Virus record (IMG/VR): IMGVR_UViG_3300036778_000062
Coordinates: 76,646 to 140,645 of that record
DNA: 64,000 nt
Direction: 5' to 3' (one strand)
Source: a virus
Lineage: Duplodnaviria > Caudoviricetes
Numbering within the stretch: the first letter of the stretch is position 1; every line of letters begins with the position of its first letter. Both the position numbers and the translations under genes were made by a program. A model generated the notes under the pieces. That model was given only the letters and a program-made list of their open reading frames with translations, had not been told where the DNA came from and did not search any database. Shown here one piece after another: positions 1-64,000 of this stretch.

Positions 1-21
1 AGGCAACGTGAAGACCTTCAT
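1..21 (-). CDS. Start of the next late gene (MKVFTLP...), runs off the window
   Basis: ATG at 21 on the minus strand with GGAGAG RBS just after the stop of the Gly-rich gene. Confidence 0.55.
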
Positions 22-32
22 TCTCAACTCTC

Positions 33-2639
33 CTATGGTACAGAAACGATCACGACTCCGGAGCCGCCATTGCCGCCCGGTTGACCACCGCCGCCACCGC
101 CGCCTGTATTCGCGGTGCCGGATACTCCCGGATTTGGATTCGCCTGCGCAGCGCCACCGCCGCATGTCGCTCCGCCGGGGGTCGAACCCGCGCTCGTACC
201 TGCACCGCCGCCACCCGCGTAGCAAACCGACGCGCCGGAAATACTGGACATCAAGCCGGCGCCGCCGCTACCCGCCGTTGTTGTGCTGGGAGCAGCTTGA
301 CCTGCGCCGCCAGCGCCACCACCACCACCGCCTTGAACAAAGCCCAAGAGGTTGTCGCCGCCCTTATTGCCTTGCCCGGCAGTGCCACTCGCGCCCGGTC
401 CAGTAAAGCCGCCGCAAGATCCGCCACCAGACCCACCAACGTTTGGACCAATTCCAGCACCGCAACCTCCACCGCCTCCGATCGCAGTAAAGCCATTGAA
501 TGACGAGTTTGAACCGTTAAGGCCAACGGATCCGCTTGCGCCCGCGCCACCAGCGCCGACGACGACGGGATATGCCCCTGATGTGAGAACTGCCGAGCCG
601 GGCAGCACGCCGCCAGCGCCACCGCCACCACCACCCGCGCCAGCGCCGCCCGCCACGATCAGATAGTTGATCAGGCTTGCGCCGACTTGCTGATAGAACG
701 TTCCGCTCGAATTGAAGACATAGATCGTCGGGCTCGTCAGCGGAGTCCAAGTGATCCTGATGACGCCTTGCTTGGCATCGCCGCCGGGGCCTCCATTGTT
801 GCCAGAACCGCCGCGTCCACCACCGCCACCGCCGCCACCATATCCAAGTGACGCGCCGCCAGCTGCACCGGGAAAAGATCCGGCTCCACCGCCACCACCG
901 CCTCCACCGCCGCCGGTGCCAATTCCTGTTGCAAGATCGCTACCCATCGACCCGGCGCCGCCGTTGGTGCCGGCACCAAGACCGCCGCTTGCGCCGAAGC
1001 CAGCAAATCCACCACCGCCGCCGCCGCCGTTGCTGCCATCCGATCCATTCGAATTGTTGCCACCAGCGCCACCACCGGTGCCGGCCTGATTGTTGCCACC
1101 GCTGCCCCCGATCGCGGTGCCACTGACTTGCGTTTGCCCAGTAGAGCCGCCTCCATTGCCGCCGCCACCGCTGCCGCCATTGGTGCCAACTGTATTGCCG
1201 CCAGCGGCACCAACCCCCAAAGGACCACCAGCGCCTCCGCCGCCGCCACCGCCTGCAGTGGTAAGGCCACCTGTGCCGCCAATGCCGCCGTTGAAATTTG
1301 CGGCAGCACCCGTGCCGCCCGTGCCGCCCGCACCCGCGCCACCGCCGCCGCCGCCATTCGACGCACCAGCGATACCAGCGCCACCACCGTTCGCTGTGCA
1401 TGCGCCCGTGAATGAAGTGCTTGTACCCGCCGTCCCGTTCGTAGCTATCGCACCACCGCTGCCGCCCGTGCCGATGGTGAAAGCAACGCTCGTGCTTGGT
1501 GTCAGACTGACATTAGCCGACTTGCGGTATTCACCACCACCACCGCCGCCGCCCGACGCCGCGCTATTGGTGCCGCCACCACCGCCACCACCGCCACCAC
1601 CAATGCACTCAATCGAATTGTCGCTGTTGTTAAAGTTGAGCGGGACAGTCCAACTGCCCGACGAAGTCAGAAGAACGCTGACTTGCGCCGTATAGGCAAC
1701 GATGACGACACCGGAGCCACCGTTGCCACCTGCTGCTCCTACGACTTGTTGAGAGCCACCACCTCCGCCGCCGCCGGTGTTTGCCGTTCCAGGCGATCCG
1801 GGCTGAGCCGTGCCGCTGATCGAGATGCCGCCTGCACCTCCACCACCTGTACCGCCCGCACCGTTCGTGCTTCCCGCATTGACACCGTTTTGTCCGCCGC
1901 CACCACCACCGCCGTAGGTGAGCGACGTCCCCGTAATGGATGATGCGCATCCATTACCGCCGTTGCCCCCATTGCTGGTTGAAGACCCGGTACCACCATT
2001 GCTGCCAACTGCGTTGCAGCCGCCACCTCCGGACCCGCCTGTATCGGTGGCCGCGCCTTGATCGCCACCTTTGTGGCCAGCAGAACCAGCGCCACCACTG
2101 AGAGGGCCGCCACTCACCCAGCCGGCAGCACCGCCACCGCTCGCGCCGCCAAGGCCATTACCGAATGATCCTCCACCACCGCCGCCGATCGCGGACGCGA
2201 CCCCGGCAATAGATGATGATGAACCGTTCGATCCCGCCACGCTGCTGGAAGAACCACCCGCGCCACCACCACCAATAGTGACGCTGTAAGAGCCGGCAAT
2301 AAGATTTGTCGATCCGGGGTTAACCTGTCCAGCACCACCACCACCACCAGCACCGATGTTTGTCGCCCCGGCACCGCCACCACCACCACCGCCGACAACA
2401 ATATAGTTGACGTTGCCCGAGCCGGTGCATGTCAACGTAGCGCTCGAATTGAAGACATGAATGCGGGTCGCGCCGAAGGCGGAGATAGTGCCGCCCGTGC
2501 ATGAGATATTTTGTGTGCTGCTGCTGAGTTGCGCCATCAGCATGGGTTGAAATGTGCCGGGCATATTGGCCTGCGCGGCGGACAGGAGCGCCAGCCAGGG
2601 CGCGACAACGAACGCGAGAACAGCTCTACGGAACGTCAT
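33..2639 (-). CDS. Glycine-rich phage tail-associated protein (three Gly-rich domains) with N-terminal signal peptide
   Basis: 868 aa; repeated YxxVxGGGGGG...GxNGxxSSF...GGSGVVIV units typical of phage Gly-rich domains; MTFRRAVLAFVVAPWLALLSAAQA leader; 10 Cys. Confidence 0.8.
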   Translation of the reverse strand: MTFRRAVLAFVVAPWLALLSAAQANMPGTFQPMLMAQLSSSTQNISCTGGTISAFGATRIHVFNSSATLTCTGSGNVNYIVVGGGGGGGAGATNIGAGGGGGAGQVNPGSTNLIAGSYSVTIGGGGAGGSSSSVAGSNGSSSSIAGVASAIGGGGGGSFGNGLGGASGGGAAGWVSGGPLSGGAGSAGHKGGDQGAATDTGGSGGGGCNAVGSNGGTGSSTSNGGNGGNGCASSITGTSLTYGGGGGGGQNGVNAGSTNGAGGTGGGGAGGISISGTAQPGSPGTANTGGGGGGGSQQVVGAAGGNGGSGVVIVAYTAQVSVLLTSSGSWTVPLNFNNSDNSIECIGGGGGGGGGGTNSAASGGGGGGGEYRKSANVSLTPSTSVAFTIGTGGSGGAIATNGTAGTSTSFTGACTANGGGAGIAGASNGGGGGGAGAGGTGGTGAAANFNGGIGGTGGLTTAGGGGGGGAGGPLGVGAAGGNTVGTNGGSGGGGNGGGSTGQTQVSGTAIGGSGGNNQAGTGGGAGGNNSNGSDGSNGGGGGGGFAGFGASGGLGAGTNGGAGSMGSDLATGIGTGGGGGGGGGGAGSFPGAAGGASLGYGGGGGGGGRGGSGNNGGPGGDAKQGVIRITWTPLTSPTIYVFNSSGTFYQQVGASLINYLIVAGGAGAGGGGGGAGGVLPGSAVLTSGAYPVVVGAGGAGASGSVGLNGSNSSFNGFTAIGGGGGCGAGIGPNVGGSGGGSCGGFTGPGASGTAGQGNKGGDNLLGFVQGGGGGGAGGAGQAAPSTTTAGSGGAGLMSSISGASVCYAGGGGAGTSAGSTPGGATCGGGAAQANPNPGVSGTANTGGGGGGGQPGGNGGSGVVIVSVP

Positions 2640-2642
2640 GTA

Positions 2643-3938
2643 TCACTTCACATTCTGAAGGAGAGAGGCTGCGCAAAAGTTGACCGTGATGCAGGATCCT
2701 TCGAGTACGTCGACCGCACCAGCTATGGTCGACAGCGTCGGGGTAACGCCTCCGGGAAATTTCAACAGACTGTTCCAGACGGTCGAGCGCCCACCCGTGG
2801 AATCTTGAATAAACCTGATCTGGAATGATTTCCCGACCATAGGCGTGAAGTTCATCGTGGTGATGTTGCCGGTCAGCGTGACAGCCGCGTTGATGAACGT
2901 CGTGGTGTCGATGCTGATGGTCGAACCAAAGGTGATGGTGGCTTCGGCCGAGTAGATCACGCTCGCCGGCACGAGCACACTCGACGCGCCACTCTGATAC
3001 TGCGATCCGGTTGCCACCGCAGCGGTCGCCATATCAGCGAAGGTTACAAGGCCGGCTGCGCTGAACGAGCTGTGAACTGTGAGGCCGCCGCCGCCAGCGC
3101 CGACATCAACCGTCCCGGTCGAACCTCCATTGCCGATAAGAATGATGCCGCTGCCCTTGGCATTGAGCGAAAGATTTTCATTAGTGGCCGTCGATGTCGT
3201 GTTGAGGCCCGTGCCGCTTCCAGCAGCGTTGCCGACGATTTGTAGGCCTGTGGCCTGATTGGTTCTGGAGCCGTCAACAGTGAGCACGGGATTGGTCGCG
3301 CCATTGGCGCCGACCGCGAGCGCGGTCGACGAGTTCGACTGGATGGCTGTCGGTCCCTTCACCGCGAGCACGTTGCCGCCGATCGTCGCGCCGCCAAGCG
3401 AGAGCGATCCGGAGAGCACCGCATTTACGCCGCCGATCGTTCCCGTGAATGTCGGGCCGGCAGTCATCGCGACGCTGCCAGTGCCGGAGATCGTGTATTC
3501 GTCGAGAACACCAGCGTTATCGAAGAGCACACGCGCGCTCGTGCCTCCGATGACGTCAGTGATGCCGACCGTCATAGACGCCGCAGTCGCGGTCAGCAGG
3601 TCGATTGTCGTGCCGTTCACCTGCGCAAAGACGCCGGAAGAAGTCATCCACAGATCGCCATCTGCGGGCTGCGCGGGCGTCGTGCCTGGGGTTAGATTGA
3701 AACCGGCCGTCTGCGCGCCGGGCGGTGCCGTGACAAGCCGCCCGGTCATGATCCCGCCGGCGGTGTTCAGCGGGACGTAACCCAAATCATCCTGCTTGGA
3801 CGCGAAATAGCTATTCCACTGCGCCGCGGTCGGCACCTGACCGTTCTGCAGGTTTGGCGAGGACCCCGCGATCGCTGGCAAGCCAGCAGCCATCGCTAGT
3901 CCGGACGCGAGCGCGACCGACTTCAATAACGTCTTCAT
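2643..3938 (-). CDS. Tail-fibre-like beta-rich protein with signal peptide
   Basis: 431 aa, T/G/A/S rich; C-terminal QDSTGGRS.VW...KFPGG..PTLST..GAVDVL motif seen in phage fibre C-termini; AIA-ending leader. Confidence 0.65.
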   Translation of the reverse strand: MKTLLKSVALASGLAMAAGLPAIAGSSPNLQNGQVPTAAQWNSYFASKQDDLGYVPLNTAGGIMTGRLVTAPPGAQTAGFNLTPGTTPAQPADGDLWMTSSGVFAQVNGTTIDLLTATAASMTVGITDVIGGTSARVLFDNAGVLDEYTISGTGSVAMTAGPTFTGTIGGVNAVLSGSLSLGGATIGGNVLAVKGPTAIQSNSSTALAVGANGATNPVLTVDGSRTNQATGLQIVGNAAGSGTGLNTTSTATNENLSLNAKGSGIILIGNGGSTGTVDVGAGGGGLTVHSSFSAAGLVTFADMATAAVATGSQYQSGASSVLVPASVIYSAEATITFGSTISIDTTTFINAAVTLTGNITTMNFTPMVGKSFQIRFIQDSTGGRSTVWNSLLKFPGGVTPTLSTIAGAVDVLEGSCITVNFCAASLLQNVK

Positions 3939-3951
3939 TTCTGATGATCCG

Positions 3952-4602
3952 TTAGAAGGAAGGCGTCTTCCAGGAACCGATGGTATCGGCGGTTAAGTCC
4001 TCGATGTCGTGGGACGCCTGCGCGGCCGCCCGCTCGATGGCGTCGATCTGCTGGCGCCGCTGCTGTTGATCGTCGAGGAAATGCTGGTCAGATGGAGAGC
4101 GATTCTGACGAATGGCCGCCATCACCTGATCGGGCTTGGTGGTTGCCTTGCTGAACCATCCAAGCTTGTTCATGGCAGCCTGATAGGCATCATTTTCCAC
4201 TTTTGCGAGGTCGTTCTCGCGCATGCCGAACAGGCGCCGCTTTCCGGCTGGCAAAATCTTCGAAATCGCAATCTGCTCGGCATGGTAAAGCAGGCTCAAT
4301 AAATTGAGCTTGGCGGCCGCAAGTGCCTGCTGCGGGTCTGGTGGATCGATCGATGGACTATCGTCGACGATCTCAAAATTTGCTTCGTCATTTTCGTCGA
4401 TAGACTTCTCGATCGCGATGTGGGCGCGTGGCCGCGGATAAGCAATGTGACGCTGGAACGGGGCTAACTCGGAGTTCGCCTCATCCTGCTTTACGCGGCT
4501 CATGTGCGTGCGCCATGCCTTCAACTCAACTGCGTGAGACGCGGCCTTGCCAGCGAAGTCTTCAATGCCAACGATTTCCGAGAGCTTGATCTTATGCTTC
4601 AT
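3952..4602 (-). CDS. Putative tail-fibre assembly chaperone
   Basis: Overlaps the fibre gene stop; helical 216 aa; position typical of a chaperone. Confidence 0.45.
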   Translation of the reverse strand: MKHKIKLSEIVGIEDFAGKAASHAVELKAWRTHMSRVKQDEANSELAPFQRHIAYPRPRAHIAIEKSIDENDEANFEIVDDSPSIDPPDPQQALAAAKLNLLSLLYHAEQIAISKILPAGKRRLFGMRENDLAKVENDAYQAAMNKLGWFSKATTKPDQVMAAIRQNRSPSDQHFLDDQQQRRQQIDAIERAAAQASHDIEDLTADTIGSWKTPSF

Positions 4603-5744
4603 AGCGCAAGGTTCCAAAACGCACCCACAGATCGCTCGACATTGTTGTGTGAGCCATTTCCTGTATTCGTGGATGATACCGATCCAGAGACAGAGCCGCT
4701 GACGGTACCGGAGACGTTCGCGGTCCCCGAAAAGGTGCCGCTAACGCTCGCATTACCTCCTAAGCCGAAGTTGCCCCCGCCGCCGACACCGCCCGAACCC
4801 TGCGTGGCACCGAGAATAACCGCACTGGTCGAACCAGAAATCGACCCGGAGCAACCACCGGACATCGAGCCTGACATCGAACCCGACATCGAACCGGAGG
4901 AGTTAATGCCGGGGATTTGCGAGGCAGCGAGGGTTACAAGATTTCCGCCAAGGATCGACCCGGGCGTGGTGGTGTTGCCGGAGACGACGGTGACGCCATT
5001 CAAAAGTGCAGTTACCCCGCCGCCCATCGTATCTACGCCAATGAGCCCGGTACCTTGAAGCGCCGGCGTCGTAAGTCGTCGGTTGGCTGCGAAATCAGCG
5101 AATGGATTTGCTCCTCGTGCGACCGGTGCTCCGGCGCTGGTTAGAAGAGGGCATTGCGAATTGGAGAATTGCAGCCAAACTGCGCAGAACAAGAAAAACG
5201 TTGAGGCGTTTGCAACGTTAGCGCCGGACGCGGCGTTGCCGACGGTCTGGCCGTTCGCGGTGACGAAGCCGCTTGGATTCAGGGTGGACGAAAACGATGG
5301 AACGGGCGTTCCGCTAACGATCTGCCCGGGCTTCGTGACCCAATTTGCTGCCGCTCCGCTTAGATCGTCCGGGTTCGTCAGGTTGTTGTCGACGGTTGAC
5401 ATCCATTCCTTGCCGAGCACAAGGCCCGAACGCAGCACCGCACCCTTCGGATATCCGCCAATCGCTGAAGCAAAATCGGCGTCATAGCTGTAGCCCATCC
5501 CAGCTTCAGCCCATTGCAGGGCCGCCGAAATCTGCTGGAAGATGCCGTTGAAGTCGGAGCCGAATGGCGGGACGCCGCCGGCAGCGATCGGATCGAAGTT
5601 GAGCGGCACCCATCCATCATGCAGCGAGGCCGCACCGTTCTGGATGCCGATTTGCGAGTCGACGGGAATCGGCCGGATGAATGCGGCGCTGGCGAATTGC
5701 GCCCACAGCACGGGAAACTTGCTGGGGATCGACGTGGAGAGCAT
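4599..5744 (-). CDS. Tail fibre protein
   Basis: N-terminal GGVPPFGSDFNGI...YDADFASAIGGYPKGAVL baseplate anchor, collar-like middle, SGS-repeat tip; follows the DUF2612 gene. Confidence 0.8.
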   Translation of the reverse strand: MLSTSIPSKFPVLWAQFASAAFIRPIPVDSQIGIQNGAASLHDGWVPLNFDPIAAGGVPPFGSDFNGIFQQISAALQWAEAGMGYSYDADFASAIGGYPKGAVLRSGLVLGKEWMSTVDNNLTNPDDLSGAAANWVTKPGQIVSGTPVPSFSSTLNPSGFVTANGQTVGNAASGANVANASTFFLFCAVWLQFSNSQCPLLTSAGAPVARGANPFADFAANRRLTTPALQGTGLIGVDTMGGGVTALLNGVTVVSGNTTTPGSILGGNLVTLAASQIPGINSSGSMSGSMSGSMSGGCSGSISGSTSAVILGATQGSGGVGGGGNFGLGGNASVSGTFSGTANVSGTVSGSVSGSVSSTNTGNGSHNNVERSVGAFWNLAL

Positions 5745-5754
5745 GGGCGATCTT

Positions 5755-6414
5755 TCAGAGAGGTGTCATGACAGCGACGTCCACGCCGGACGGCCGCGGC
5801 AGCACGCCGGACTGTTCGACGATCGCAAGTTCGAGCGGCGATAGGGCGAAATCGAATTTTTGGACCATCGTCATATCGCGGTTGTCGACGACGTAGCAGT
5901 TGCCGCGTCCCGGAAAGAGGCTGCGCAGGATCTGGTTGATGGACTTGATCGAGCCGTCCGTGATGTTGAACAGCGCCTTGGCGAAGATCAGGATCCGGTA
6001 GGAGCTGTCCGCGAGCACGAAGTTGTTCGTCAGCGGCTGGCCTTGGAAGAACGGCGCTTGGCCGAACGGTTGCGAACCAGGTTGCGCCTCCTCCATGCCG
6101 AGATAGATATCGCTCTCTGGGACGCTGAGTGTGCGCGAGACGTTGACGATATCGCCCCAGATGTCGAGGCCATAGCCGACTGCGGTTGCAATGTTGAAAA
6201 TATCGTCAAAGAACGCGGTGATGTTGGATGTCTGGTCGACGCACTGGAAGACGTTGTAGATTAGCTCGATGATGATCGGGCTGTTTGCGTATTGTGAGAT
6301 AACCGTCTTCCAGAAGTCGAAATCCGGAATCGGTCCGATCGGCGAGACGCCGATGATAAACTTGCCGATCGCATTGGATCCCGGTCGCGGCCGGTTAATA
6401 TCCGGCCCGCTCAC
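5755..6414 (-). CDS. Baseplate wedge protein (DUF2612-like)
   Basis: ISQYANSP...TAVGYGLDIWGDIV...LPRPSGV motifs; downstream of baseplate J. Confidence 0.85.
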   Translation of the reverse strand: MSGPDINRPRPGSNAIGKFIIGVSPIGPIPDFDFWKTVISQYANSPIIIELIYNVFQCVDQTSNITAFFDDIFNIATAVGYGLDIWGDIVNVSRTLSVPESDIYLGMEEAQPGSQPFGQAPFFQGQPLTNNFVLADSSYRILIFAKALFNITDGSIKSINQILRSLFPGRGNCYVVDNRDMTMVQKFDFALSPLELAIVEQSGVLPRPSGVDVAVMTPL

Positions 6415-7832
6415 GTTAGGCTCACCTTGATGTTCGTCGCGTTGATCGTCGGCACCTGGTCTATGTTGACCGTGACGTCATTGCGGTTCGCCAACGAACC
6501 GAACATCGTGGTAGAGCTTACGGTCTGCGACACGCTCACCGTCCAGGTCGTGCCGCTTCCGGCGGTGATTACCGTTCCCGGCAGCACGATGCCATCGACA
6601 TCGGAAACCGTCTGGCCGATCGCGACCGCTCCGGAGGCTGTCGCGCTGACGGTCAGCGTCGTGTTGGCGATCGCGCCGGTGAACGTCGCGCTCGAATTAT
6701 TCGATGAGCCGACCTGCAAGGAGATGATCTGCGCCCACGTGCCCAGCGCGATGATCGACGGCGCATAGCGCAGCGAGAATACGGTGGAGCCGATCCGCGC
6801 GCGCTCGCCACCGTCGCCGCCTGCGAACGCGCTGATGATCGCGTTTTGGATCTGGGTGACGGCGTCGGCCGGGACTTGGCTGTTGTTGAGGATAGTGACC
6901 GCGAACAGGATCGGCAGGCCAGACGGCCGTTCGAAAGTGATGTCCCAAGTCGGCAGAGGAGGCGCGTAGAGAGCTGAATCACCGACCACGGTAACGTCGG
7001 TGTTGCCGTTCATGTCGCAGCCGGGGGGCTTCTTGCTCCAGATGGCGGTTGCTACGTCCAAGTCGGTCGCGCCGACCGCGGCGATATAGATCGAATGCGG
7101 GAGCAACGAGACGCCGCCGATAGTCTGGTTGGTGCCCTTTGGATTGTCGGTGACATATGCGTCGAGCACATCCTTGACGCTCAACACCACGCCCATCACC
7201 GCCTCGTTAGTGTTGGACGAGTTGGCCGCGACCGACGCGCGCCGCCGTGCCTCGAATTGTTGCCGGCTCTCGACATTGGCACCGAGCACACCATCGTCTG
7301 GGTTGGTGATGGTGTCCCAGCCGTTGATGGCGCGATATATCTCGGTCAGCGTGCCGGCCGGGCAGGCTATCGGCCCCAACGTCTGATTTGCGAACGTCAG
7401 GCTGATGCTGCCGGTCTCAGGGATCGTGCCGCCATCGGTGCAGGAATAGATGTTGCCCGATATGTCTCGCGCGAGCGAGCCGACCGGAATGAGAACGCCG
7501 GCGCCTCCTGTGCAGGTGCAGCTGACCGTCGTCGGCTCGGATGGATTCCGGAGCAGGAAATAGATAGAACCAATGGCGTCCTGATATCGCCCCGACGCGA
7601 AGTCGGGGTTCATCTGGTTCGATAGCGTGATGAAGCTGTCGTAGGCGGCCGCGATGATTGCGGCGATCGACGACGCTAGCTGGCCTTGCGGCGTTGAGAG
7701 GGACGGATTGAGGCCGCCGCCGAACGCTGCATTGATATCGGCCTGTACGCCAGCGAGGATCTGATCCTGCGTTGGCGCGACAAATCCCTGCGCCGTGAAC
7801 GTGATCGGCGGAACGTTCGTGGTGATCGCCAT
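6411..7832 (-). CDS. Baseplate J/gp47-like protein with C-terminal inserted module
   Basis: TPQGQLASS, G..QDAIG, ES...FE.RR motifs; start taken at MAITTNV. Confidence 0.88.
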   Translation of the reverse strand: MAITTNVPPITFTAQGFVAPTQDQILAGVQADINAAFGGGLNPSLSTPQGQLASSIAAIIAAAYDSFITLSNQMNPDFASGRYQDAIGSIYFLLRNPSEPTTVSCTCTGGAGVLIPVGSLARDISGNIYSCTDGGTIPETGSISLTFANQTLGPIACPAGTLTEIYRAINGWDTITNPDDGVLGANVESRQQFEARRRASVAANSSNTNEAVMGVVLSVKDVLDAYVTDNPKGTNQTIGGVSLLPHSIYIAAVGATDLDVATAIWSKKPPGCDMNGNTDVTVVGDSALYAPPLPTWDITFERPSGLPILFAVTILNNSQVPADAVTQIQNAIISAFAGGDGGERARIGSTVFSLRYAPSIIALGTWAQIISLQVGSSNNSSATFTGAIANTTLTVSATASGAVAIGQTVSDVDGIVLPGTVITAGSGTTWTVSVSQTVSSTTMFGSLANRNDVTVNIDQVPTINATNIKVSLT

Positions 7833-7833
7833 T

Positions 7834-8184
7834 TCAGAAATTCGCAGCCGCTGTGTTGCCGGCCTGATCAAGGATCTGGACCTGCCCGTGAACCTCGCGA
7901 TTGACGATCGAGGTGATGAAGACGTTCGCAGCCTTGACGCCCGGCACTGTCAGAGCGGCAGCGCCGAACTTCGCTTTCATGAGCGAGATATTCGGAGGCT
8001 TGCCGAAAATCTGCTGGAAGTAGGGGATTCCCTGTGTCGTGTCGTACCAAAGCTCGGCCTGGAAGAGCTTGATTGCGCTGGCCGCATCCTGCGCTAGGGA
8101 ATACGGATCGGACGCGACCGCAATATTGCCAGCAGCATCCTTCGTGAGGTCCCAGGTTTGCGGATTGAGCAGAAGCGTCTTCAT
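7834..8184 (-). CDS. Baseplate gp25/GpW-like protein
   Basis: 116 aa, WDLT.D..GNIA...F..ELWYDTT.GIPYF; between spike and J. Confidence 0.75.
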   Translation of the reverse strand: MKTLLLNPQTWDLTKDAAGNIAVASDPYSLAQDAASAIKLFQAELWYDTTQGIPYFQQIFGKPPNISLMKAKFGAAALTVPGVKAANVFITSIVNREVHGQVQILDQAGNTAAANF

Positions 8185-8858
8185 CAGTGCCCCGCGATCG
8201 GCGGCTGGTTGTTACCAGCGTGTTCGTGGCCGATTAGCGTGACCTTGGCGGCACCGGTCTTCGCCTGCACATCCGTACCTGCGAAGACTGTTCCGGCTAC
8301 CGTCAGGTCGCCGTCGATTGAGCCGTCGGCTTTGATCTTCAAACCATTCAGCGCAATGCCGTCGTTGCCGGATTTGACGTCGATGCCGTGCTCGGTGAAC
8401 CGCAGGTATTGCGTCGGCGCGTCTCCGAACAGGCCACCGATATAGACGCCATCCGACATGCTGAATTTGCGTCTCGATCCTGGCTGCGACTCCTTGCCTT
8501 TGGTCGACTTCACCACCGATATGTCACGATCGGAGACTGCCATCCAGCCGATATCACCGACGACCGGATCGACGATTAGAGCGCCCCATTTGCTCATCAC
8601 TCGAAAGACGGGAACGTTGAAGACCGTCCCGTGCGAAGAGACATTGTTCTGGCCATCAACGATCTTGGTCAGCGGCAGCACATTGACGGTGCCCGGCGCG
8701 GCGATGGCGCCGGCGCCACCACCGACCGCGATCACCTTGACCAGCACGATGGTGCGAACGCGGGCTAACGTTCGGTCGATCTGGAATTGAAGTGCGCGGA
8801 AGTCTGATGCGCTATCGTCCGGATCCTGCTGACTATAGCCGGAGGTCGAGTCAGCCAT
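8184..8858 (-). CDS. Baseplate spike (gp138/GpV-like)
   Basis: DP.VGDIG.....DRDIS N-domain, RKFSMSDG, C-terminal HxH (GHEH) metal tip. Confidence 0.85.
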   Translation of the reverse strand: MADSTSGYSQQDPDDSASDFRALQFQIDRTLARVRTIVLVKVIAVGGGAGAIAAPGTVNVLPLTKIVDGQNNVSSHGTVFNVPVFRVMSKWGALIVDPVVGDIGWMAVSDRDISVVKSTKGKESQPGSRRKFSMSDGVYIGGLFGDAPTQYLRFTEHGIDVKSGNDGIALNGLKIKADGSIDGDLTVAGTVFAGTDVQAKTGAAKVTLIGHEHAGNNQPPIAGH

Positions 8859-9765
8859 TGGTCGTCACCGGGGTTGCGAAGTTGGGGCTTGTACCGAACA
8901 GCACGCTTTCCCACTTGCCGCCCGGCGTTTGGCATTCGAGCTCGTGGTTCACACTGTAGATGTTCCAAGTCGCATTCGCCGGTTGAAGCTGCGAACCCTT
9001 GATCGTCACCTGCTTGCCGATAGCGAAACCTGGATTGTACGGCGCCTGGAACATGACGCCGGTAGAGGTATAGGCCGGGTAGTCGAACATCGTATTGTCT
9101 TGCGGCGAGATGGTGATGACGCCAGCGTTGCGGTTCTTGAACTTCGGCCAGATAGCAAGCACGCCGCGATCGATCGTCGCGCTGATATCGGCGTGCTGCA
9201 CGAGCTCGTTGTACTGGTCGCGGGGCGAGCCATAGAGATAGACATTGGATAGCGCGCCGGTCACGCCGTTGTTCTCGAACGTCAGCCCCATCGCTTGCGC
9301 GATCGCCTGCATGGCCGTCGCGATCTGGACGGCGCCGTTGTAGCTCGATGGTGTGGCAGCAACCGCAGCGAAGGCGGCTGCGGCGTTCGCTGTGATCCGC
9401 ATCGGCGCGTCAGGCTGATGAAAGTCGATAACGCTCGCGATGATCGATCCGACATAGGCTTGCGACAGACCGCTTTCTGAATCGCCCGCCTGCAGGATGA
9501 TCTGGTTCTTGGGCAAGAGATTGATCTGCTGTCCATACGTCGATAGCTGGCTCATCACACTGAGCGGCAGACCCCAGACCGACAGGTCGAGCTTGCCATC
9601 GATGCCGCCGGCGTTGTGGATCGAGGCCTTCATGCGGACTGCGCTAGAGCCGGCGCCGCCAAAGGTGACGGTATTGTCAGAGCTACCGTTGAATGTTGGC
9701 GTCGAAGACGACGGGTTGATGGTGATGCTGGCCTGGAGCTGCTTGATGGTGAAGCCAGCGGTCAC
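8851..9765 (-). CDS. Baseplate hub protein
   Basis: 304 aa, ILQAGD, IAQAMGLTFENNGV, YP..T..G; gene order. Confidence 0.75.
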   Translation of the reverse strand: MTAGFTIKQLQASITINPSSSTPTFNGSSDNTVTFGGAGSSAVRMKASIHNAGGIDGKLDLSVWGLPLSVMSQLSTYGQQINLLPKNQIILQAGDSESGLSQAYVGSIIASVIDFHQPDAPMRITANAAAAFAAVAATPSSYNGAVQIATAMQAIAQAMGLTFENNGVTGALSNVYLYGSPRDQYNELVQHADISATIDRGVLAIWPKFKNRNAGVITISPQDNTMFDYPAYTSTGVMFQAPYNPGFAIGKQVTIKGSQLQPANATWNIYSVNHELECQTPGGKWESVLFGTSPNFATPVTTNG

Positions 9766-10070
9766 GTCGAGATGTCCGAGGCTTCAATGTATTCGAGCAG
9801 CCAGCGAGAGCCGAGGCCGGTGTAGACTGGATCATCCGTTCCCTGCTGGTCGAGAAACCAGAAATCACCGATAAAGCCGAGGTATGCGTACCGAACAAGG
9901 CGGTTGGCGTTCTCGCAGGTTACGTTCTCGACCACCGGCGTGTTGTTCACCGCGAGACTGAAATAGAACAGCCCGTCGCTTCTGGTCGCCAGCGTGATTT
10001 GGCAGGATTGGCCGCCGACCAGAACCGAGAAGGTCTGGTTCGGAACAGGCTGCGTCGGAACGATCAGCAT
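9762..10070 (-). CDS. Small baseplate protein
   Basis: VPNQTFSV.VGGQ.C, F.GDF.FLD.QG..DP.YTGLGSRW; conserved position. Confidence 0.7.
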   Translation of the reverse strand: MLIVPTQPVPNQTFSVLVGGQSCQITLATRSDGLFYFSLAVNNTPVVENVTCENANRLVRYAYLGFIGDFWFLDQQGTDDPVYTGLGSRWLLEYIEASDIST

Positions 10071-10807
10071 CAGTCGTTAAACGGGTTGCCGGCCTCGGTA
10101 AGGGCCGAAGTAAATTGCGAGTTTTGCGCCGCTGTCGGGGTTTGCGGCTGCACATTGCCGCCGTTCAGGACCGGCGAGGCCGCCGGGTCCTGCGGTGCGT
10201 TGATCGCCGCGAATCCGTTGTTGATGCGATCCTGTCCGGTCAGCGGACCAACAGAGGTGTCGCTGGTGCCCGAGACCGGCGTCGTCGTTCCGGTGTTGCC
10301 GGTCTGCGTGGCTGCAGCGCTCGAGGTCACGAGGCCCGCAGGCCTGACCTCCTGCGCTCGTACATCAATGGTGAGGAGGCCCGCTCCTCGTTCCGCCGAC
10401 CGTAAATAGTTCTGATGAACCAGGTTTAGGTTCGTATAGGTGACCTCCGGCGTCACCACATCATAGAGGTTGGTGTCGCCAATGATCGCAGCAATCGAAT
10501 TGATGAGGTTCTGCCGATCGGCGATCGATCCACCCGTCGCGAAGCGCAGCGTCGTCTCAAACGGCCGCTGCACCTTATTGTAGGAGGCGAAGCTGCCTTG
10601 TTCGACGGGTGCATTGGTAATGCTGAAATCCTGCGTGAACTCGATCGATAGCACGCTGTCGGCGATCACGACCGGCTCGCCGTTGAGGAAGAGGCCCCAT
10701 TGCGACGAAACGGCGCCGAAGCCAAGGAGGTCTGAGGCGACCAGCACCACCTCCGAGAAGACGCCGGCGATATCGCTCGGAAGGCTCGGCAAACCCGGAA
10801 TGCTCAT
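10070..10807 (-). CDS. Distal-tail/tube initiator (Dit-like)
   Basis: PVEQGSFASYNKV..PF, LYDVVTPE; directly after the tape measure gene. Confidence 0.7.
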   Translation of the reverse strand: MSIPGLPSLPSDIAGVFSEVVLVASDLLGFGAVSSQWGLFLNGEPVVIADSVLSIEFTQDFSITNAPVEQGSFASYNKVQRPFETTLRFATGGSIADRQNLINSIAAIIGDTNLYDVVTPEVTYTNLNLVHQNYLRSAERGAGLLTIDVRAQEVRPAGLVTSSAAATQTGNTGTTTPVSGTSDTSVGPLTGQDRINNGFAAINAPQDPAASPVLNGGNVQPQTPTAAQNSQFTSALTEAGNPFND

Positions 10808-12207
10808 TCGCCGCCCACCGATGCCTGATTGGCTTCAGCCTGCCGGCGCAAGCCCAGCTCGCGCAGACGATTGGTGAAGTCCTGCGGATCTCGCACACCG
10901 GGCAGGTTGATCGGCCCGTTGATCTCGAACGTGGTCTGCTGGCTCGAGACTGCCGGCGCGTTGCGATCGACACCGGCCCACTGCGAGAGGTGCGCGCCGT
11001 TGGCCGCACCATGAAAATCTGTCCAGCCATGTTTCTGCACCCAATCGAGCGCGAAGGTGATGGTGCGCGCTTCGTTGGCCGGGTCGGATGGATCGAGCCC
11101 GGTCTGTTCGCGGAACTGGTCGCCGACGGCGTGCCCGCGGCGTCCGGGGGTGATGTGAAGCTGGTAGGCGCCAAACGACGTTCCATTGTCGCCAACGAAG
11201 CTGGAGAAGCCCTCGCTGCGGGCAACCGCCATTGCATAGTCCGGGTTTATGCCCCGGCTCGACGCCTGCTGCCGGATGAACGCTTCTTTCTGTGACGGAT
11301 TGCGGAATCCGCCGGCCGCCGCATCGACCGGCGTCGAGTTGACGGCTGGGCGGGTGTACGTTGTCGCTTTCCCCCCGTCCTGCGGCGTCACGAGGAGGTA
11401 GTGCGCCAGGTCAATTGCGCCGAAGAGAAGCTTGAGCCCGAAGTTCTCCGTGGATACCTTGAGTGCATCCCAGCGCCGCTGAAGCCGGCCAGCTGCTTCC
11501 GCCTCAGAGTCCGTCCAGCCCTGGATTTTCTGAAGCTTCTCGATGAGCTTGTCCGAACCCTGGATCAGCATGTCAAACATGCCCGCGTCCATGCCCGGGA
11601 TTTTGCCGGCGAGGTAGGACGCCAGATTCTGGTCCTGCGCAAGGTCGTGGATGATCTTCAGGTTCTGCGCCAGCGCGAGGTAGTTTTCCTGCAGCGACTT
11701 GGTGCTGTCGATCGTGCGGGCGTTGGCGGCGTCCAGTTTCTGCGCCTCGGTGTTGATGGCGCGGAATATCGGCATGATGCCGGGCGCTTCCGGACCACCC
11801 ACCTGCCAGGATGTGAAGACGTTGGAAAGCTGCTGGAAGGATCCAGCCATCTGCTCACCCGTCGAGCCGAATTCGCGAGCAAGGCCCTGCCATTTTGATA
11901 TGTCGCTTGCGCTCTGTCCGATCGCGCGTGACAGCCGGCCGACGGCAGCGCCGGCCTGTATCGTGTCGGTGACGAAGCCTCTGAGGCTATCGACGCCGGC
12001 GAGCACGGCGAACATGCCGACCGCGCGGCGGCCCAACATGGCGATCGATTCCCCGACTCGATCTGTCGAATCCTCGACTTCGCTCGATCGCCGGCGGACC
12101 TCGTCTGTGGTCTTCTTGGCAGCCTCGACGGCCTTCTTTTGTTGGGCGTCGAATTTTGTCGCATCCAGGCCGAGTTCGATGACAAGCGAGTCGATGACGT
12201 GAGCCAT
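10804..12207 (-). CDS. Tape measure protein with C-terminal lysozyme-like domain
   Basis: VIDSLVIELGLD start, helical body, RGINPDYAMAVARSEG...GDNGTSFGAYQL lytic-transglycosylase-like motif. Confidence 0.85.
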   Translation of the reverse strand: MAHVIDSLVIELGLDATKFDAQQKKAVEAAKKTTDEVRRRSSEVEDSTDRVGESIAMLGRRAVGMFAVLAGVDSLRGFVTDTIQAGAAVGRLSRAIGQSASDISKWQGLAREFGSTGEQMAGSFQQLSNVFTSWQVGGPEAPGIMPIFRAINTEAQKLDAANARTIDSTKSLQENYLALAQNLKIIHDLAQDQNLASYLAGKIPGMDAGMFDMLIQGSDKLIEKLQKIQGWTDSEAEAAGRLQRRWDALKVSTENFGLKLLFGAIDLAHYLLVTPQDGGKATTYTRPAVNSTPVDAAAGGFRNPSQKEAFIRQQASSRGINPDYAMAVARSEGFSSFVGDNGTSFGAYQLHITPGRRGHAVGDQFREQTGLDPSDPANEARTITFALDWVQKHGWTDFHGAANGAHLSQWAGVDRNAPAVSSQQTTFEINGPINLPGVRDPQDFTNRLRELGLRRQAEANQASVGGE

Positions 12208-12208
12208 A

Positions 12209-12457
12209 TCAAGGTCTCTTCGGCCGCATCAGCCATCGGTTATAGGCATCGACTTGTCCGACCTCGATCAGATCGTAGACATCTCGCAGGCTATAGATCG
12301 TCTGCGTCTCGTGCAGCGTGGCGAGCTTAAGGCTTACGACTGCGCCAATTGATCGGGGGATGTTGACGTATTCTGCGAGCTGGCGGTTCGTGCCATCTGA
12401 AGCTTGGCCGAGATCGCCTCGTTCAATGTCTGTACGAGCCCGGCCAAAGTAAAACCC
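12209..12457 (-). CDS. -1 frameshift extension of the tail chaperone (gpGT-like)
   Basis: Open -1 frame entered at G GGT TTT; ends ATLHETQTIYSLRDVYDLIEV just before the TMP. Confidence 0.7.
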   Translation of the reverse strand, partial: GFYFGRARTDIERGDLGQASDGTNRQLAEYVNIPRSIGAVVSLKLATLHETQTIYSLRDVYDLIEVGQVDAYNRWLMRPKRP

Positions 12458-12822
12458 GTATGCAAAAACAGCCATTTCTCGCGGAGCAGCTTCAGCGTCG
12501 AAATCTCCTCAACGAGCTGCGGATTCCACGGGACGCGAACGTCAGACTGCGGGTGGCTCCAGACGCATTGCAGCATCTCATCCATCAGCGGTTTCACCGC
12601 CGGCGGCGCGGAGCCGATGAAGGTCTGGTAGCCGAGGAGCACCAGGCCGAGCGCGCCGGCCTGAACCACGTCCGGAGAGACCGGCACGCCTGAGGTTCCC
12701 AACGCCTGGAAGGTTCGCACCGCGAACCATTCCAGGTCATAGGCTGACATCTCGACGATGAGGAAGGTCTTGTCCTTGTCTCGATTGTCGTCGGTGATCT
12801 TGACCACAAGTTCGTTACGCAT
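12334..12822 (-). CDS. Tail assembly chaperone
   Basis: RDKDKTFLI.EMSA motif; between tube and TMP; contains slippery heptamer. Confidence 0.8.
   Translation of the reverse strand: MRNELVVKITDDNRDKDKTFLIVEMSAYDLEWFAVRTFQALGTSGVPVSPDVVQAGALGLVLLGYQTFIGSAPPAVKPLMDEMLQCVWSHPQSDVRVPWNPQLVEEISTLKLLREKWLFLHTGFTLAGLVQTLNEAISAKLQMARTASSQNTSTSPDQLAQS
12451..12457 (-). promoter_or_regulatory. Programmed -1 frameshift site GGGTTTT
   Basis: X XXY YYZ heptamer in the correct frame (acG GGT TTT) joining two overlapping ORFs. Confidence 0.75.
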
Positions 12823-12825
12823 GCA

Positions 12826-13254
12826 TCACACCGGATTCGGAATGGCGCTTTGCCATGTGATGGTGTGCTTTCGCTCCTTCAAGGTGCGTTGAGCATCGGA
12901 GATCGGCTGATAGGAGGTTAGGAAGCCGCGAGTCATCGAATACTTGGTCCTAAGGCTGCGCAGCGTCTCGGTGCCACTCGCGATCAAAGTGTCCTGCTGC
13001 GCCTTCTGCTGCTGAAACCATTGATCGAAGAAGAAGTTGGCCGGCGAATCTGCCATCAAATAGAAGGTCTGCCTGGTCGGAACGTTGATGAAACCGCCGG
13101 TCAGGACACCATCCACGCCCATTGCGGTTTCGGCCGCCTCGATCGGTTCGACGCCAAAGACATTGTCGGCGGCGAACTGTTGGAGCTGAAACGGCTGGTC
13201 GAAAAGACCAGGGATCGTCAGCATGATGATCGCATTGGCTGCGGTTATTGACAT
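12826..13254 (-). CDS. Tail tube protein (DUF3277-like)
   Basis: LQQFAAD...MGVDG.L.GG...L.ADSP; follows the sheath. Confidence 0.8.
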   Translation of the reverse strand: MSITAANAIIMLTIPGLFDQPFQLQQFAADNVFGVEPIEAAETAMGVDGVLTGGFINVPTRQTFYLMADSPANFFFDQWFQQQKAQQDTLIASGTETLRSLRTKYSMTRGFLTSYQPISDAQRTLKERKHTITWQSAIPNPV

Positions 13255-13284
13255 TTTCGATTGGCTCCCAGATCGCGCGATCGA

Positions 13285-15030
13285 TTAGAGGAGAGCGACG
13301 GTGGGCAGCGAGATCGTCTGCACCGCTTCGCCGTCGGTGTAGAAGAACTTCATGGGCGGCGAACCGCGCTGCTGACGCACCTGTGGAGTTGCGGTGCCTA
13401 TGAAGAGATACCAGCCCTGCACCGACAGCGTTGCGGCCACATTCAGGCCACCAGCTGCGGCATTGACGGCGGCTGCCTGTGAGCCCGAAACTGCAACACC
13501 GGCGCTGTACATGCCGAACGTCAGGCCCTGCTGGATGCGGTCCGACAGCGCTTCTTCGATAGTGGTATTGCCGGCCGAGGTGTACGGGATCGCGTTAGTG
13601 TTCTGCCGCAGCGTCATCAAATCGGACTGGAAGCCGTTCGTCAGCCAGATGGCATTGATGAGACTGTCCAGCCAGGTGAAGGCGCCGGAAACTGAGCCGT
13701 CGACGTAGAAGATGAACTCGGCATTCGCGGTGCCGTAGGCACCATAGAAGTTGTAGCCGTTTTCCGACAGATTGTCGGCCACGACTTCGTCGGTGACGCC
13801 GGGGGTCAGGCCCGCCTGAGATCGACCATCGAAGGTGATCCGGCCACCGGGCTGGTCGAAATTTATCGAGGCCGCGGCGCCCGAGACAAACGCTGCAAGA
13901 TTGGTTTCGCTTGGCTGCCAATTGACCGAGCAGCATGCGTAGCCGAGCGCCTTGATCTGTTGACCGAGACAGTTCGGAGCCGGATCTGAGACCGTCGGTG
14001 AGACGTCGCTGTCCGCGACCACGTAGACGAAGCGGTTGCTCTGCCGCGATACCCATTGTGCGAAGGCGAGCCGGACCGTGATTTCGTCCGGCGCATCCGG
14101 ATTGAATGTCGTGAAAAACGTCACCCAATTGCGCTGGTTGCGCACGAGCGCATCCATGAACGGGCTTGGCGTCGCCGCCACAGCACCAGGCGATACGACG
14201 GCGCCGAGGGCCTGCGTCAGCAATAGGTCGGTTGCGAGAGCACCAGAACCGAAGCTGATGGTCGAATCCTCGCCCGCGGTACCGGAGAAGAAAAGGAAGG
14301 CGCCAGACACGCTGTCGAATTGCACCGCCGGCGCATCACCGGTCATCGCCTCGCTGTTCACCGTCTGAGAGGCGTTGACCGAATAGGTGCCTTTGCCGCC
14401 CATTGAGCCGTCGGTCTCGGTGCTCGTGAGCTGCTGCTGGATGAACGTGCCGGCCGTGACGCTTGCGCCGTTGAGGACGACGCCAACGCCAAGCTTGCCT
14501 TCGCCCTCGGTGAAGGCGGTCACGGTTAGCGTGGTCGTCGCGATCGAACAGGTGAACGCTGCAACCTGCACGCCTTCGATGCCAAGCTGGTTCGCGATTA
14601 GCTCGGCCGCGTTCGTGAACGAAGTGGAGCCCGACAGGTTTACGTTTGCGGTTTTCAACGTTCCGTCGATCGTGACGTTGAGCGTACCGCTAAAGCTCTG
14701 CAGCTCCGTCAGCGTCGTGGACGCTGCGATGTTCCCGCCGCGCAGGAAGGCGGCGACATCCTCCTCATTGTACTGCGCCACCTGGAGCGCGCCGGGCTTC
14801 ACGGTCGAGCCGTCGTAACCGGCGAAATAGGTGGTTGCCATTGAGGCTTCTATCGAGGTCGCCCCAAAATACTGGCTGACTGCGTCCGGCGTGTCGAACT
14901 CCTGCACGGTACCGATCGGCACCCGGATGGCATTTGACAGCATCAAACCATTCGTGACGATGGCTGAGCCGCCGGCGGGCAATACGCCCGGCGGGACATC
15001 CACGAGTTTCCTGGCCGGGATTGTGCTCAT
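13285..15030 (-). CDS. Tail sheath protein (DUF3383) with inserted module
   Basis: 581 aa; NGYNFYGAY, WLDS.IN.IWL, IPY...G, R..RGSP...F.YTDG motifs. Confidence 0.9.
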   Translation of the reverse strand: MSTIPARKLVDVPPGVLPAGGSAIVTNGLMLSNAIRVPIGTVQEFDTPDAVSQYFGATSIEASMATTYFAGYDGSTVKPGALQVAQYNEEDVAAFLRGGNIAASTTLTELQSFSGTLNVTIDGTLKTANVNLSGSTSFTNAAELIANQLGIEGVQVAAFTCSIATTTLTVTAFTEGEGKLGVGVVLNGASVTAGTFIQQQLTSTETDGSMGGKGTYSVNASQTVNSEAMTGDAPAVQFDSVSGAFLFFSGTAGEDSTISFGSGALATDLLLTQALGAVVSPGAVAATPSPFMDALVRNQRNWVTFFTTFNPDAPDEITVRLAFAQWVSRQSNRFVYVVADSDVSPTVSDPAPNCLGQQIKALGYACCSVNWQPSETNLAAFVSGAAASINFDQPGGRITFDGRSQAGLTPGVTDEVVADNLSENGYNFYGAYGTANAEFIFYVDGSVSGAFTWLDSLINAIWLTNGFQSDLMTLRQNTNAIPYTSAGNTTIEEALSDRIQQGLTFGMYSAGVAVSGSQAAAVNAAAGGLNVAATLSVQGWYLFIGTATPQVRQQRGSPPMKFFYTDGEAVQTISLPTVALL

Positions 15031-15037
15031 TGGTTCC

Positions 15038-15757
15038 TCATGGCGATGGCGGGAAATCGACGTTGTAGAGATCGATGGTCAAGGAGCTTGCGAACTCCTG
15101 CGAGACTGCCACGGTCGGATCGACCTGCAGATGGGCCTCTACAATCCATCGGTCCTCGTATTGAACTGCGGCCGTATTGAATGGCATCTGCCGCGGATCG
15201 TCTGCGTAGAGGGGTGATAGGCCGGTTCCCTCGAGATGTTCGACCGCGAACGGATCTCGGAAGAGGGTCGATATCGTCTGTGCATTCTCGGCTGACGCCG
15301 GCCCGTGCACGTCGATCTGAACCACGACTTCCGTCGGCTGCATCACGATCGCCTGTCCGGCCGAGATAATCGTCGCGGCGACATCCTGCGCCGGAGTCAC
15401 CGCGTAGACGCCGACACCGCCAGGCGTCCCCGAAATCTGCTCTGAGACGGTTGTGCCAATCGCGATGCCGACGCCGAAGACCGTCGCATCGATGTTCATG
15501 ACGCCGCGGATGACGTCGGTGATTGTCATCTGATCGCCGTCGATCGAGCCCTCAAACTCGGCATCGGCCATCGTGTCGAGATTGGTTCCGAGGCGTGGGC
15601 GGCGCAGCGGCCACATCACGATGAAGTCACCTTCTGGGGCGGGCACCCGATTGACCTGTCCGACGACGATCTTGCCCGGCCGGAGCTGCGGTAGCATCGC
15701 TTTCAGCAGATCGCCAAGCGCAATGTTGATGCTGTCCTGGGTGATCGAAATGTTCAT
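15038..15757 (-). CDS. Tail completion/terminator protein with inserted module
   Basis: GQVNRVP.P, QIDVHGP, PLYADDP.Q, QYEDRW motifs; upstream of sheath. Confidence 0.75.
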   Translation of the reverse strand: MNISITQDSINIALGDLLKAMLPQLRPGKIVVGQVNRVPAPEGDFIVMWPLRRPRLGTNLDTMADAEFEGSIDGDQMTITDVIRGVMNIDATVFGVGIAIGTTVSEQISGTPGGVGVYAVTPAQDVAATIISAGQAIVMQPTEVVVQIDVHGPASAENAQTISTLFRDPFAVEHLEGTGLSPLYADDPRQMPFNTAAVQYEDRWIVEAHLQVDPTVAVSQEFASSLTIDLYNVDFPPSP

Positions 15758-16095
15758 CGGTAGAAGAGGGCGTTCACCTTGCCGCCCGAGGTCTGCGAGA
15801 TGAAGCGAAGCGCCGAGATCGTGCCCTCGTAGTTCAGCACCTGACCGACAGCCAGCGGCATGCCAACGGCGGCGGTCGGCGCAGTACGGTCATCACGGTA
15901 GCGAACGGCCTGGCCCTCTGCCGTAATGACGACCATGCTCGGTGTGCCCGCACATGCAGCCGGGATTGTCAGCGGTGTCGCTGTATCGACCGCAACCTGC
16001 TGGTACCCGCAGGGTACCCGGCGGATACCGCTATCGGCGCGCGCGCAGCTCATCGCGAGCGCGATCGTCAGCGCCGCGGTCAATCCTCGAAGCAT
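15754..16095 (-). CDS. Small beta-rich phage protein with signal peptide
   Basis: MLRGLTAALTIALAMSCARA leader; GYQQ...AEGQAVRYRDD.TAPTA.VGMPL core; stop overlaps the next start (ATGA). Confidence 0.7.
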   Translation of the reverse strand: MLRGLTAALTIALAMSCARADSGIRRVPCGYQQVAVDTATPLTIPAACAGTPSMVVITAEGQAVRYRDDRTAPTAAVGMPLAVGQVLNYEGTISALRFISQTSGGKVNALFYR

Positions 16096-16108
16096 TGTAT
16101 GATCCCTC

Positions 16109-16504
16109 TTACGATGGGTCTGGGATGTCGTCCTGCAGCACCACAGCAACCTTGCACCAGTCCGCCCATTGCTCCACGGACGCCAGCACCAGCCACGTAT
16201 TGCCCTCTGGAAGGGTGCCGTCAGGGAACACGACCAGATCGCCGCCCAGCTTCTTGATGCGGCTGATCGCAAGTGCGGCGCCGTTCAGATAGATGGCCTT
16301 CTGGGCTCCCTGAACATTGAGGGCGTCGAGCTGGCGGATATCGCCCGAGGTGATGGGCTGAACCTGTGCCTGCACCGGCGCCTTGTCGTAGGTCGGTACC
16401 TGCACATAGTTGACGAGCGTGTATCCGGTGCTGATGAACAGCGTGGCGGCAACGTTTGGGTTAACCGCACGCGTCACGCCGTTGGCTATCGCCCGAAGGT
16501 TCAT
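16109..16504 (-). CDS. Head-closure/neck protein
   Basis: MNLRAIA....AVNP, AQVQP, GGDLV.F, WLV...E.W.DWCKV motifs. Confidence 0.75.
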   Translation of the reverse strand: MNLRAIANGVTRAVNPNVAATLFISTGYTLVNYVQVPTYDKAPVQAQVQPITSGDIRQLDALNVQGAQKAIYLNGAALAISRIKKLGGDLVVFPDGTLPEGNTWLVLASVEQWADWCKVAVVLQDDIPDPS

Positions 16505-16509
16505 CGTGG

Positions 16510-17112
16510 CTACCGCGGCGCCAGGCAAGCCGTGACGACCAGGTTCGCCGTCGCAGTGGCGGTGCCGGTGAATTTCAGCGCGAGGCGGTCGCCAGCGGCA
16601 AGGGCCACGCTCGCTGCTGTTCCAACGAGCGCGCCGGCCTGAACCGTGTTGGCGGTGGCGTTAAGATTGAAGCCGGCGTTCGTATTGTTGGTCAGGAGAG
16701 CGGTGCCTGAGCCCGGCGCAGTGGTCCCGGTGTCCTTCTCGACCTGCATCGTCTCGGTGGCGCCGGCAGCCGTAGAATGCACCTCACTGACGCTGACGAG
16801 CTTGTAGGGCCTGGTTGCGACGAAGAAAGCCGCATTGGCCGGTGAGGCCAGGGTCCCCATTTGCGCGAAGGTGGTGCAGACCAGACCGTCGGAAGACTTC
16901 AGCGTCGTGAAGTTGCCGGGTGCTGGTGTGGTCCCCCCGATTGTCATGTCGTCGATAGTACCGGGCGTCGCACCATTGCTTTTCGGCGGCGCGATCGGGA
17001 AAGCCAGGTCGCCGATGTTGGTGAAGAAGGTGGTGCTCGCAGCGCGCGCGGCGATCGCAGGCGCGAGCAAGGCGGCAATGACGATCACAACTTTCGTTGT
17101 CACGGTTCGCAT
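16510..17112 (-). CDS. Beta-rich decoration-like protein with signal peptide
   Basis: MRTVTTKVVIVIAALLAPAIAARA leader; IDDMTIGGTTPAPGNFTTL fibre-like motif; jelly-roll-like C-term with 2 Cys. Confidence 0.6.
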   Translation of the reverse strand: MRTVTTKVVIVIAALLAPAIAARAASTTFFTNIGDLAFPIAPPKSNGATPGTIDDMTIGGTTPAPGNFTTLKSSDGLVCTTFAQMGTLASPANAAFFVATRPYKLVSVSEVHSTAAGATETMQVEKDTGTTAPGSGTALLTNNTNAGFNLNATANTVQAGALVGTAASVALAAGDRLALKFTGTATATANLVVTACLAPR

Positions 17113-17129
17113 GGTTGGACTCCTCGTTG

Positions 17130-17570
17130 TCAGGATTTCACTTCGAACGAGACGGCGCGGATCATGTCACCGTGCTCGATGAGGGGCTTGTCGAAGCCCT
17201 TGCGCTTGACCGTCGATTCCGCCAGCGGCGGCGAATTCGTTTGCTGGATGCTCATCTGCAGGTCGCTCGCGATCCCTTCGCCAACGCGTTGCAGGGTGAG
17301 GTCCTGATCGTAATCGGTCGCCTTCAGGTTCTCGGCGACCGCGACCGGCCACGTCGACTCCTTCTCCGCGATCATGTTGCGGAAGAAAGGCCGTGGCGGA
17401 ATTTTGCTGGTTCCGAACTCGTTGGCGGCGGCGCGAACGGCGATGGGCTGACCGTCCGGCCCGGTTGCGTTCTCGAGGAAGCCGACGCGGACCGATCCTG
17501 GCCGCGAGAGTTGCTCCGCGATCTGACTGAGCGCCAGCGCGAACTTGTCGCCGCCCTTGATGGTCGCCAT
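17130..17570 (-). CDS. Neck/virion morphogenesis protein
   Basis: VRVGF, A..NEFGT..IPPRPFFR, PLA.ST..RKG.DKPLI..G.M motifs. Confidence 0.85.
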   Translation of the reverse strand: MATIKGGDKFALALSQIAEQLSRPGSVRVGFLENATGPDGQPIAVRAAANEFGTSKIPPRPFFRNMIAEKESTWPVAVAENLKATDYDQDLTLQRVGEGIASDLQMSIQQTNSPPLAESTVKRKGFDKPLIEHGDMIRAVSFEVKS

Positions 17571-17962
17571 CAGGTGATCGCGTCAGCGAGGCTCTTGGGC
17601 TGCTCCTTCGGGGCTTCTTGCTGCGGCGGCCCCTTCGGCTCTTCCTTCGTCTTTGCGGCCTCGGCAGCCGCCGCTGCGGCTGCGGCGTCGGCCGCGTCGG
17701 ACTCCGCCTTCTTCTTGGCCTGCATCCATTCGATGACCGGAGCGAGGTCTCTGCGGATCATCTCGATATCGCCGGCCAGGGCCTCGACATTCAGTACTGC
17801 CCGACGCGTATCGGCGATCGCTTCCTCGAACTGAGGAATGAAGGACATCAGCCGTCGGATGTCGGACTCAGACAACTGCGGAACGTTGTCGAGCCGCTTC
17901 AGGGCCTCCTCGACCATAGCCTTCGATTTCCAGAGGGCATTGACTTTGGCGTCCAAATCCAT
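17570..17962 (-). CDS. Hypothetical coiled-coil phage protein
   Basis: 130 aa, RBS GAGGAG, coupled to the next gene. Confidence 0.55.
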   Translation of the reverse strand: MDLDAKVNALWKSKAMVEEALKRLDNVPQLSESDIRRLMSFIPQFEEAIADTRRAVLNVEALAGDIEMIRRDLAPVIEWMQAKKKAESDAADAAAAAAAAEAAKTKEEPKGPPQQEAPKEQPKSLADAIT

Positions 17963-17980
17963 GGGCTGGTTCTCCTCGAG

Positions 17981-18421
17981 CTATACGCCCCAGCCCGGAG
18001 GGCCGACGACGCCGCGGTTCTTGTTCGGGATGTAGCGCATGGTTCGGAACGGCGCGGTTGCCATCCAGTACATCGCGCCGTATTTGGTCTGGATGAACCA
18101 CGCCATCTGCTCTGAGACGCTGTTCGAATAGGCGGCTTGGACCGACACCGAACCTTCGCTGGCGCTGTTGATGCGGCCTACGATGGTCGATGCCTGCTGC
18201 CCCGGCGCCGGCGGCGCGAACAGTGCCGCGATATGCGCGGTGAGCATGTTGAGCAGTGCGAGCTGCTGTTCAGGACTATGGACCGGCCCGCCGCCGTCGT
18301 TGCGGTGGATCGTCGTGGCAAGCTGGAAATACTGCTGCGCCTGCGCCTGGTTCACCGTGGCGGTGAACTCGGGATAGATCGCGATCCATTGGGCATAATT
18401 GAGCTGAACAACGACACCCAT
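17981..18421 (-). CDS. Head-tail adaptor (DUF4054)
   Basis: YPEF, L.MLTAHIA.L, VGRI.SA.EGSVSV, W..QTKYG..YW. Confidence 0.88.
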   Translation of the reverse strand: MGVVVQLNYAQWIAIYPEFTATVNQAQAQQYFQLATTIHRNDGGGPVHSPEQQLALLNMLTAHIAALFAPPAPGQQASTIVGRINSASEGSVSVQAAYSNSVSEQMAWFIQTKYGAMYWMATAPFRTMRYIPNKNRGVVGPPGWGV

Positions 18422-18445
18422 AGCGCGCTCCTCGCAACGGAACAA

Positions 18446-18955
18446 TCAAGCGCCTTGCGTATCGAAGTCGGCATTGGCTCTTTCCATTGCCGCGCTGACT
18501 CCGTTGGTCACGAGCCGTTCGTCGGAAATGATCATGCGGCCTTCTTTCGACTTCATAGTCACATCGAGTGGCTCGACACCAGTCTTCTGCCTTTCGTGCT
18601 CGCGCGCCCAGGAGATGACTCGGCCGCGTTGCTTGTGACCATAGATCATGTTGTTTTTGACAAACTCGGAGTCCTTATTGTGCTCCATGAAATGCTCAAA
18701 GACATCGGCCGGAACGTTCGACGTCAGCGCGTAGCCGCCGATGACTTCGACAAGTGCGCGGTATTGCGCCGGCACATTAGGTCCCTTGATGCGGATATAC
18801 TTTCCTGTCGGGCGCCAAATCGTCACGTCACGAACACCGCCGCCCAAGACCTGTTCCCGCTCCTCCCGCTTGGCGTACATGCGGATCTTGATGCCGTGCG
18901 GCAGCTTGCAGGCAACGGTCACTACCTCTGGAACTAAGGGCTGGGCATCGGTCAT
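18446..18955 (-). CDS. Conserved phage head-region protein
   Basis: VTVACKLPHG, GYALT.NV, KTG.EPL motifs; follows the capsid gene. Confidence 0.7.
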   Translation of the reverse strand: MTDAQPLVPEVVTVACKLPHGIKIRMYAKREEREQVLGGGVRDVTIWRPTGKYIRIKGPNVPAQYRALVEVIGGYALTSNVPADVFEHFMEHNKDSEFVKNNMIYGHKQRGRVISWAREHERQKTGVEPLDVTMKSKEGRMIISDERLVTNGVSAAMERANADFDTQGA

Positions 18956-18988
18956 CGTCAGGAACTCCTGGTTAAAATGAGAGCTGTG

Positions 18989-19016
18989 TTCGGCCGCGGA
19001 TTTGACCGCGGCCGAA
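18989..19016. repeat. 11-bp stem hairpin just downstream of the capsid stop (mRNA stabiliser or attenuator)
   Basis: TTCGGCCGCGG-N6-CCGCGGCCGAA; no 3' U-tract on the coding strand. Confidence 0.55.
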
Positions 19017-19021
19017 AAACG

Positions 19022-20122
19022 TCAGATGCCAACCATCGACGAAAAGCCGATTGGCATCCGGATGATGGCGCCAAAGGTGCCAGCCATCTTCTTCTGCTTG
19101 TAGGACGAGGCCGCGCGGATAATCGGAAACGCCTTCAACTTCTCGGTGAAGGAGCAATAGGCTGTCTTCTGCCCTTGGATCTTCTCCGCAATCAGCTGCA
19201 TGAAATTTCCTGCAGGGACGCCCTGCGGGTTGTCGGGTGTCAAAGCGCCGTATTGAACCGCGGTCTGAATGCGGAGATTTGGGAAATTCTTTTTGAGGAG
19301 ATCTTCCACATTGACGTTGAAGGAGTTGGTGAACGTCAGCGCCACCTCCGAACCGGGAGACATCGCGAGCACCATCGGCGTCCTTTTGTTGACGAGACCG
19401 ATGTTGTTCTGGATCAGATTCTCATAGACGGCGACGACGTCGTTGTAGACCTCGTTCGCTGTCGCGTTCGGCGCGCCACTATCGGTAAACCAGGACGTTC
19501 CGCCATTCACCTTCACAGACGGTGCAAGCGGAGCGCCAAGGTTCGGATCATTGAAAAGACCGAAGTTTTCCAGCCCCGCAACGCCGTAGAAGTACGATAG
19601 GTTGCTGAACCTATTGAGGCCGTCGGCCGCAGCAGCCTCGAGACCACTAATCCAGTTTACACGGCCGAGGCCCGCGCGTTCGATTTCGAGGTCGCCGTAT
19701 TCGAGCATCACCTGGAAATTGTACGATTGCCGCTGGGGCCAGTTGGTATTGAGTGAGGCTCGGCCATTCTCATTGAAATCGCCATACGTCGAGACCTCGA
19801 CGGTATGTTCGACGGTCGGGAACATCGCCGTCGATGTGGTCCAATTGCCCTTACGCTCCTCACCTACGATTTCCGCTCCTTCAGTCGGAGCGAACAGGAT
19901 ATCGAAAATATCCGGATCGATGAACGTGGTGAGCCAGGATGGAATGCCGGTGTTCGGATCCGTCTGCAAAGCGGGTTGAGCATCCATCGCGAGATAGTTC
20001 GTCGCGATTGCATCGGTCGCATAGCAGCGAACCGTGTCCAGTAGCGAAACGCCTTTGGATTCGAAGAACTCTTTCTCGGAGGCAAAGGCCTGCATCGCCT
20101 GCTCAAGAGTACCATTGTACAT
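19022..20122 (-). CDS. Major capsid protein (DUF2184 type)
   Basis: LAMDAQP.L.T..N.GIP, KGNWT, YGD, RQSY.FQ, LN.F.N..YFYGVAGL; AAGGAG RBS. Confidence 0.9.
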   Translation of the reverse strand: MYNGTLEQAMQAFASEKEFFESKGVSLLDTVRCYATDAIATNYLAMDAQPALQTDPNTGIPSWLTTFIDPDIFDILFAPTEGAEIVGEERKGNWTTSTAMFPTVEHTVEVSTYGDFNENGRASLNTNWPQRQSYNFQVMLEYGDLEIERAGLGRVNWISGLEAAAADGLNRFSNLSYFYGVAGLENFGLFNDPNLGAPLAPSVKVNGGTSWFTDSGAPNATANEVYNDVVAVYENLIQNNIGLVNKRTPMVLAMSPGSEVALTFTNSFNVNVEDLLKKNFPNLRIQTAVQYGALTPDNPQGVPAGNFMQLIAEKIQGQKTAYCSFTEKLKAFPIIRAASSYKQKKMAGTFGAIIRMPIGFSSMVGI

Positions 20123-20192
20123 GCTAATGCTCCTTCGGCCGAGGAAGGCTCGGCTCAAGTTACGTTTGGTTTGAAGGGAAGGGCGCTCGGGA

Positions 20193-21155
20193 TCAGCCGA
20201 GCGGGTGATCGCTGATCTTGACGAGCTCGGTGGACAGGCCGGGGCTCATCGCGGACCACTTGGTTTCGACATCGAGCGCGGTATTGATCGCCTGACCGGG
20301 CGTTATCGACTGCGTCAGGTTGACGATGTAGGTACCAGCGGCGCCGGTGCCGGTGCCGAGGTCTGTAATCACGGTGCCATCACTGATCCCGCTGCCGTTG
20401 GCCGGCTGACCGACTGCGAACGTGCCTGCTACGGTGCCGCCGATTGTCATGAGACCATAGCTGCCGGTCATAGCTTCCGTGTCGATATCCTGCTCGGAGA
20501 GATTGAGCGCGTAGCGGCCGGCACCGCGCAGCGCTTCGCCATCCTGCAGGGGCAGCACCTGGTTAACGATGTGGGCGCCCGTCGGAACGCCAGAGCCCGC
20601 GACCACGGTACCGTTGTAGAGCGTACCGGTGACAGCCGAAGCGGTCAGGATGTTCCCCTCGATCGAACCAGTGAAGGAGCTGGTTTCGGCAGCGATCGTG
20701 GAGGAGGTCGATGTACCGCCGGAATCCGGAGCGCCAGCCGGCCCAAAGCGGACCGAGCCATCCTGGAAGTTGGCGTAAGCCTTCATGCCGATCAGCGCCT
20801 GGTTAGAGCCGGCGTTCTTTACGACAAAGTCGCCGCCGTTCATCAGCGTGATTGGCTGGCCGGCCGGCACGAGCATGCTGGATTCTTGCAGATACTGCGT
20901 AAGCATGCCCTGCTGTTCGCGGTGGACGAACCCGGTCACGGGCCCGGAGCCGAAGTTGTTCACGACGGCCGGACCGCCGACATCGTCTTCGTGCTGGTCG
21001 GCTGCCCAAGCAAACCGCGCAACTCGTACGCCGAAGTCGCCACAGACGAAGGCGCCGGCGCCGGCGATCACAGAAAAGCGCGGGTTGGCGCTTGCGAAAT
21101 CACCTTCTACGCCGATCGCCGGCTGAACGGTGACCCTGGTTTGAAAGCCGCCCAT
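20193..21155 (-). CDS. Capsid decoration/cement protein with two inserted modules
   Basis: FQT.V..QPA.GVEGDFASANP, GFVHREQQ, ETKW; between DUF2213 and capsid. Confidence 0.8.
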   Translation of the reverse strand: MGGFQTRVTVQPAIGVEGDFASANPRFSVIAGAGAFVCGDFGVRVARFAWAADQHEDDVGGPAVVNNFGSGPVTGFVHREQQGMLTQYLQESSMLVPAGQPITLMNGGDFVVKNAGSNQALIGMKAYANFQDGSVRFGPAGAPDSGGTSTSSTIAAETSSFTGSIEGNILTASAVTGTLYNGTVVAGSGVPTGAHIVNQVLPLQDGEALRGAGRYALNLSEQDIDTEAMTGSYGLMTIGGTVAGTFAVGQPANGSGISDGTVITDLGTGTGAAGTYIVNLTQSITPGQAINTALDVETKWSAMSPGLSTELVKISDHPLG

Positions 21156-21244
21156 TGAGTGTTCCTTTCAGGGGTAAAACGGGGTTGTCGCCGGCCGCGG
21201 TTCGCCGCCGGCGGTGTTCGACGTTTGGATGATGGGGAAACCTG

Positions 21245-22711
21245 TTAGGCGCTGACCTTGATGCTGGCCGCGTGTGGGAAGCGCGCGGCCAGGCTCTTGG
21301 CGACCGCGGCGTCAGTCGCGATCGGCGGCCTCGGCGGTGGGTTGCCGTTGCCCGGCTGCTTATGGGAACGCAACACTGCCTTGGCGGCTGGAATGCTGTC
21401 GATCTTGTCGGCATCTTCGACACCGAGCACACCGAGGGCAGCCTGATAGACGCTGATCGCGCTATCGAAGGCGCCCTTAAGAGTGCCGACATACGGCCTG
21501 ACTTCCTCGCGGGCGTCCACGGCGGCCTGCACGCGATCGCGCTCGGCTTTGACCGCGGCGCTGATCGCCTGGTCCATGGCCTTCTTGTCGACCATGTCCT
21601 TGGTCTTCTCGGCAACAGCCTTCTCGACATCGCCCGCCATCTTCTCCTCGGCCTCCTTCGCCTTGCGCTTCTTCTCTTCGTCGTCTTCCTCGTCATCCTC
21701 ATCGGCGGCGCCTCGCGGACCGGCCTTGAGCATGTCGCAGGCCTTCAGGTAGTCATCCTCGCCGAGCTTGCCCTTGAGGAAAGCGTGGATGTCGGACTCG
21801 CCGCCCTCGGCGTCCATCGTCTCTTCCGGCATATCCTCGACGTCGATCTCGTCATCACCTTCCGCGATCGGGGCCTTTTCCAAGGCATCGATCAGGCCGG
21901 CGACGTCCTCGATCGAGGCGTCAGCCGCAAGCTTGCCCTTGGTCGCGGTCTTGATGCCGGCAATGATTGTCGGTTTCTGCGTGGCGAAATTCTTGGCCGT
22001 CAGCTTCGCCAGGATCGTTCGAAGATCGACCTTGGCGTCAAGAGCCAGGCGCGGAGCGAGGTGGAGGGCGATGACGCTGCGGACAGCGGCACCGGTACGC
22101 GTCATCTTAACTTTCGCCATCTTGATGGTCTCCATGGTGTCGCCGACCACAACATCGGGTCCGGCTCGTCCTTCTTTCACAAGCGCAACGTGATTGCCGA
22201 CAATGTCTCGCATGACGCCGTCGTATTCCTCGCCGTCGGGCGTGTGGCCCGGCGTCATGTCAGCGCGATAGCGGTACGCGCTCGACAATTCCTTTTTCAG
22301 CTCATCCTCGATATCGCCGATGCCTTCGCCGGCCCAGACGACCAGCGAATTGTCGAGGTAGGGCGCGTCGAACTCGGAGTCGGTACCGAGGGACCCGATC
22401 ACGAGCTCAGGCCTGTGGTCGCGCGCATCGACCGGGACATGGCGGGAGAGCAGCGGCAGGTTATTGAAAGTCTCTGCCGCTTTCTTCAATTCGTCCGGAT
22501 GCCGCCAGAGCTTATAAAGCTTGCGAGGATCAAGCCCCAGCTTTTCGAACTCAGGAATCTCGACGCCGAGATATTCGCAGACGTTTGCCTTCGAGATGTG
22601 CGTCTTCGCAACATGCAGGCGACCGTCGGCGTCATAGTTGCGCACTGACGCGCGGTCGAAGGCGAGGATCTCGCGCGCATCGAATGCGGGGTGCGGCGAT
22701 ACGCCCGACAT
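21245..22711 (-). CDS. Prohead protease/scaffold (DUF2213)
   Basis: DGRLHV...ISKANV..Y.G.EIP, KELSSAYRY, NHVALV..GRAGPDV; acidic scaffold C-term. Confidence 0.92.
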   Translation of the reverse strand: MSGVSPHPAFDAREILAFDRASVRNYDADGRLHVAKTHISKANVCEYLGVEIPEFEKLGLDPRKLYKLWRHPDELKKAAETFNNLPLLSRHVPVDARDHRPELVIGSLGTDSEFDAPYLDNSLVVWAGEGIGDIEDELKKELSSAYRYRADMTPGHTPDGEEYDGVMRDIVGNHVALVKEGRAGPDVVVGDTMETIKMAKVKMTRTGAAVRSVIALHLAPRLALDAKVDLRTILAKLTAKNFATQKPTIIAGIKTATKGKLAADASIEDVAGLIDALEKAPIAEGDDEIDVEDMPEETMDAEGGESDIHAFLKGKLGEDDYLKACDMLKAGPRGAADEDDEEDDEEKKRKAKEAEEKMAGDVEKAVAEKTKDMVDKKAMDQAISAAVKAERDRVQAAVDAREEVRPYVGTLKGAFDSAISVYQAALGVLGVEDADKIDSIPAAKAVLRSHKQPGNGNPPPRPPIATDAAVAKSLAARFPHAASIKVSA

Positions 22712-22725
22712 AGTTATCCTCGCGG

Positions 22726-22998
22726 CTATTTCGCTGGCTTGGTGGTGGTCTTTTCGTCGAGAGTCGATTTATCTGCGGCGGCCTTATCGGCCGCCGCTTT
22801 GGCGTCTATGGCGTTGAGTTGCTGCTGAAGGATCGTCAGCACGGGCGCGGACGTCTTGTAGGGCAGCTCCATCAGGCCCTGGCCGATGATCTGCAGCTCC
22901 GCGCGCGTCACGTCGAGTTTGAGATGATCCGTTGGGGTCTGTGCAATCGCACTGCCTGCCCCGACGAACATAAGTAATGCCACAAGCAAGATTCTCAT
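22726..22998 (-). CDS. Small phage protein with signal peptide
   Basis: MRILLVALLMFVGAGSAIA leader; L.ELPYK.SAP helical core; AAGGA RBS. Confidence 0.65.
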   Translation of the reverse strand: MRILLVALLMFVGAGSAIAQTPTDHLKLDVTRAELQIIGQGLMELPYKTSAPVLTILQQQLNAIDAKAAADKAAADKSTLDEKTTTKPAK

Positions 22999-23163
22999 AT
23001 TCTGATTTCCTTTAGCGTGGACAAACCTGCTCGGCTGAGTTGAGGGCGGCCTTGGGTCGCGCAGGGCGTGTGGTGCACGTTGTGGATGAGCATCTCGCAC
23101 GCTGGACGTGAACAGGAAGGGACGCCTAGGTTCCAGCCGACACTTTGGTCACGGGAGATTTTG

Positions 23164-23631
23164 ATGAAGTTCGCTCTGATGACGAAAGCCGTGGTTGCCG
23201 CGGCATTTCTTTCCTTAAGCTATGACGCAGTCTTCGCTGACCCCATAAGAGCAGTCGGTCGAGCCGATTGCAGTCAACTTTGTTGGTTTCACCAACCTAC
23301 AGAGGTGGGAATCGATTACTCGTGCTCGATGAAGCTTCAAACTCAGAAGGAAGCAGACTTTTGGAAGCAAGGCTTTAAGACGATTGGAGGACCTCGAACC
23401 AATCTGACAATGGATTTGGTTAGCCTCGACTCGGATAGCTCGGCTCCCAAATGTCCGGCGATAACCTGGCAGTCGTTCGACGCAGTGCGGCAGTTGCAGT
23501 CGACCCCTGTAACCGGCGTAGTTCACTCGGGCGAGAACTGCTCCCTATCCGGCAACATCGCACCAGGAGAATCGGTCGTGTTTTCGTGCACGCATGGTTC
23601 TTCGACGCAGGCAACTGTTTTCCCCAAATAG
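23164..23631 (+). CDS. Moron: secreted Cys-rich protein
   Basis: Antisense to the late operon, lower GC, signal peptide, 6 Cys in the mature part. Confidence 0.65.
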   Translation: MKFALMTKAVVAAAFLSLSYDAVFADPIRAVGRADCSQLCWFHQPTEVGIDYSCSMKLQTQKEADFWKQGFKTIGGPRTNLTMDLVSLDSDSSAPKCPAITWQSFDAVRQLQSTPVTGVVHSGENCSLSGNIAPGESVVFSCTHGSSTQATVFPK

Positions 23632-23653
23632 CCCGTCACCGGGTGACCCGCGG

Positions 23654-24451
23654 CTATAAGAAGCCCGGGATCACCGGGCGCGCGATACATCGGCAATTGA
23701 TCAACTCGCCGGGCAGAACGTGCTTGTCGACCGCGGGATCGAACCAGCCTTTGGAAAGCTGGAATTTCTCCTTGTTGCGACCGGCGGCAACGTGTGTGGG
23801 TCGCGGATGCTTGCCGCCACCGCTGTGAACCCAGATAGCCTCTGTGATGCCGGCCTGCACCTGGCGCGCGCGGGTCATCACCGCGGTCGCCTTGTTGTTC
23901 TGGTCTCGCGCGATAGTCGTCGCGCGCCGCTTCGTCACTCCGAACTGTTCTTGCAGGGCCTTGGTGAGCTGGCCGAGATCGCGCCCGGTCTGCACCGAAC
24001 GCATCACCATGCCCTCGACCTGGATCAGATACTGCTGCGGGATCGACTTGATGAGGGATACCTGCTCATTGATCGTTGCGTCGATGACGTCGCGCATCGC
24101 CGGCGTCATGTTGAATTTGACGGTGAAGCCGCCATCGCGAAGGATCTTCTTCAGAGCCGCATCGCTGCGCGCATGAACTGTAGTCGCAAAATATTCCGCG
24201 AGCTTGGGTGCGGCTCGATCGAAATTCCGCTTCCATCGACGCGCCAGTTGGCGAACCGCTAGCCGCAACTCTTCGGCCGGATTTCGGTCCTGGGCCATGA
24301 TCGGCGGGTTCTGCCGATATGCCGCCTTGAGCCAGTAGACGAACGAGGCGTTCATCTCCTCAATCAGCTCGATGAGCTTCCGACGGTATGCCGACTCGAT
24401 ACCGGCGTTCGGGTGAACCGGCCGCAGCGTCTTTGCTTTCGGCCGCTTCAC
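23654..24451 (-). CDS. Minor head protein (MuF/SPP1 gp7 family)
   Basis: RA.TIARDQ.NK, W.HS....PR.TH, PGELINCRC. Confidence 0.92.
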   Translation of the reverse strand: MKRPKAKTLRPVHPNAGIESAYRRKLIELIEEMNASFVYWLKAAYRQNPPIMAQDRNPAEELRLAVRQLARRWKRNFDRAAPKLAEYFATTVHARSDAALKKILRDGGFTVKFNMTPAMRDVIDATINEQVSLIKSIPQQYLIQVEGMVMRSVQTGRDLGQLTKALQEQFGVTKRRATTIARDQNNKATAVMTRARQVQAGITEAIWVHSGGGKHPRPTHVAAGRNKEKFQLSKGWFDPAVDKHVLPGELINCRCIARPVIPGFL

Positions 24452-27096
24452 TTCAATCGCCCGAACGCGCTGTCCGTCAGCGACTTGTCCGAAGCCCCGC
24501 CGCCCGGCCGCTTGACGCCGTTGCGTTTCAAGAAGTCATTGAGCTGCTTTGCTCCGGTTGGCGAAGCGGAGGCGATGCGAACATCTTCCAGCTCGTTGGG
24601 CACCACGACCTCGCCGGCCGAGTTGAACTTCGGCTTCCAGCCGCCAGCAAGCGCCTTTTCGAAAGCAGTCTCGCGTTCGTTGGATCGAGCCCGCTGCTTT
24701 TCACGTTCAGCCCGCCTTTGGGCATCCTGTTCGGCCTTGCGCTCGGTGGCCGACATCTTGCCCCACCGGCTCATTTCCGTGGCGAATTCCTGCTCCTCTT
24801 CACCGACCTCATCGTGTTCGCGCGCCATGATTTGGTCCATCTCAGCGATGGCGCTTTCGGAGCCTGATTTCAACTCGATCACCGCGGACTGCAGTCTGTC
24901 CAGGGCCTCCTGCACGTCGTCCTCATCGGCGTCCGGATCGTCAAGGTGATCCCGCAGGTTCTCAGTCGCATCGTCCACTTCAGACGCCAGTCCTTCGAGG
25001 TGGTCCGCCAGGTTCGCCATCTTCGCGGCGCCGATGTGCGTCACCGTCTGCGATTTCTGTCCCGCTTCGATAGGGGCGGCTCCCAGCAGATCGGCCGCTC
25101 GATTGTGCATGTCTTGCGCCGCTTTTCGCAAAGCGTCGGCTGCCGCCGGCGCTTCACCGATCGCATCGCGGAAATCCGACTCTGCTGTGAACTCTTCACC
25201 ATCCTCCAGCTCGGCACGATCCTCCGGCGTGATATCCATGATGTCGTCAGCGGCAGTCCCGATCTGCTCTCGAACCGATTCCAGATTGTCGCGAGCCTCG
25301 GATATCCCTTTCGATGCTTCACCGAACTTAGCTGCGCGAGCCTTGCTCGCCGCTTTTTCGGCGCCACCGCCGCCAGCTTCCCAGCGGCCGGAGTCATCGC
25401 GAGGATGATCAGCTTCGGTGAAATCTTCGTCGGAGGCTAAGCTGCTCGACGGCTCTCCGCGCGCCGCGCCGCCCTTAGGCTCGAGACCTTCGTCCTCTTC
25501 CTCTTTCAGGTCGGGCATGTCCTCGGTATTGAGGCCCGGATAGAGCGTGTCCGGCGCGTTGGCGACGCGCTTGCGCTCTTCTTCGGGTGAGATGACACCG
25601 CTGTCGATCTGGATCTGCGCCGTCTCCGAGTTGACTTTGCGGACGTCTGCCTGCCCCTTTTCGTCCAGCTCCCACAGAGGCTCGTAAGTGTAGAAAAGAT
25701 CAGGATCGACGCGCCCCCAGATATTGATTTGTGCGAACCGGAATACGCGGTCGAGGTTTGGCGAAAAGAACTGTTCCTGTTTCGCATGGATGTGGTCGTA
25801 GAACGCGCGCAGCTCAGGCTCTGCTGTCGCGTTCAAGCCGTGTGGCGAGATGCCGAGCAGCTTGACCAATGGGATACGTGATACCGATGCTTGATGCTCC
25901 TGCGCCTGGGCCTGCAGCATATCCAACGACGCGAGCGACGTGGATACGTTCTGGAATTCCTCCGATTCCGCGTCGATGACCATCACACCGCGGTTGTCGC
26001 GAGTGTTGTTGAATAGGTCTACGCGTTTGAAGAGCTGATCGCCGCCAGGCGTCAGCGTCTCGCCCATGTTGGTCGATAGCACGAAGACCGAGAAGGCCTG
26101 CACGATGTCGGCAACACTCTGCCGAATGTTCAGGAAGTTCTCGACGTACGGCTTCGCCATCTGCGTCAACGACAAGCCGCCGAACGAGTAGGCGGGTTTG
26201 AGCGCGTCAGGGACCGGTCGACCGACGAACTTCAGCAGCCTCGATACGTGGACTTCCCGGTCCATCACGAACCACGACTGCGGATTATACCAATCCGGCC
26301 GAAGCGGATTGTTCGAGTTGTAGCTCGTCGGGTACGTCCACATCGGTTCGACGACGGCTAACCGCTTCAGGTCTCCTCGTCCGAACTTCTGTTCCGTGAC
26401 GCCGTTCTTGCCGTTGCCGATCGGCATCTTCAGCTCGTTCCAATCGTCGGTGTCCCCGGTATCGAGATAGAGATGCGCACGGCCAAAGAACCCATCGACC
26501 TCGCAAGATTGGCAGAAGGTCTCACGAACCTTCAGACGCTCGAACTCTTCGTTGAGTTGCGCGATCTTCTTCGTTTTGTCCTTGTCGCCCTTCGCCTGGA
26601 TGCGGATCCACTTGCGAGTCATCTCGGTCGCGATCGTCTCGACCATGACGCGATATTCTGGACGCTGCGCGAGCTCGGCGAGGTACTGATAGCCGAGGAA
26701 CGCGATACCCTCGAAAGCGGCGTGGGAGCCCAGGGCATTCCAGGCACCGCCCGCCCAAGCCGAGATACCCGTTATCGCCTCGTCAGACGCCATCCTCCGA
26801 TCGACGGGGATGTTGTCCATAAGCTGGACCGGGAAGTCAGGCAGCTTGAACGGGTTGACGCGGGTGTAGCGTTCGGCCTTCTGCCTCGACCGTTGGAGAA
26901 CGTCGTCCGAAACGACGATCGGTTTCCGCTCGGCGCGATCGGCCGCTACCTTGATCTCCTCCGGCTGCAGCGTCTTCTTGGCGATCTTCCTTGCGACCCT
27001 ACGCGTCGGTGCGCGGCGCGCGCGTGCGGGCTTCTGCAGCTCTATGAACTCCAGCACCATCTGCCGGGCGAGCTGTTTGACGTCCTTCTTCTTCAC
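24448..27096 (-). CDS. Portal protein (DUF1073 type) with ~330-aa C-terminal extension
   Basis: FLGY.YL.ELAQRPEYR, EVH.SRL, IPLVKLLGISP.GLNA; directly after the terminase. Confidence 0.9.
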   Translation of the reverse strand: MKKKDVKQLARQMVLEFIELQKPARARRAPTRRVARKIAKKTLQPEEIKVAADRAERKPIVVSDDVLQRSRQKAERYTRVNPFKLPDFPVQLMDNIPVDRRMASDEAITGISAWAGGAWNALGSHAAFEGIAFLGYQYLAELAQRPEYRVMVETIATEMTRKWIRIQAKGDKDKTKKIAQLNEEFERLKVRETFCQSCEVDGFFGRAHLYLDTGDTDDWNELKMPIGNGKNGVTEQKFGRGDLKRLAVVEPMWTYPTSYNSNNPLRPDWYNPQSWFVMDREVHVSRLLKFVGRPVPDALKPAYSFGGLSLTQMAKPYVENFLNIRQSVADIVQAFSVFVLSTNMGETLTPGGDQLFKRVDLFNNTRDNRGVMVIDAESEEFQNVSTSLASLDMLQAQAQEHQASVSRIPLVKLLGISPHGLNATAEPELRAFYDHIHAKQEQFFSPNLDRVFRFAQINIWGRVDPDLFYTYEPLWELDEKGQADVRKVNSETAQIQIDSGVISPEEERKRVANAPDTLYPGLNTEDMPDLKEEEDEGLEPKGGAARGEPSSSLASDEDFTEADHPRDDSGRWEAGGGGAEKAASKARAAKFGEASKGISEARDNLESVREQIGTAADDIMDITPEDRAELEDGEEFTAESDFRDAIGEAPAAADALRKAAQDMHNRAADLLGAAPIEAGQKSQTVTHIGAAKMANLADHLEGLASEVDDATENLRDHLDDPDADEDDVQEALDRLQSAVIELKSGSESAIAEMDQIMAREHDEVGEEEQEFATEMSRWGKMSATERKAEQDAQRRAEREKQRARSNERETAFEKALAGGWKPKFNSAGEVVVPNELEDVRIASASPTGAKQLNDFLKRNGVKRPGGGASDKSLTDSAFGRLK

Positions 27097-28526
27097 GCGA
27101 GCGGCTTCCGTCGTCGGACCGGGATGGCTGACTTCGCGAGGACCTCGTCAGAAATGATGAGCGGCGCGCGCGCGACAAACGCGAGATAGTCCAAAGCCCA
27201 CACGAGCGCATCCATCCGATCGGGCGAACCTTCGAGCGCATAGCCGTCGCGGGTCATTGCGCACATCTGGTCCTCGAGCTCAATGAAGTCGCCGATATGA
27301 GAAATCTTGTTCTGCTCGTACAGAGCTGCGATCGGCTCGGCTCTCACGACCTTGCCGCGCGATGCGACGACTTCCTCATAGGGCACGCTTCTGTCGATCG
27401 TCCGGATGACGTGCTCGACCATGGCGCCGCCGTAGTTACGTTCGGCGACAATTCGATCAGCCTTGAATTCGTGATAGGCGGCAACCGCTCGCCGTCCCCA
27501 GCCATCCGGCGAGAGCTTGCAACTGCGATCCGCCAGGACGTAGCCGCGACCGTCTATACCCTTGCCGGCAACGATGATGCCGATCTCGTCGCCGTCGTCC
27601 TCGTCGCCGCCGGTGCCCGACGGGTCCACTGATACGACGATGCGCCGAAGGTCCGGAATCGTGACCGGCTTCCGAGCCTCATCGATCATGAGGCGCGTCC
27701 AGAGCGCGCCTGGCACGTCGTCGAGGATCTCGGCGTTCAGCTCCTGCCGGCCGAGCCGCGTCCCGCCATACCGATCCACGATCGACTGGATGAACGACGG
27801 CGGCAGGTTCGAGGCATTCGCCAGCGTGCTCCCGCTGGTGATACGGGTGAGCGCATCCTTGATCAGATATCGGATCAGCGGAATGGGGCGCGGCGTGGTG
27901 GTGATGCAGGCTCGCGGATGCAATCCAAGCCGCAGGCCGAATTGTAGTTGGTCCCAGGTGTCTTGCGCATAGCGCCACTTCGCCAGCTCATCGCACCACG
28001 CCGCATCATGTTGCGGGCCGCGGAGCTGGTCCGGCTCAGTTGCGTTGTACAGCGTGGCGATCGCACCATTGGGCCATGTGAGGCGGCGTTTGGACGGCTC
28101 GTAGTCCGGCCGGAAATCTTTCGGGTGAACCTGTAGAAGGCCAGAGCCTTCGTCTTCGGCTTTGCCGTCACCGACCATCACTTCGCGCGCATCGGCAGCA
28201 GTTTCCGCGATCAGCGCTAGCTGGCGATATCGACCGCGGCCGAGGGGCGTCGAACCGCAAACGTTGTCGCGAACCCACTCGGCGCCAGTGCGTGTTTTGC
28301 CGAAGCCGCGGCCGGCCATGAGCAGCCAGTATTTCCAGGCCGGATCGGCGGGCTCGATCTGGTCGGGGCGGGCCCAGAACTTCCAGTCCCAGCGAAGCGC
28401 CTCGAGCTGGCCGTCAGTCAGACCCGCCAGTATCTCCGCCCGTTCGCTTTCGGGCAGCGATGCTAGCAATTCGGCTTGCGATGAGTTCACGAGGACTGAC
28501 GTTCTTGGTTTCGATGGGGCCGCCAC
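27093..28526 (-). CDS. terL: Terminase large subunit
   Basis: Walker A AGRGFGKT, LRGPQ, WCDELAKW, TTTPRP, nuclease VSVDPS...SPDRMDALVW; true start may be the GTG near 28490. Confidence 0.95.
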   Translation of the reverse strand: MAAPSKPRTSVLVNSSQAELLASLPESERAEILAGLTDGQLEALRWDWKFWARPDQIEPADPAWKYWLLMAGRGFGKTRTGAEWVRDNVCGSTPLGRGRYRQLALIAETAADAREVMVGDGKAEDEGSGLLQVHPKDFRPDYEPSKRRLTWPNGAIATLYNATEPDQLRGPQHDAAWCDELAKWRYAQDTWDQLQFGLRLGLHPRACITTTPRPIPLIRYLIKDALTRITSGSTLANASNLPPSFIQSIVDRYGGTRLGRQELNAEILDDVPGALWTRLMIDEARKPVTIPDLRRIVVSVDPSGTGGDEDDGDEIGIIVAGKGIDGRGYVLADRSCKLSPDGWGRRAVAAYHEFKADRIVAERNYGGAMVEHVIRTIDRSVPYEEVVASRGKVVRAEPIAALYEQNKISHIGDFIELEDQMCAMTRDGYALEGSPDRMDALVWALDYLAFVARAPLIISDEVLAKSAIPVRRRKPLA

Positions 28527-28857
28527 CCTTGCCGGTCAGCTCGACTGCGGCCTTGTCCGTCTCGTTGAGCCAGTGCTTCGCAAGGTGGATGGTCATGTTG
28601 ACGGCGCTCGAACCTGTGCCTTGCGCGTGGCGCAGCTGCAGGCGACGCAGGTTCAGCTTGCCCTTCTGCTTGCCGTTCGCGTAGGCAAGTTGAAGCGCAG
28701 GTTCCTTCAGTCGATTGATGATGGTGCGCTTCTCGCAATCGAAAAAAGCAGCGACCTCATCGTAAGTCGCATGTAGAGCGCCCAGCTTTTCTAGTTGAAC
28801 CGGGTCGATCTCAACTTTCGGCCGCCCAGGCCCGCGCTCCGGTTTACTTCGCGCCAT
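28414..28857 (-). CDS. terS: Terminase small subunit
   Basis: GRP AT-hook, HTH, VELTGKGGGPIE C-terminal motif; overlaps terL. Confidence 0.8.
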   Translation of the reverse strand: MARSKPERGPGRPKVEIDPVQLEKLGALHATYDEVAAFFDCEKRTIINRLKEPALQLAYANGKQKGKLNLRRLQLRHAQGTGSSAVNMTIHLAKHWLNETDKAAVELTGKGGGPIETKNVSPRELIASRIASIAARKRTGGDTGGSD

Positions 28858-28970
28858 AGCAGAACTGCACTCGCCTCAAGGTTTCAGAAAAAGATTTGTG
28901 AAATCAGACCGTTGGAGGCAAAATCTGAGTCGCGACTTCAACTCGCCACCCAGAAAGCAAAGCACCTTCC

Positions 28971-29780
28971 ATGTCGATCATTCAGCTCAACGATGACGGC
29001 GTTTCCGTCAAAGGCTGTTCCCACATTTACGCGCCACGCGGCCAGGCCGGCGAATACTCGGCGCTCGCCGCCAATCCGTATCGGGGCTGCGGCCACAAGT
29101 GCGCCTATTGCTACGTTCCGCGTGTCACCAAGCAGGACCGCGGCGAGTTCAACGCCGGCGCCGTCGCACGCGGCGGCTATCTCGACCAGCTCCGGAAGGA
29201 TGCGGTCAGATACGAACTTGCGGGCGTCACCGAGCAGGTCATGCTCAGTTTCACGTCTGACGTCTACAATCCAACGGACACGTCACTGACGCGGCCCAGC
29301 CTGCAGATCATCAAGGCGCACGGCATGGGCATCTGCACGCTGACCAAGGGCGGCACGCGGGCGCTTGCGGACATCGAACTGTTCCGGCCGTCACGCGATG
29401 CCTTCGCCTCGACACTGACCAGCCTGGACGATCGCTTCTCACAGAAGTGGGAGAGCGGAGCGGCGCTCCCCGGCGATCGGCTTGCTGCGCTGCGCGCCTT
29501 TCACGAGCGCGGCATCTTCACTTGGGTCAGCCTCGAGCCGACCATCGATGTCGAGGCTTCTCTTGCAATCGTCGATGCGACGCATCCGTTCGTCGACCTC
29601 TACAAGGTCGGCCGCGTCAACTACATCGAAATCACTAAGACCACCGACTGGCGCGACTACACGCTGCGGATGATCGACAAGCTCCAGAAGCTGGGGAAAA
29701 GGCACTACATCAAGCAGGACCTGCAGAAGTTTCTGCCGGCTGGGTACTATAATCCGCTCCGCGTCCCACAGCATCATTAG
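28971..29780 (+). CDS. Radical SAM protein (SplB/Rv2578c-like)
   Basis: NPYRGCGHKCAYCY (CxxxCxxC), SDVY, LTKG, WE.GA.....RL, WVSLEP. Confidence 0.88.
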   Translation: MSIIQLNDDGVSVKGCSHIYAPRGQAGEYSALAANPYRGCGHKCAYCYVPRVTKQDRGEFNAGAVARGGYLDQLRKDAVRYELAGVTEQVMLSFTSDVYNPTDTSLTRPSLQIIKAHGMGICTLTKGGTRALADIELFRPSRDAFASTLTSLDDRFSQKWESGAALPGDRLAALRAFHERGIFTWVSLEPTIDVEASLAIVDATHPFVDLYKVGRVNYIEITKTTDWRDYTLRMIDKLQKLGKRHYIKQDLQKFLPAGYYNPLRVPQHH

Positions 29781-29788
29781 GAGCGGTC

Positions 29789-29980
29789 ATGCCAAGTCGG
29801 TTCATAGAGCTTCAGATCGACAACATCGACGAAAAAGAAGTGATCAACTTCGATCTTGTTCGGAGATTCTATCGTAGGCCTGGAACGAACTACACCATTG
29901 TCGAATTTCCGGACGCTAACTCAATAACTGTCAAAGAGACACCTGCACAGATCGCAGAGATTTTGGCCCGACGCGGTTAA
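29789..29980 (+). CDS. Small FlbD-like hypothetical protein
   Basis: 63 aa, IN.D.V...ITVKETPAQI pattern; GGAG RBS. Confidence 0.55.
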   Translation: MPSRFIELQIDNIDEKEVINFDLVRRFYRRPGTNYTIVEFPDANSITVKETPAQIAEILARRG

Positions 29981-30585
29981 CCCTTTCCCTTGAGCACCAG
30001 GCCGATGTACCGCATGGACGCTCCCGTGCGGCCTTCGGCCTGCCAGCGCTTCTCAACCGTGCAGCTCATCCGTCGCGCAAGGCCAGCAATGGCCTTGTCG
30101 ATGACGGCGTCCTGTTTCTTCGATAGCCCGACAATGCCAGTGCGCAGCCCGGTCAGCACCGCAATCGCTTCCGGGACGATGTTGGACTTGTAGGCGAAGC
30201 CGGCGCCTTCGGTCAGCGCTAGGCCGAGCAACTCGCCCGGCGCAACCCGCCGCCGATCGGCGATGATGATCGCCTGAACCCAGGGCGAGCCGTAGCTGTC
30301 CAGATCGAAGATCGAGAAGGACGCCAGATCGATCGCGCGCATCACGCGGCGATTGTCGGCGCAGAACATCAAGCGGCTGTCGCGCTGCGGCTTCATATCG
30401 CAACCGGTGTACCCGGTCGCGTCTTTCCAGACCGCGGAATACATCTGCCCGAAACCGGCGAAGGCATCGAACACCGCCTTATCGCGACCGACGGCATCGA
30501 GCACGCTACGCCTAATCGCGACCTTCGCGCGGAAGGCCTGCGGGTTGTTGTCGGTCTTGACGCCCAGGCCCTTGAACGACATCAC
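29977..30585 (-). CDS. SAM-dependent methyltransferase-like protein
   Basis: Motif I FDAFAGFGQM and FDLDSYGSP (resembles the Trm1/TcmP DxDPYG motif). Confidence 0.7.
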   Translation of the reverse strand: MMSFKGLGVKTDNNPQAFRAKVAIRRSVLDAVGRDKAVFDAFAGFGQMYSAVWKDATGYTGCDMKPQRDSRLMFCADNRRVMRAIDLASFSIFDLDSYGSPWVQAIIIADRRRVAPGELLGLALTEGAGFAYKSNIVPEAIAVLTGLRTGIVGLSKKQDAVIDKAIAGLARRMSCTVEKRWQAEGRTGASMRYIGLVLKGKG

Positions 30586-30815
30586 GCCAACGCGACGTTG
30601 ATGGCCTTCTTGCCGTTGCCTTTGGTGCCGTTCTTGCCTCTCGACTCGCCCATCTGAAAGCTGACTTTCTGATCGGTGATCAGCATCGTGAGCGAGCCGG
30701 CTAGATCGGTTCGGTGCACGAAGACCTCGTCACCGCCTTCGTCGGGGCGAATGAAGCCGTAGCCCTTTTCGTCGTTGAAGAATTTGACCTTGCCGGTGAG
30801 ACGCACGCCTGACAT
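30582..30815 (-). CDS. Cold-shock domain protein
   Basis: GKVKFFNDEKGYGFI (RNP1), VFVH (RNP2). Confidence 0.92.
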   Translation of the reverse strand: MSGVRLTGKVKFFNDEKGYGFIRPDEGGDEVFVHRTDLAGSLTMLITDQKVSFQMGESRGKNGTKGNGKKAINVALA

Positions 30816-30845
30816 GACTTGCTGGATCCTTGGGAGGGATTGGGG

Positions 30846-31187
30846 ATGTGGAACTGGATTTCTGCTTTTGGTGTGCTGATCGAGTTCGTTGGCTTCGGCA
30901 CGCTGGCCTGTGAGCTTTGGCAGACCACGCAAACGTCAATCGTTGAGGCGGTGGATCTAGCTAGCGAGACGTCGGCGTTTGACAGCCTCGTTATCTATGA
31001 TGGATCGGATGGCGAGCCTGGTGGCGCCGAGATCATCGGTGGCGCCATCGGCAAGCAGCTCGACGCCCTCAAGAGAGCGGAGGCCAACCTTCACGAGCGA
31101 ATGGGTTTGATCATGCGCGGTGTCGTCATCAGCGCAGTCGGTGCGTTGCTGCAGGTGATCGGCAGCTTTGGTCAGGCCCTGAACTGA
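30846..31187 (+). CDS. Moron: two-TM membrane protein
   Basis: Hydrophobic N- and C-termini; followed by a GC hairpin at ~31190-31219. Confidence 0.55.
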   Translation: MWNWISAFGVLIEFVGFGTLACELWQTTQTSIVEAVDLASETSAFDSLVIYDGSDGEPGGAEIIGGAIGKQLDALKRAEANLHERMGLIMRGVVISAVGALLQVIGSFGQALN

Positions 31188-31413
31188 AAGCGGCCGGCGG
31201 ACCCGAAGGTGCCGGCCGCAGTGCTTGCGCAGTCCTTTCGCAGACCGCCTCGCGGCCGGTCCGGTATCGTCGGTTCACAGACGGTGACGACTTGGTCTGT
31301 GTCAGGCAGGCGCGCTTGCTCGTGTAAGTAGTGGAAAAACGACATATCGCCATTGCGGGAAACGAGCCCCAGTTGAGAAACTTCGGGCGAACCGATTCGC
31401 TGAGTTTGGACCG

Positions 31414-31632
31414 ATGACGAAAGATGATGCGCGCCGACAGATACTCGCCGAATGGCGAACATGGGCACCGAACCACGCCAGAGCCGCGCCAAAACCCAAC
31501 GGCATGGATGGCTTGATGTTCTTCGCCGACCTGCAGCGGACGAACAGCCACCTCCTAAATTTTAAAGATCGCGGCGACAAGTGGCAGACAGTGCACGGAT
31601 GGCTGCTACGAGATGGACTGGTTTCCGATTAA
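31414..31632 (+). CDS. Small hypothetical protein
   Basis: 72 aa, LLNF...GDKWQTVHGWL; converges on the ParB-N gene. Confidence 0.6.
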   Translation: MTKDDARRQILAEWRTWAPNHARAAPKPNGMDGLMFFADLQRTNSHLLNFKDRGDKWQTVHGWLLRDGLVSD

Positions 31633-32231
31633 CCGATGTTGATCGTGCCTTGCTCGACTGTGACGCCGGCGAAAGGCTTCATGGCCTGTTCGAGTGCGCG
31701 CAGCGCGTTGGCCTGCTGCGCGAGCGGACCCCGTATCGAAATCCAGAACTCGTCTTCCACGGCGCCGGTCTCGATCTCTTTGACTTCGAGATCGTCAGGC
31801 TCGTCCAGGAGCTTCTTGAGCTCGCCCTGCGAGAAGCCGAGAGACAGTGCGTTCTCGCCATCATCCTGCAGCTCGAGGATCACATCGCGCAGGATGTCGT
31901 CATCCCAGCGGGAGTTCTCCGGAATCCGGTTGAGCGCGATGGCGAGCGCCTTGTAGCCGGCTTCCGAGAGGCCGGCGACGACGCGGCATTCGGCCTCAAC
32001 ACGGCCGAGGCGTTTCAGGGCTTCAAGTCGGCCTTCGCCGCCGACCAGGACTCCAGTCGGGCGGATGACGAGCTTGTCGATATAGCCGAAGCGTTCGATC
32101 GATTGCGCGATCTGCGCAATCTGCGATTCCGAGTGCCGGCGCGCATTCTTCGGATCTGGCTTGATGTCGGCCAGCTTGCGCACTTCGTCGGTGATGACGG
32201 GCTCACCGGCGGCTTTGGGCTGTTTCGCCAT
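31629..32231 (-). CDS. ParB/Srx N-terminal domain protein
   Basis: IKPDPKNARRH...QIAQSIERFGY...G.GRLEA...ALNRI.ENSRWD. Confidence 0.85.
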   Translation of the reverse strand: MAKQPKAAGEPVITDEVRKLADIKPDPKNARRHSESQIAQIAQSIERFGYIDKLVIRPTGVLVGGEGRLEALKRLGRVEAECRVVAGLSEAGYKALAIALNRIPENSRWDDDILRDVILELQDDGENALSLGFSQGELKKLLDEPDDLEVKEIETGAVEDEFWISIRGPLAQQANALRALEQAMKPFAGVTVEQGTINIG

Positions 32232-32422
32232 CAGCTCGTTCCGACCTTCTTCAAACGGAAATTGTGCACCCACGTTTCCTTCAGCTCGGCGTCCTTCCAC
32301 CAGGAAACGAGGATCTGTAGGCCATGCGGATAGACCGCGAACCCGACGACCGTCGCCGTGATGTCGCCGCCGTCGATCTGCACTTTGTCGCCAAAACCAA
32401 ATTCTGAATTGTACTGCGGCAC
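32231..32422 (-). CDS. Small SH3-like hypothetical protein
   Basis: AGGAG RBS, GTG start (approximate), FGFGDKV pattern, TGATG coupling to ParB-N. Confidence 0.5.
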   Translation of the reverse strand: MPQYNSEFGFGDKVQIDGGDITATVVGFAVYPHGLQILVSWWKDAELKETWVHNFRLKKVGTS

Positions 32423-32438
32423 TGGAACTGCACTCCTG

Positions 32439-32600
32439 TCAGGCGAACACGCCCACTGCGACGATGGCGACCACTGCGGCGCCGATCGCGATGTACGGCC
32501 ACACCAGCTCCCGCCGGTTGTCGTTGGCGGGCTCTCCCCAATAGCTGCGGAACAGCTCCTCGCCGAAGAGGTTGCGGCGGACGCCGAAGTTGCGGGGCAT
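32439..32600 (-). CDS. 53-aa single-TM protein (not in the ORF track)
   Basis: MPRNFGVRRN...PANDNRRELVWPYIAIGAAVVAIVAVGVFA, read by hand. Confidence 0.5.
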   Translation of the reverse strand: MPRNFGVRRNLFGEELFRSYWGEPANDNRRELVWPYIAIGAAVVAIVAVGVFA

Positions 32601-32666
32601 AAGTCACTTCCGACGGTTGTACCGCCGTTTCGCGATCGGTAGTTTCGCCTTCCTGGGGAGGGTGGA

Positions 32667-33251
32667 ATGCGGTCTATCCTGCGGAATGTAGCGGCATCGC
32701 TACTAACGGCTGTCGGGCTTGGCCCGTTGATCTCCAAAGCGATTGAGCGCTGGGCGGAGCGAAACGGCTATCTCGACGATCCGACAAAAGGACTTCACTG
32801 GCTGGTCAGCACGATCGCATCGGTCACTGATTGGCAGTTTTTCTATCCCTTGATCAGTTTCTTCGCCGGTCTCGTGATTGGTCTCTGGCTTGATTGGATC
32901 TTCCGAAAGATCGACGCGAACAGGAGGGACCAAATCATCATCATTGGCGGAGATATGGAAAGTCTCGGCAAACAGATCGTTGCGCGGACTTCGACCCACA
33001 CCATTGCAGCATGGCCGAACTGTATAAGTGATTTAGTGCCGGAGTTGATGTCGCTGCTTTTGCGGACCAACAAAGTTGGGCTTTGGACTCCTCCGCGCGA
33101 TATTTTGAATCTGAACGACGGCGGAAATTTGCTTCTCAACTATCTGCTTTTCGTCGGCAAGCTTCTTAAGGACGGTCATCTCGAAGAGGCAAAGCAGCAA
33201 GCTTCTTCATACAGTGCTCACCTCAAGAAACCCGAAAACGCGTCGCCGTAA
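32667..33251 (+). CDS. Moron: membrane protein
   Basis: GGGGAGG RBS, lower GC, TM segments, antisense to late genes. Confidence 0.65.
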   Translation: MRSILRNVAASLLTAVGLGPLISKAIERWAERNGYLDDPTKGLHWLVSTIASVTDWQFFYPLISFFAGLVIGLWLDWIFRKIDANRRDQIIIIGGDMESLGKQIVARTSTHTIAAWPNCISDLVPELMSLLLRTNKVGLWTPPRDILNLNDGGNLLLNYLLFVGKLLKDGHLEEAKQQASSYSAHLKKPENASP

Positions 33252-33355
33252 TTGCTACGTCAGCGTCACGAGCAACCACAGGAAGCGACTGGCCGGGAAG
33301 GCACCTGCCGCCACCGCGATCGCCGTCTAGCCAGGCGTCCCCGGCCGCTGACCTA

Positions 33356-33636
33356 TCACCAGAACTTCAGAACGAAATGGATCACCGAGACCAGCTCGCC
33401 ACCGAAGACCATCAGCGCGAGGATCCCGCCGAACGCGACGAAGCGGTATGCCCAGCGCTCGGACATCAGGCCGCGTCCGTGTCGGGAGCGACGTAATCGG
33501 ATTTCTGGAACTCGGAGCGCCGTTCGATCGGAGCCGGCGGCGCAGGACGTTCAAGCCCACCGCCGAATTGCTTCCAGCGAGAGAGATCGTTGTAGCCGCC
33601 CTTGTGTGGGATCGCGGGTTCGAGATGAGATGACAT
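33356..33636 (-). CDS. Two coupled small ORFs (56 aa at 33466-33636; 36-aa TM peptide at 33356-33466)
   Basis: TGATG overlap; second reads MSERWAYRFVAFGGILALMVFGGELVSVIHFVLKFW. Confidence 0.4.
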
Positions 33637-33654
33637 CCAAGTCTCTCGCGTTAA

Positions 33655-34009
33655 GGGACGGTGAAAGAATTGAGGCCGGGACGAATGGGACAAATGGGAC
33701 AAGACGCGAGCGCCGACAGGCGCGCGAGCGTTTCGCTGCCGTGTCACATCGCAGCACCGAATCAGGATGTTCTTTGTTGAGGAGAGATCAGTGAGGGACG
33801 GGTCGCTCTTGCCGCTTGTCAGCGGCTTCGCGCCCCTCAGGACGCAGTTTGCCCATCACGTCTGCGCGCGATGGAGGCCGCGAAATTTTCGGCATGTCAA
33901 GGGACAAATGGGACAAAGAGCCGGAGACCGGTCCTAACGCAATGATGTTACGAGTGAAAAAAATTTGCTGAGACATTTGGGACATTGCGGGACATTTGCG
34001 AAATGTCTC
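33655..34009. repeat. GGGACA repeat cluster 1 (mostly 9-bp period)
   Basis: Copies at 33678, 33687, 33696; 33901, 33910; 33970, 33979, 33989; inverted at 34004 (33678, 33970 and 34004 differ by one base). Confidence 0.8.
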
Positions 34010-34139
34010 ACGTTTTCGACCATCTTAACGATTGTCAACACGTTGAGTCGGTGCCCCAATCGATCGCTTTTGTTGTTCTAGAGCCGATGTCGCCCGGCTT
34101 CGATTTTGATCGATGCGATTTCAATTAGAGGGGCGTGTT

Positions 34140-34502
34140 ATGCGAAAAGTCGTTGCTGGTTCGATCATTGCATTCGCTCTCTGCGCGCAGGTCGAGGCAA
34201 GAGAACAGTGCCAAGCCTGTATGTGCGACCCAAATCTCTACGGGACGTTCCCGGTGTCTTCGCTGGGAGAGTGCCTTCAGCAATGCAGCACGCTCATATG
34301 GTCGTGCAGCGATACATTCACCCCAGACAAAATCTGGGGACCGAAGCACTTTTTCCCCAAAGGCACCGTCGCGCCAAAGGGCTGTATCGTCATAATCATG
34401 CCGGATGGAGGAAAGCTGGTCGGTCCAGCGGCTTGCCGTCCGGTGAACCGTGAATCTCACTTACCAGATTGCCATTTTGGTCCGACTGCAAATCGCTGCT
34501 AA
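34140..34502 (+). CDS. Moron: small secreted Cys-rich protein
   Basis: Signal peptide ending VEA; 10 Cys in the ~100-aa mature region. Confidence 0.6.
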   Translation: MRKVVAGSIIAFALCAQVEAREQCQACMCDPNLYGTFPVSSLGECLQQCSTLIWSCSDTFTPDKIWGPKHFFPKGTVAPKGCIVIIMPDGGKLVGPAACRPVNRESHLPDCHFGPTANRC

Positions 34503-34515
34503 CGCCGATCGAACT

Positions 34516-35046
34516 CTAACCTGGCCTGACATTCTGCGCGGCGAGGATGACGAGACCGCGCGTGAAATTCGCGAGGTGAGCAGAGTAGGGGATTGCCTTC
34601 TCACCGCGTTGGGCCTGGCGCTGGCGATAGAGTTTGTACTCGGCGTTGACCTGTTTCAGCTCGCCCTTGCGCCGCGCCTCTTCGACATCGCGCGTAATCC
34701 GGGCGACGGCATTTTGTGCATCCCGTGAGACCTCATTTGCAGATCGAAACGAGGCGCCGAGATAGCCGGCGACGTTCGCCAGCGTGTCGCGGACTTCTCG
34801 CCCCGGCATATCGATCCAGCCTTCCGGCCGGGTCGCGCCGATCGCTTCCAGATCAGTGAGGGTATGGCTCAGAACAAGTTCGGCGTGCTGCGGTTTGGCG
34901 AACCAAAGCGCATCGACCAGCACGACGTTTTTTTCCTGATCGGTCGAGATTTTCGAGGGCTGCTTGCCGTCAACCGCAAAGACCATCAGCGCGCGGATTT
35001 CGAGCGCGGCGAGGTAGGCCTGAACGAGGGAATCGCGGGTACTCAC
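34516..35046 (-). CDS. Hypothetical phage protein
   Basis: 176 aa ORF with phage-like codon usage, divergent from the 35.2-kb operon. Confidence 0.6.
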   Translation of the reverse strand: MSTRDSLVQAYLAALEIRALMVFAVDGKQPSKISTDQEKNVVLVDALWFAKPQHAELVLSHTLTDLEAIGATRPEGWIDMPGREVRDTLANVAGYLGASFRSANEVSRDAQNAVARITRDVEEARRKGELKQVNAEYKLYRQRQAQRGEKAIPYSAHLANFTRGLVILAAQNVRPG

Positions 35047-35086
35047 AGCGGGATTTAGCTACCCGATCAGCAATTTAGGCCGGATT

Positions 35087-35101
35087 AACAGCTATTCTGT
35101 T
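35087..35101. promoter_or_regulatory. Putative repressor operator AACAG-CTATT-CTGTT
   Basis: Same ACAG-N5-CTGT palindrome as at cro/cI and PL. Confidence 0.75.
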
Positions 35102-35113
35102 TCACGTGAAACC
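35098..35113. promoter_or_regulatory. parS: parS-like site TGTTTCACGTGAAACC
   Basis: 15/16 match to chromosomal parS TGTTTCACGTGAAACA; perfect 14-bp palindrome. Confidence 0.75.
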
Positions 35114-35185
35114 GGGAAAAGGAGCCAAATTAGGCGTATTTTTGCCTATCCATTTGATTTTAGGAGATATTTCGCGTCAAAAGAC

Positions 35186-35214
35186 TTTACAGAAACTCTG
35201 TTACTTGGCATAAC
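35186..35214 (+). promoter_or_regulatory. Sigma70-like promoter (TTTACA-N17-CATAAC) overlapped by operator ACAG-AAACT-CTGT (35189-35201)
   Basis: 17-bp spacing in an AT-rich intergenic region upstream of the plus-strand operon. Confidence 0.7.
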
Positions 35215-35264
35215 GATCTCACTGCAACGGGGCACCGCCCCACGTCCACAACGGAGAATGTGAA

Positions 35265-35501
35265 ATGGCCTTCGCTTTTGATACCCTCGGTTACTCGAAG
35301 CACCTGCAGGGTGCAGGCGTCACGGCAAAGGAAGCCGATGCGCATGCGGAAGCCGCCCGGAATTTCATCATGAACGAGCTCGTCACCAAGTCTGACCTCG
35401 CGCTGGCACTCGAAAACGTCACCTCGGCACTGACCATCCGCCTCGGCGGTATGATCGCGGCCGGTATCGCGGCGCTCGCCGTCCTTCAGCGCTTCCACTG
35501 A
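35265..35501 (+). CDS. DUF1640/CCDC90-like small membrane-anchored protein
   Basis: FDTL.....L..AG.....A.A head, LVTK.DL neck, LTIRLGGM TM. Confidence 0.7.
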   Translation: MAFAFDTLGYSKHLQGAGVTAKEADAHAEAARNFIMNELVTKSDLALALENVTSALTIRLGGMIAAGIAALAVLQRFH

Positions 35502-35582
35502 TCAACGACCGGCGCGGCCTTCGGGTCGCGCCACCTATCCACGGGGCAACGCCCCACCATCGCACAAGGGAGAACGTGCAAA

Positions 35583-36671
35583 ATGTCTACCACCCTCACG
35601 CAAGCCAACGCCCAATGGTCCCGCCGCCCGGCCGATGAACGGTTTTCGTCGATCGAGGCTATGGACCGCGCCGCGCGCGCCTTCAAAACCTCGGCCATTG
35701 TCGAAGAGATCAAGACCAACGCGCTCCGCATCGCGGCGCAGGGCAATGACCTGGTGCTCGAAACCCCGAAGGGCGCGCCCGCACTCCTGACCAACTGGTC
35801 TTTCAGCCAGATCGCAAGCCGCGCCTCCGCGCCGGCGGCATATCTGAAAGACCTTCCGGCCTCGCTCGCGGCCGACTGTCTCAACCACGGGCTCAAGCAA
35901 GCCGGAGACGACGAGAAGGGCGCGCAGCTGCTGCTTGGCAATGCCGGCAAGGCCGTGGCGCCGATCGCACGGGCTATCACCTCCGACAAGTACAGCCGCA
36001 TTTGGAATGCGGACATCACGTCGCGCTTGCTCGAGCTGGAAGCCCGCGGCCCTTGGCAACCGGCGCCGGCGGCCTTCGATGGCTCGCGCGGCCTCTATCT
36101 CGGCGACCGCGATATGTTTGCGTTCCTTGTCGACAACGAACGCCGCATTTTCGAGACCGGTCCCGGCGGTGGTCTGTCCCGTGGCTTCTTCGTTTCCAAC
36201 TCCGAGGTCGGTGACGCTTCATTCCAGATCATGACGTTCTTTTACGAGTACGTATGCGGCAACCATCGGGTTTGGGGCGCGCAGGGTATCGCCGAAGCCA
36301 AGGTCATCCACATCGGCAACGATCAGTCGTCGAAGGCTTTCGACATCATGGCGGTCGAGGTCAAGAAATATGCCGAGGCCTCGGCGAAGGACGACGAGCA
36401 GATGGTCGAGCGCTGCCGGCGCTACGTCATCGCCGCCAAGAAGGAAGACGTCCTTGATGCCATCTTCAAGTTGAAGGTGTCGGGCCTCGGCAAGACCGTC
36501 GCGGGCAAGGCGTACGATCTCGCCGCGCAGCGCGAAGACTGGTACGGCGCGCCGAACACGGCTTGGGGTTATGCCGGCGGCCTGACCGAGATCGCCCGCG
36601 ATCTGCCGAACGCCTCCGACCGTCACGCGCTCGACTGCGCGGCCACCAAGATCATGGAAATGGCTGCCTGA
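35583..36671 (+). CDS. DUF932-family protein
   Basis: W..RPADERF, LTNWSFSQ, LY..DRDMF.FL, GF.V.NSEVG, YVCGN. Confidence 0.75.
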   Translation: MSTTLTQANAQWSRRPADERFSSIEAMDRAARAFKTSAIVEEIKTNALRIAAQGNDLVLETPKGAPALLTNWSFSQIASRASAPAAYLKDLPASLAADCLNHGLKQAGDDEKGAQLLLGNAGKAVAPIARAITSDKYSRIWNADITSRLLELEARGPWQPAPAAFDGSRGLYLGDRDMFAFLVDNERRIFETGPGGGLSRGFFVSNSEVGDASFQIMTFFYEYVCGNHRVWGAQGIAEAKVIHIGNDQSSKAFDIMAVEVKKYAEASAKDDEQMVERCRRYVIAAKKEDVLDAIFKLKVSGLGKTVAGKAYDLAAQREDWYGAPNTAWGYAGGLTEIARDLPNASDRHALDCAATKIMEMAA

Positions 36672-36743
36672 TCAATCCGGAGCGGCAGCGACGCCGCTCC
36701 CTTTCACCTTGGGGCATCGCCCCGCCTTATCGAGGATCATACG

Positions 36744-37694
36744 ATGCGAAAGCGATCATCCATTGCGCCACAGGACCGCATTCTCTCCGAAGAGGAGGGC
36801 ATCCGCCGATCGGCCGCGTGCCATTCCTTCTGGTCGGACCACCCGCTTAACCTTGCCTTTCGCGCAGAGCGCCAGGCCGACGGCTTCACGCTGAAAGACT
36901 TCGCTGGCTTTGTGATCGCGATGCCGGCCGCCCGCTTCGACGAGCTGACGGGAGGCCGCAATGCTGACTGATACCGTCAAGCCGATGAACGCCGCGCAAA
37001 AGGCATGGGCCACGCGCCGGGCGCGCGATGCAGCTCGCGCCGACATCGTGAGGCTGAACGCCGGGGTCGAGACGCCGGCGGTGGCTTACCGCGAGAACAA
37101 GCCGGTGGTCGACATCAACATCGATGACGCCAAAGTCGGCTGCGGCACGCGGCGCTTTGTGGTCCTCGACTGCGGTCCGCGCGTGGTGCGCCTGTTCTAT
37201 TATCCGACGTTGGTCACCATCACCGTCGATCGGCTCACCTTCGATCGCAAGGCGAAGTACGCGCGCGATTCCAAGCGCGAAAAGATCGCGGCCATCATTC
37301 GGAAAAACCAGAAGCTCGCCGACACGATCAACGGGGAGGCCCGCAAGATCGTCGTGCCTGACGGTGGCGCCGATGCAGTCAAGGCATTGGAGATGCTGCG
37401 GTGACATCGCTCGATCGTATCCTTAGCACGCGGCTTCGCCCCGAGAGGCGAGGCGGCAACGCCGCGGTGAAGGTGGCGGCCGACGGCTATCATGTCGCAA
37501 CGGTCAGTCCCGGTATGAACGACGCCGGCGACTACGCTCGGCTTTTCGCTGCATCGCCTGATCTTCTGATCGCCCTGAAAAATCTGCGCGCAGAGATCGA
37601 GGCGATTTCCGGCTATTGGACCGAAGGTCTCGATAACTTCGCAATGCAGGCAGACGCGGCGATCGCGAAGGCGGAGCGCGGCGATGTCCGTTAA
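36744..37694 (+). CDS. Three coupled hypothetical genes (36744-36971, 36961-37404, 37401-37694)
   Basis: Overlapping start/stop codons; the third has the phage ARLFAASPDLL.AL motif. Confidence 0.6.
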
Positions 37695-38487
37695 GCGCTC
37701 CGATATCCTGTTGAACACGGTCGCGCATCGGGAGGCGCGCGACCAATTCATCCACCACCTGAACGAGGCCTGCCGCCGTGAGGGCTGGAGACCTTACGAG
37801 GCTCTCGGCAATTGGCTCGATGCGGCCTTCCGTTCCATGCGCAGCGCGACGTTGCAATTCCGTCCGGAGGATCTCGCGAAGAACGAGGCCGAATACGCGC
37901 GCATCGTCAAGCGCTGCCGCTATCCGCAGGAGACGGTGGGCGACCTGGCCAAGATGCTGGGGGCGTGCGTACTCGCGCTCGAGGCGGCTCCGGTAGATTT
38001 CATCGGACCGATTTTCGGTGAGGTCGCGGCCAGCTCACAGCTCGGACAATTCTTCACGCCCTGGCATCTTTCGAGGGTGATCGCGGAATTGATAATCGAA
38101 GACCCGCGACAGATGCTCCAGAAGAGCGGGCGCAAATTCCTGTTGCTGCAGGAGCCGGCATGTGGTGTCGGCGGGATGACCTTAGCCGCATGCGAGGTGC
38201 TTCGTGAGAAGGGTTTCGATCTTGCTCGGCAAGTCCACTGGTCGATGGTCGACATCGACTATCAGGCGCATTGCGCGGCGTACATCCAGATCAATCTCTG
38301 CGGCATCTCTGCCAGCGTCTTCCACGGAAACACGCTATCGCTGCAAACCTGGCTGGCGACGCCGACGCTCTCAGCGGTCGTGTTTGCGAAACGGCTGACA
38401 GGTCAGCCGCAACATGAGCCGCCGACGCCGGTGCCGAGCACCACCGAGGAACCGGCGCAGCTCTCGCTTTTCTTGGAGGCCCCATGA
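37684..38487 (+). CDS. N6-MTase-like protein (HsdM-type SAM-binding half, no visible catalytic motif)
   Basis: GQFFTP, EPACGVGGM, DID, GNTLS; no NPPF/Y. Confidence 0.75.
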   Translation: MSVKRSDILLNTVAHREARDQFIHHLNEACRREGWRPYEALGNWLDAAFRSMRSATLQFRPEDLAKNEAEYARIVKRCRYPQETVGDLAKMLGACVLALEAAPVDFIGPIFGEVAASSQLGQFFTPWHLSRVIAELIIEDPRQMLQKSGRKFLLLQEPACGVGGMTLAACEVLREKGFDLARQVHWSMVDIDYQAHCAAYIQINLCGISASVFHGNTLSLQTWLATPTLSAVVFAKRLTGQPQHEPPTPVPSTTEEPAQLSLFLEAP

Positions 38488-39349
38488 ACATCATCGTCAG
38501 CGATCTCGCAGCGCGCCGATCTGCGGCGGCGCTCAAGGCCTGGGAAACGAGGCGGGCGCAAGGATGGTCGCCATCGGTGCAAGAAAAGGATGGATCGGCG
38601 CATGAGACGGGGGCGTCCTTGCATGCCGAAGCCCTTGAAGCGTTCGAGCGGGAGGCCGCATCGGCGGCACCGGACTGGCACGCCGCGGCGCTGGCACTGC
38701 GCGCCGCTTTATCGGCCAATCAGATTAAGCGTCCCACACAAATCGAGCAGAAAACCAAAGCGTTGCTGGCGCCGGCGTGGCAAGATTACCCGGTCGACCG
38801 TGTCAGTTCGTTCCGCCTTTTGAATCCGACGATCGTCGTGACCTTCGCCGACGGCGAGGTGGTCCGGGCGCCGGCGGTGTCGATCCGGGGCCGCCCGCTC
38901 AACATCGGTCGCGGTCTTCGCGTTGCCATTGGCTTCTATCAATCCCGCATGGCGTGGCGCGCGGGCGTGCCGAACAGGCCCGGGTTCTGGCCCGCGGTGC
39001 CGGCGATCGCGCTGTGCGTTCGCGAGGATACCGGCGAGACTTTCGATTCCCAGCAGTGTAGCGTTCGGACCGACGAAACGAGGAGGGCGCAGGATCGGCG
39101 CCTCAAATGATCATGACGCGACCGACCACGACCGTGTACCGATACAAAGTTTATGATGTCACGATTGACGACTATCGCTATTCGACGAGGATGGCGACGA
39201 CCGTCCACATTGATAAAATTGGCGAGATGCTGCCGGAGACTCGCTTCGAGGTTTTTTCGGATTTGCTGATCGACAACGCCTATACCGAGAAGGATTTCAC
39301 ACCAACGCCGGAGCACGGTTTCGATCCTAAAATCGGAAAAGTCCGGTGA
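38484..39349 (+). CDS. Two hypothetical genes (38484-39110, 39107-39349)
   Basis: ATGA-coupled ORFs. Confidence 0.55.
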
Positions 39350-39681
39350 CCGGCGCCGAACTCAAACAGCTCCGCACGGATCTCGGCGACGCAATCGGCC
39401 GTCGTCTGTCGGTGGCCGATATGGCAAAGATCGTCGGGCTGGCGCCGGCGAATGGCGCTGAGACCTGGCGCAAGTGGGAAGACGGGGCGGGGCCGAGCGG
39501 TCCGGTGGCAGCGCTTATGTCGGTTCTATCTTATGCCAGTGATAGGCATCCGATTCCACCGCTCGTCGGATCAGCTGGCGGCCGTCTCATGCCTCGTCCG
39601 CAAGATGACGATGCGATCGAGGCAGCGGAGGAAATCTTTCGCTCCATGCTGCGCGAGGAGGTCAGGCGGAGGCTGGGATGA
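39346..39681 (+). CDS. XRE-like HTH protein
   Basis: MTGAELKQLR...LSVADMAKIVG...WRKWEDG..PSGPV. Confidence 0.75.
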   Translation: MTGAELKQLRTDLGDAIGRRLSVADMAKIVGLAPANGAETWRKWEDGAGPSGPVAALMSVLSYASDRHPIPPLVGSAGGRLMPRPQDDDAIEAAEEIFRSMLREEVRRRLG

Positions 39682-40418
39682 CAGACCACATCATTTCTTG
39701 GTTGATTCAGACCGGCCTCGCGGCGCTTGCCGTTGCTGGCCTTCTGTCGACGAAGTTTGGCGAACGCCTTATCGGGTTCAGATTTGAAAGAGCTCTCCTA
39801 AGACAGCGAGAGTCTCACGACAAGCAGATCGAAGAGCTAAAGGAGCGCCTTTCCCATTTTGGCGATCGCGGCAAGCGATCGAACGAGATGGAATTTCAGG
39901 CCATCAAGATGGTGTGGGAAGCATTCGTCGAAGCTTGGCTTTCAACGAACAGTGCCGCCATTCTCAGTATTGAGATTCCAGACTTCAACCATCTGAAAGA
40001 TGAAAATCTCGACCAATTCTTGCTAGACCAGGGGGTCTCTCCGTTGCAGGCAAAGGAATTGAGGGAATCTAAAGATCGAGATAAAACCTATAGTCGAATG
40101 CTCACTTGGAAGCTGATTGCTCGAGCGGGGAGGGAGATCAACGATGCTCGTGTTCTTCTCCGTAAACAAGGGATATTCATGCCTAGAGACCTGCACGATA
40201 TTTTTGAAGAGGGCATCAATTCGATGACCATGGCCTTTGTTGGCCGAAGACTTCAATTTCAGAATCCAAGAGCATTTCAGGAAGACGTCATCACACAATA
40301 CCTTAGCACAAACATAGAAACGTACGATCGCACAGCTAAGGCAGCGAACATACGCTTATCGAGAAGCGAGAGCGCCGCTAGTTCACCGTCACCCGTCGCG
40401 CAGTCAACGTCGCTGTGA
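39678..40418 (+). CDS. Low-GC membrane-anchored hypothetical protein (moron)
   Basis: N-terminal TM plus coiled coil; visibly AT-richer. Confidence 0.65.
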   Translation: MTDHIISWLIQTGLAALAVAGLLSTKFGERLIGFRFERALLRQRESHDKQIEELKERLSHFGDRGKRSNEMEFQAIKMVWEAFVEAWLSTNSAAILSIEIPDFNHLKDENLDQFLLDQGVSPLQAKELRESKDRDKTYSRMLTWKLIARAGREINDARVLLRKQGIFMPRDLHDIFEEGINSMTMAFVGRRLQFQNPRAFQEDVITQYLSTNIETYDRTAKAANIRLSRSESAASSPSPVAQSTSL

Positions 40419-41097
40419 CGACCTTCAGGCCCTCCTGCCACTGACGATTGAACAGCTTGTGGTCGAGGCCTCGGCGCTGGCAGCTCCGGCGGATGTCGGC
40501 ACGGATTACCGCCCATAGCGCGCGGAGGCTGATCGCCTTCGCCAAGTCGGGTCGATCGGCGAGATATTCCATCGGCCATGCCAGGGCCTGGTCCATGCGG
40601 GTGATCTGCGCGGTGGTTGGCGCCAGACGAACGCGGTTGCGATCTTCCTCGAAGCTTTCGCCGGCTTCAGCCATCTCCAGAAGGTCTTTGAGCGCGGGGC
40701 GCTCTTGAACCGGGGTCGGCATGGCATTGCCGTACTGTTTTGGCCGCGTCCGTGCGGGCAGCGCCAGCAGAACCTCGTATGCCTCTTCCAAGCGGTCCAG
40801 GACGTGCACCATCGTCCAGGTCGACGGCACCTCCCGAACACTACTGCGACGACCGGCAGGCGCCTCCATGCGCCCCACAACGCCCAGCAAATGGCCTCGC
40901 AGGCCGTCATCTCCGTCCAGCTCGATCAGGGCGGCGAGTCGGGCGCGCTTGGTCAGGGACATTTCGGACAATTCGGGGAATGTCCCGTTTGTCCCTTTTG
41001 TCCCTGGGTGCCGCGATTTCTTTGATTTTTCAGCCATTTCTCGACTTCGCGTCAGGGACAATCTCTGGGACATTTGGGACAAACGGGACAAAATCAC
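40378..41097 (-). CDS. DUF6362-like putative late regulator (true start probably ATG 40962 or later)
   Basis: WT...V..RLEEA..VL..LP, P....ITRMDQAL.W, C-terminal HTH; last gene of the cro operon. Confidence 0.65.
   Translation of the reverse strand: MILSRLSQMSQRLSLTRSREMAEKSKKSRHPGTKGTNGTFPELSEMSLTKRARLAALIELDGDDGLRGHLLGVVGRMEAPAGRRSSVREVPSTWTMVHVLDRLEEAYEVLLALPARTRPKQYGNAMPTPVQERPALKDLLEMAEAGESFEEDRNRVRLAPTTAQITRMDQALAWPMEYLADRPDLAKAISLRALWAVIRADIRRSCQRRGLDHKLFNRQWQEGLKVVTATLTARRVTVN
40956..41090. repeat. GGGACA repeat cluster 2 (candidate origin)
   Basis: Plus copies at 40956, 40965 (CGGACA), 41055, 41067, 41076, 41085; minus copies at 40981, 40990, 40999; abuts the helicase stop. Confidence 0.8.
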
Positions 41098-43013
41098 TCA
41101 TCCGGAAACTCTTGCTGATCCGGGATTCTGTCGGCCGCATCGGTGCTCCCCCGCGCAACGTCGAGAGGCGATTCGACCGTGGCGCGGCCGGTGAGCCAGA
41201 CGTACGGATTGACCTTGCCGATGACACCGAGAGCGTAGAGACGCTCCCCGGCGCGGGTCATGGCTTTGTTGATGGAGTTCGGCTCGGCGTCGGCGGCGAT
41301 CGCCGCGTAAGCATCCCGCCAGAACTTGTACTGGACGACGCGGGTGATTTGGCGCGGCAACTTCAGGCTTGCTGGTGTCGGCTCCCCATGCTCGGCGAGC
41401 GCATCTTTGAGCGCGGTGAGGATGTTCTTTTGCTGACTGGTCAGGTTGATGGTGCGATCCTTGGCGGTACCCTTCACCTGCATCTCGAGCTGCTCGCCGA
41501 TCGGCACGGTGACGCAGGAGGTGATGGGCTTGCCATCGATCGCACGACGACCGACCTCGATCACCATCAACTCGAACTGGATATTGACGCCGTCGGCATC
41601 GTCCTTCTGTTTGTCCAGGACTGCTGACCGAACCTTCGTCTCCGGGTCTTTCTTGACGAGGATGACCTGGTCGACGCCGGCATAGACCGAAGTGTGTCCT
41701 CGCAGCTTCGTGCCGCCGGCATTGAGATGATGAACGAGGCAGACGTGACAGCCAGGCACGGCTGCGGCGATGCGATCTACGTTCGCCATCACGACGCCCA
41801 TATCACGGCCGGAGTTCTCGTCTGCCACGCCTGACGCTTTGGCCAGGGTATCGATGAACAGCGCGACCACTGGCATGCCGTAGAGCAGCGATATTCCTTT
41901 CACCTCTTCGATCAGCTTTGAGGTGTCGCCCTCAGGGCTGTAGATATCGACCTTGGATTGCAGGATGTAGAGAGGCACCTGCTTGCCGCCTGGAACGCCG
42001 AAATGCTGACGCCAAGCTCGGAAGCGCTTCTTAATACCGCGACCACCTTCGCCAGCCTGATAGATCACGAGTCCGGGGGTGAGGATCTTGTTTCCGAAGA
42101 ATGGGCGAGCGGTCGAGATGCACATAGCCATGTGGATGGCCAGAAAGGATTTTCCTGATTGGGACTCGCCGCCCAGGATGCTCTTGTCGCCGACGGTGAT
42201 CAGATTGTCGACGACATGGGCATGTTCGGGCCCGGGCTCGTCCAGTTGCTCGAAGGTGATGCCGCCGAACTGAGAGACGAACGGCGGCGGCTCCGGCTCG
42301 AGGTCGTATTCGTCTTCCACATCGCCATCCCGATTGGCAGCGGTGCGAACCTGGGCGGCGAGGGTGCGTGCGAGATGGGCGGCGTCCGGCGCGATCGGAG
42401 CTTCGGCGACAATCATCGCGACATAGCGCGAGAGCGTATAGCCCTCGAACAAAGGCATCAAAGGATCGCCGCCGGCGCCGGCAATCAAAGCCGAAAGGCT
42501 GGTGGGGCGACCAGCCTCGATAGGCGCCTCGGCGATCGCCGCGAACATCTGCTTGTGCACGGACTCCGCGAAGTGGTCGATGGTGACCTCTTCTTCGATC
42601 GAGGCAATCAAGGTCGGCTGCGATGCGAGCATCCCGATCAATGCACGCTCGGCGGCTGTCTCCTGTGGCAGCGGTCCAGCCTTGAAGTCGAATACGTTTT
42701 CCTTCAGCCAGGTCTCGGCCTGACCATTCTGCAGGTTCTTGAAGCGGCGGATCAGATCGAGGTGCGTGCCGCTGATCTCGTCCTCGAAATCGAAGAACCG
42801 GCCCGTGGTTATATTGACGGTTATCTCTCCGAAGCGGATCTCACCTTTGTCGGGATCGACGCCCGACGGCGCACCAAGCAGAAGCCTCGCAACTCTCTCG
42901 GTTAGTGCTCCCTCCTTGGTGCGCAGAATTGTCACTTGTCGATGACCGCCCCGAAGATCTGATCCGTGGCAACAATCTCGGCAACACGGGAGATGAGGGT
43001 TGAAGCCTTCCAT
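41094..43013 (-). CDS. Replicative helicase (DnaB-N-like + AAA_25/RepA domain)
   Basis: AERALIG N-domain, Walker A GESQSGKS, FIDTL, DENS, LVHH, LRG; start uncertain. Confidence 0.85.
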   Translation of the reverse strand: MEGFNPHLPCCRDCCHGSDLRGGHRQVTILRTKEGALTERVARLLLGAPSGVDPDKGEIRFGEITVNITTGRFFDFEDEISGTHLDLIRRFKNLQNGQAETWLKENVFDFKAGPLPQETAAERALIGMLASQPTLIASIEEEVTIDHFAESVHKQMFAAIAEAPIEAGRPTSLSALIAGAGGDPLMPLFEGYTLSRYVAMIVAEAPIAPDAAHLARTLAAQVRTAANRDGDVEDEYDLEPEPPPFVSQFGGITFEQLDEPGPEHAHVVDNLITVGDKSILGGESQSGKSFLAIHMAMCISTARPFFGNKILTPGLVIYQAGEGGRGIKKRFRAWRQHFGVPGGKQVPLYILQSKVDIYSPEGDTSKLIEEVKGISLLYGMPVVALFIDTLAKASGVADENSGRDMGVVMANVDRIAAAVPGCHVCLVHHLNAGGTKLRGHTSVYAGVDQVILVKKDPETKVRSAVLDKQKDDADGVNIQFELMVIEVGRRAIDGKPITSCVTVPIGEQLEMQVKGTAKDRTINLTSQQKNILTALKDALAEHGEPTPASLKLPRQITRVVQYKFWRDAYAAIAADAEPNSINKAMTRAGERLYALGVIGKVNPYVWLTGRATVESPLDVARGSTDAADRIPDQQEFPDE

Positions 43014-43569
43014 CCGCGGCGCAGAGCTTCGCTGCGGATCAGCTCCATTGCCTTGGCGTTAATCGGCACGTCGACGACGACATCAGGTTGTACAAGCTTT
43101 CGCTTCAACGGCGCGTCGTCGGCCTTGGCGAGCTCGATCCCATGCTTGTTACAGATCGTCTCGATGGTGCCGGCGGAACAATTGAGCAGACGCCCGATGC
43201 GCTCAGCGTTCAGCCGGTCTCTGGCATATCGCCGGATCAGGTCCAGCGCTCGCGGTGTCAGTCGAAATTCGCGCCTCACAACACGGCCGCCCGCGTGAGG
43301 AGTGACATCAAGCCGCCGCGCTTCTTGTGCGCAACCGCGCGCATCTCGTTCTCGACGCCCGCATTGTCCTTGAAGAAGTGATGGGCGTGCGCAAGCAGGT
43401 CTAGGTTTCGTTGCAGCTCCGCCTCAGCAAGCATGATGCCCATGTTGCTCATCTCGAAGCGAGCCCCCAGCATCTGCACTTGCTCGAGGTCAAGGCGCAG
43501 CTTTGAAGCAGCAAGCTTCAACGCAACGGCGATATCGTCGAAGGACGGCGGTGATGCAGCGTCAGGCAC
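42932..43569 (-). CDS. Two hypothetical genes (42932-43279 HTH-like; 43276-43569)
   Basis: GTGA-coupled ORFs within the operon. Confidence 0.55.
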
Positions 43570-44119
43570 GTTTCTTCTCCCCAAACAAGTGCAACGCTTC
43601 GGGGATACGCCCCATAAAGGTTGCCCCAGCCCAATCCCAAATTCCTGCGGCGTCAGCTTGATTGTCGTCTTCTGGCGACCAGCCGAGGATTTGACAGCGC
43701 TCGATGACCAGGCGCTTGCCTTCCTTGCGTCGCTGATGACGGTTTTCAATATGCGTCAGTCGACCCTTGCCGATGAAATGCTTCTTCCAGGTGGATATCG
43801 GCGCGATCTCGAGTCGTATGCTCTTGCAGCGCACGATCCCTGTCAGGATGCCGAACATCCCGATGGTGATCATCGTGGTGTCGTAGTTCGTGTGGCCCTG
43901 CGCGCCCGAGGGCGCCACGACCTGTTCGATAACGACCATGTCGGGCGGTTCGTCGCGCAACACCGTTGCCATCCACTCGACGGCTCGGGCGTAGAGACCC
44001 GGAAAGCCATCATCACCGCGAAAGTCGATTGTATGCAGGCGAGGGACTTCGCCAGGTCGTCCACGAGCCACCCCCGTTTTGGTGGCAACATCCAAAGCTA
44101 GAATATCCCCCGCCGGCAT
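43562..44119 (-). CDS. RuvC-like Holliday junction resolvase
   Basis: ILALDVATKTG, VVIE, WKK.F.G.G, DDNQADA. Confidence 0.8.
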   Translation of the reverse strand: MPAGDILALDVATKTGVARGRPGEVPRLHTIDFRGDDGFPGLYARAVEWMATVLRDEPPDMVVIEQVVAPSGAQGHTNYDTTMITIGMFGILTGIVRCKSIRLEIAPISTWKKHFIGKGRLTHIENRHQRRKEGKRLVIERCQILGWSPEDDNQADAAGIWDWAGATFMGRIPEALHLFGEKKRA

Positions 44120-44128
44120 GATCAGCCG

Positions 44129-44809
44129 TCAGTGCGTTGGGACGAGGCTATCGGCAGCGGCCGATGCGCCAGTCTTGGTGCCGAGCTGATGAACGGTGCC
44201 GGTCTTGATTGCCTTCTCGACGGCTTCGTTGTCCTCGCGGGTACGTTGTTGCCATTGGTCGCGAGGAACAGAGCCCTTGGGGGTATCGTCAACCTTCTGC
44301 TTGAAGCCGGCGCGCAAGGTCGCTTGACCTTCTTCGTAGCCGTCGTTGTGCATGCGATGAGCTTCGGTGGCATGGTGGTGCGGATTGTTGCAGCTCTCGC
44401 CGGCGAGTCCTTGGCGCTTGCCTTCGGCGTATGCGCGATCGGCAAGGGGAGTGCGATCGTTGCTCGGGAACATATCGGCCTGGGTGCCGATCGGTACGCC
44501 AAGCCATCGAAGCACCTGAGCATCACTCTCGATCCGCGCCTTGATCGCCGCTTCGCCTTCCGGCGTGCTTCCCTCGATCAGGGTCTTGATTTGCATCATG
44601 CCCTGCGGACCGAGATCGGCCTTGATGATCTTGCCAATATCCTGCAGCGCTTTGTCGGCTGCCTTCTTTGCCGCCAGCCGGACCTCGTATGTTTTGCGAT
44701 GCTGTTCGGTTAGCGAATAAAGCTGGTCGTCCGATAGCGATTCCACGGTCGTCTTCGGTTTCTGCGGAGCTTGCGCACCACCGTCGCCTTGCTTGCCTTT
44801 GCGTCCCAT
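44129..44809 (-). CDS. Hypothetical protein, GapR-like N-region and Rmf-like C-region
   Basis: Helical N-region; RAYAEGKRQGLAG...NP......H...HNDGY.EGQ. Confidence 0.5.
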   Translation of the reverse strand: MGRKGKQGDGGAQAPQKPKTTVESLSDDQLYSLTEQHRKTYEVRLAAKKAADKALQDIGKIIKADLGPQGMMQIKTLIEGSTPEGEAAIKARIESDAQVLRWLGVPIGTQADMFPSNDRTPLADRAYAEGKRQGLAGESCNNPHHHATEAHRMHNDGYEEGQATLRAGFKQKVDDTPKGSVPRDQWQQRTREDNEAVEKAIKTGTVHQLGTKTGASAAADSLVPTH

Positions 44810-44834
44810 CTTGGGCTCCTCTGGTTGAAAATGC

Positions 44835-45380
44835 TCAGTCGCCTGCCGCTCGCTCGGCGCTCCGCTGGAAGGCCTTCGGATTGCGGATCGCGGTTGGATC
44901 GACGCCGCGCCGGTGATGAAAGGGGCAATAGGGCCGGTGCTCGAAGAGGTTCGCCGTCGGTTCGCCGCAAAAAATCTCGGCCGGCAATAGCGTAGGGCCG
45001 AGCGGCCAGCGGCAGGTTTCGTTCGTCAGCTCGAGGAGGGCGACGCCTTTACAGTCGGCATCATCGGTCAAGACATCCGCGAGTCCTGGATCGCTCCCGT
45101 TCTTGATCGACTGAAGCCGTGTGATGTTGTGGGTAGTGGGCTTTTTCCGCAAATCGCCTTTCGCGATCTTGGCGGCAGTCTTGCCGTTCTTAATTCGCTC
45201 GCCGCCGCTCCCGACATCCTTTCGGCTGGCCAGGTTCAGTCGATGGGCCTTTCCCACGACGGCGTTGCGTGTTGCGCCTCGGATGCAGCTTGCGATTTCA
45301 CTCGCTGGCGCGCCAGCCGCATACATTCGCTTCAGCGTCTCGGTGTTCTCATCGTTCCAATCGACCGCTTGAATGGTCAT
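44835..45380 (-). CDS. gcrA: GcrA-family cell-cycle regulator
   Basis: W..E....LK.....G..ASEIA....TRNAVVGKAHRL; LLEL....CRWPLG...FCG...PYC..H. Confidence 0.92.
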   Translation of the reverse strand: MTIQAVDWNDENTETLKRMYAAGAPASEIASCIRGATRNAVVGKAHRLNLASRKDVGSGGERIKNGKTAAKIAKGDLRKKPTTHNITRLQSIKNGSDPGLADVLTDDADCKGVALLELTNETCRWPLGPTLLPAEIFCGEPTANLFEHRPYCPFHHRRGVDPTAIRNPKAFQRSAERAAGD

Positions 45381-45574
45381 TGTCCCCGCCTTTCCTTCGT
45401 CGTCTGGTCGAACGAAACGAGGCGTGTGTGTTCAGGGCTTCGCTGATGTCGGCAAAGAACTCGGCGCAATGGACGCACCGCTGCGACAGCGTGTTGAATG
45501 CCGAAATTAGAAGTTGCCTGATCACGCCTGCCCGTCCCGACCGCAGAAGCGCTGCGGCGCCGCACACGTGATGC

Positions 45575-46021
45575 TTACTGGTCGAAAAGGTCGATCTGGC
45601 TCTGCCGAGCTTTCAAAGCGTCGATACGGCGCTGCGCCGCCGCGATCTCGCGACGCGTCTTGCGAAGGTCATGCGCGTTCTGAGTGGTCAGCCACCATTC
45701 GGCCTGGCTGTTGCCCATCAGGGCCTTGAGGATCTCGTAACCCTCATCCGATCGCAGCAGAGCGATGACGTTTTCCAGCGATAGACCCGTCTGTCGCGCA
45801 AACCAGAACTGTACGGCGCGCTCGGAAACGCCGATCTCGTGGTGAACACAAGCTGCGGTTTTCTTTGGCCACCGCGCCATGAGAACATTCAGGATTTTCT
45901 CGAAAATCCCGAAGAGTTCTTCGTTTTTGGCGAAGGGCGCTACAGCCACGGAATTTGCTTTTTTGGAACCGGTCGGCGATGGTTCCGGCGTCGATAACGA
46001 CGGAGTTGTTCGCACCTTCAT
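45575..46021 (-). CDS. CII-like HTH regulator
   Basis: WPKKTA......GVSERAV.FW; directly after cro. Confidence 0.6.
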   Translation of the reverse strand: MKVRTTPSLSTPEPSPTGSKKANSVAVAPFAKNEELFGIFEKILNVLMARWPKKTAACVHHEIGVSERAVQFWFARQTGLSLENVIALLRSDEGYEILKALMGNSQAEWWLTTQNAHDLRKTRREIAAAQRRIDALKARQSQIDLFDQ

Positions 46022-46245
46022 GCCGCGGCCTCTTCCTGGTGCATCATCATCAGGGAATCGGAGTTCACACCCTCGATTCCCTTTTCGGCTGCCGCGGCAA
46101 TGATCTTGGGCCAGTAGCGAGGCCGGATTGAACCGGTCCGTTTCATCTCGCTGGCTGTACTGGGGATTTTCTCGATGACCTTGGCGAAATCGGTTGGTCC
46201 GCCGAAGGCATCAATCAATTCAGAAATGGTTCTGGGTCCGGCCAT
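46018..46245 (-). CDS. cro: Cro-like repressor
   Basis: LIDAFGG...FA...MK..GSI..RYW; divergent from cI. Confidence 0.8.
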   Translation of the reverse strand: MAGPRTISELIDAFGGPTDFAKVIEKIPSTASEMKRTGSIRPRYWPKIIAAAAEKGIEGVNSDSLMMMHQEEAAA

Positions 46246-46252
46246 GAGCCGC

Positions 46253-46293
46253 ATTTACAGAACATCTGTTAATTCTGTCAACAGGATTTCTGT
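46253..46293 (-). promoter_or_regulatory. PR/OR: TTGACA (46281-46276) and two operators ACAG-N5-CTGT (46257-46269, 46281-46293)
   Basis: cro-cI intergenic region, read directly. Confidence 0.8.
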
Positions 46294-46318
46294 GTCTGAG
46301 GCGTGGCAGCGTCAAAAC

Positions 46319-47065
46319 ATGGATGAAAGCAATACTCGCCTCAGGCAGGCCCGCATCAAAGCCGGGTTCAGATCCGCCCGTGCTGCTGCGCTCCGGCACA
46401 ACTGGGTAGTGTCAACCTATGCCAGTCACGAGAACGGGCAGACACCTGTACCGAAGGAGACAGCCGACCAGTACGCAAAGGCGTTCAAGGTGTCGCGTGC
46501 TTGGCTACTCGCCGTCGATGGTTCGGTTAACCAGGCGCGAAAGAAGGAGCAATCCCGCGTTGCAACGTCTATTGGCGACGATGGCGGCTTGGAGTTGTAT
46601 CCTCATACCGAGGTCCCAGAGATCGACGTACTAGCGGGTGCAGGATATGCCGGCGGATTCAATCAAGAAGAAAATACAATCGACCAATTTGGCAATCATG
46701 TCTCCAGGGACGCCATTCGAGCTAGTTGGGGAATCCCTGAGCCCTTTCTGACAAACGAGCTCCATATCCGGCCGGGTAGGGCTCACATCCTTCCTGTTCG
46801 GGGCGACTCGATGACAGATGCCCTTTTCGATGGAGACAGGGCAATCATCAATCTCGACGACGTCGATATCAGCCAGGGCGGCATCTTTGCTCTGCTCGAC
46901 GACAACGCCTCGTTGATCATCAAGCAGGTCGAGTTCGTGCGCGGCACGAAAGCGAAGAGGATCCGCTGTACGTCGCGCAACTCGTCATACGAACCATTCG
47001 AATTGGATTTGGAAGAACCTGTTCGGATTATCGGGCGGGTGGCCAGCAAGATCACGAGGCTCTGA
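46319..47065 (+). CDS. cI: CI-like repressor (XRE HTH + S24 autopeptidase)
   Basis: RLRQAR...TYASHENG...AWLL; AGAG cleavage region; VRGDSM, IKQV, IIGRV. Confidence 0.92.
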   Translation: MDESNTRLRQARIKAGFRSARAAALRHNWVVSTYASHENGQTPVPKETADQYAKAFKVSRAWLLAVDGSVNQARKKEQSRVATSIGDDGGLELYPHTEVPEIDVLAGAGYAGGFNQEENTIDQFGNHVSRDAIRASWGIPEPFLTNELHIRPGRAHILPVRGDSMTDALFDGDRAIINLDDVDISQGGIFALLDDNASLIIKQVEFVRGTKAKRIRCTSRNSSYEPFELDLEEPVRIIGRVASKITRL

Positions 47066-47293
47066 GGTCGGCACTCGCGCTGCACATGGGCCAGTGAGAC
47101 CCGAATCAGCCAAGCCGAATCGGTTGGAGGCCGACGCCCTTTCAGAGGGCGTCGGGACCGTGGAAGCAAGCAGCGAAATATTTTCGGAATGGGGAAAACA
47201 TGCCTCTCTGGGCGCTGTTAGTGCGCGCCTCGAAAGCGCTATGGCCCGGTTTTTGCTCCTATATAGAATAAACTACTACTATCACCTGTATAG

Positions 47294-47318
47294 GGGAGGG
47301 TGCTTTAGGCACCCTCCC
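47294..47318. repeat. Perfect 10-bp stem hairpin in the cI-PL spacer
   Basis: GGGAGGGTGC-TTTAG-GCACCCTCCC. Confidence 0.6.
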
Positions 47319-47370
47319 TCGGATAGTCTATCTGTGGAAACGTACGCGCGCGACCTCGTTCTGTTGAATT

Positions 47371-47412
47371 AACAGAAACACTGTTGACAGTAATTCTGTT
47401 AATAGCTACAAC
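47371..47412 (+). promoter_or_regulatory. PL/OL: TTGACA(47384)-N17-TACAAC with two operators (47372-47384, 47387-47399)
   Basis: Perfect -35, GCTACAAC alphaproteobacterial -10, tandem ACAG-N5-CTGT. Confidence 0.85.
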
Positions 47413-47436
47413 CCTTCCAGACCTTGGGAGGGTTCA

Positions 47437-49572
47437 TTGCAACTTCACCTCGTTTCCAGCACCGCCGCGCCCGCCTATCGGCCGCATCTGACAGCCCTCG
47501 TCCGGGCGGATTTCACCTTCGACATTCCAGCGATCAAAGCGGGGGCTCGGGCGCGGTACGCGCTCAAGCAGGAATTCATCAACCGCTACACCGGCGAGCC
47601 GCGCCGCTACTGGCAGCGAGCGATCTCGCGCCGCGTGCTCGGTCAGGCGTGGAAGGAAGCGCGCGAGCAGCGCCATCGGGCGATCTGGTCGCACCTGCCG
47701 CGCCCGTTGCCGTACACGACCGACGAGCTACGCCGCATGGTGGTCCTGCTTGACCTGATGCGAGCTGCGCCGATCTCGGGGCAGGGCAATGCTGACTACC
47801 GCGAAGCGGCCTCCGAATACGGTGCCATCAGCGAGCGCGCACAGAAGCGCGCATATGCCGCCATCCTCGCGCGGGTGAGCGGACGCTGATGGCGAAGATC
47901 ATCACCATGCACGTCTACCCGCCGATTCCAGTTCGGACGTTCGACTGGGAGGCACATTTCGACGGCGACGAGCCGAACGACAACGGCCAGATGGAAGTCG
48001 GCTACGGCCGCACCGAGCGTGAGGCAATCGCCGATCTTCTCGAAAACACCGAGCGCTTCACCGGTCTCGATGCGGGGAGGGCATGCTGATGGGCGAGATC
48101 GCTGACATGATGCTCGACGGCATGCTCTGCGAAGGCTGCGGCGATTTTATCGGAGAGGCCATCGGCCATCTACGCAGATGTAGCCGCCCGGCCTGCAGGC
48201 CATCGCTCCTGCAAAATGCGCTTAAGCGGCCGCTACATCCGACTCCGAATGCGCGGCTCGCAGAACGCCACAATCGCGCGCGGCACGAGAAGGCGCGCGA
48301 ACGGAAGCCCTTTGAGTGCAGCAAATGCCCACGTCTCTTCCGAACGGAAGCCGGCAGAAATCAGCACACGCACGACGTTCATAACAAGGCGGTGCGCTGA
48401 TGGGCATGGATGTCTGCGGCAAAGCGCCACGATCGCAGCAAGGCGAATACTTCCGCAACAATATCTGGTGGTGGCATCCGCTCGCCGACTTCTGTCTGCA
48501 GCTCGCACCTGAGGTCTGCGCGCCGTGTCGTTACTGGCACTCCAATGACGGCGATGGTCTCGACAATGACGGCGCGATTGCTCTTTCGCTCTCACTGCAA
48601 GCCGCGGTCAATACCAATGCCGCGATGATGCATCAGCGCAAGGTCGAGCGCGGGGATTCCGAAGGTCCCTTCTCGGTCGAGAACGTCATCAGCTTCATTG
48701 CCTTTTTGCGCGACTGCGGAGGGTTCTCGATATGCTGAGCACCATCATCGCATGGGCCATCAACCATCAGTTCGCAACCGGCTTGCTGATCGGCGGTTGT
48801 CTTGTCGGCGGCATCCTCGGAATCGCCGGTTGGTTCTTGGGATACGAGAGCGCGCTGCGCTCGATCAACAGCTGCATCCGCAGGAGAGCTGAATCGGATT
48901 TCGGCGAGATTCCGAACCTGCCGCCGGTACGCGACCGTCGTCATTTTCCGACAACTCCGGGAAGGTGGGGATGACATTGCGTCACATCGAACCAGCTTGC
49001 CGTGTCTGCGGCTGCACCGAGGATCACGCCTGCGAAGGTGGTTGCTCTTGGGTGAAAGTGCCGAAGGGCGGGGAGCCGCTTTGCTCGGCTTGCGCCGGCA
49101 CGCCTGGCGACCTCGAAGAGGTCCTCGTCTCGGTAAAGTCGATGCTGTCGCATCAGGGGCCCGCCAAGAGTTGCATCAGCCAGATCAGGGCAGTCCTTAA
49201 GCGGCGCGCTGATCGGATCGTGCTGCGCGAGCGCAACATCGATCCTGCGTGGGGTGGTCGCTGATGTCGCCGCTTACCCGCTTCATGAATACGGCGAGCG
49301 CAATCCTGAACGAGCAGGACGCGCGGCGACTGCCGCCAGAGCCGACCAGACCGCCGATCTTTGTGCGGACCAATTACCTGTTCGTCGAGATCGACGACGC
49401 GCTTGCCCTAGCCGCGGCGATCGCCGCGAAGATCAAGATCGCCCGTATCGAGAACAACGTCACCGAAACGGTGCGGCTGAACGCCGATCTCGGCCGCGCC
49501 TCGCGTCAGCTCGCGCAGTTGAGCGCGTGGGTCGAGGAACAGTTCGACAAGGAGCGCCCCGATGGAAATTGA
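47437..49572 (+). CDS. Seven small early genes (47437-47889, 47889-48089, 48083-48400, 48400-48738, 48732-48974, ~48971-49264, 49264-49572); several Zn-finger-like
   Basis: Tight coupling; CxxC/C2H2 motifs (FECSKCPRLF...H..H; CRVCGCT...AC). Confidence 0.6.
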
Positions 49573-50521
49573 GCGCTACCCAATCGATCCAACGAAAGAT
49601 CGCGCGACCTGGCTCGCGCTACGCCAACGCGACATCACGGCAAGCGACGTTCCGGCGGTCTGCGGCGAGGGCATGTTCGGCTCTGCCACGAAGGTGTGGG
49701 CCGAAAAACTCGGCAAGGTCGGTCCGCAGGAAATGACCGAAGCAATGAAACGCGGCCTGTGGGGTGAGGCGGCCGTGTTCGAGGCGATCGGCTGGGAATT
49801 TCCGGATTGGGAGGTTCGCCGGGCAAAGATCTATCTGCGCGATCCCGAGCTGCGACTCGGCGCCACGCCCGACGGCGCCGCGATCATTCCAGGTCTACCC
49901 GGCATCACCGTCATCCAGACGAAGGTTATCGCGCGGCCAGTTTTCAGGACGATGTGGCTCGAAAATCCCGATGATGATTACAGCCCCGTGGTCGCACCGC
50001 TTGCCTATCAGCTCCAGACGCTGACGGAAGGCATGCTTGCCGATGCGGCGCGCTCGATGATCGTTGCTCTGGTCGTTGATACCTTCAAATGGGAATTGAA
50101 GGTCGTGCCGGTCGAGCGGCACGCCGACGCAGAGGCGGTGATCCGCGACCGAGTGGGCGCCTTCTGGCGCAATCACCTCGACACCGGCATTCAGCCGCCG
50201 GTCGATCCGGAGCGTGACAGCGAAATCGTCAAGCTCCTTTTTCCGAAAGACAACGGACTCGAGATCGATCTGTCACACGACAACGAGCTGCCTGGGCTGG
50301 TCCAGAACCTTCAGGACGCTCGGCAAGCAAAGAAGTCCGCGGAGGAGTCCGAGGAAATCGCGAAGACCGCTATCGCTGGCAAGATGGGCGAAGTCGCCTT
50401 GGGGCAGCTCGCTGATGGCCGGCGCATCAGCTTCAAAACGCAGGAGCGGGAGGGCTTCACCGTCGCTCCGACCAGCATGCGTGTCCTGCGCATCCTGAAG
50501 GCCAAGAAGGGGAGGCGCTAA
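49562..50521 (+). CDS. YqaJ-family exonuclease
   Basis: WL..R...ITASD, M.RG..GE, GATPDG, QTK, Y.LQ. Confidence 0.88.
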   Translation: MEIERYPIDPTKDRATWLALRQRDITASDVPAVCGEGMFGSATKVWAEKLGKVGPQEMTEAMKRGLWGEAAVFEAIGWEFPDWEVRRAKIYLRDPELRLGATPDGAAIIPGLPGITVIQTKVIARPVFRTMWLENPDDDYSPVVAPLAYQLQTLTEGMLADAARSMIVALVVDTFKWELKVVPVERHADAEAVIRDRVGAFWRNHLDTGIQPPVDPERDSEIVKLLFPKDNGLEIDLSHDNELPGLVQNLQDARQAKKSAEESEEIAKTAIAGKMGEVALGQLADGRRISFKTQEREGFTVAPTSMRVLRILKAKKGRR

Positions 50522-51291
50522 TGGTCGCCGCAGCTCGCAAGGTCGAGAAAACCGACAATCTTCCGCCGCCGCTTGTCAGCGCCGAACAGCTCGTAGCGGA
50601 CTTCAAGCATCTGGTCGATGAGGTCGATGCGATCGAGGCCGAATGCGCCGATTTACCGAACGTCGCCGAAGACGAGGAGGATTTGGCGCTGATCACCGCA
50701 GCGGCAACCAAAATCATCAAGCAGACGAAAGTTAACGAGGAAAAGCGCAAGGACGAAAAGCGCCCATACCTCGATGCAGAAGAGGTGCTGGATGATTTCT
50801 TCAAGCACGGGCTCAACGCGCGTCTACAGGTGATCAAGAGCGGCCTGGAGCAAGTCTCTACTGCCTACCAGAAAAAGAAAGCGCAGCGCGAGCAGGCTGC
50901 ACGCGACAAAGCGGCTGCAGAAGCCGCAGCGCGCGCAGAGGCGGCGCAGAAGACTGTTGTCCAGGCGGTGCAGTCCGGCGATGTCGGCGCGACAACTGCG
51001 GCAGTGACGCAAGCCAATTCTCTGACCGCATTCGCGAACCGGGCGATGGCGGCAGCTGCAGCGCCAACCTCGTCGATGGCGACCGTGAAGACGGACACCG
51101 GCAGTGCGTCACTGGTCGACAACTGGACATTCGAAGACGTCGACATGAACACGATCGACCTCGAAGCGTTGCGGCCGTTCCTCGCCCAAGCGTCGGTTGA
51201 GCAGGCGCTGCGGGCATTCATCAAGTCCGGTCGCCGCCAGATCAGGGGCGCGGTCATCTTCAACGACAGCAAGTCCCGCTTCCGCGGCTGA
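50521..51291 (+). CDS. Coiled-coil recombination-associated protein
   Basis: E..RK..K.PYL, C-terminal G.R.I.G..I; between the exonuclease and recombinase genes. Confidence 0.6.
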   Translation: MVAAARKVEKTDNLPPPLVSAEQLVADFKHLVDEVDAIEAECADLPNVAEDEEDLALITAAATKIIKQTKVNEEKRKDEKRPYLDAEEVLDDFFKHGLNARLQVIKSGLEQVSTAYQKKKAQREQAARDKAAAEAAARAEAAQKTVVQAVQSGDVGATTAAVTQANSLTAFANRAMAAAAAPTSSMATVKTDTGSASLVDNWTFEDVDMNTIDLEALRPFLAQASVEQALRAFIKSGRRQIRGAVIFNDSKSRFRG

Positions 51292-51306
51292 GAACAGGAG
51301 AATCGA

Positions 51307-52575
51307 ATGCCAGACATGGATGTTAACGATCGTCGCAACGCCTTGGACGCGTTCGCTCAAGCGCCGGCTCGCGAGGTCGCGCAGTCACCCTCGATCATGC
51401 CGATGGCATCACCCGGCGATCGGGTGTTCGGCGCTCAACAGGTCGCGGTCTATCGCGACGAAGCGCGCATCCTGCAAAAGCTTGCGGCACTCGGCGCTGC
51501 GGCCGGCGACGACTGGTTCTATCGCTTCCCGGTGAGGAACAAAGGCCAAAGGACGTTTATCGAAGGGCCGTCCATCAAGCTCGCTAACGATGTGGCGCGC
51601 ATCTACGGAAACTGCGAGGTCGATACTCGCGTGATCGATCTCGGCGCGTCCTGGCTGATCTACGCTCGCTTTACCGATTTTGAGAGCGGCTACGCTCTGA
51701 CTCGCCCATTCCAACAGGACAAGGGCGCATCACGGCTCGGAGGTGACGATCAGGCTCGCAAGCTCGATATCGCATTTCAGATCGGAGTGTCGAAGGCCAT
51801 CCGCAATGTCGTGACCAACGCGCTGCAGACATTCGCCGACTACGCGTTCGCTGCCGCGCGCAATTCTCTGGTCGAGAAGATCGGCAAGGACGTGCAGAGA
51901 TGGCGAAACGAAATGCTGGTCCGTTTGAGAGATCGTGGCGTCGATCCGCAACGCGTTGAATACGTGCTCGGCCGCGCGGCTGCCGACTGGACGGCGCCTG
52001 ACATCGCCAAAGTCATCGCCATGATGAAGGCCGTCGGCGACGGCATGGCGACCATTGATGAAACATTCCCGCCGAAGGACAGGCAGACTGCGGACGAGCA
52101 GACCGATCCTGATACCGGTGAAGTCACCAACGCATCGACAGCAACCGAAGCACATTCGGAAACCGAAGCACCTTCAAACGATGCGGGGAAGGCAGGGGAG
52201 GCGGGTCCTAACATCGGCTCCCCTGCCAACAATTCGAGTTCGCCGCGGCCGTCCGCAAATGACCACCAGACGGAAACCGCCGCGACGGGCCGGGCCGCTC
52301 CAGGTGCCAACCCTCCCAAGGAAAGCACCGGAGCGGCCAAGGCCGCGGACACGATTGCTGTCAGCAATATGACCGCGCCGAAGAACGAGGCCGAATACAT
52401 CAAATGGGCCGACGCTTGGCGCGAGGCGCTGACCGATGCCGACGAGGGCGACAAGCGCTGGAAGGACGAAAAGACCCTTCGCAACAAGGCGAACGTCGGC
52501 TCGGACGCTCGGGAGACCCTGCAGGAGAAACTGGCGAAGAAGTGCGCCGAGATCAGGGACGCGGACCGGTCATGA
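51307..52575 (+). CDS. Putative single-strand annealing recombinase
   Basis: FYRFP....IEGPSIKLA..AR.YGN, SKAIRN; disordered C-term; partner of YqaJ. Confidence 0.6.
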   Translation: MPDMDVNDRRNALDAFAQAPAREVAQSPSIMPMASPGDRVFGAQQVAVYRDEARILQKLAALGAAAGDDWFYRFPVRNKGQRTFIEGPSIKLANDVARIYGNCEVDTRVIDLGASWLIYARFTDFESGYALTRPFQQDKGASRLGGDDQARKLDIAFQIGVSKAIRNVVTNALQTFADYAFAAARNSLVEKIGKDVQRWRNEMLVRLRDRGVDPQRVEYVLGRAAADWTAPDIAKVIAMMKAVGDGMATIDETFPPKDRQTADEQTDPDTGEVTNASTATEAHSETEAPSNDAGKAGEAGPNIGSPANNSSSPRPSANDHQTETAATGRAAPGANPPKESTGAAKAADTIAVSNMTAPKNEAEYIKWADAWREALTDADEGDKRWKDEKTLRNKANVGSDARETLQEKLAKKCAEIRDADRS

Positions 52576-53792
52576 ACGTCAACATCACGCAATTGGAAGA
52601 GGCGGTTTTCGTCTCGAAGCTGCGGCGCACGGACACGCTCGAACACGGCCGCATTCGGCAGATTTTCGATGTCGTCAATCTGCCGGGGCTCCAGGTGGTT
52701 TGCATCTCCAAAACCGACGAGGCGAGCGGCGAGATTTCACTGGTGAGTCAGGAATACAAGCTGGCCTCTGGCGTTACGTTCACCTCTATCGACGAGGCCG
52801 TTGTGGCCTGGGACAATCTCAAGCCCGACCTCGACCTGCTTGACGCTCTAGGCGAGGCGCTGGTTCGCTATTCGCACGGGTTGATGCGCCCCCTCTGGTG
52901 CCATCGGACTCCGGCACAGAAAGAGCCGTGGCTGGCACGCGCCCGCCAATTCAAGCAACTCGCCGACAGCCTTGGCCTCTCGATCGAGAAGGTATCGCGG
53001 CAATGACGGCGCCGGCGGAACGATTGAAGGAAGCCCATCGCGGCTTCCGCAAGGCCGAACCGGCAGCGCGATCGCGCCTTGCTGCGCTCGACACCTTCGG
53101 TCTTCGCTACGAGCATGTCGACGAATTCAACGTGATCGTCGAAGGCGACTATCACCTCAATCTCGCAATGAGCTTTTGGCGCGCGATCGACGGCTCGATG
53201 CAGGGCTATCTGGTCAGCGGCCTCGCGCGCGAGATCAGAACGAACAATCCGAATCCCGCCGGCGGCAGGGACAGCACCGAAGCAAGCGAAATCCCAGGCA
53301 AATCGACCTTGCCAGCGGTAGCCGAGTCACCGGCGGGTACCTATTCGAGCGTCGCCTTGATGGAAGCGCCGGCATGGCCGTGAACGAGCAATTCGCCTCG
53401 CACACCGAACGCAGATGTGAGCGCTGCGCTTGGTGGGACACGTCGACGCAATCGGGTTCCGCGGAATCCGACACCACGGGCTTGTGCCGCCGAACCACAC
53501 CGGGTTTTGACGATCGCACGGGTCTCGCGGTCTGGCCGTTCACCGCGCAAGAGGATTGGTGCGGGTCCTTCGAAGAATCGATCGAAGCGAAAGCAGGGCT
53601 CGTATGAGCCGCCCGCGAACCTTCGTTTGGGTTCTGTACCCGCGCGGACCGTCGCCGCAGATCGTGTTTGACGACCCGCGCGTCGGCTGCGCGGATCTGA
53701 CGATCCTGGGTGAATGGAAAATAGACCCCGCTGACACGCGAACGCTCGAACAACTCGCCGCTGCTTGTCCCCCGCCTTCGGAGACCATCTAA
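52572..53792 (+). CDS. Four hypothetical early genes (52572-53006, 53003-53383, 53380-53607, 53604-53792)
   Basis: ATGA/GTGA coupling; the third has C..C.WW...G.C.R...WP.T...DWCG. Confidence 0.55.
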
Positions 53793-54490
53793 TGCTTTTT
53801 CGCGTCACCGACTTCGAAACCACCGGCATGCCTCCCGAAGCCACGCTGTGCGAGATCGGGTTTTGCGATGTCCGCACCAATGCCGATGATTCTACTGAGA
53901 TCGGCGACCCTGTCGGCATGTTGGTCAATCCCAAGCGCCCGATGCCCCCGGAGGCTCGCGCGATACATCACATCAGCGACCATGATCTAGCCAACGCGCC
54001 TTCGATCGACACCGGCCTTATCACGCTCAACCATCCGAGCGTTGACGTGTTCGTCGCTCACAACATGGCGTTCGAACGTGAGTTTTTTACTGGAGGCCAA
54101 AAGCCTTGGATATGCACCTTAAAGGTGGCGCGGCGGCTCTGGCCTGAATGCCCAAGTCACACCAACCAGTGCCTGCGTTATTTCCTTGGTTTTGAGCTTG
54201 ACCACAATCTTGCGATGCCCCCCCACCGGGCAGCTCCCGACACCTATGTGACAGCGCACATCCTGTTGGCGGCTATAACGGCAGGCGCCTCGATTGCGAG
54301 TATGATCGAATGGTCGAATGGTCCGTCACTCTTGCCTCGGGTGACCTTTGGCAAACACCGGGGGCAGGCCTGGAAGGACCTGCCTGGCGACTATCTCGAT
54401 TGGATCGTTCGGAAGTCCGACATGGACGCCGACACCAAGTTCACGGCGCGGCATTGGCTTGAGAAGCGCCGGAAAGGTCCGCAGCCATGA
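53792..54490 (+). CDS. Exonuclease X-like DEDDh 3'-5' exonuclease
   Basis: DFETTG, VAHN..FE, CTLK.AR, HRA..D, FGKHRG. Confidence 0.9.
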   Translation: MLFRVTDFETTGMPPEATLCEIGFCDVRTNADDSTEIGDPVGMLVNPKRPMPPEARAIHHISDHDLANAPSIDTGLITLNHPSVDVFVAHNMAFEREFFTGGQKPWICTLKVARRLWPECPSHTNQCLRYFLGFELDHNLAMPPHRAAPDTYVTAHILLAAITAGASIASMIEWSNGPSLLPRVTFGKHRGQAWKDLPGDYLDWIVRKSDMDADTKFTARHWLEKRRKGPQP

Positions 54491-54686
54491 CGATGGACGG
54501 CTGGGATTTCATGATTGCCGGTGAAGACGCCGCGGTCGAGGAAGAGATCAGGGCAGACGCACTTTCCTACGTGAAGCATCTCGCGGCGGCAGAGACCGAC
54601 GCCTGCATCGCGATCGAGAAGAAGTACGGCTTGTTTGGCCTCTCGCCGGAACGGGTCTCGCAGACACTTGCCGAAATGGTGTTGGC

Positions 54687-56444
54687 ATGAAGCACGCGAT
54701 CCCTGACGAGGTGCTGCGTCACCATATGGCGTTTCTCGGTAAGACCGGGAGCGGTAAGACCTCGACCGAAAAGCTTGTGGTCGAGCAGGTGGTCGATCAG
54801 GGCTTTCGCGTGTGCGTGCTCGATACCCTGAAATCCGACTGGTGGGGCATCACCTCCAGCGCTAGCGGCAAGAGCGCCGGCCTGCCGTTCAAGATACTCG
54901 GCGGTCCGCGAGGGCATGTACCGTTACATTCATCGGCCGGCAAGGTGATCGGCCAGCTCGTCGGCTCCGGCAAGCTGCCATTGTCGATCGTGGATATGGC
55001 CGACTTCGAGCCAGGCGGCATACAGCGGTTCTTCGTCGATTTTGCACAATCGCTCTGGAAGAACATGAAGGGCGTGGTCTACCTCGTGATCGAGGAAGCG
55101 CACGAGATCGCGCCCAAAGAGCGTGCTGGATTCGGCGCCGAGAACATGGCGATCCATTGGGCCAAGAAGATCGCGACAGGGGCCCGGACCAAGGGCATCC
55201 GGCTGATGGTCGCCACCCAGCGCGCGCAGGCACTGCATAACGCTGTTCTTGGAAGCTGCGAGACACTGATCGCGATGCGGCTGACCCAGCCGGCGGACCA
55301 GGAGCCAGTCCTTGGTTGGATGAAAGCGAATGCCGACAAGGACACAACGGAGAGGGTGAGGGCATCGCTCTCGTCGCTGTCGAGCGGCACGGGTTGGCTC
55401 TGCTCTGGCGAGGCGAGGATCTTCGAACAAGTCAAGTTTCCGAAATTCCGGACCTATGACAACACGGCCACGCCCGACCAAGACGCAGCCGAGATCGACG
55501 TCAAGACCGCGCCAGTCGATCAGGACGAGCTCAAGACGCTGATCGGCAAGGAGATCGCAAAGGCCGAGGCTGACGATCCGAAGAAACTTCGCGAACGGAT
55601 ATCCCTCCTTGAGCGCGACAATCAGACGTTGGAGCGCGAGCGGGACGAGGCGCGCCAGGTCGCGTCCGACCCGCAGGCGGTTGAGGATGCGCGGCGCTCC
55701 GGCTTTAGGGATGGCTTCGATGAAGCGGTCAACCAATCTGGTGCCTACGTTGTTCGCGTCAAGGCTGAGGTCGACGAGGCGTATCAGTCGATTGGCGCGA
55801 TGGCGAATACGATCAGCGCAATCGGTCGGATCGACCTGCAATTCAATCTCGAACAAAAATACGCTTCTGCCTCGCCCGCGGCCTCAGCCCCACCGCGACC
55901 CCAGGCGCAGACGCGCAGCGCCCGGCCGGCGCCGCGCGCACCATCACCGGCGGCGAGCGGTGATGCGTCCTTATCGAACCCGCAACGGACCTTGCTGCGA
56001 TCGCTCGCATGGTGGCGAGCCATGGGCCACGACGCGGTCTCGCGGGCGCAGCTCGCCGTAGTCTGCGGGTGGTCGCCAGCATCAAGTAACGTCCGCGATC
56101 GCCTGTCGGAGGTCTCTAAGCTCGGTCTAGTCGACTATCCAGGCACCGGCATGGTGCGGTTAACCGATACCGGAATCGCAGCGGCGCCCGAGCCTGATAT
56201 GTCCGAGACTCTGATCGACAGCATCAAGTCGATCCTGACAAACCCGCAGCGCGTTCTATTCCAGGCGCTCCTGACCGAGCGTGAGGAGCGCGCACCGGTG
56301 TCGCGCGCCGAATTGGCGGCGGCATGCGGCTGGTCTCCAGATAGTTCCAATGTTCGGGATCGTCTTTCCGAACTGAGCCGGCTTCAACTGGTGCAGTACC
56401 CGCAATCGGGGATGGTCGAGCTTCAGCCGTGGGTGCTCGGATGA
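54687..56444 (+). CDS. HerA/FtsK-like (DUF87) ATPase with two C-terminal winged-HTH-like repeats
   Basis: GKTGSGKT, LVIEEAH, VATQR; duplicated C-terminal unit. Confidence 0.8.
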   Translation: MKHAIPDEVLRHHMAFLGKTGSGKTSTEKLVVEQVVDQGFRVCVLDTLKSDWWGITSSASGKSAGLPFKILGGPRGHVPLHSSAGKVIGQLVGSGKLPLSIVDMADFEPGGIQRFFVDFAQSLWKNMKGVVYLVIEEAHEIAPKERAGFGAENMAIHWAKKIATGARTKGIRLMVATQRAQALHNAVLGSCETLIAMRLTQPADQEPVLGWMKANADKDTTERVRASLSSLSSGTGWLCSGEARIFEQVKFPKFRTYDNTATPDQDAAEIDVKTAPVDQDELKTLIGKEIAKAEADDPKKLRERISLLERDNQTLERERDEARQVASDPQAVEDARRSGFRDGFDEAVNQSGAYVVRVKAEVDEAYQSIGAMANTISAIGRIDLQFNLEQKYASASPAASAPPRPQAQTRSARPAPRAPSPAASGDASLSNPQRTLLRSLAWWRAMGHDAVSRAQLAVVCGWSPASSNVRDRLSEVSKLGLVDYPGTGMVRLTDTGIAAAPEPDMSETLIDSIKSILTNPQRVLFQALLTEREERAPVSRAELAAACGWSPDSSNVRDRLSELSRLQLVQYPQSGMVELQPWVLG

Positions 56445-56550
56445 CGGCCGGGCGCGCACACGCGCTCGGCATCACCGACGACGCTCCGATCGACCTGCGG
56501 AAGGTTGAGAAGTTTTGTTTCGTCGAACCGCATGCGAGGAGCGTCGCCCG

Positions 56551-57188
56551 ATGAGACATGGCCGGATTCTGACCGACGATGTTCGAAAAAAGATCGATGG
56601 GCTGATCGAGAGTATGAAGAGCCCGACCGCTGGGAAGATCGCGCGTAAGCTTGGGCTGAAAAACGGCACCGTCTACTGGTACATGCTCACGCACGGGCAC
56701 ATCACCCGAAAGCCTTCCAGCTACGCCCACAAACCATATGTCCGCAACGGTCAAACGATCTACCCGTACGCTCCGGAACACGACGCCATGTTGCTGGAAA
56801 TGCGGGTTGAGGATCTATCGTTCCAGGCGATAGCTGATGCTCTGACGGAACGCTTTGGCATCCCGCGGAACGCTCATTCGGTTCATAACCGCGCCATCAT
56901 GCTCGCTGCGATCGACGACGATAGCGAGGCAGCATGACCACTCGCGAATGGCGTGTCCACGAACAGGAAGAGGCCTATCTCGGTCCGGTAGCGATCGCCG
57001 TGTTCATCGACATCGGCTGGATCAGACGTTGGCCGAAGGCCTGGACCAAGGTTGGCCTGAGGGCAATCCGAAACGGATACGGTCGTTGGCCTGCCGGCGG
57101 CGTTTCGCATCTTCCGTATGGCACCGAGCGCATTCCAGGTGGCGCGGCCTATTGGCCTGGCCGCCGCGTCGAAATTCCGAAAGTCTGA
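56551..57188 (+). CDS. Two hypothetical genes (56551-56937 double HTH; 56934-57188)
   Basis: KIARKLGL..GTVYW and SFQAIA..L..RF HTH patterns. Confidence 0.55.
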
Positions 57189-57210
57189 AGCGAAGCACAT
57201 TGAGGACAAC

Positions 57211-58848
57211 ATGCAGACCCAAATTGAAATCCCCTTATCGAAGCTGAAGCGCGATCCGGCGAACGTGCGCAAAACTGACGTTGCGCCGAGCCCGAGATTT
57301 GTGGCGTCCGTGCGTGAACACGGCATCCTTGAGCCGCTGACCGTCCGGCCAAACGGCGAGGCGTATTATGCGATGGGCGGCGGAAAGCGCCTTGCCGCGC
57401 TGGCCGTCCTTCTCAAGGAAAAGGCGATCAGCCCCGAACACCCGGTGCCCTGCATCGTTCGTGAGGTCGAAGGAAAGGATGCTCGCGACATCGGTCTGAC
57501 GCTCAACTATATGCGCGAGGACATGCATCCGGTCGACGAATACGAAGCATTCGCCGACATGATCAAGGATGGCATGTCACCGGAGGAGATCGGCAAGAAG
57601 TATGGCCTCAAGAAGAAGGAGGTCGATCAGGTTCTTGCGCTCGGCAATCTCGCTCCGGAAATCCGCAATGCCTGGCGTGAGGAGAAACTCGACGAAAAGG
57701 CGGCGCGAGCATTCACGCTCGAGCCGGATCAGAACCGCCAGACGGACATCTTCAATTCGCTGCGGAAGCGCGGCGGCTTCAACGACTGGACCGTCCGATC
57801 GGCGATCGTGGGCAACGCGCACGAAGCTAAGGCGATGATGGATTTCGTTGGGGTTGCTGTGTATCGCCAAGCAGGCGGTGCCATCACTCAGGATCTGTTT
57901 GCCGACGCTAAAGAGTCTGCAGAGATTGCCACCGACCTAAAACTGCTCAAAAAGCTGTACGATGACAAGTTGAAAATCAAGGTCGAGGAAGTAAAGGCCG
58001 AAGGCTGGAGGTGGGTCGAATTCCAGTCCGATCTTCCTTACAACGCACAATGGTGGGAATCGAAGCCCAAGAGCAGCATCAAAGCAGAGGAGCGTGGCAA
58101 CTACGGCGTCATCTTCTCTAAGGGCCATCACGGCGACATCAATATCAAGTTCGGCGTCGTAAAGCCGGTCCAGCAGAAGGCCGAGAAGCGCAAGGCCGCC
58201 GCCAAGGCTGGTGGCACCCCAGTCATGTTGCCGGCAGCTCTCTGCGGTCGACTGACTGATCAGATCACCAAGGCCACGGCCTCGGTGCTTGAGACAGACG
58301 GTAGCCTGGCGCTAGCGGCTATTTGCGCCGCGCTGACATCAGCCGGCTTTGACAATGCCTTCAACGTCAGTTCCGGCGCGCGTGGTGCCGCTAAATTCGT
58401 TCAACAATTCGAGCTGATGCGCAAGAAGAACACGGCGGACCTTTGCGCGGTGCTCGCGAAGGTCGCCGCACAATCGTTGGCGATCGGAGCGTCTGTCCAG
58501 GACAAACTTCCGCTGTCCAAGAATCGGCTTGGCGATCGCGCACTACTCGAAGCGCTCAACGCCAAGAAGCTGAACGCCGCATTGCGGGCCGGCTTCGACG
58601 CCCCCGACTATTTCAGGGGCGTCACGGCGCAGGCCTGCAAGGATGCGATCTTGCTCTGCGATCCGAAATACCCGTTCACCGGCAAGGAAAAGAAATCCGA
58701 CCTGGCGAAGCTCGCGGCGAACTTGGTCAAGAAATCGAATGCCGGCGACAAGGCAGGCTACCTGCCGCCAGAGATGCGGACGGCTCACTACGACGGACCG
58801 TCGGCGGACCCAAAGAAGGCTGTGAAGAAGAAGGCCGCGAAGAAGTGA
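57211..58848 (+). CDS. ParB/RepB/Spo0J-family protein (long plasmid/ICE type)
   Basis: NVRK, SVREHGILEPLTVR, GGKRL.AL, N..REDMHPVDE..AF, HTH, GG....DLF. Confidence 0.88.
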   Translation: MQTQIEIPLSKLKRDPANVRKTDVAPSPRFVASVREHGILEPLTVRPNGEAYYAMGGGKRLAALAVLLKEKAISPEHPVPCIVREVEGKDARDIGLTLNYMREDMHPVDEYEAFADMIKDGMSPEEIGKKYGLKKKEVDQVLALGNLAPEIRNAWREEKLDEKAARAFTLEPDQNRQTDIFNSLRKRGGFNDWTVRSAIVGNAHEAKAMMDFVGVAVYRQAGGAITQDLFADAKESAEIATDLKLLKKLYDDKLKIKVEEVKAEGWRWVEFQSDLPYNAQWWESKPKSSIKAEERGNYGVIFSKGHHGDINIKFGVVKPVQQKAEKRKAAAKAGGTPVMLPAALCGRLTDQITKATASVLETDGSLALAAICAALTSAGFDNAFNVSSGARGAAKFVQQFELMRKKNTADLCAVLAKVAAQSLAIGASVQDKLPLSKNRLGDRALLEALNAKKLNAALRAGFDAPDYFRGVTAQACKDAILLCDPKYPFTGKEKKSDLAKLAANLVKKSNAGDKAGYLPPEMRTAHYDGPSADPKKAVKKKAAKK

Positions 58849-60904
58849 AGGCGACGATCGGACAAACGATCGCCGCCAAAGCGCGAGGAGGGGAGGCGAT
58901 AGCCGACCTCATCGACGCGGCGATCGCCGATGCCTTCAAGTCTGGCTTCGAGCACGCGGTCGCCGGCGGCAAGGAGGCCGCTCGCAAGTGTCCGCAGCTC
59001 GGAAACGCGATGCCCCTCGTCCTGTACTTTGTAAACGCGAAGGATCGGCAGGAGTTCGCCGACATGATCCACGAAGCCAAGCCTCACATGATCGAAACGA
59101 AGATACCGGAGTAGCCATGAACGACACCACGACGATTGAATATCCGACCGCTCCAACCGCCGATAACGAAGGCTGGGAATGGGCTCGTGTCGAAATTATG
59201 GGGCACCGCGAGCATTGGGGTCGCATCCGTCAGGAAGAGCGATACGGCGTGAAGATGTTGCGCGTCGATATACCAGGCTTCGCAAGGATCGCTGATGTCG
59301 AGATCGCGGGCGATCAGACGAAGCCTGCGGAGCTGGTGATGACCTGGACCACGCACTTCTACGGAGGCTCGGCGCTATTCGGCGTCACGTTGACCGACGA
59401 AGCGACGGTGATGAGGAAGAACAGACCGTACGAGTACCCATATCGCCTTACGCACCGTCCAGAGGCGAAGGAGGTGCACGCGATCGACAACCAAGACAAC
59501 CACAGCGAGGACGACGACGTTGACGACAACAATGACGACGATGGGGACCTGGAGACGTACTGAGCGTGCCAGAAGTCGGATTGTGATCGACATGAAGCTC
59601 GCGGCCAAAATCGTTGAGGCCGGGATGAAGTTAAAGAAGGTGATGCAGAAGCGCAGCATCACTGCCGCGCGAGCGAAGTGTCCATTTTGCGAATCCGGCT
59701 TTCTCCACGGCCGGCTCGCTGGACGAAAGAGTCACCTGCGGATGTGGTGCGATGGCTGCGACGTAGGAATGATGGAGTGAGTGCTGATATGCACGCGGAC
59801 CAAGGGGTGAGCGTCGATCGAGACGCGCTGATCGGTATCGTGCAAAAAGCCTTCTATGACTTGGCACTTCATCTCAGACTCGAGAAGAGGCTTTTGGACC
59901 CTGAGGCGTCAGCTAAAGAATATCTAGAGAAGCTGCTTGTTTTCGGATCAGAAAGAGCCGTCGATACGATCGTCTCTCTTTGCCGTATTGATGCCTCGCT
60001 CGCGCGACAGCTCGGCGCCAGCATTGAGCGCAACTCGAGACTGAAGATCGCCGCTCAGGCCGTTCTCGACGCATTACCGTTCGGGGTGCGTCTGTCGATC
60101 GATGGCGAGCCGATTGACCACGCAAAGCTAAACAGGGCGGTCGAAGCGCTCCGAGTAGTGCTGCGAGGCGGCGAATGAAGAAGCCATCGACGCATCCGCG
60201 CGAACCGCGTCACTTTATCTGCCAGGGCTGCGGCGCCGACGTCTACCGGCCGGAGAGCGATCGCTTCGACGACAACATCTGTCTGAACTGCTGGTACGGC
60301 CGTGTGCGCGGCCGCGACGAGGAGGCGATCGCTGCATGACACCCGAAGCTAAACGTCGACGAAGAGAAAAGCGCGAACGTCAGCGACAGGAGTATCTGGC
60401 AGTCCTCGCTGGTCTGAACGCGGCCGGCAAGTCCTGCGCAAACTGCCGGAGCTACGGGCGACCGCCGATTGGCATGCAAGGCCGGATTTGCGAGATGGAT
60501 AGCGATTCTGATGGATATGTCATGGTGAAGCCGGACCACGTTTGCGACAAGCATCAGTCGAGGTCGCCATGACGCCGGCAGACATCAAGCTTGCGATCCA
60601 TCAGCTCGAGGAGGCGATCAAGGCCAGCACCGATGGCGAGATCAAGGTCTTCAACCTGAGCACCAATCTTGCCGAGGCGTTCATCGACTTCTTGAAGAAC
60701 ATCGACCCCGACATGCATAGGATCTGGCGCCAAGTGTTGCCGCAACCGCTTCTGCCGATGCTTGGGCCGATCGTCGGGCAAGAGATGATCAACACAAAGC
60801 TTGAGCGTCTCGATCGGCTGGCGAACGATCTCGGCACCGGGCTGATGCTGCTTAATGGCATCGTCGGCCAACTCGACAACATCGTGAAGAAGGCGCAGCG
60901 CTGA
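58845..60904 (+). CDS. Cluster of small hypothetical early genes (58845-59114, 59117-59563, ~59592-59780, 59777-60178, 60336-60572, 60569-60904)
   Basis: Coupled ORFs; WA.VE.MGH...GR in 59117; Cys-rich motifs. Confidence 0.55.
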
Positions 60905-61191
60905 TGCCGTCGATCCGGTACCACGTCACGCCCAGGGATGCGCCGCCGGACGTAGCGGCGCGCAAGCTTGGCCTGACCTTGGATCAGTTCAGTGCAAGGT
61001 TGCCGGAGCTGCTGGCTCGCGGCTTTCCGCCGATCGACAAGACCACCGGCAAATATGACCTGAAAGCCATCGAAGCATGGCAGGATTCCCGTTATCCACA
61101 GCTACTCGGCAAAAACGAGGTTCAGATCACCTCGGCGCCCTCTATCGATCCGACGGACATTCGGGAAAGATTAAAGGCTCTCGCAAAATGA
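60904..61191 (+). CDS. xis: Putative excisionase
   Basis: HTH with GFP..D..TG.YDL.AI.AW.D; overlaps the integrase start. Confidence 0.7.
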   Translation: MPSIRYHVTPRDAPPDVAARKLGLTLDQFSARLPELLARGFPPIDKTTGKYDLKAIEAWQDSRYPQLLGKNEVQITSAPSIDPTDIRERLKALAK

Positions 61192-62480
61192 TCGAGGCCG
61201 AGGACGTGAAGAAGGGCCCTAAAAAGCCGCCATACTATTGGGTCGATCAGGAAACCGGCATGGGTTACTGGTCGCCCAAGAAGCATATGCGCGACGCCGG
61301 GTTCGCCAATATCCGGTGCGGGCGAGACGGTCCGGAGGCGCAGGCCATTGCCTGGATGTGGGCCAAGCGCTGGAAGGATCACAAATCCGGAGTCCTTGCC
61401 GGAAACCCGCGCGAGGTTTGGCCCTCTGGTTCGCTCGGCGAGGCGTTTGAGCGCTTCCGTCGCACTTCGGAATGGAGCCGAAAGGCCCCGCGGACGCGTG
61501 AGGATTGGGATCGCGGCTGGAACCTCATCAAACCGGTGTTCGGAGCGCAGGACCCGAAGACCGTGACGCTCGAGGATATGTCGCTCTGGTATGCCGGCGA
61601 TCCTGACGACCCCGGTGTTCCGCATCTCCTTCATCCTGACCCGGCAAAGGGCGGCGTCGGCGTGCGAGAAGCGCATCGCGCCGTAAAAATCTGGCGGGCT
61701 TTGTGGCAGGTCGCGGCAGCGCTGAAATATTGCAATAGGGACGAGGATCCGTCGTTTGGCATCCGTCGCAAGACGCCAAAGGGCAGAAGCGCGCGATGGG
61801 ACTTCGAAGAGGTCCGGCGGCTCGTGAAACGGTCCTTGCGAATGCGCCGGCGCGGTCTTGCCTGTGTCCTGGCGATCATGTGGGATTCTCAGTTCTCGCC
61901 GGTCGATGTGCGGACACTTCGGGCCCGGCATCGCAAGATCGTTGGCGGCCGTCTCGTCTTCGATCGGAACGAGGGGCGCGGCAAGGCGCAGCAGGGCGAG
62001 GAAAAGGCCGTTGTGGGTACACTGTCACGCCGGACAGAGCGCTTGGTGAACTGGTATCTTGCCGAACAGTTTGGAAAGGCCGAACTGCATCCCGACACCA
62101 TCTTGTTCCTGTCGCCCGGCAGCGAGCCCGTGTCCCGAAAGGGTAAGAAGGGGGAATGGGGCGGCAATCACGGCGGGGGCAAGCCGCGCCAGCAGGGTCC
62201 TTATTCAAAGGATTTGCTGTCGAAAGACTTCGGCCGGGTCCGCGAGGCCGAATTCGGCGTCACCGAAACCCGGCAGATGATCGACATGCGGCGCTCGGCA
62301 TCGGTCGAGGCGCTGGCCGGGCAGGTAGACCCCGGCGTGCTGGCCGCCAAGATGGGGAACACGATCGACGAGTCCCGGGAGCTGCAGCGGACCTACCTGC
62401 CGGCCCAGGTCGCGGTTGTTCGAATGGCGGACGAGGCGCGGGTGGTCGGGCGCCGACGGCTTCGTAAAGATAAAGAGTAA
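61188..62480 (+). CDS. int: Tyrosine recombinase/integrase (divergent)
   Basis: LAPRTR-like core-binding region, DMRRS, MGN...TY catalytic C-term; adjacent to att. Confidence 0.8.
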   Translation: MIEAEDVKKGPKKPPYYWVDQETGMGYWSPKKHMRDAGFANIRCGRDGPEAQAIAWMWAKRWKDHKSGVLAGNPREVWPSGSLGEAFERFRRTSEWSRKAPRTREDWDRGWNLIKPVFGAQDPKTVTLEDMSLWYAGDPDDPGVPHLLHPDPAKGGVGVREAHRAVKIWRALWQVAAALKYCNRDEDPSFGIRRKTPKGRSARWDFEEVRRLVKRSLRMRRRGLACVLAIMWDSQFSPVDVRTLRARHRKIVGGRLVFDRNEGRGKAQQGEEKAVVGTLSRRTERLVNWYLAEQFGKAELHPDTILFLSPGSEPVSRKGKKGEWGGNHGGGKPRQQGPYSKDLLSKDFGRVREAEFGVTETRQMIDMRRSASVEALAGQVDPGVLAAKMGNTIDESRELQRTYLPAQVAVVRMADEARVVGRRRLRKDKE

Positions 62481-62586
62481 GAACGCCCGCCTTGGACTTT
62501 TTCGAAACCTTGGACTTCGATCTTTTTTAGGGCGTCAAATTGCCCTTCCAGTGTCCAAGGTTTCCCTGAAACCGCTTGGTCAACCT

Positions 62587-62637
62587 GCCGGCCTGTCACG
62601 CCGGAGGTCGCGGGTTCGAGCCCCGTCTCTCGCGCCA
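62587..62637 (+). repeat. att core: 3' half of tRNA-Asp(GTC)
   Basis: Anticodon arm CCGGC-CTGTCAC-GCCGG, T-arm GGTTCGAG, CCA end; no D-arm upstream. Confidence 0.92.
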
Positions 62638-63210
62638 TTTTTATAAATAAGACCAATCACTTACATCTCGGCCATTGGGCCGATTTCTCAAGGTGCCGGA
62701 CAGACCGGCGCTCCTGACGCGTCATCAGGTTTTTGTTCTGGCTCCTTCGCGGCAAGCAGGCGCGCTTGATCGAATCTGCGAATCTGCACGCGCTCGCGAC
62801 GTTCGCTGGATCCTGGATCTGGCGCGGCCGCTTGCCCGCGGCGGTCACGGTCTCACGGATGCGTCTCCCGCTCGCTTCGGTGTCGTGCGGCCGCAGATAG
62901 ACTGGCGACGGTGTCGGTTGTTGCGAGCCCCACTCGACGGCCGTCACTCAGAAGCGCCGTTGGACATCATGTCTGCTGCTGACCTCAGACATGGACCTCG
63001 CCACGGGTTGCATCGGGGGCCGGCCCGCTAAGGGCCGGGTCTGGCCCGGCCCGCGTCTCCAGCCACTCGCGGTCAATCGCGAGCTTTATGCCGGTGCCGG
63101 CCCAGAGTTCCATTCGGTTTCCCGGTGTGCCTATTCCGCAACATCGGTTTTCGGAATCCATGCTATGGAACCGCCATTATTTTAGATGTTCGACGCTGGG
63201 GACTGACTTC

Positions 63211-63996
63211 ATGACTAAACTGAGCAGGGCGCTTCTTTGCGCGGCCTCGATGACCGTTATTGTCGGAACACAGGCTGTAGCCGCAGATCTCGCTTACAAG
63301 GCCAGGCCGGCCGTTGCGCCGGTCGCTATCTACAACTGGAATGGCTTCTACGTTGGTGGCCATGTCGGCGGAGGTTGGGGCCAGGTCGACAACACTTCGG
63401 CCGCGCCTGGCACTGGCGCATTTCCAACCGGCACCCCCTTCGCTCGGAATGACACGAGCGGGTTCCTTGGTGGTGTGCAAGGTGGCTTCAACTGGCAGGT
63501 AAATAGCCTCGTTCTGGGTATCGAAGGCGAATACACCTGGACCGACGTCAAGGGGACCGCAACGTCGCAAAGCACGCAGCCGCGTTTTCTAGCGATCACG
63601 TCCACGTCGACGACCAAGACCGATGACATCGCGATGGTGACCGGCCGTATCGGTTACGCTGCGAATAACTGGCTGCTCTACGCGAAGGGCGGCTGGGCTT
63701 GGGCGGACGGCGGCTCCAATGGTGTGGTGACAAGTGCTGGCGTCACGACGTCATTGACGTCGTCTTCGACGGATCGCGATGGATGGGTCGTGGGTGCGGG
63801 CGCCGAGTGGGGTTTCGCTCCGAACTGGTCTGCCAAGCTTGAGTACAACCACGTCGATTTCGGATCGAAGACTGTCGAGGTTACTCATACGCCTCCGCCC
63901 AACAGCTTCACGGACTCTTCGTCCAAGATTGACATCGTCAAGGCTGGCGTAAATTACCGCTTCAACTGGAGCGGACCTGTCGTCGCCAAGTACTGA
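63211..63996 (+). CDS. Host outer-membrane protein (Omp25/RopB family)
   Basis: Signal peptide, AADL..KA, YNW.GFYVG, GG.QGG.NWQ, WSAKLEY, terminal NYRF. Confidence 0.92.
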   Translation: MTKLSRALLCAASMTVIVGTQAVAADLAYKARPAVAPVAIYNWNGFYVGGHVGGGWGQVDNTSAAPGTGAFPTGTPFARNDTSGFLGGVQGGFNWQVNSLVLGIEGEYTWTDVKGTATSQSTQPRFLAITSTSTTKTDDIAMVTGRIGYAANNWLLYAKGGWAWADGGSNGVVTSAGVTTSLTSSSTDRDGWVVGAGAEWGFAPNWSAKLEYNHVDFGSKTVEVTHTPPPNSFTDSSSKIDIVKAGVNYRFNWSGPVVAKY

Positions 63997-64000
63997 TCGC

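Follow-up and report, generated by a model that had tools for sequence, protein, structure and literature searches.

Assembly of tailed phages is, in the textbook account, wholly cytoplasmic. Capsid cement or decoration proteins, such as lambda gpD, T4 Soc and T4 Hoc, attach to capsids that are already complete, and this addition also works in vitro. Glycine-rich adhesins are known from the T-even gp38 type, where gene 38 follows gene 37. Tailed phages also export proteins, such as lambda Lom and Bor, T5 Llp, phi80/N15 Cor, the Rz/Rz1 spanins and the SAR/Sec endolysins; these have roles at the envelope, in lysis or in exclusion, or are lipoproteins, and some are encoded among tail genes. Leader-bearing genes have been described in Porphyromonas phages (PMC10367356), and the MAT fibres of Bdellovibrio bacteriovorus (Caulton et al. 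2024, PMC10769870) consist of a signal peptide, a conserved N-terminal domain and a trimeric fibre that varies and ends in exchangeable tips resembling those of phages. We found no published description in the literature of leader-bearing fibre or decoration proteins of the type presented here.

The window analysed here, a stretch of 64,000 nucleotides, comes from a prophage whose host is a Bradyrhizobium-type soil bacterium. Five proteins, P1 to P5, have predicted leaders, and four of them resemble outer virion parts by sequence and predicted fold: P2 is a fibre, P1 is adhesin-like and P3 and P4 are jelly rolls. We propose, tentatively and with a little less than even confidence, that P1-P5 would be Sec-exported and that P1-P4 would be periplasm-folded peripheral virion parts joining the particle at lysis.

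Predicted signal peptides in the late operon

P1-P5 are five open reading frames on the (-) strand, with ATG codons at 2639, 3938, 16095, 17112 and 22998. Arrows mark predicted cleavage.

33..2639, (-) strand: P1, Gly-rich protein, 868 aa, 38.6 % Gly; predicted leader 1-24 (MTFRRAVLAFVVAPWLALLSAAQA↓N, site AQA↓N), then three Gly_rich_2 domains
2643..3938, (-) strand: P2, second tail fibre, 431 aa; predicted leader 1-24 (MKTLLKSVALASGLAMAAGLPAIA↓G, site AIA↓G)
15754..16095, (-) strand: P3, 113 aa; predicted leader 1-20 (MLRGLTAALTIALAMSCARA↓D, site ARA↓D); mature part starts DSGIRRVPCGYQQ
16510..17112, (-) strand: P4, 200 aa; predicted leader 1-24 (MRTVTTKVVIVIAALLAPAIAARA↓A, site ARA↓A)
22726..22998, (-) strand: P5, 90 aa; predicted leader 1-19 (MRILLVALLMFVGAGSAIA↓Q, site AIA↓Q); core LKLDVTRAELQIIGQGLMELPYKTSAPVL

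We scanned 30 late-operon genes with a leader test that is rule-based and crude, not a trained predictor. To pass, a leader needed net positive charge in the n-region, an h-region of 9 or more residues without charge and with a mean Kyte-Doolittle value of 1.6 or more, small residues at -3 and -1, and no Pro at +1. Exactly P1-P5 were flagged, with scores of 5.2-7.3, while the other 25 genes gave a single weak match (3.5) on the primary tail fibre. By this test, leaders in the late operon are confined to peripheral-type proteins, and none was found on a capsid, portal, tube, sheath or hub protein.

All five have the n-region charge, the h-region of about 10-18 residues and the small -3/-1 residues of Sec/signal peptidase I substrates. 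By inspection, a lipobox ([LVI][ASTVI][GAS]C) is absent from the h-region end of each; AMSC↓ARA in P3 does not fit it, and P3 homologues are predicted to be cut at A-x-A↓D. Tat signals have the motif S/T-R-R-x-F-L-K, a long n-region and a weakly hydrophobic h-region; an RR pair occurs in P1 alone (TFRRAVL), whose leader is short (24 aa) and strongly hydrophobic (mean hydropathy 2.24). A Shine-Dalgarno-like sequence lies ahead of the leader ATG in P3, P4 and P5 and is weak in P1 and P2.

Mature parts hold 10, 2, 2, 2 and 0 Cys in P1 to P5, those of P1 in neighbouring pairs (47/71, 208/231, 345/414, 726/742 and 806/826). An earlier note on this DNA had picked out the same five leader-bearing frames, and each is present where it placed them; its Cys counts of 10, 2, 2 and 2 and its pairing of Cys in the Gly-rich protein also agree with ours. 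The ATGA overlap that it saw at the P3 stop is real, and the gene starting there, which it took for tail completion, encodes the neck/tail terminator (PF23961). Its picture of tight packing among head and tail genes stands for P1-P4, whose gaps to flanking structural genes are 3-17 nt; P5 has an upstream gap of 655 nt. Nothing favours its suggestion that P5 is a chaperone: the protein is small and Cys-free, some 45 aa of it form a conserved core, its tail is of low complexity, and no virion-like relatives of it were found.

Conservation of leaders, cysteines and gene order

In the P2-P5 families, the leader sequence varies among homologues and the basic, hydrophobic and A-x-A parts are kept; in P2 and P3, conservation sets in at the predicted cleavage site. 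The earlier note had suggested comparing leader presence with Cys gain across homologues. In three families, those of P2, P3 and P4, members with a leader have even Cys counts and members without one mostly do not, in counts that ignore shared descent among homologues: two Cys in 43 of 44 P3 leader forms, and among 120 listed P4 homologues exactly two in 86 of 94 leader forms and zero in 15 of 26 leaderless ones.

Synteny and tight coupling of P2-P4 recur in related phages. The codon-position GC of the P2 and P4 genes is in line with that of their neighbours, and between 14.5 and 24.5 kb no promoter- or terminator-like consensus sites were found above shuffle expectation. We considered P1-P4 as morons, lysogenic-conversion inserts with transcription of their own, and rejected this on the small gaps, the lack of consensus sites at 14.5-24.5 kb, the synteny of P2-P4 and the codon-position GC of P2 and P4; P5, with its upstream gap of 655 nt, may be one.

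At the level of sequence, these comparisons demonstrate the leader architecture and its conservation, the predicted cleavage boundary in P2 and P3, the link of leaders to even Cys counts, the synteny and coupling, and leader switching. The export proposed in the earlier note is strongly supported by the homologues, and we regard export of P1-P5 as well supported. Its proposal of disulfide folding gains from the leader/even-Cys link for the four Cys-bearing proteins. Leaderless versions of these cores in phages, as it described them, do exist for P2, P3, P4 and P5, and for P1 at the level of the domain family. Judged on this evidence, P1-P5 very probably fold in the periplasm and not in the cytoplasm, the compartment of particle assembly.

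The Gly-rich protein and the two tail fibres

P1 matches Pfam Gly_rich_2 (PF21722) in three stretches with an E value of 3e-32 (112.8 bits against a cut-off of 24.3), and also phrog_2295. Gly_rich_2 forms the distal part of the leaderless primary fibre in one related locus (L069). We found no close relatives of P1, and downstream of its leader no stretch could be recognised as a docking segment.

The mature N-domain of P2 (GSSPNL..GQVPTAAQWNSYFAxKQD...) is conserved to about residue 125, followed by a variable shaft and a tip domain of about 100 aa with Cys416/Cys422. Residues of about 300-430 match tail fibre or minor tail proteins in 13 cultured-phage records, and Caulobacter S2B and Bradyrhizobium BDU-MI-1 have the tip domain on proteins annotated as fibres. 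In about 20 loci a gene of the P2 type comes next after Baseplate_J, Wedge1 and the fibre. A leader is present in 41 of 46 homologues; the five leaderless ones start at the predicted mature residue, four as M-GSSPN and one as MGV (P0223), in the same slot and the same baseplate family as the leader forms. Such orthologues, beginning exactly where the mature protein is predicted to begin, are new here. The N-domain of P2 is better conserved than the baseplate proteins presumed to dock it, so that a conserved host partner would fit too.

The primary fibre and the gene before it are as follows:

4599..5744, (-) strand: primary tail fibre, leaderless in this phage; N-domain residues 1-137
5755..6414, (-) strand: baseplate wedge protein (Phage_Wedge1 / P2 gpI-like), directly before the primary fibre; phrog_587, and PF11041 on an orthologue

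The N-domain of the primary fibre is that of the Bcep781-, GF-2- and Aeromonas-56-type cultured myophages, where the protein is annotated as tail fibre. In 18 of 80 uncultured related loci this primary baseplate fibre has an in-frame leader, which is likewise new here. This leader begins between -4 and +26 nt relative to the Wedge1 stop, and in at least 9 of the 18 the +1 codon is unable to start translation. All 17 distinct leader-bearing sequences have an even Cys count. One conserved position holds Cys in 15 of these 17 and in none of 56 leaderless fibres (Gly in 47 of the 56), an association resting on about two to four events because 15 of the 17 form one clade. Both fibres are leader-bearing in five loci. 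Two of the records, G303, which is 100 % complete by its direct terminal repeats, and G304, at 92 % completeness, have the N-domain in a single copy, that of the leader-bearing fibre.

Jelly-roll proteins of the head and neck module

P3 and P4 lie among the following genes:

15038..15757, (-) strand: neck/tail terminator, PF23961; start ATG overlapping the stop of P3 (ATGA)
17130..17570, (-) strand: tail completion / Neck1 protein, upstream of P4; phrog_222
20193..21155, (-) strand: capsid cement / minor capsid protein, leaderless; PF23982, PF22758

The mature part of P3 is predicted to be an eight-stranded jelly roll with a Cys29/Cys48 pair. Of 56 homologues, 44 have a leader; the residues of these leaders differ, their n-h-c layout is kept, and conservation begins at A-x-A↓DSGIRRVPCGYQQ. 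The order head-completion, P3, terminator, sheath is kept in 9 related loci, with P3 displaced in one more. Leaderless P3 relatives are located between portal and scaffold.

P4 continues after its leader with a conserved extended N-segment (STTFFTNIGDLAFP...PGTIDDMTIG.TTP) and a C-terminal domain predicted as a jelly roll with Cys79/Cys196. The family has 487 homologues; among 120 listed, 72 have a standard leader, 22 a long one and 26 none. The best solved match of the domain is cyanophage Pam1 capsid entry 7EEL chain H, a weak one (E 1.9e-3, TM 0.35-0.45), and no sequence match to any solved chain was found. For P3 and P4 alike, the fold matches are to jelly rolls of a generic kind (Z 7.8; Foldseek E 2e-3). 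In L004, L007 and L008, leaderless relatives of P4 are encoded 1-2 genes past the major head protein; P4 itself lies in the neck module. Some leaderless relatives have three tandem copies, which suggests a trimer.

Four loci have, between Neck1 and head-completion, a leader protein whose N-arm is conserved and whose C-domain varies. The neck slot of relatives also holds a leader plus GH5 cellulase, plainly non-structural exported cargo, so this slot also gathers secreted accessory genes. With its leaderless cement protein the phage has a conventional cement besides P4, and since its primary fibre is leaderless too, the particle may be complete without P1-P4.

Proposed assembly in two compartments

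Under our proposal, P1-P5 would be expressed from the late operon along with head, neck and tail genes, and as Sec substrates would lose their leaders to signal peptidase I. P1 (Gly-rich, adhesin-like) and P2 (fibre) would be versions of peripheral parts that are added after core assembly, as would P3, a small jelly roll, and P4, a cement-like jelly-roll knob on a conserved N-terminal arm. P1-P4 would fold and oligomerise in the periplasm, where their Cys pairs would be oxidised, while the core particle, including the leaderless primary fibre and cement protein, would be built in the cytoplasm. Once the inner membrane is breached by the lysis cassette encoded downstream, both pools would mix and the conserved mature N-segments could dock, P2 on the baseplate and P4 on the head or neck. 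P5 would be a small exported protein, to which we assign no virion role. Actual export, disulfide formation and docking after lysis are steps that we infer, and we hold the joining of P1-P4 to the particle at lysis to be possible though short of probable; relatives whose only primary tail fibre bears a leader lend it indirect support. With similar reserve, two-compartment assembly may extend to many soil myophages, a large group made up mostly of uncultured prophages in Alphaproteobacteria of the Bradyrhizobium type: heads, tails and baseplates would form in the cytoplasm, while fibres, adhesins and some head or neck decorations would pass through Sec, lose their leaders to signal peptidase, gain disulfides in the periplasm and attach to particles once lysis has joined the compartments, a route that in some members even the sole primary fibre would take.

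Alternative explanations

One explanation, unlikely but deserving weight, is that P1-P5 would be exported and disulfide-bonded free agents, acting on the host envelope and surroundings late in infection and never joining the particle. Candidate roles would be masking or saturating receptors on debris and on cells nearby (cf. T5 Llp on FhuA), binding or loosening exopolysaccharide for progeny escape, or acting as decoys derived from virion parts. Such roles would suit relatives with receptor-binding-type domains, the exported GH5 glycosidase of a relative in the same region and the missing docking segment of P1. They also agree with the leaderless fibre and cement protein already in this phage and with a P2 N-domain conserved beyond the baseplate proteins. 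A conserved docking N-domain would however be superfluous in a free agent, yet P2 and P4 have one throughout while their distal parts vary, and leaderless orthologues with the same N-domain occupy the same slot. Nor would the leader-bearing only primary fibre of some relatives be a mere decoy, unless those phages are fibreless. Should the proteins stay free, they would amount to a large class, so far undescribed, of phage proteins that derive from virion parts, are expressed late and are secreted.

We consider it improbable that P1-P5 are lysogenic-conversion genes, displayed by the lysogen on or in its envelope for adhesion or superinfection exclusion. Their placement 3-17 nt from flanking structural genes (P1-P4), the ATGA overlap of P3, the 14.5-24.5 kb without promoter- or terminator-like sites above shuffle expectation and the neighbour-like codon-position GC of P2 and P4 all speak against it. 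P2-P4 are moreover syntenic core members in relatives, not sporadic ones, and surface display would be impossible for leaderless orthologues. In its favour, leader, conserved N-domain, variable fibre and tip form a MAT-like architecture (PMC10769870), a published account interprets exported phage proteins as modifying the host surface (PMC10367356), and the long gap upstream of P5 could hold a promoter.

It is very improbable that the hydrophobic N-termini are something other than export signals, be it Ala/Leu-rich starts arisen by chance because the genome is GC-rich, wrongly assigned starts or uncleaved anchors at the inner membrane: unusually long N-termini, possible signal anchors, in 22 of the 120 listed P4 homologues and the RR pair of P1 would fit, but just 5 of 30 late genes pass the leader test, the layout is kept amid residue changes in hundreds of homologues, conservation in P2 and P3 begins at A-x-A with leaderless P2 starting at +1, leaders co-occur with even Cys counts, and Shine-Dalgarno-like sequences precede the leader ATG of P3, P4 and P5 (weakly in P1 and P2).

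If outer parts are routinely routed through the periplasm, as proposed above, particles could have disulfide-stabilised receptor-binding gear that is unmakeable in a reducing cytoplasm, infectivity would depend on host Sec, LepB and Dsb, and lysis would become an assembly step. Annotation pipelines that equate a signal peptide with 'not structural' would then mislabel host-range determinants, and engineered soil-phage fibres might require periplasmic expression.

Comparison with known systems

Myophages of the Bcep781, Edwardsiella GF-2, Aeromonas 56, E217 and Pam3 types have the same order of Pam3_gp18, E217_GP41, Apex, Sheath_initiator, Baseplate_J, Wedge1 and fibre. Their fibres are leaderless, whereas here a second fibre has a cleavable-type leader and Cys pairs. 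The matches in cultured phages set in after the leader, and none of them has the P2 leader together with the N-domain.

P1 and T-even gp38 are both Gly-rich and encoded after a fibre gene, and we liken them by these traits, not by homology; P1 differs in its leader, its ten paired Cys and the absence of a recognisable docking segment. The C-domain of P4 is a predicted jelly roll like that of Pam1 (7EEL_H), a weak fold match, and compared with capsid cement and decoration proteins P4 adds a leader, two Cys and a conserved N-arm, and is encoded in the neck module instead of beside the capsid gene.

With the known exported phage proteins P1-P5 have in common the (predicted) use of host Sec. Those proteins are not orthologues of fibres or decoration proteins; P1-P5 lack a lipobox, and P2-P4, unlike them, are syntenic with and translationally coupled to structural genes. 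The MAT fibres resemble P2 in the order of signal peptide, conserved N-domain, variable fibre and tip, a likeness of architecture. MAT genes are chromosomal in the predator and their fibres stand on its own surface, whereas genes of the P2 type lie in a phage baseplate module and have leaderless orthologues.

Leader-bearing proteins in the late operon

Five proteins of the late operon, P1 to P5, begin with a predicted Sec-type signal peptide (leader) ending in A-x-A and are very probably exported, a conclusion well supported by comparison with relatives. Predicted oxidative folding is well supported in the same way.

The window is the final 64 kb of a 140,645-bp IMG/VR virus record, and the phage is an XM1/E217/Pam3-type myophage. 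Its late operon starts with terminase, portal, MuF-like protein, P5, DUF2213 protease/scaffold, cement protein (PF23982/PF22758) and major head protein. Four head-neck genes follow, the last being tail-completion (Neck1), then P4, the head-completion protein, P3 and the neck terminator (PF23961), and after these sheath, tube, chaperone and tape measure. A baseplate block that includes hub, sheath initiator, Baseplate_J and Wedge1 leads to the operon end with the primary tail fibre, a 221-aa protein, P2 and P1.

Features of the late operon, with the places of a shared ~70-aa module
28526 to 33, minus strand: late operon
22726-22998, minus strand: P5
20193-21155, minus strand: cement protein, module at about residues 228-287
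16510-17112, minus strand: P4
15754-16095, minus strand: P3
15038-15757, minus strand: neck terminator, module at residues 64-134
13285-15030, minus strand: sheath, module at residues 155-228
6411-7871, minus strand: Baseplate_J, module at residues 391-465
2643-3938, minus strand: P2, second tail fibre
33-2639, minus strand: P1

The five leaders described in the earlier note agree with the translations: a rule-based leader test picks exactly these five of the 30 late genes (scores 5.2-7.3), with a sixth, weak match at 3.5. The Cys counts claimed for the mature parts (after predicted cleavage) also stand, at 10, 2, 2, 2 and 0 for P1 to P5 with those of P1 in neighbouring pairs, and the ATGA overlap between the P3 stop and the terminator gene start is real. 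Shine-Dalgarno-like sequences lie ahead of the leader ATG of P3, P4 and P5. The leaders are without a lipobox, which rules out a lipoprotein receptor blocker. The P1 leader (2568-2639, minus strand; MTFRRAVLAF...) contains a twin-arginine pair and could mark a Tat substrate, though it is short and very hydrophobic.

Several other features of the operon were observed. The head-completion gene probably starts at ATG 16504 (MNLRAIANG, relatives alike) and not at TTG 16528, both on the minus strand; in that case the gene and the P4 stop do not overlap. The 655 nt (22999-23653) separating the MuF-like gene from P5 contain just one weak ORF, which has a GTG start and 103 aa (23215-23526, minus strand); this stretch may hold a P5 promoter, and the matching slot varies in three relatives (L028-L030). 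No promoter- or terminator-like sites above shuffle expectation were found at 14.5-24.5 kb. The shared ~70-aa module is beta-rich and was detected as tblastn cross-hits and common PHROG matches (phrog_38233, phrog_21413).

Bradyrhizobium sp. LjRoot220 encodes a hypothetical protein homologous to P4 (56 % identity), and the sole confirmed locus in a GTDB scan with P2 is in an uncultured alphaproteobacterial MAG. We therefore take the host to be a Bradyrhizobium-type diderm. A P2 search of 301 genomes from the order of that MAG gave 11 matches, 9 of them to the C-terminal part of P2 only.

Leaders across homologues

Homologues provide the strongest evidence that the predicted leaders would function as such. 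The earlier note had proposed comparing leader presence with Cys gain; leaders are kept in most relatives of P2 to P5 and are tied to even Cys counts in P2 to P4. The P3 family has a leader in 44 of 56 homologues, with freely variable residues, a constant basic-hydrophobic-A-x-A layout and conservation starting at the A-x-A site followed by DSGIRRVPCGYQQ. Two Cys are present in 43 of these 44, and the pair accompanies a small insertion that leaderless P3 forms do not have. The P4 family comprises 487 homologues; of the 120 that were listed, the leader is standard in 72 and longer in 22. Exactly two Cys occur in 86 of these 94, while 15 of the 26 leaderless forms have none (Fisher p 5e-12, uncorrected for shared descent). 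In the P2 family 41 of 46 homologues carry a leader, 36 of them with an even Cys count of at least two, and the five leaderless forms begin at the predicted first mature residue (+1), as M-GSSPN in four and MGV in P0223. For P5, 72 of 102 cluster representatives carry a leader and the shortest forms begin at the conserved core.

The leader pattern cannot be explained by chance, composition or mis-called starts, and absence of export is very improbable. Chance hydrophobic starts are ruled out by the specificity of the leader test and by conservation in homologues; mis-called starts are ruled out because the forms lacking a leader are orthologues in their own right and do not arise from internal starts.

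The 22 longer P4 leaders (examples are P0068, P0069, P0072, P0076 and P0078-P0080) have their hydrophobic stretch too distant from the N-terminus for the standard leader test. Most have an extra basic segment before the hydrophobic stretch and A-x-A, giving an N-terminus of ~35-55 aa, and several carry an RFRLLD-like motif in that segment. A long n-region, a signal anchor or an upstream mis-start are candidates.

Predicted nature of the five proteins

P1 has three Gly_rich_2 domains, a domain that in one relative (L069) makes up the distal part of a primary fibre that has no leader; a pattern scan of IMG/VR found no close relatives of P1. In P2, a variable shaft links a conserved N-domain to a tip domain, each of ~100 aa; the tip is matched by proteins annotated as tail fibres in Caulobacter phage S2B, Bradyrhizobium phage BDU-MI-1 and phages of Curtobacterium, Arthrobacter and cyanobacteria. 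P3 is confidently predicted as an eight-stranded jelly roll (pLDDT 90), matching only generic jelly-roll/cupin folds; the best match, the PM2 P1 spike, has a Z of 7.8, within the range that the tool deems common. In podovirus-like contigs, its leaderless relatives are encoded between portal and scaffold.

P4 combines an extended N-arm with a jelly-roll C-domain. Among solved structures, the top match is chain H from the capsid entry of cyanophage Pam1; Ena and ExsFA, which are spore appendage proteins, rank next, and after them a tail-needle knob. Among viral models, collagen-like and tail-fibre proteins match at their ends, and the P4 profile has no sequence match among solved chains. P4 relatives that lack a leader are encoded one or two genes past the major head protein. 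Some leaderless chains hold three tandem P4-type jelly-roll domains and look like single-chain pseudo-trimers (L005:5302-6750 and L012:5356-6717), which suggests that single copies form a trimer. The surroundings of two further homologues (P0153, P0176) are almost unannotated. A tblastn search of 50,697 deposited phage genomes gave no match for P3 or P4, and the two profiles are unrelated to one another (hhalign probability 12 %). P5 is small and Cys-free, and the protein atlas yields unnamed viral clusters only, with no informative relatives.

Gene order and the route to the particle

Going by gene order in relatives, P2 to P4 would not be morons. The order head-completion, P3, terminator, sheath is kept in 9 related loci with 25-83 % protein identity over the adjoining structural genes, and P3 is displaced in one more. 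Four loci have a leader protein in the slot between Neck1 and head-completion, with the leader and mature N-arm conserved (NTTFFTSIGDLVFPF...PGTIDNMTIG.TTP) and the C-domain variable. P2-type genes occur in about 20 loci, after the fibre or between Baseplate_J and Wedge1, often followed by a second leader protein. Such a combination of a constant N-terminus and a varying distal part typically marks a protein that docks on something conserved.

We prefer, tentatively, the reading that these leader-bearing proteins are periplasm-matured add-on virion parts that would join particles at lysis. In members of the same phage family (L069, L071), the P2 slot is filled by leaderless P2 orthologues with the same type of N-domain, and the P2 N-domain therefore works by either route. 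The primary-fibre N-domain, which belongs to the annotated tail fibre of Bcep781, GF-2, Aeromonas 56 and many other cultured myophages, is directly preceded by an in-frame leader in 18 of 80 related loci. Relative to the Wedge1 stop, this leader starts at -4 to +26 nt, and its +1 codon is CTT, CTC, ATA or ATC in at least nine loci, so that a leaderless product cannot start there. All 17 distinct leader-bearing fibres have an even Cys count, and one conserved position is Cys in 15 of the 17 versus 0 of 56 leaderless fibres (Gly in 47); 15 of the 17 form one clade, so these represent roughly 2-4 events. Both fibres carry leaders in five loci. Two virus records, G303 (direct terminal repeats, 100 % complete) and G304 (92 % complete), have no copy of the fibre N-domain other than the one with a leader. 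If the sole baseplate fibre of a phage is exported, that phage must either retrieve it outside the cytoplasm or be fibreless. The primary fibre and cement protein of the present phage are leaderless. Complex prediction of P2 residues 25-130 with Wedge1 and the primary-fibre N-domain scored 0.00, which in a run without controls counts neither way.

A role of these proteins as free agents is less likely than addition to particles. The P2 N-domain is 60-88 % identical where Baseplate_J similarity drops below detection, and it could thus have a conserved host partner instead. The region also gathers plainly non-structural secreted cargo: an 800-aa protein in one relative (L027:3154-5556) joins a leader to a GH5 cellulase and an arabinofuranosidase-like domain, an exported-type glycosidase within the structural module, upstream of P3 where the head-completion gene would be. 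Set beside this are the sole, leader-bearing fibres of G303 and G304. Display by the lysogen is improbable, with P2 to P4 placed among structural genes in relatives; the remaining probability goes to mixed fates among the five proteins. Shortly after the fibres of another relative, with one small gene between, we observed a sulfotransferase-like gene and a GT2 glycosyltransferase (L071:11493-13672), possibly for surface-polysaccharide modification.

Comparison with known systems

Exported phage proteins are familiar and include Lom, Bor, Llp, Cor, spanins and SAR endolysins. Our literature search found no description of Sec leaders on tail-fibre or capsid-decoration orthologues of tailed phages. 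Leader-bearing Porphyromonas phage genes have been interpreted as host-surface modifiers (PMC10367356). The MAT fibres of Bdellovibrio share a leader, a conserved N-domain, a variable fibre and the same layout with the proteins described here, but the MAT genes are chromosomal and their products are displayed on the cell surface (PMC10769870).

Follow-up and report, generated by a model that had tools for sequence, protein, structure and literature searches.

A phage portal protein with a probable swappable acidic cargo behind a widespread header peptide

Why does a phage portal protein carry, behind its core, an acidic extension of about 330 residues that its nearest relatives lack? The question arises from a window of 64,000 nucleotides (positions 76,646 to 140,645 of IMG/VR record IMGVR_UViG_3300036778_000062) belonging to a temperate phage, a prophage of a soil bacterium. 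The portal gene with its cargo extension is a single uninterrupted ORF of 882 aa (24448..27096), located on the minus strand, as are all features given below. It stands within a head block ordered TerL (27093-28526), portal (24448-27096) and MuF (23654-24451). Its identity follows from Pfam (PF06381, 276.1 bits against a cut-off of 33.8, residues 136-494) and from PHROGs (phrog_146 portal, E = 6.7e-105); the TIGR01555 match in NCBIfam (102.6) lies under the equivalog cut-off of 196. The portal is presumably a dodecameric ring at one capsid vertex, an assumption taken from the structures of its family members in Pa193 and E217.

The portal core of the Phage_portal_3 / HI1409 family (PF06381) spans residues 136-494 (25615..26691) and is matched by 880 phage records, none of which match past residue 572. 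Behind it, DNA homology defines a crown and acidic tail common to relatives (residues 495-545, 25462..25614, ending EEEDEGLEPKGGAA), and the tails of short relative portals align within these residues. The neighbouring MuF gene (23654..24451) encodes an SPP1 gp7-like head protein of 265 aa (PF04233, phrog_324) in its short form without cargo, and its GTG start overlaps the TGA stop of the portal (GTGA). The head block also contains a DUF2213 protein (21245..22711; PF09979, phrog_2229), named 'head maturation protease' in PHROGs. Given its acidic and helical C-terminal half, this protein is the candidate processing enzyme and scaffold.

The borders of the extension can be read from DNA homology. 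Homology to the viral contigs L123, L124 and L125 (blastn) breaks at 25463-25471, about 14 codons upstream of F559, the first residue of the header peptide described below, and restarts at about 24428-24448, near the MuF start. These breakpoints place a cargo cassette of about 1.03 kb (24449..25462) where the closest relatives have 57-76 nt, and comparison with close kin in these alignments shows it to be an indel. The head genes of these closest cassette-free relatives are 70-78% identical at the DNA level, with homologous MuF, DUF2213, decoration and capsid genes, and the nearest portals, at 70-85% identity, measure 550-570 aa and have neither cassette nor header. Among 34 related loci, extensions were found in eight, seven of them with the header; the other 26 have neither. 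The alignment with related portals that the initial annotation had suggested thus reveals a swappable extension that is not universal in the family. GC3 is 0.69 in the cassette and 0.785 in the portal core. We consider it very probable that the extension is swappable head-borne cargo, and we lean towards the more specific reading that the last 337 portal codons make up a cargo cassette that is accessory and moves by horizontal exchange. The locus offers a very clean natural comparison between homologous phages, in which a 1.03-kb cassette with sharp borders is either present or absent.

The extension comprises several distinct parts, most of which the initial annotation had already recognised: an acidic stretch of about 330 aa behind the portal core, LASD, an HPRDxxGRW motif, GGGG, and a D/E-rich helical region. 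LASD occupies residues 553-556 (from 25440 downwards), and residues 557-882, starting just behind it, have a net charge of -31. The header peptide F559-T-E-A-D-H-P-R-D-D-S-G-R-W572 (25381..25422) fits the consensus given below and includes HPRDDSGRW at residues 564-572, after which 310 aa remain. The first of these form the Gly-rich linker EAGGGG (residues 573-578, 25363..25380; pLDDT < 50). Composition and an AlphaFold2 model delimit an acidic helical domain of 181 aa (residues 595-775, 24772..25314) with 27.6% D+E, a net charge of -36 and a pI of 4.05; its blocks DITPEDRAELE.G.EF and DEDADEDD are shared with P0003, P0004 and P0144. The conserved C-terminal module (residues 770-864, 24505..24789), identified by phmmer and profile searches in about 25 proteins, is modelled by AlphaFold2 as a long charged helix, a GWKPxFN beta-hairpin and two helices (mean pLDDT 82). 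A disordered basic tail closes the protein (residues 865-882, 24451..24504; pLDDT < 50). Overall, AlphaFold2 predicts the extension to be nearly all helix (mean pLDDT 75).

Two other features from the same annotation fared less well. Two similar halves had been described in the acidic region, but the best local alignment of the halves reached only z = 0.9-2.0 over shuffles for every split tried, and an internal duplication was rejected. The basic end exists in the present protein, in which the final 107 portal residues have a pI of 10.2, but it is not a family trait, as the net charge of the C-terminal module ranges from -12 to +5 across homologues. Because the charge is not kept, the idea of DNA binding through the basic end module is weakened.

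The header recurs far beyond this phage. A motif scan of IMG/VR yielded at least 117 non-identical viral instances, from which we drew the consensus F-x-E-S-[DEK]-H-P-R-D-x-D-G-K-F; the present copy has R for K and W for F. The motif lies far above chance, with the free consensus positions also biased across these instances. A G/S run at +16 to +20 belongs to the consensus, and among the instances listed the upstream positions are weakly biased (D/A at -3, A/D at -2, E/D at -1). Among the matches listed, the carrier before the header is a PF06381 portal in 28 cases, a lambda-type portal in eight and a Mu portal in two, with NUDIX (seven), DUF2213 (two) and MuF (one) as further carriers; in total, the header was found behind at least four portal families in IMG/VR. 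The cargo after the header in the same listed matches includes Zeta (10), TopoIB (10), ART (8), NUDIX (5), LPD3 (5) and PBECR1 (3), and likewise GNAT and SAM lyase. In 23 of the 106 listed ORFs with a complete 5' end, the header stands at the protein start.

Cultured phages give the same picture. The header precedes unrelated cargo in Orisa03 (an ART-like domain) and in vB_E159 and PhiXhv-5 (other domains), and it likewise stands at the start of an exchangeable module in these three and in P0081, a single protein with three headers. The whole 140,645-bp record of the present phage contains one header. The rule that HPRxxxG(K/R/Q)(F/W) motifs precede variable domains on head-associated proteins is therefore borne out in both IMG/VR and cultured phages. 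Together, these instances show the header to be widespread and modular and, as judged from sequence, to mark where the swappable modules of phage head proteins in general begin. A literature search returned nothing relevant on the header peptide, and it was not found in the passages of PMC5512222 and PMC9503650 that were searched. The header is the more general prize of this locus and can serve to find head-borne cargo in at least four portal families; new here are one more independent instance and the census of carriers and cargo.

A specific role of the header as a cleavage site for DUF2213 was also considered. Within limited flanks and at the sensitivity of jackhmmer, DUF2213 is present in 13 of 18 PF06381-portal header loci versus 3 of 30 other header loci. 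The latter count, from limited flanks, weakens this proposal. Considering that the header also occurs on stand-alone proteins and in loci without a nearby DUF2213, a site for the phage's own protease is not the simplest reading.

The cargo family itself is rare, with about 25 relatives found by phmmer and profile searches among 1.8 billion representative proteins, and it is constant in its three-part order of header, acidic stretch and conserved 'GWKP' knob. Homologues that are 29-37% identical keep this architecture and the conserved blocks, and the same protein is recorded as the two-member cluster P0002. The cargo is fused to other PF06381 portals in P0003, L037 and P0127-P0146, forms a separate gene behind a portal-TopoIB fusion in L117 (= P0004), follows NUDIX without a portal in P0006, and is internal in the multi-enzyme chain P0081. 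All 21 of the 21 profile matches in the 425-2000-aa class are PF06381 portals, which suggests that the module is far less promiscuous than enzyme cargo. A scan of genome contigs for relatives returned one distant locus only, and the extension as a single-protein query against viral contigs found none.

Searches for a known family or fold gave a consistent result. Nothing exceeded the thresholds of Pfam, PHROGs or NCBIfam, and weak matches of the extension to MakA and SMC were discarded as compositional. The extension had no match among PDB sequences (E = 0.16) and no usable match in the ESM Atlas. With Foldseek against PDB and BFVD, the whole extension retrieved nothing but helical bundles, generic or designed, at E ~0.02 or weaker. 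The C-terminal module alone reached at best Z = 4.4 in VIA-align wide and E = 2.8 in Foldseek against PDB; its faint winged-helix-like matches were not significant. Neither a catalytic signature nor an enzyme, toxin or known-inhibitor fold was found in the extension by family and fold searches, and neither fold nor sequence linked it to Ocr, ArdA or other known inhibitors. It also lacks similarity to the scaffold-like DUF2213 C-terminus of its own phage, and no immunity-type gene lies directly downstream, where MuF overlaps the portal stop. The cargo is, by these predictions, non-enzymatic, acidic and helical.

In the path that we propose, the cassette opens with the header F-x-E-x-x-HPR-x3-G-[KR]-[FW] and the Gly linker, followed by the acidic bundle and the GWKP knob. 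Its fusion behind the portal crown means that the cargo would enter the procapsid as part of the portal dodecamer, with up to 12 copies pointing into the capsid, and it is probably packed inside the virus head. A portal-tethered domain stays in the capsid unless cut, so that release needs cleavage. The cargo would most likely be freed at or near the header and exit with the DNA; we give its physical release and ejection somewhat less than an even chance. Once free, it may act through binding rather than catalysis in the first moments of infection, inhibiting a host protein or serving as a decoy for it. Head-delivered phage proteins act ahead of any phage gene expression, and to our knowledge experimental evidence exists for very few head-packed, DNA-co-delivered proteins (T4 Alt and IPI, P1 Dar, N4 vRNAP). 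A non-enzyme cargo, if delivered, must bind something, and its target would be a new target for counter-defence or takeover. The boldest form of this proposal, in which the header is a universal loading or release signal read by a conserved partner and the acidic cassette the first virion-delivered non-enzymatic decoy, a mimic of DNA or protein that would enter with the DNA end and disarm defence before phage gene expression, is a long shot.

Alternatively, the extension could be a structural add-on that stays attached, which we regard as unlikely. Twelve acidic bundles on flexible linkers would then build up a body over the portal, similar to an inner core or a barrel, that organises the DNA spool, gates or slows ejection, or helps to nucleate the shell in the manner of a scaffold. 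Such a role would suit a helical, acidic region with a small terminal domain, a build shared with many scaffolding and core proteins, and the exclusive occurrence of the 21 profile matches on PF06381 portals. The Pa193 portal likewise has an unresolved C-terminal region, and a helix-turn-helix scaffold remnant lies within the capsid of that phage (PMC11456595). However, the closest relatives, despite head genes with 70-78% DNA identity, are entirely without the cassette, and it is thus not needed for assembly. That it also occurs as a gene of its own (L117), after NUDIX with no portal (P0006) and mid-chain (P0081) argues in the same direction, as does its lack of resemblance to the scaffold-like C-terminus of the phage's DUF2213 protein.

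The initial annotation had favoured a cut by the head protease at LASD|EDF and the injection of about 12 copies as a DNA mimic against restriction or DNA-sensing defences. We find this scenario quite improbable, and a role specifically as a DNA mimic or in anti-restriction is doubtful to a similar degree. The high charge density of the acidic domain (27.6% D+E, net -36 over 181 aa, pI 4.05) falls in the same range as that of Ocr and ArdA, the conserved acidic blocks are common to homologues, and a location in the head would deliver the cargo ahead of gene expression. Nevertheless, acidity is equally typical of scaffolds, and the fold comparison proposed earlier yielded no structural match to any DNA mimic, only generic helical bundles (Foldseek, E > 0.01). 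As for the cut, LASD is not conserved upstream of headers, and the header occurs both in loci where DUF2213 was not found nearby and at the N-terminus of free proteins.

An action in the producing cell late in infection, where portal, assembled or not, would display the domain in the cytoplasm and so control packaging, lysis timing or host physiology, seems very unlikely. According to a 2026 preprint, the stringent response is modulated by the portals of T7, P1 and N4, which are reported to bind RelA and SpoT (10.64898/2026.01.27.700999), and translational coupling ties the present portal gene into the late operon; however, the cited work deals with the portal ring surface and not with appended domains, and the logic of header plus cassette, which the present cargo has in common with ART, Zeta and TopoIB cargo, points to a common packaging-related role. 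That the extension is no real feature at all, whether a remnant in decay or an artefact of assembly or frame fused to the portal, is hardly credible: only about 25 relatives among 1.8 billion representative proteins and a GC3 somewhat below that of the portal core stand against a frame open over 337 codons, an identical protein on record (P0002), 29-37% identical homologues with the same architecture and conserved blocks, and confident AlphaFold2 models (pLDDT 75 for the extension, 82 for the module).

Read as swappable head-borne cargo, which we prefer, the cassette joins the known class of portal- and MuF-anchored cargo. Phage T4 loads its prohead by means of a capsid-targeting sequence, a leader on internal proteins and Alt that binds the scaffolding core, ends in an L-x-E cut site and is removed by the head protease. 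The HPR header is alike in principle, as a short leader that opens 23 of 106 complete-5' ORFs among the matches listed, but it has no sequence relation to the T4 signal and is also found internally, between domains. Set beside the DNA mimics Ocr and ArdA, the extension has a highly acidic domain (pI 4.05), with fold matches confined to generic helical bundles (E > 0.01). Unlike phage scaffolding proteins, the cassette is absent from close relatives with homologous head genes.

Closer parallels come from effector domains fused to portal or MuF proteins, which are proposed to be packaged and injected (PMC5512222, PMC9503650, PMC5576092). The polyvalent effector fusions of Iyer et al. 2017 (PMC5512222) and Burroughs & Aravind-group 2022 (PMC9503650) share the portal anchor with a variable C-terminal module and the location of the gene in the terminase-portal-MuF block. 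Consistent with this, sister phages carry ART, NUDIX, TopoIB, PBECR, InPase or Zeta in the same portal position, whereas the present module has no recognisable enzymatic or nucleic-acid-binding domain. The MuF polymorphic toxins (Jamet et al. 2017, PMC5576092) are alike in their temperate phages, head-packaging module, conserved N-terminal carrier and polymorphic C-terminus; here, in contrast, the carrier is the portal, and there is neither a toxin domain nor a downstream immunity gene.

The portal gp19 of the Pseudomonas phages Pa193, E217 and PB1 (PMC11456595) belongs to the same family, that of PB1 aligning with residues 128-548, and its appendage of about 240 aa resembles the present extension in being C-terminal. 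In Pa193, which is a cultured phage, portal residues 529-765 (the C-terminal 237) have no cryo-EM density (PMC11456595). The PB1 appendage differs in being InPase-like by eye, non-acidic (net -1) and without a canonical HPR header, and it is apparently fixed in its genus rather than a recent indel. Finally, although it differs from the pre-toxin junction motifs of polymorphic toxins, such as VENN in CdiA (Zhang et al. 2012, PMC3482391), in sequence and delivery machine and also starts free-standing genes, the HPR header is, like these motifs, a short conserved peptide at the border where a constant carrier gives way to C-terminal cassettes that can be exchanged.

The portal gene is an uninterrupted ORF of 882 codons (24448-27096, minus strand) with the extension at its 3' end. 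Judged by its sequence, the product belongs to the portal family PF06381 (Phage_portal_3 in Pfam, residues 136-494, 276 bits). The ORF adjoins the genes for the large terminase (Terminase_6N/6C, 27093-28526) and a short MuF/SPP1-gp7-like protein (23654-24451). Downstream lie genes for a DUF2213 protein (21245-22711), a head maturation protease by its PHROGs name, for a cement protein of XM1-gp53/E217-gp24 type and for the major capsid protein. The portal stop codon TGA and the MuF start codon GTG overlap as GTGA at 24448-24451, which implies translational coupling and leaves no space for an immunity-type gene. Between the MuF and DUF2213 genes lie two small ORFs with signal-peptide-like N-termini (22726-23100, minus strand; 23068-23631, plus strand). 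The region 22726-23631 is common to the viral contig L123 over a 104-nt piece only, making this gap a second variable spot of the head module. Ahead of the Pfam core, the first 110-120 portal residues (26737-27096, minus strand) are strongly basic, with a charge of +14 over the first 90 aa; in the Pa193 portal, of the same family, the first 93 residues are absent from both the map and LC-MS (PMC11456595).

The extension was missing from the nearest relatives. The closest portals in a large protein collection, several of them from Bradyrhizobium, have cores 70-85% identical to that of the window, comprise 550-570 aa, end in a short acidic tail and lack the HPR motif. In most short relatives of the portal (P0008-P0126) the acidic tail closes in AA or AAE (e.g., RKAA, QAA, EAAE), a conserved C-terminal signature which, as a guess, could be a degron or a docking end. 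Among 880 cultured-phage records whose translation matches the window portal, none matched beyond residue 572. The comparison was particularly clean at the window locus itself: three related viral contigs (L123, L124 and L125; 67-79% nucleotide identity over the blocks that align) share a collinear stretch that starts at the terminase, takes in the portal core and stops at 25463-25471. Collinearity resumes at the MuF start (24428-24448), and the breakpoints are 57-76 nt apart in the contigs versus ~1,035 nt in the window. These breakpoints coincide with the limits of the extension in the initial annotation, and GC3 is 0.69 in the insert versus 0.785 in the portal core. Portal extensions of at least 80 aa occurred in 8 of 34 related loci; the motif was present in seven of these eight and in none of the 26 loci without an extension. 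Alignment to related portals thus bore out the proposal that the extension is swappable rather than universal in the family, and these sequence comparisons identify it as a discrete, recently exchanged cassette.

Within the extension, LASDEDFTEADHPRDDSGRWEAGGGG begins at portal residue 553 (window 25440) and HPRDDSGRW occupies residues 564-572. Asp and Glu make up 27.6% of residues 595-775 (net charge -36, pI 4.05). The AlphaFold2 model, built with few homologues available, is nearly all helix with a small beta-hairpin close to the end (mean pLDDT 75). The two similar halves reported in the initial annotation aligned no better than shuffled sequence (z ~1-2). Its basic end is real in the window protein (pI 10.2 for the final 107 residues), but its charge is not a conserved trait of the family.

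The HPR peptide has a far wider distribution. In Pseudomonas phage Orisa03 (F-D-E-N-K-HPRSDDGKF-G), Burkholderia phage vB_E159 (F-K-E-D-D-HPRDADGKF-G) and Xanthomonas phage PhiXhv-5 (W-E-E-N-K-HPRADNGQF-G), the portal alignment stops exactly at the motif and the sequences behind it are unrelated; in Orisa03, visual inspection suggests an R-S-E domain of ADP-ribosyltransferase type. At least 117 DNA stretches in IMG/VR match the back-translated pattern F-x-E-x-x-H-P-R-x3-G-K-F, where a rough calculation predicts a few by chance. The 117 non-identical instances listed also agree at positions left free by the pattern (S at +3, D/E/K at +4, D at +8 and +10, T/G at +14) and share a Gly/Ser stretch spanning +16 to +20; the window header fits this consensus except for R instead of K and W instead of F.

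Pfam assignments upstream of the header, in 66 sequences among the matches listed, included portals (PF06381 28, lambda-type 8, Mu 2, P23-45-type 1), other head proteins (DUF2213 2, MuF 1) and enzymes (NUDIX 7, InPase 2, 2H, Acb1 and TopoIB). Downstream, the 113 modules among the matches listed included Zeta kinases (10), topoisomerase IB (10), ADP-ribosyltransferases (8+2+1), NUDIX (5), LPD3 (5), DUF2213 (3), PBECR1 (3), GNATs, SAM lyase and HipA-like kinases; about half had no Pfam family. Some proteins (P0081, P0086, P0094) carry two or three headers, one ahead of each module. Among the matches listed there were 106 ORFs whose 5' end is complete; 23 of them have the header within their first 25 residues, and one third of the free header-first genes sit directly after a portal or MuF gene. 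DUF2213, a head protease/scaffold protein, occurs on both sides of headers, including portal-header-DUF2213 fusions (L004, L131 and others; phrog_30637), so the header joins core head proteins as well as effectors. The association of HPR motifs with variable domains on head-associated proteins, as given in the initial annotation, therefore holds in cultured phages and in the IMG/VR census, and the sequences point to a general header of head-borne cargo.

The cargo itself is rare. An exhaustive phmmer search of residues 573-882 against 1.84 billion representatives recovered five proteins. Searching with a profile built on the C-terminal module added ~20, each of them a PF06381 portal of 670-1110 aa. 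The order of parts is constant in all members: the header, 135-240 acidic residues (net -11 to -35), and a conserved module of ~95 aa with W-x-x-[ML]-[ST]-x-x-E-[RQ]-x-A-E, a long charged helix, G-W-[KR]-P-x-[FL]-N, [AS]-S-P and two helices. The acidic part falls into three sub-types; the window version shares its sub-type with P0003, P0004 and P0144, along with blocks such as D-I-T-P-E-D-R-A-E-L and D-E-D-A-D-E-D-D. The cassette occurs as a portal fusion (window, P0003, P0005, L037), as a separate gene (P0004, at locus L117), behind NUDIX and another header-tagged module without a portal (P0006), and in the interior of P0081, where a portal precedes it and other modules follow, the last of them ADP-ribosyltransferase-like by eye. 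Across these four contexts it acts like one of many such cassettes. At L117 (664-4571, minus strand), the 407-aa homologue, with its own header at residue 75, overlaps the end of a 901-aa portal-header-topoisomerase IB fusion by 16 nt in another frame. In P0005 (1291 aa), a Hint_2 intein-like insert (PF13403, residues ~450-760) interrupts the portal core, which continues beyond it.

Searches for an activity returned no cargo family in Pfam, PHROG or NCBIfam, no relative in the PDB by sequence and no match in the protein atlas. Foldseek with the extension model retrieved generic helical bundles only, and the GWKP-containing module modelled alone (pLDDT 82) reached at best Z 4.4 and E 2.8 in fold searches. 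By all tests run, on sequence and models, the cargo appears non-enzymatic. The basic charge of the C-terminal module is not kept across the family, so the simplest case for DNA binding falls away.

In this family the portal C-terminus, as crown or barrel, points into the capsid, and the extension is very probably swappable head-borne cargo. It would be co-assembled inside the head in at most 12 copies, would act by binding, and would have to be freed in order to act in the next host. In Pa193, 237 residues after the barrel are encoded but invisible in the map; residues 529-765, equivalent to the C-terminal domain of Pseudomonas phage PB1 gp18, have no cryo-EM density (PMC11456595). That PB1 portal (L121:2683-4992, plus strand; 769 aa) lacks a canonical HPR header and ends in a domain that by eye resembles InPase. 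For a processing or loading signal the header is the obvious candidate, in parallel to the T4 capsid-targeting sequence, and such a role would also explain why free-standing cargo genes keep it at the N-terminus. The initial annotation placed a cut at LASD; among the matches listed, the corresponding residues are barely conserved upstream of headers, and headers also occur at loci with no DUF2213 protease found nearby, both of which count against that site. The reader of the header would accordingly seem more general than the protease of this phage, or not a protease. Release and ejection of the cargo is a tentative proposal. The main alternative, that the extension stays tethered in a structural or inner-core role, we consider unlikely: the profile-found module is restricted to one portal family, which favours such a role, but is missing from the nearest relatives and also found away from portals. 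A DNA mimic, as first suggested, is more doubtful still.

Portal- and MuF-fused packaged effectors are a published concept (PMC5512222, PMC9503650, PMC5576092), and the window extension is an instance of this class of portal/MuF-anchored variable cargo. It differs from the polymorphic-toxin subclass in two features, a toxin domain and an immunity gene, neither of which was found with the cassette. No description of the header was found in the portion of the literature that is searchable, and it is apparently undescribed in print. What the sequences add to the published class is a rare, acidic, seemingly non-catalytic and unnamed family of cargo.

Follow-up and report, generated by a model that had tools for sequence, protein, structure and literature searches.

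Can a temperate phage keep a copy of its host's centromere site and hold it under the control of its own repressor? This question is raised by a short intergenic region in a temperate phage of Bradyrhizobium-like soil bacteria, in which a match to the bacterial chromosomal parS overlaps a candidate repressor operator. The DNA analysed (referred to as the window, 64,000 nucleotides in length) corresponds to bases 76646-140645 of a 140,645-bp IMG/VR record.

The phage and the position of the parS site

The portal and terminase genes, together with the CI-like gene described below, mark the element as a phage, an integrase-like gene is consistent with an integrating temperate phage, and a porin-like host gene flanks it:

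24448-27096: portal protein
27093-28526: large terminase
61077-62480: integrase-like gene
from 63088: porin-like host gene

The porin-like gene shares only ~50% identity with its Bradyrhizobium homologues, so the host of this record is Bradyrhizobium-like, not certainly Bradyrhizobium, and its parS has to be deduced from those of related hosts. The left 76 kb of the record (G000, positions 1-76645) contains far fewer high-GC3 ORFs than the prophage part (the whole record has 58.7% GC), and it may be a different element or a host island that was fused to the prophage in one viral record.

The site lies in a 218-bp spacer between the divergent gene p176 and a plus-strand accessory operon, which comprises the genes for a 78-aa protein, a DUF932-like protein, a MTase-like protein and others:

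34516-35046, minus strand: p176 (176 codons), the divergent gene bordering the parS spacer, possibly a regulator
35098-35113: host-type parS TGTTTCACGTGAAACC, kept in relatives
35265-35501, plus strand: first gene of the rightward accessory operon (78 aa, phrog_17872), inside the ~2-kb spreading range of ParB
35583-36671, plus strand: DUF932-like gene, used as an anchor for finding related loci

Contamination of the record with host DNA was rejected as a source of the site, since parS is placed between phage genes (terminase and portal at 24-28 kb, cI at 46 kb and the integrase-like gene at 61 kb) and recurs in proviruses.

The phage site and the parS sites of host chromosomes

The preliminary description of this DNA had reported a parS-like 16-mer matching the consensus at 15 of 16 positions, and such a site is indeed present: tgtttcacgtgaaacc at 35098-35113 shows 15/16 identity to the chromosomal parS consensus TGTTTCACGTGAAACA. 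The 14 bp at its core, GTTTCACGTGAAAC, form a perfect palindrome, and the whole site passes as a 16-bp palindrome of the type TGTTNCACGTGAAACA that characterizes chromosomal-type parS. In its setting the site departs from that type, as it occurs in a single copy in a prophage and is neither origin-proximal, nor clustered, nor located beside parAB. No second parS-like match was found in the 64-kb window at up to 3 mismatches, nor in all 140,645 bp of the record at up to 2. At the base composition of the window, a parS with no more than one mismatch is expected by chance 2.4-4.9e-4 times per 64 kb; a chance origin of the site was dismissed on the basis of this expectation (2-5e-4 per 64 kb) and of its conservation in relatives.

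The native counterparts were sought in seven Bradyrhizobium genomes, with up to 2 mismatches allowed. In these genomes parS forms a cluster of 2-6 sites within ~2.3 kb, located a few kb from the host parB, and the only off-cluster sites were a 2-mismatch site in G382 and two prophage copies, L006 in G001 (B. oropedii Pear76) and L009 in G004 (Bradyrhizobium sp. LjRoot220). In the draft assemblies, the prophages and the native cluster fall on separate contigs. The G382 site, CGTTTCACGTGAGACA (G382:C1:879668-879683), is a lone parS-like site 640 kb from the native cluster. The native sites have the form (T/C)GTTTCACGTGAAAC(A/G) and vary at positions 1 and 16 only, exactly like the phage copies. 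The proposed identity of the site as a host-type parS is thereby upheld, as the hosts of the relatives use the same core beside parB and, elsewhere, it is found only in these prophages.

In Caulobacter ParB, structural and mutagenesis data identified the residues contacting parS as Q162, G170, K171, S172, R173, N178, G201 and R204, of which R173 is invariable among parS binders (PMC7383237). The Bradyrhizobium host ParBs keep all eight of them (QEDIAK..GKSRSHVAN..GHAR, alignment A3), and the host ParB carries the LGRGLASL motif for interaction with ParA. Because canonical parS is confined, in the seven genomes searched, to the host parB cluster and to the prophages, host ParB is the likeliest binder of the phage site, and its reading of this site would be the most economical interpretation.

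Conservation of parS in related phages

Relatives of the locus were fetched with the DUF932-like protein and p176 from IMG/VR (L002-L005) and from species genomes (L006-L009, all Bradyrhizobium), and further ones from 401 genomes of the genus (L013-L015) and from metagenomes (L165-L169, of which L165, L166, L168 and L169 were added). Searches of phage and plasmid collections gave marginal matches only, and the extra p176 homologues obtained from genus and family genomes were all distant and devoid of parS. The conservation count covers all loci that have a p176 homologue bordering a divergent spacer (11 loci, with the window).

A parS-like palindrome (14-16 matches out of 16) precedes the p176 start by 33-66 bp in eight of the 11 loci and in at least three immunity types, which confirms the expectation that parS would be conserved at the same place in related phages. 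The match to the consensus is 16/16 in L006, 15/16 in the window, L002, L165 and L166, and 14/16 in L004 and L009, and the site of L168 is CGTTTCACGTGAAACG, a variant that is also used by hosts. The 14-bp core is perfect in five loci and contains one mismatch in three (L004, L009 and L166). The palindrome is missing from L007, L005 and L169, which have p176 with a divergent spacer, and from all of the distant p176 homologues inspected, many of which lie inside operons; L003 and L008 have neither p176 at this position nor parS. At the parS-positive loci the p176 proteins share only 25-55% identity and no alignment is obtained for the surrounding DNA, which argues that the palindrome is under selection of its own.

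These data also bear on the idea that the palindrome serves as the operator of a different transcription factor, encoded by the phage or the host, and that its likeness to parS is coincidental. The site is promoter-proximal and core mismatches are tolerated in three relatives, which would suit such an operator, but eight loci show 14-16/16 identity to the host consensus, which a random functional 16-bp palindrome would match with a probability of ~1 in 65,000, and the site persists across immunity types and beside p176 proteins that have diverged so widely. We therefore regard a coincidental likeness as very improbable.

Repressor operators and their overlap with parS

The window encodes a CI-like repressor, the presumed binder of a set of operators with the core form ACAG-N5-CTGT:

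35087-35101: operator AACAGCTATTCTGTT on the p176 side of the spacer, with the same junction in L002 and L165
35188-35202: second operator, TACAGAAACTCTGTT, over a TTTACA-N17-CATAAC promoter-like element of the rightward accessory operon, with a counterpart in L002 and L165
46256-46294: two operators between a divergent cro-like gene (46018-46254, minus strand) and cI
46319-47065, plus strand: CI-like repressor with HTH_31 and Peptidase_S24 domains
47371-47400: pair of neighbouring operators placed over a promoter-like element (TTGACA) of the rightward early operon

With up to one mismatch allowed, AACAG-N5-CTGTT occurs six times (at 35087, 35188, 46256, 46280, 47371 and 47386) versus 0.92 expected, and none of 100 shuffled sequences reached six. 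The TTTACA-N17-CATAAC promoter was read by eye, and a consensus scan gave no promoter there.

The operator aacagctattctgtt (35087-35101) and the parS site have TGTT at 35098-35101 in common, so that the four shared bases noted in the preliminary description are indeed there. When the extended operator consensus, TTAACAG-N5-CTGTTAA, is considered, the 35087 copy extends from 35085 to 35103, so that its overlap with parS amounts to 4-6 bp. The junction CTGTTTCACGTGAAAC is identical in the window, L002 and L165, i.e. in all three parS-bearing phages of this immunity type.

A different operator is used by the second immunity group. GGTTA-N2-TAACC is present at four sites in provirus G402 (three in the immunity region and one at the rightward promoter), and the loci L006, L009 and L166 share the arrangement GG(G/A)TA-N2-TAACC-GC-parS, in which an operator-like copy with one mismatch in 10 specified positions is separated from parS by a gap of 2 bp. 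In the third immunity group (L168, with L169 as the relative devoid of parS), an inverted repeat, ACCGCCC-N-GGGCGGT, lies near the rightward promoter, ~60-110 bp to the right of parS, and is probably the operator of this group; a GGGCGGTAA half-site is found near p176 of the same locus.

The order of elements is always p176, operator, parS, and a repressor site closely juxtaposed to parS is present in six of the eight loci. The claim that the overlap is conserved in related prophages can thus be retained in part: it holds for the junction in L002 and L165 and, as a nearly abutting operator, for L006, L009 and L166, but not for L168, where no evident operator adjoins parS, nor for L004, where only a half-site or degenerate operator is found beside it, and in L007 an operator occupies the corresponding position without parS. 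The juxtaposition therefore appears to be a rule, not a law, and gating of parS by the repressor would not be obligatory. The recurrent geometry supports a coupling of repressor and parS, a claim that stops short of masking. With an overlap or a 2-bp gap between the two sites, it is reasonable to suppose that simultaneous occupancy by repressor and ParB is sterically unlikely.

Proposed conditional loading of host ParB

Alphaproteobacteria rely on the ParB-parS system for segregation and for placement of the division site. In Caulobacter, a strong parS placed ectopically or on a plasmid is costly to fitness, and ParB spreads at most ~2 kb from a single parS (PMC5815017). Together with the confinement of parS to one cluster in the host genomes searched, these properties fit what we consider the best explanation of the locus, in which we have about even confidence: a functional host-type parS would be interlocked with a repressor operator, and host ParB would be loaded on it conditionally, after derepression.

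According to this model, which is built from sequence comparisons, phages of this group would maintain a copy of the host parS within the regulatory spacer that separates p176 from the divergent accessory operon. The repressor would occupy the site during lysogeny and spare the chromosome an ectopic centromere, repressor and ParB being predicted to exclude each other at the interlocked site. Upon repressor cleavage or infection, host ParB would nucleate on parS and load as CTP clamps over the neighbouring 1-2 kb, a region that includes the promoter of p176 and the beginning of the accessory operon, and with replication of the phage DNA progressively more ParB would be drawn onto phage genomes. 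The outcome, on which we can only speculate, may be the timing of p176 or a hijack or titration of ParB. In the former case, titration could act as a timer, p176 being released once the phage copies exceed ParB; in the latter, the gain for the phage could be a takeover of ParB, MipZ or SMC.

A more far-reaching version combines these possibilities into a repressor-gated host centromere. Occlusion of parS would spare lysogens its cost, and induction would expose many copies that pull ParB, together with MipZ and SMC, off the host origin, arrest segregation and division, and count phage genomes in order to time p176 as a late regulator. This version is tentative, and we think it rather less probable than conditional loading as such.

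If conditional loading proves true, the locus would represent a naturally occurring centromere whose exposure is conditional and wired into an immunity switch. It would provide a handle on how cells tolerate or exploit an ectopic parS, on whether ParB serves a phage as a timer or as a takeover target, and on the role of orphan phage ParB-like proteins.

The gene p176 and its promoter region

The position of parS draws attention to p176. This protein belongs to a family with ~146 representative relatives (clusters at 50% identity) and is confidently folded in its AF2 model (pLDDT 96.8). Searches of Pfam, PHROGs and NCBIfam returned nothing significant, and no match was found with Foldseek against the PDB. 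A weak structural likeness to the region 2 helices of ECF sigma factors was observed (Z 5-6, VIA-align), and the Atlas search gave T5orf172 leads only, which were sub-threshold.

Relative to the p176 ATG, the window and L002 have the centre of parS at about -59, and in L004, L006 and L009 it lies at -40.5 to -42.5. In front of the p176 start codons stands CGTCGCC or GCTCGCC and a Shine-Dalgarno sequence is lacking; the p176 mRNA may therefore be leaderless. A sigma-70 promoter overlapping parS was not detected by consensus scan in the window or in L006, and hexamers fitted by hand were weak.

The strict position of parS, 33-66 bp upstream of p176, would fit ParB control of the p176 promoter equally well, and it argues that ParB also affects p176. 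Host ParB could, then, bind for transcription only, as a co-repressor or timer of the p176 promoter that acts until phage genomes outnumber ParB, in which case the adjacency of operator and parS would reflect the action of both proteins on one promoter, and parS would have no part in centromere function or hijack. Several features agree with this: (i) parS is always on the p176 side and never elsewhere in the ~220-bp spacer or in the genome, (ii) it is absent where p176 homologues lie inside operons, (iii) there is one site only, versus the several usual in centromeres, and (iv) p176 weakly resembles sigma region 2. However, consensus scans located no promoter (in the window and L006), p176 received no assigned function in the family and structure searches, and ParB is present throughout the lytic cycle, so that relief of repression needs an extra assumption. 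A purely transcriptional role is thus possible but somewhat unlikely; moreover, it is compatible with conditional loading of host ParB and does not exclude it.

ParB-like proteins encoded by the phage

Host ParB is not the only candidate reader of the site, as the window itself encodes two proteins with ParB domains:

31629-32300, minus strand: stand-alone ParB_N protein (223 aa), without HTH
57118-58848, plus strand: ParB576, an orphan 576-aa ParB-like protein with ParB_N, HTH_ParB and a long C-terminal part

The 223-aa protein is unlikely to read parS. In ParB576, alignment A3 places the probable real start at 57211 (Met32), and the closest solved relative is Thermus Spo0J. Its family (the window, L016, L017 and L018) keeps the GxxR motif (GGKR in ParB576) and has another residue in place of the glutamate in the ENxxR CTPase motif (LNYMR, TNFIR, LNFIR and TNYIR). 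Its C-terminal 350 aa have no Pfam match; the family ends in a conserved WLPPELRT.HYDGP motif and a lysine-rich tail. No ParA was found in the whole record with PF13614 and PF01656 (the controls were positive), and a ParA-interaction motif of the LGRGL type was not found in ParB576 or its orthologues (alignment A3).

The distribution of ParB576 may point to a link with parS. All four parS-bearing prophages of sufficient completeness (the window, G402, G001 and G004) encode a full-length orthologue (37-44% identity), and none was found in G002, the genome of the parS-lacking near relative L007; by this co-occurrence, which comes from a tiny and phylogenetically linked sample, the phage protein could be the true partner of the site. 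In two genomes with a distant p176 homologue only, the sole ParB match was the host ParB (G312) or the ParB576-like genes were far from the p176 locus (G382). The phage site might accordingly be the loading site of ParB576, made from the early operon after derepression and acting as a BisD/KorB-like CTP clamp that is loaded beside the p176 promoter and slides so as to turn p176 and the late or accessory genes on or off, with the host-parS identity being due to ancestry or mimicry. Besides its domains and the GxxR motif, ParB576 is similar in size to BisD of ICEclc, a ParB-like activator clamp of 550 aa with bisS as its loading site (PMC12409273). The position of parS at a promoter is as expected for the site of a regulator, and no alternative site is apparent: no conserved palindrome was found near the ParB576 gene, and no other ParB-type palindrome was found in the phage. 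Short palindromes centred on TCGCGA occur upstream of ParB576 (window 56938-56951; L017 699-714 and 906-917), and they are too weak in GC-rich DNA to be called.

The residues that would read parS speak against this partnership. ParB576 keeps only two of the eight contact residues, G170 and R204, and position 173, where parS binders invariably have arginine (PMC7383237), is occupied by K, L, I or N in the four orthologues (alignment A3). The recognition helices diverge strongly among the orthologues (KKEVDQ, LPEVRQ, IPEVRQ and NKEVDQ), whereas their parS sites stay at the host consensus, and the ParB576-like paralogues of G382 and G003 have no canonical parS nearby. Loading of ParB576 is thus an unlikely account of the site, and the suggestion in the preliminary description that the phage ParB starting at 57211 might bind it is disfavoured, given the missing contact residues. 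Conditional loading of host ParB remains the preferred reading.

An extra ParB-like gene is present in the L009 prophage, in the accessory operon ~4 kb from parS (L026:1291-2388, G004:C2). The product (~300 aa) has canonical GERRYRA and ENVQRED motifs and the HTH sequence GLAPFRVRW, without the parS-reading motif GKSR; the window has no counterpart.

Wider occurrence and comparison with known systems

The exact sequence TGTTTCACGTGAAAC was found in at least 119 IMG/VR contigs (L033-L151), compared with 13 for a reversed control of the same composition (L152-L164). Among the matches listed, most comprise the full 16-mer, ~55% are outside ORFs of at least 100 aa and some contigs contain 3-5 copies; none of the contigs listed is related to this phage, and tblastn revealed no Bradyrhizobium-like parB nearby. 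The excess over the control suggests that phage-borne parS is much more widespread than the phi29 case.

Several known systems share single features with this locus. Sites of the Caulobacter and general alphaproteobacterial type are the same 16-bp palindrome, and the host ParB of the relatives keeps all known contact residues (PMC5815017, PMC7383237); the difference is that the phage site is located in a prophage, where an exposed strong site is expected to be costly. BisD/bisS of ICEclc (PMC12409273) and KorB/OB of RK2 are ParB-like CTP clamps regulating promoters of mobile elements, and the likeness consists in a mobile element with a long orphan ParB-like protein and a ParB-type palindrome at a regulatory region. 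Their sites, however, are element-specific and unlike host parS, whereas here the site has the host consensus and the phage protein lacks most of the reading residues. Centromere-like sites on a temperate phage genome are also known from P1 (parABS) and N15 (sopAB), being dispersed single inverted repeats in the latter (PMC7205306), but these phages are extrachromosomal and have their own ParA and ParB with private sites, in contrast to the integrase-like gene, the lack of ParA and the host-type site observed here.

The closest parallel is found in the Bacillus phages phi29 and Nf, virulent viruses which, according to PMC2731898 (citing Meijer et al. 2005), carry host-type parS and use it with host Spo0J to enter the spore. 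It follows that novelty can be claimed for the operator-parS interlock, of which we found no description in the literature searched on phage parS with host ParB, and not for a phage-borne host parS as such. The likeness is that the phage genome contains sites for the host partition protein with no matching canonical ParB/ParA of its own, and bears sites for a host or phage switch regulator as well. In our case, too, a host-consensus parS is conserved among related phages (8 of 11 loci). The differences are that phi29 is virulent, has a spore-forming host and uses five sites for entrapment of its genome in the spore, whereas the phage described here has a single site in 140.6 kb, interlocked with an immunity operator. 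What is new in comparison with phi29 and Nf is thus a temperate, integrating phage of a non-sporulating alphaproteobacterium, with one parS interlocked with the operator of its immunity system and an orphan ParB-like protein alongside.
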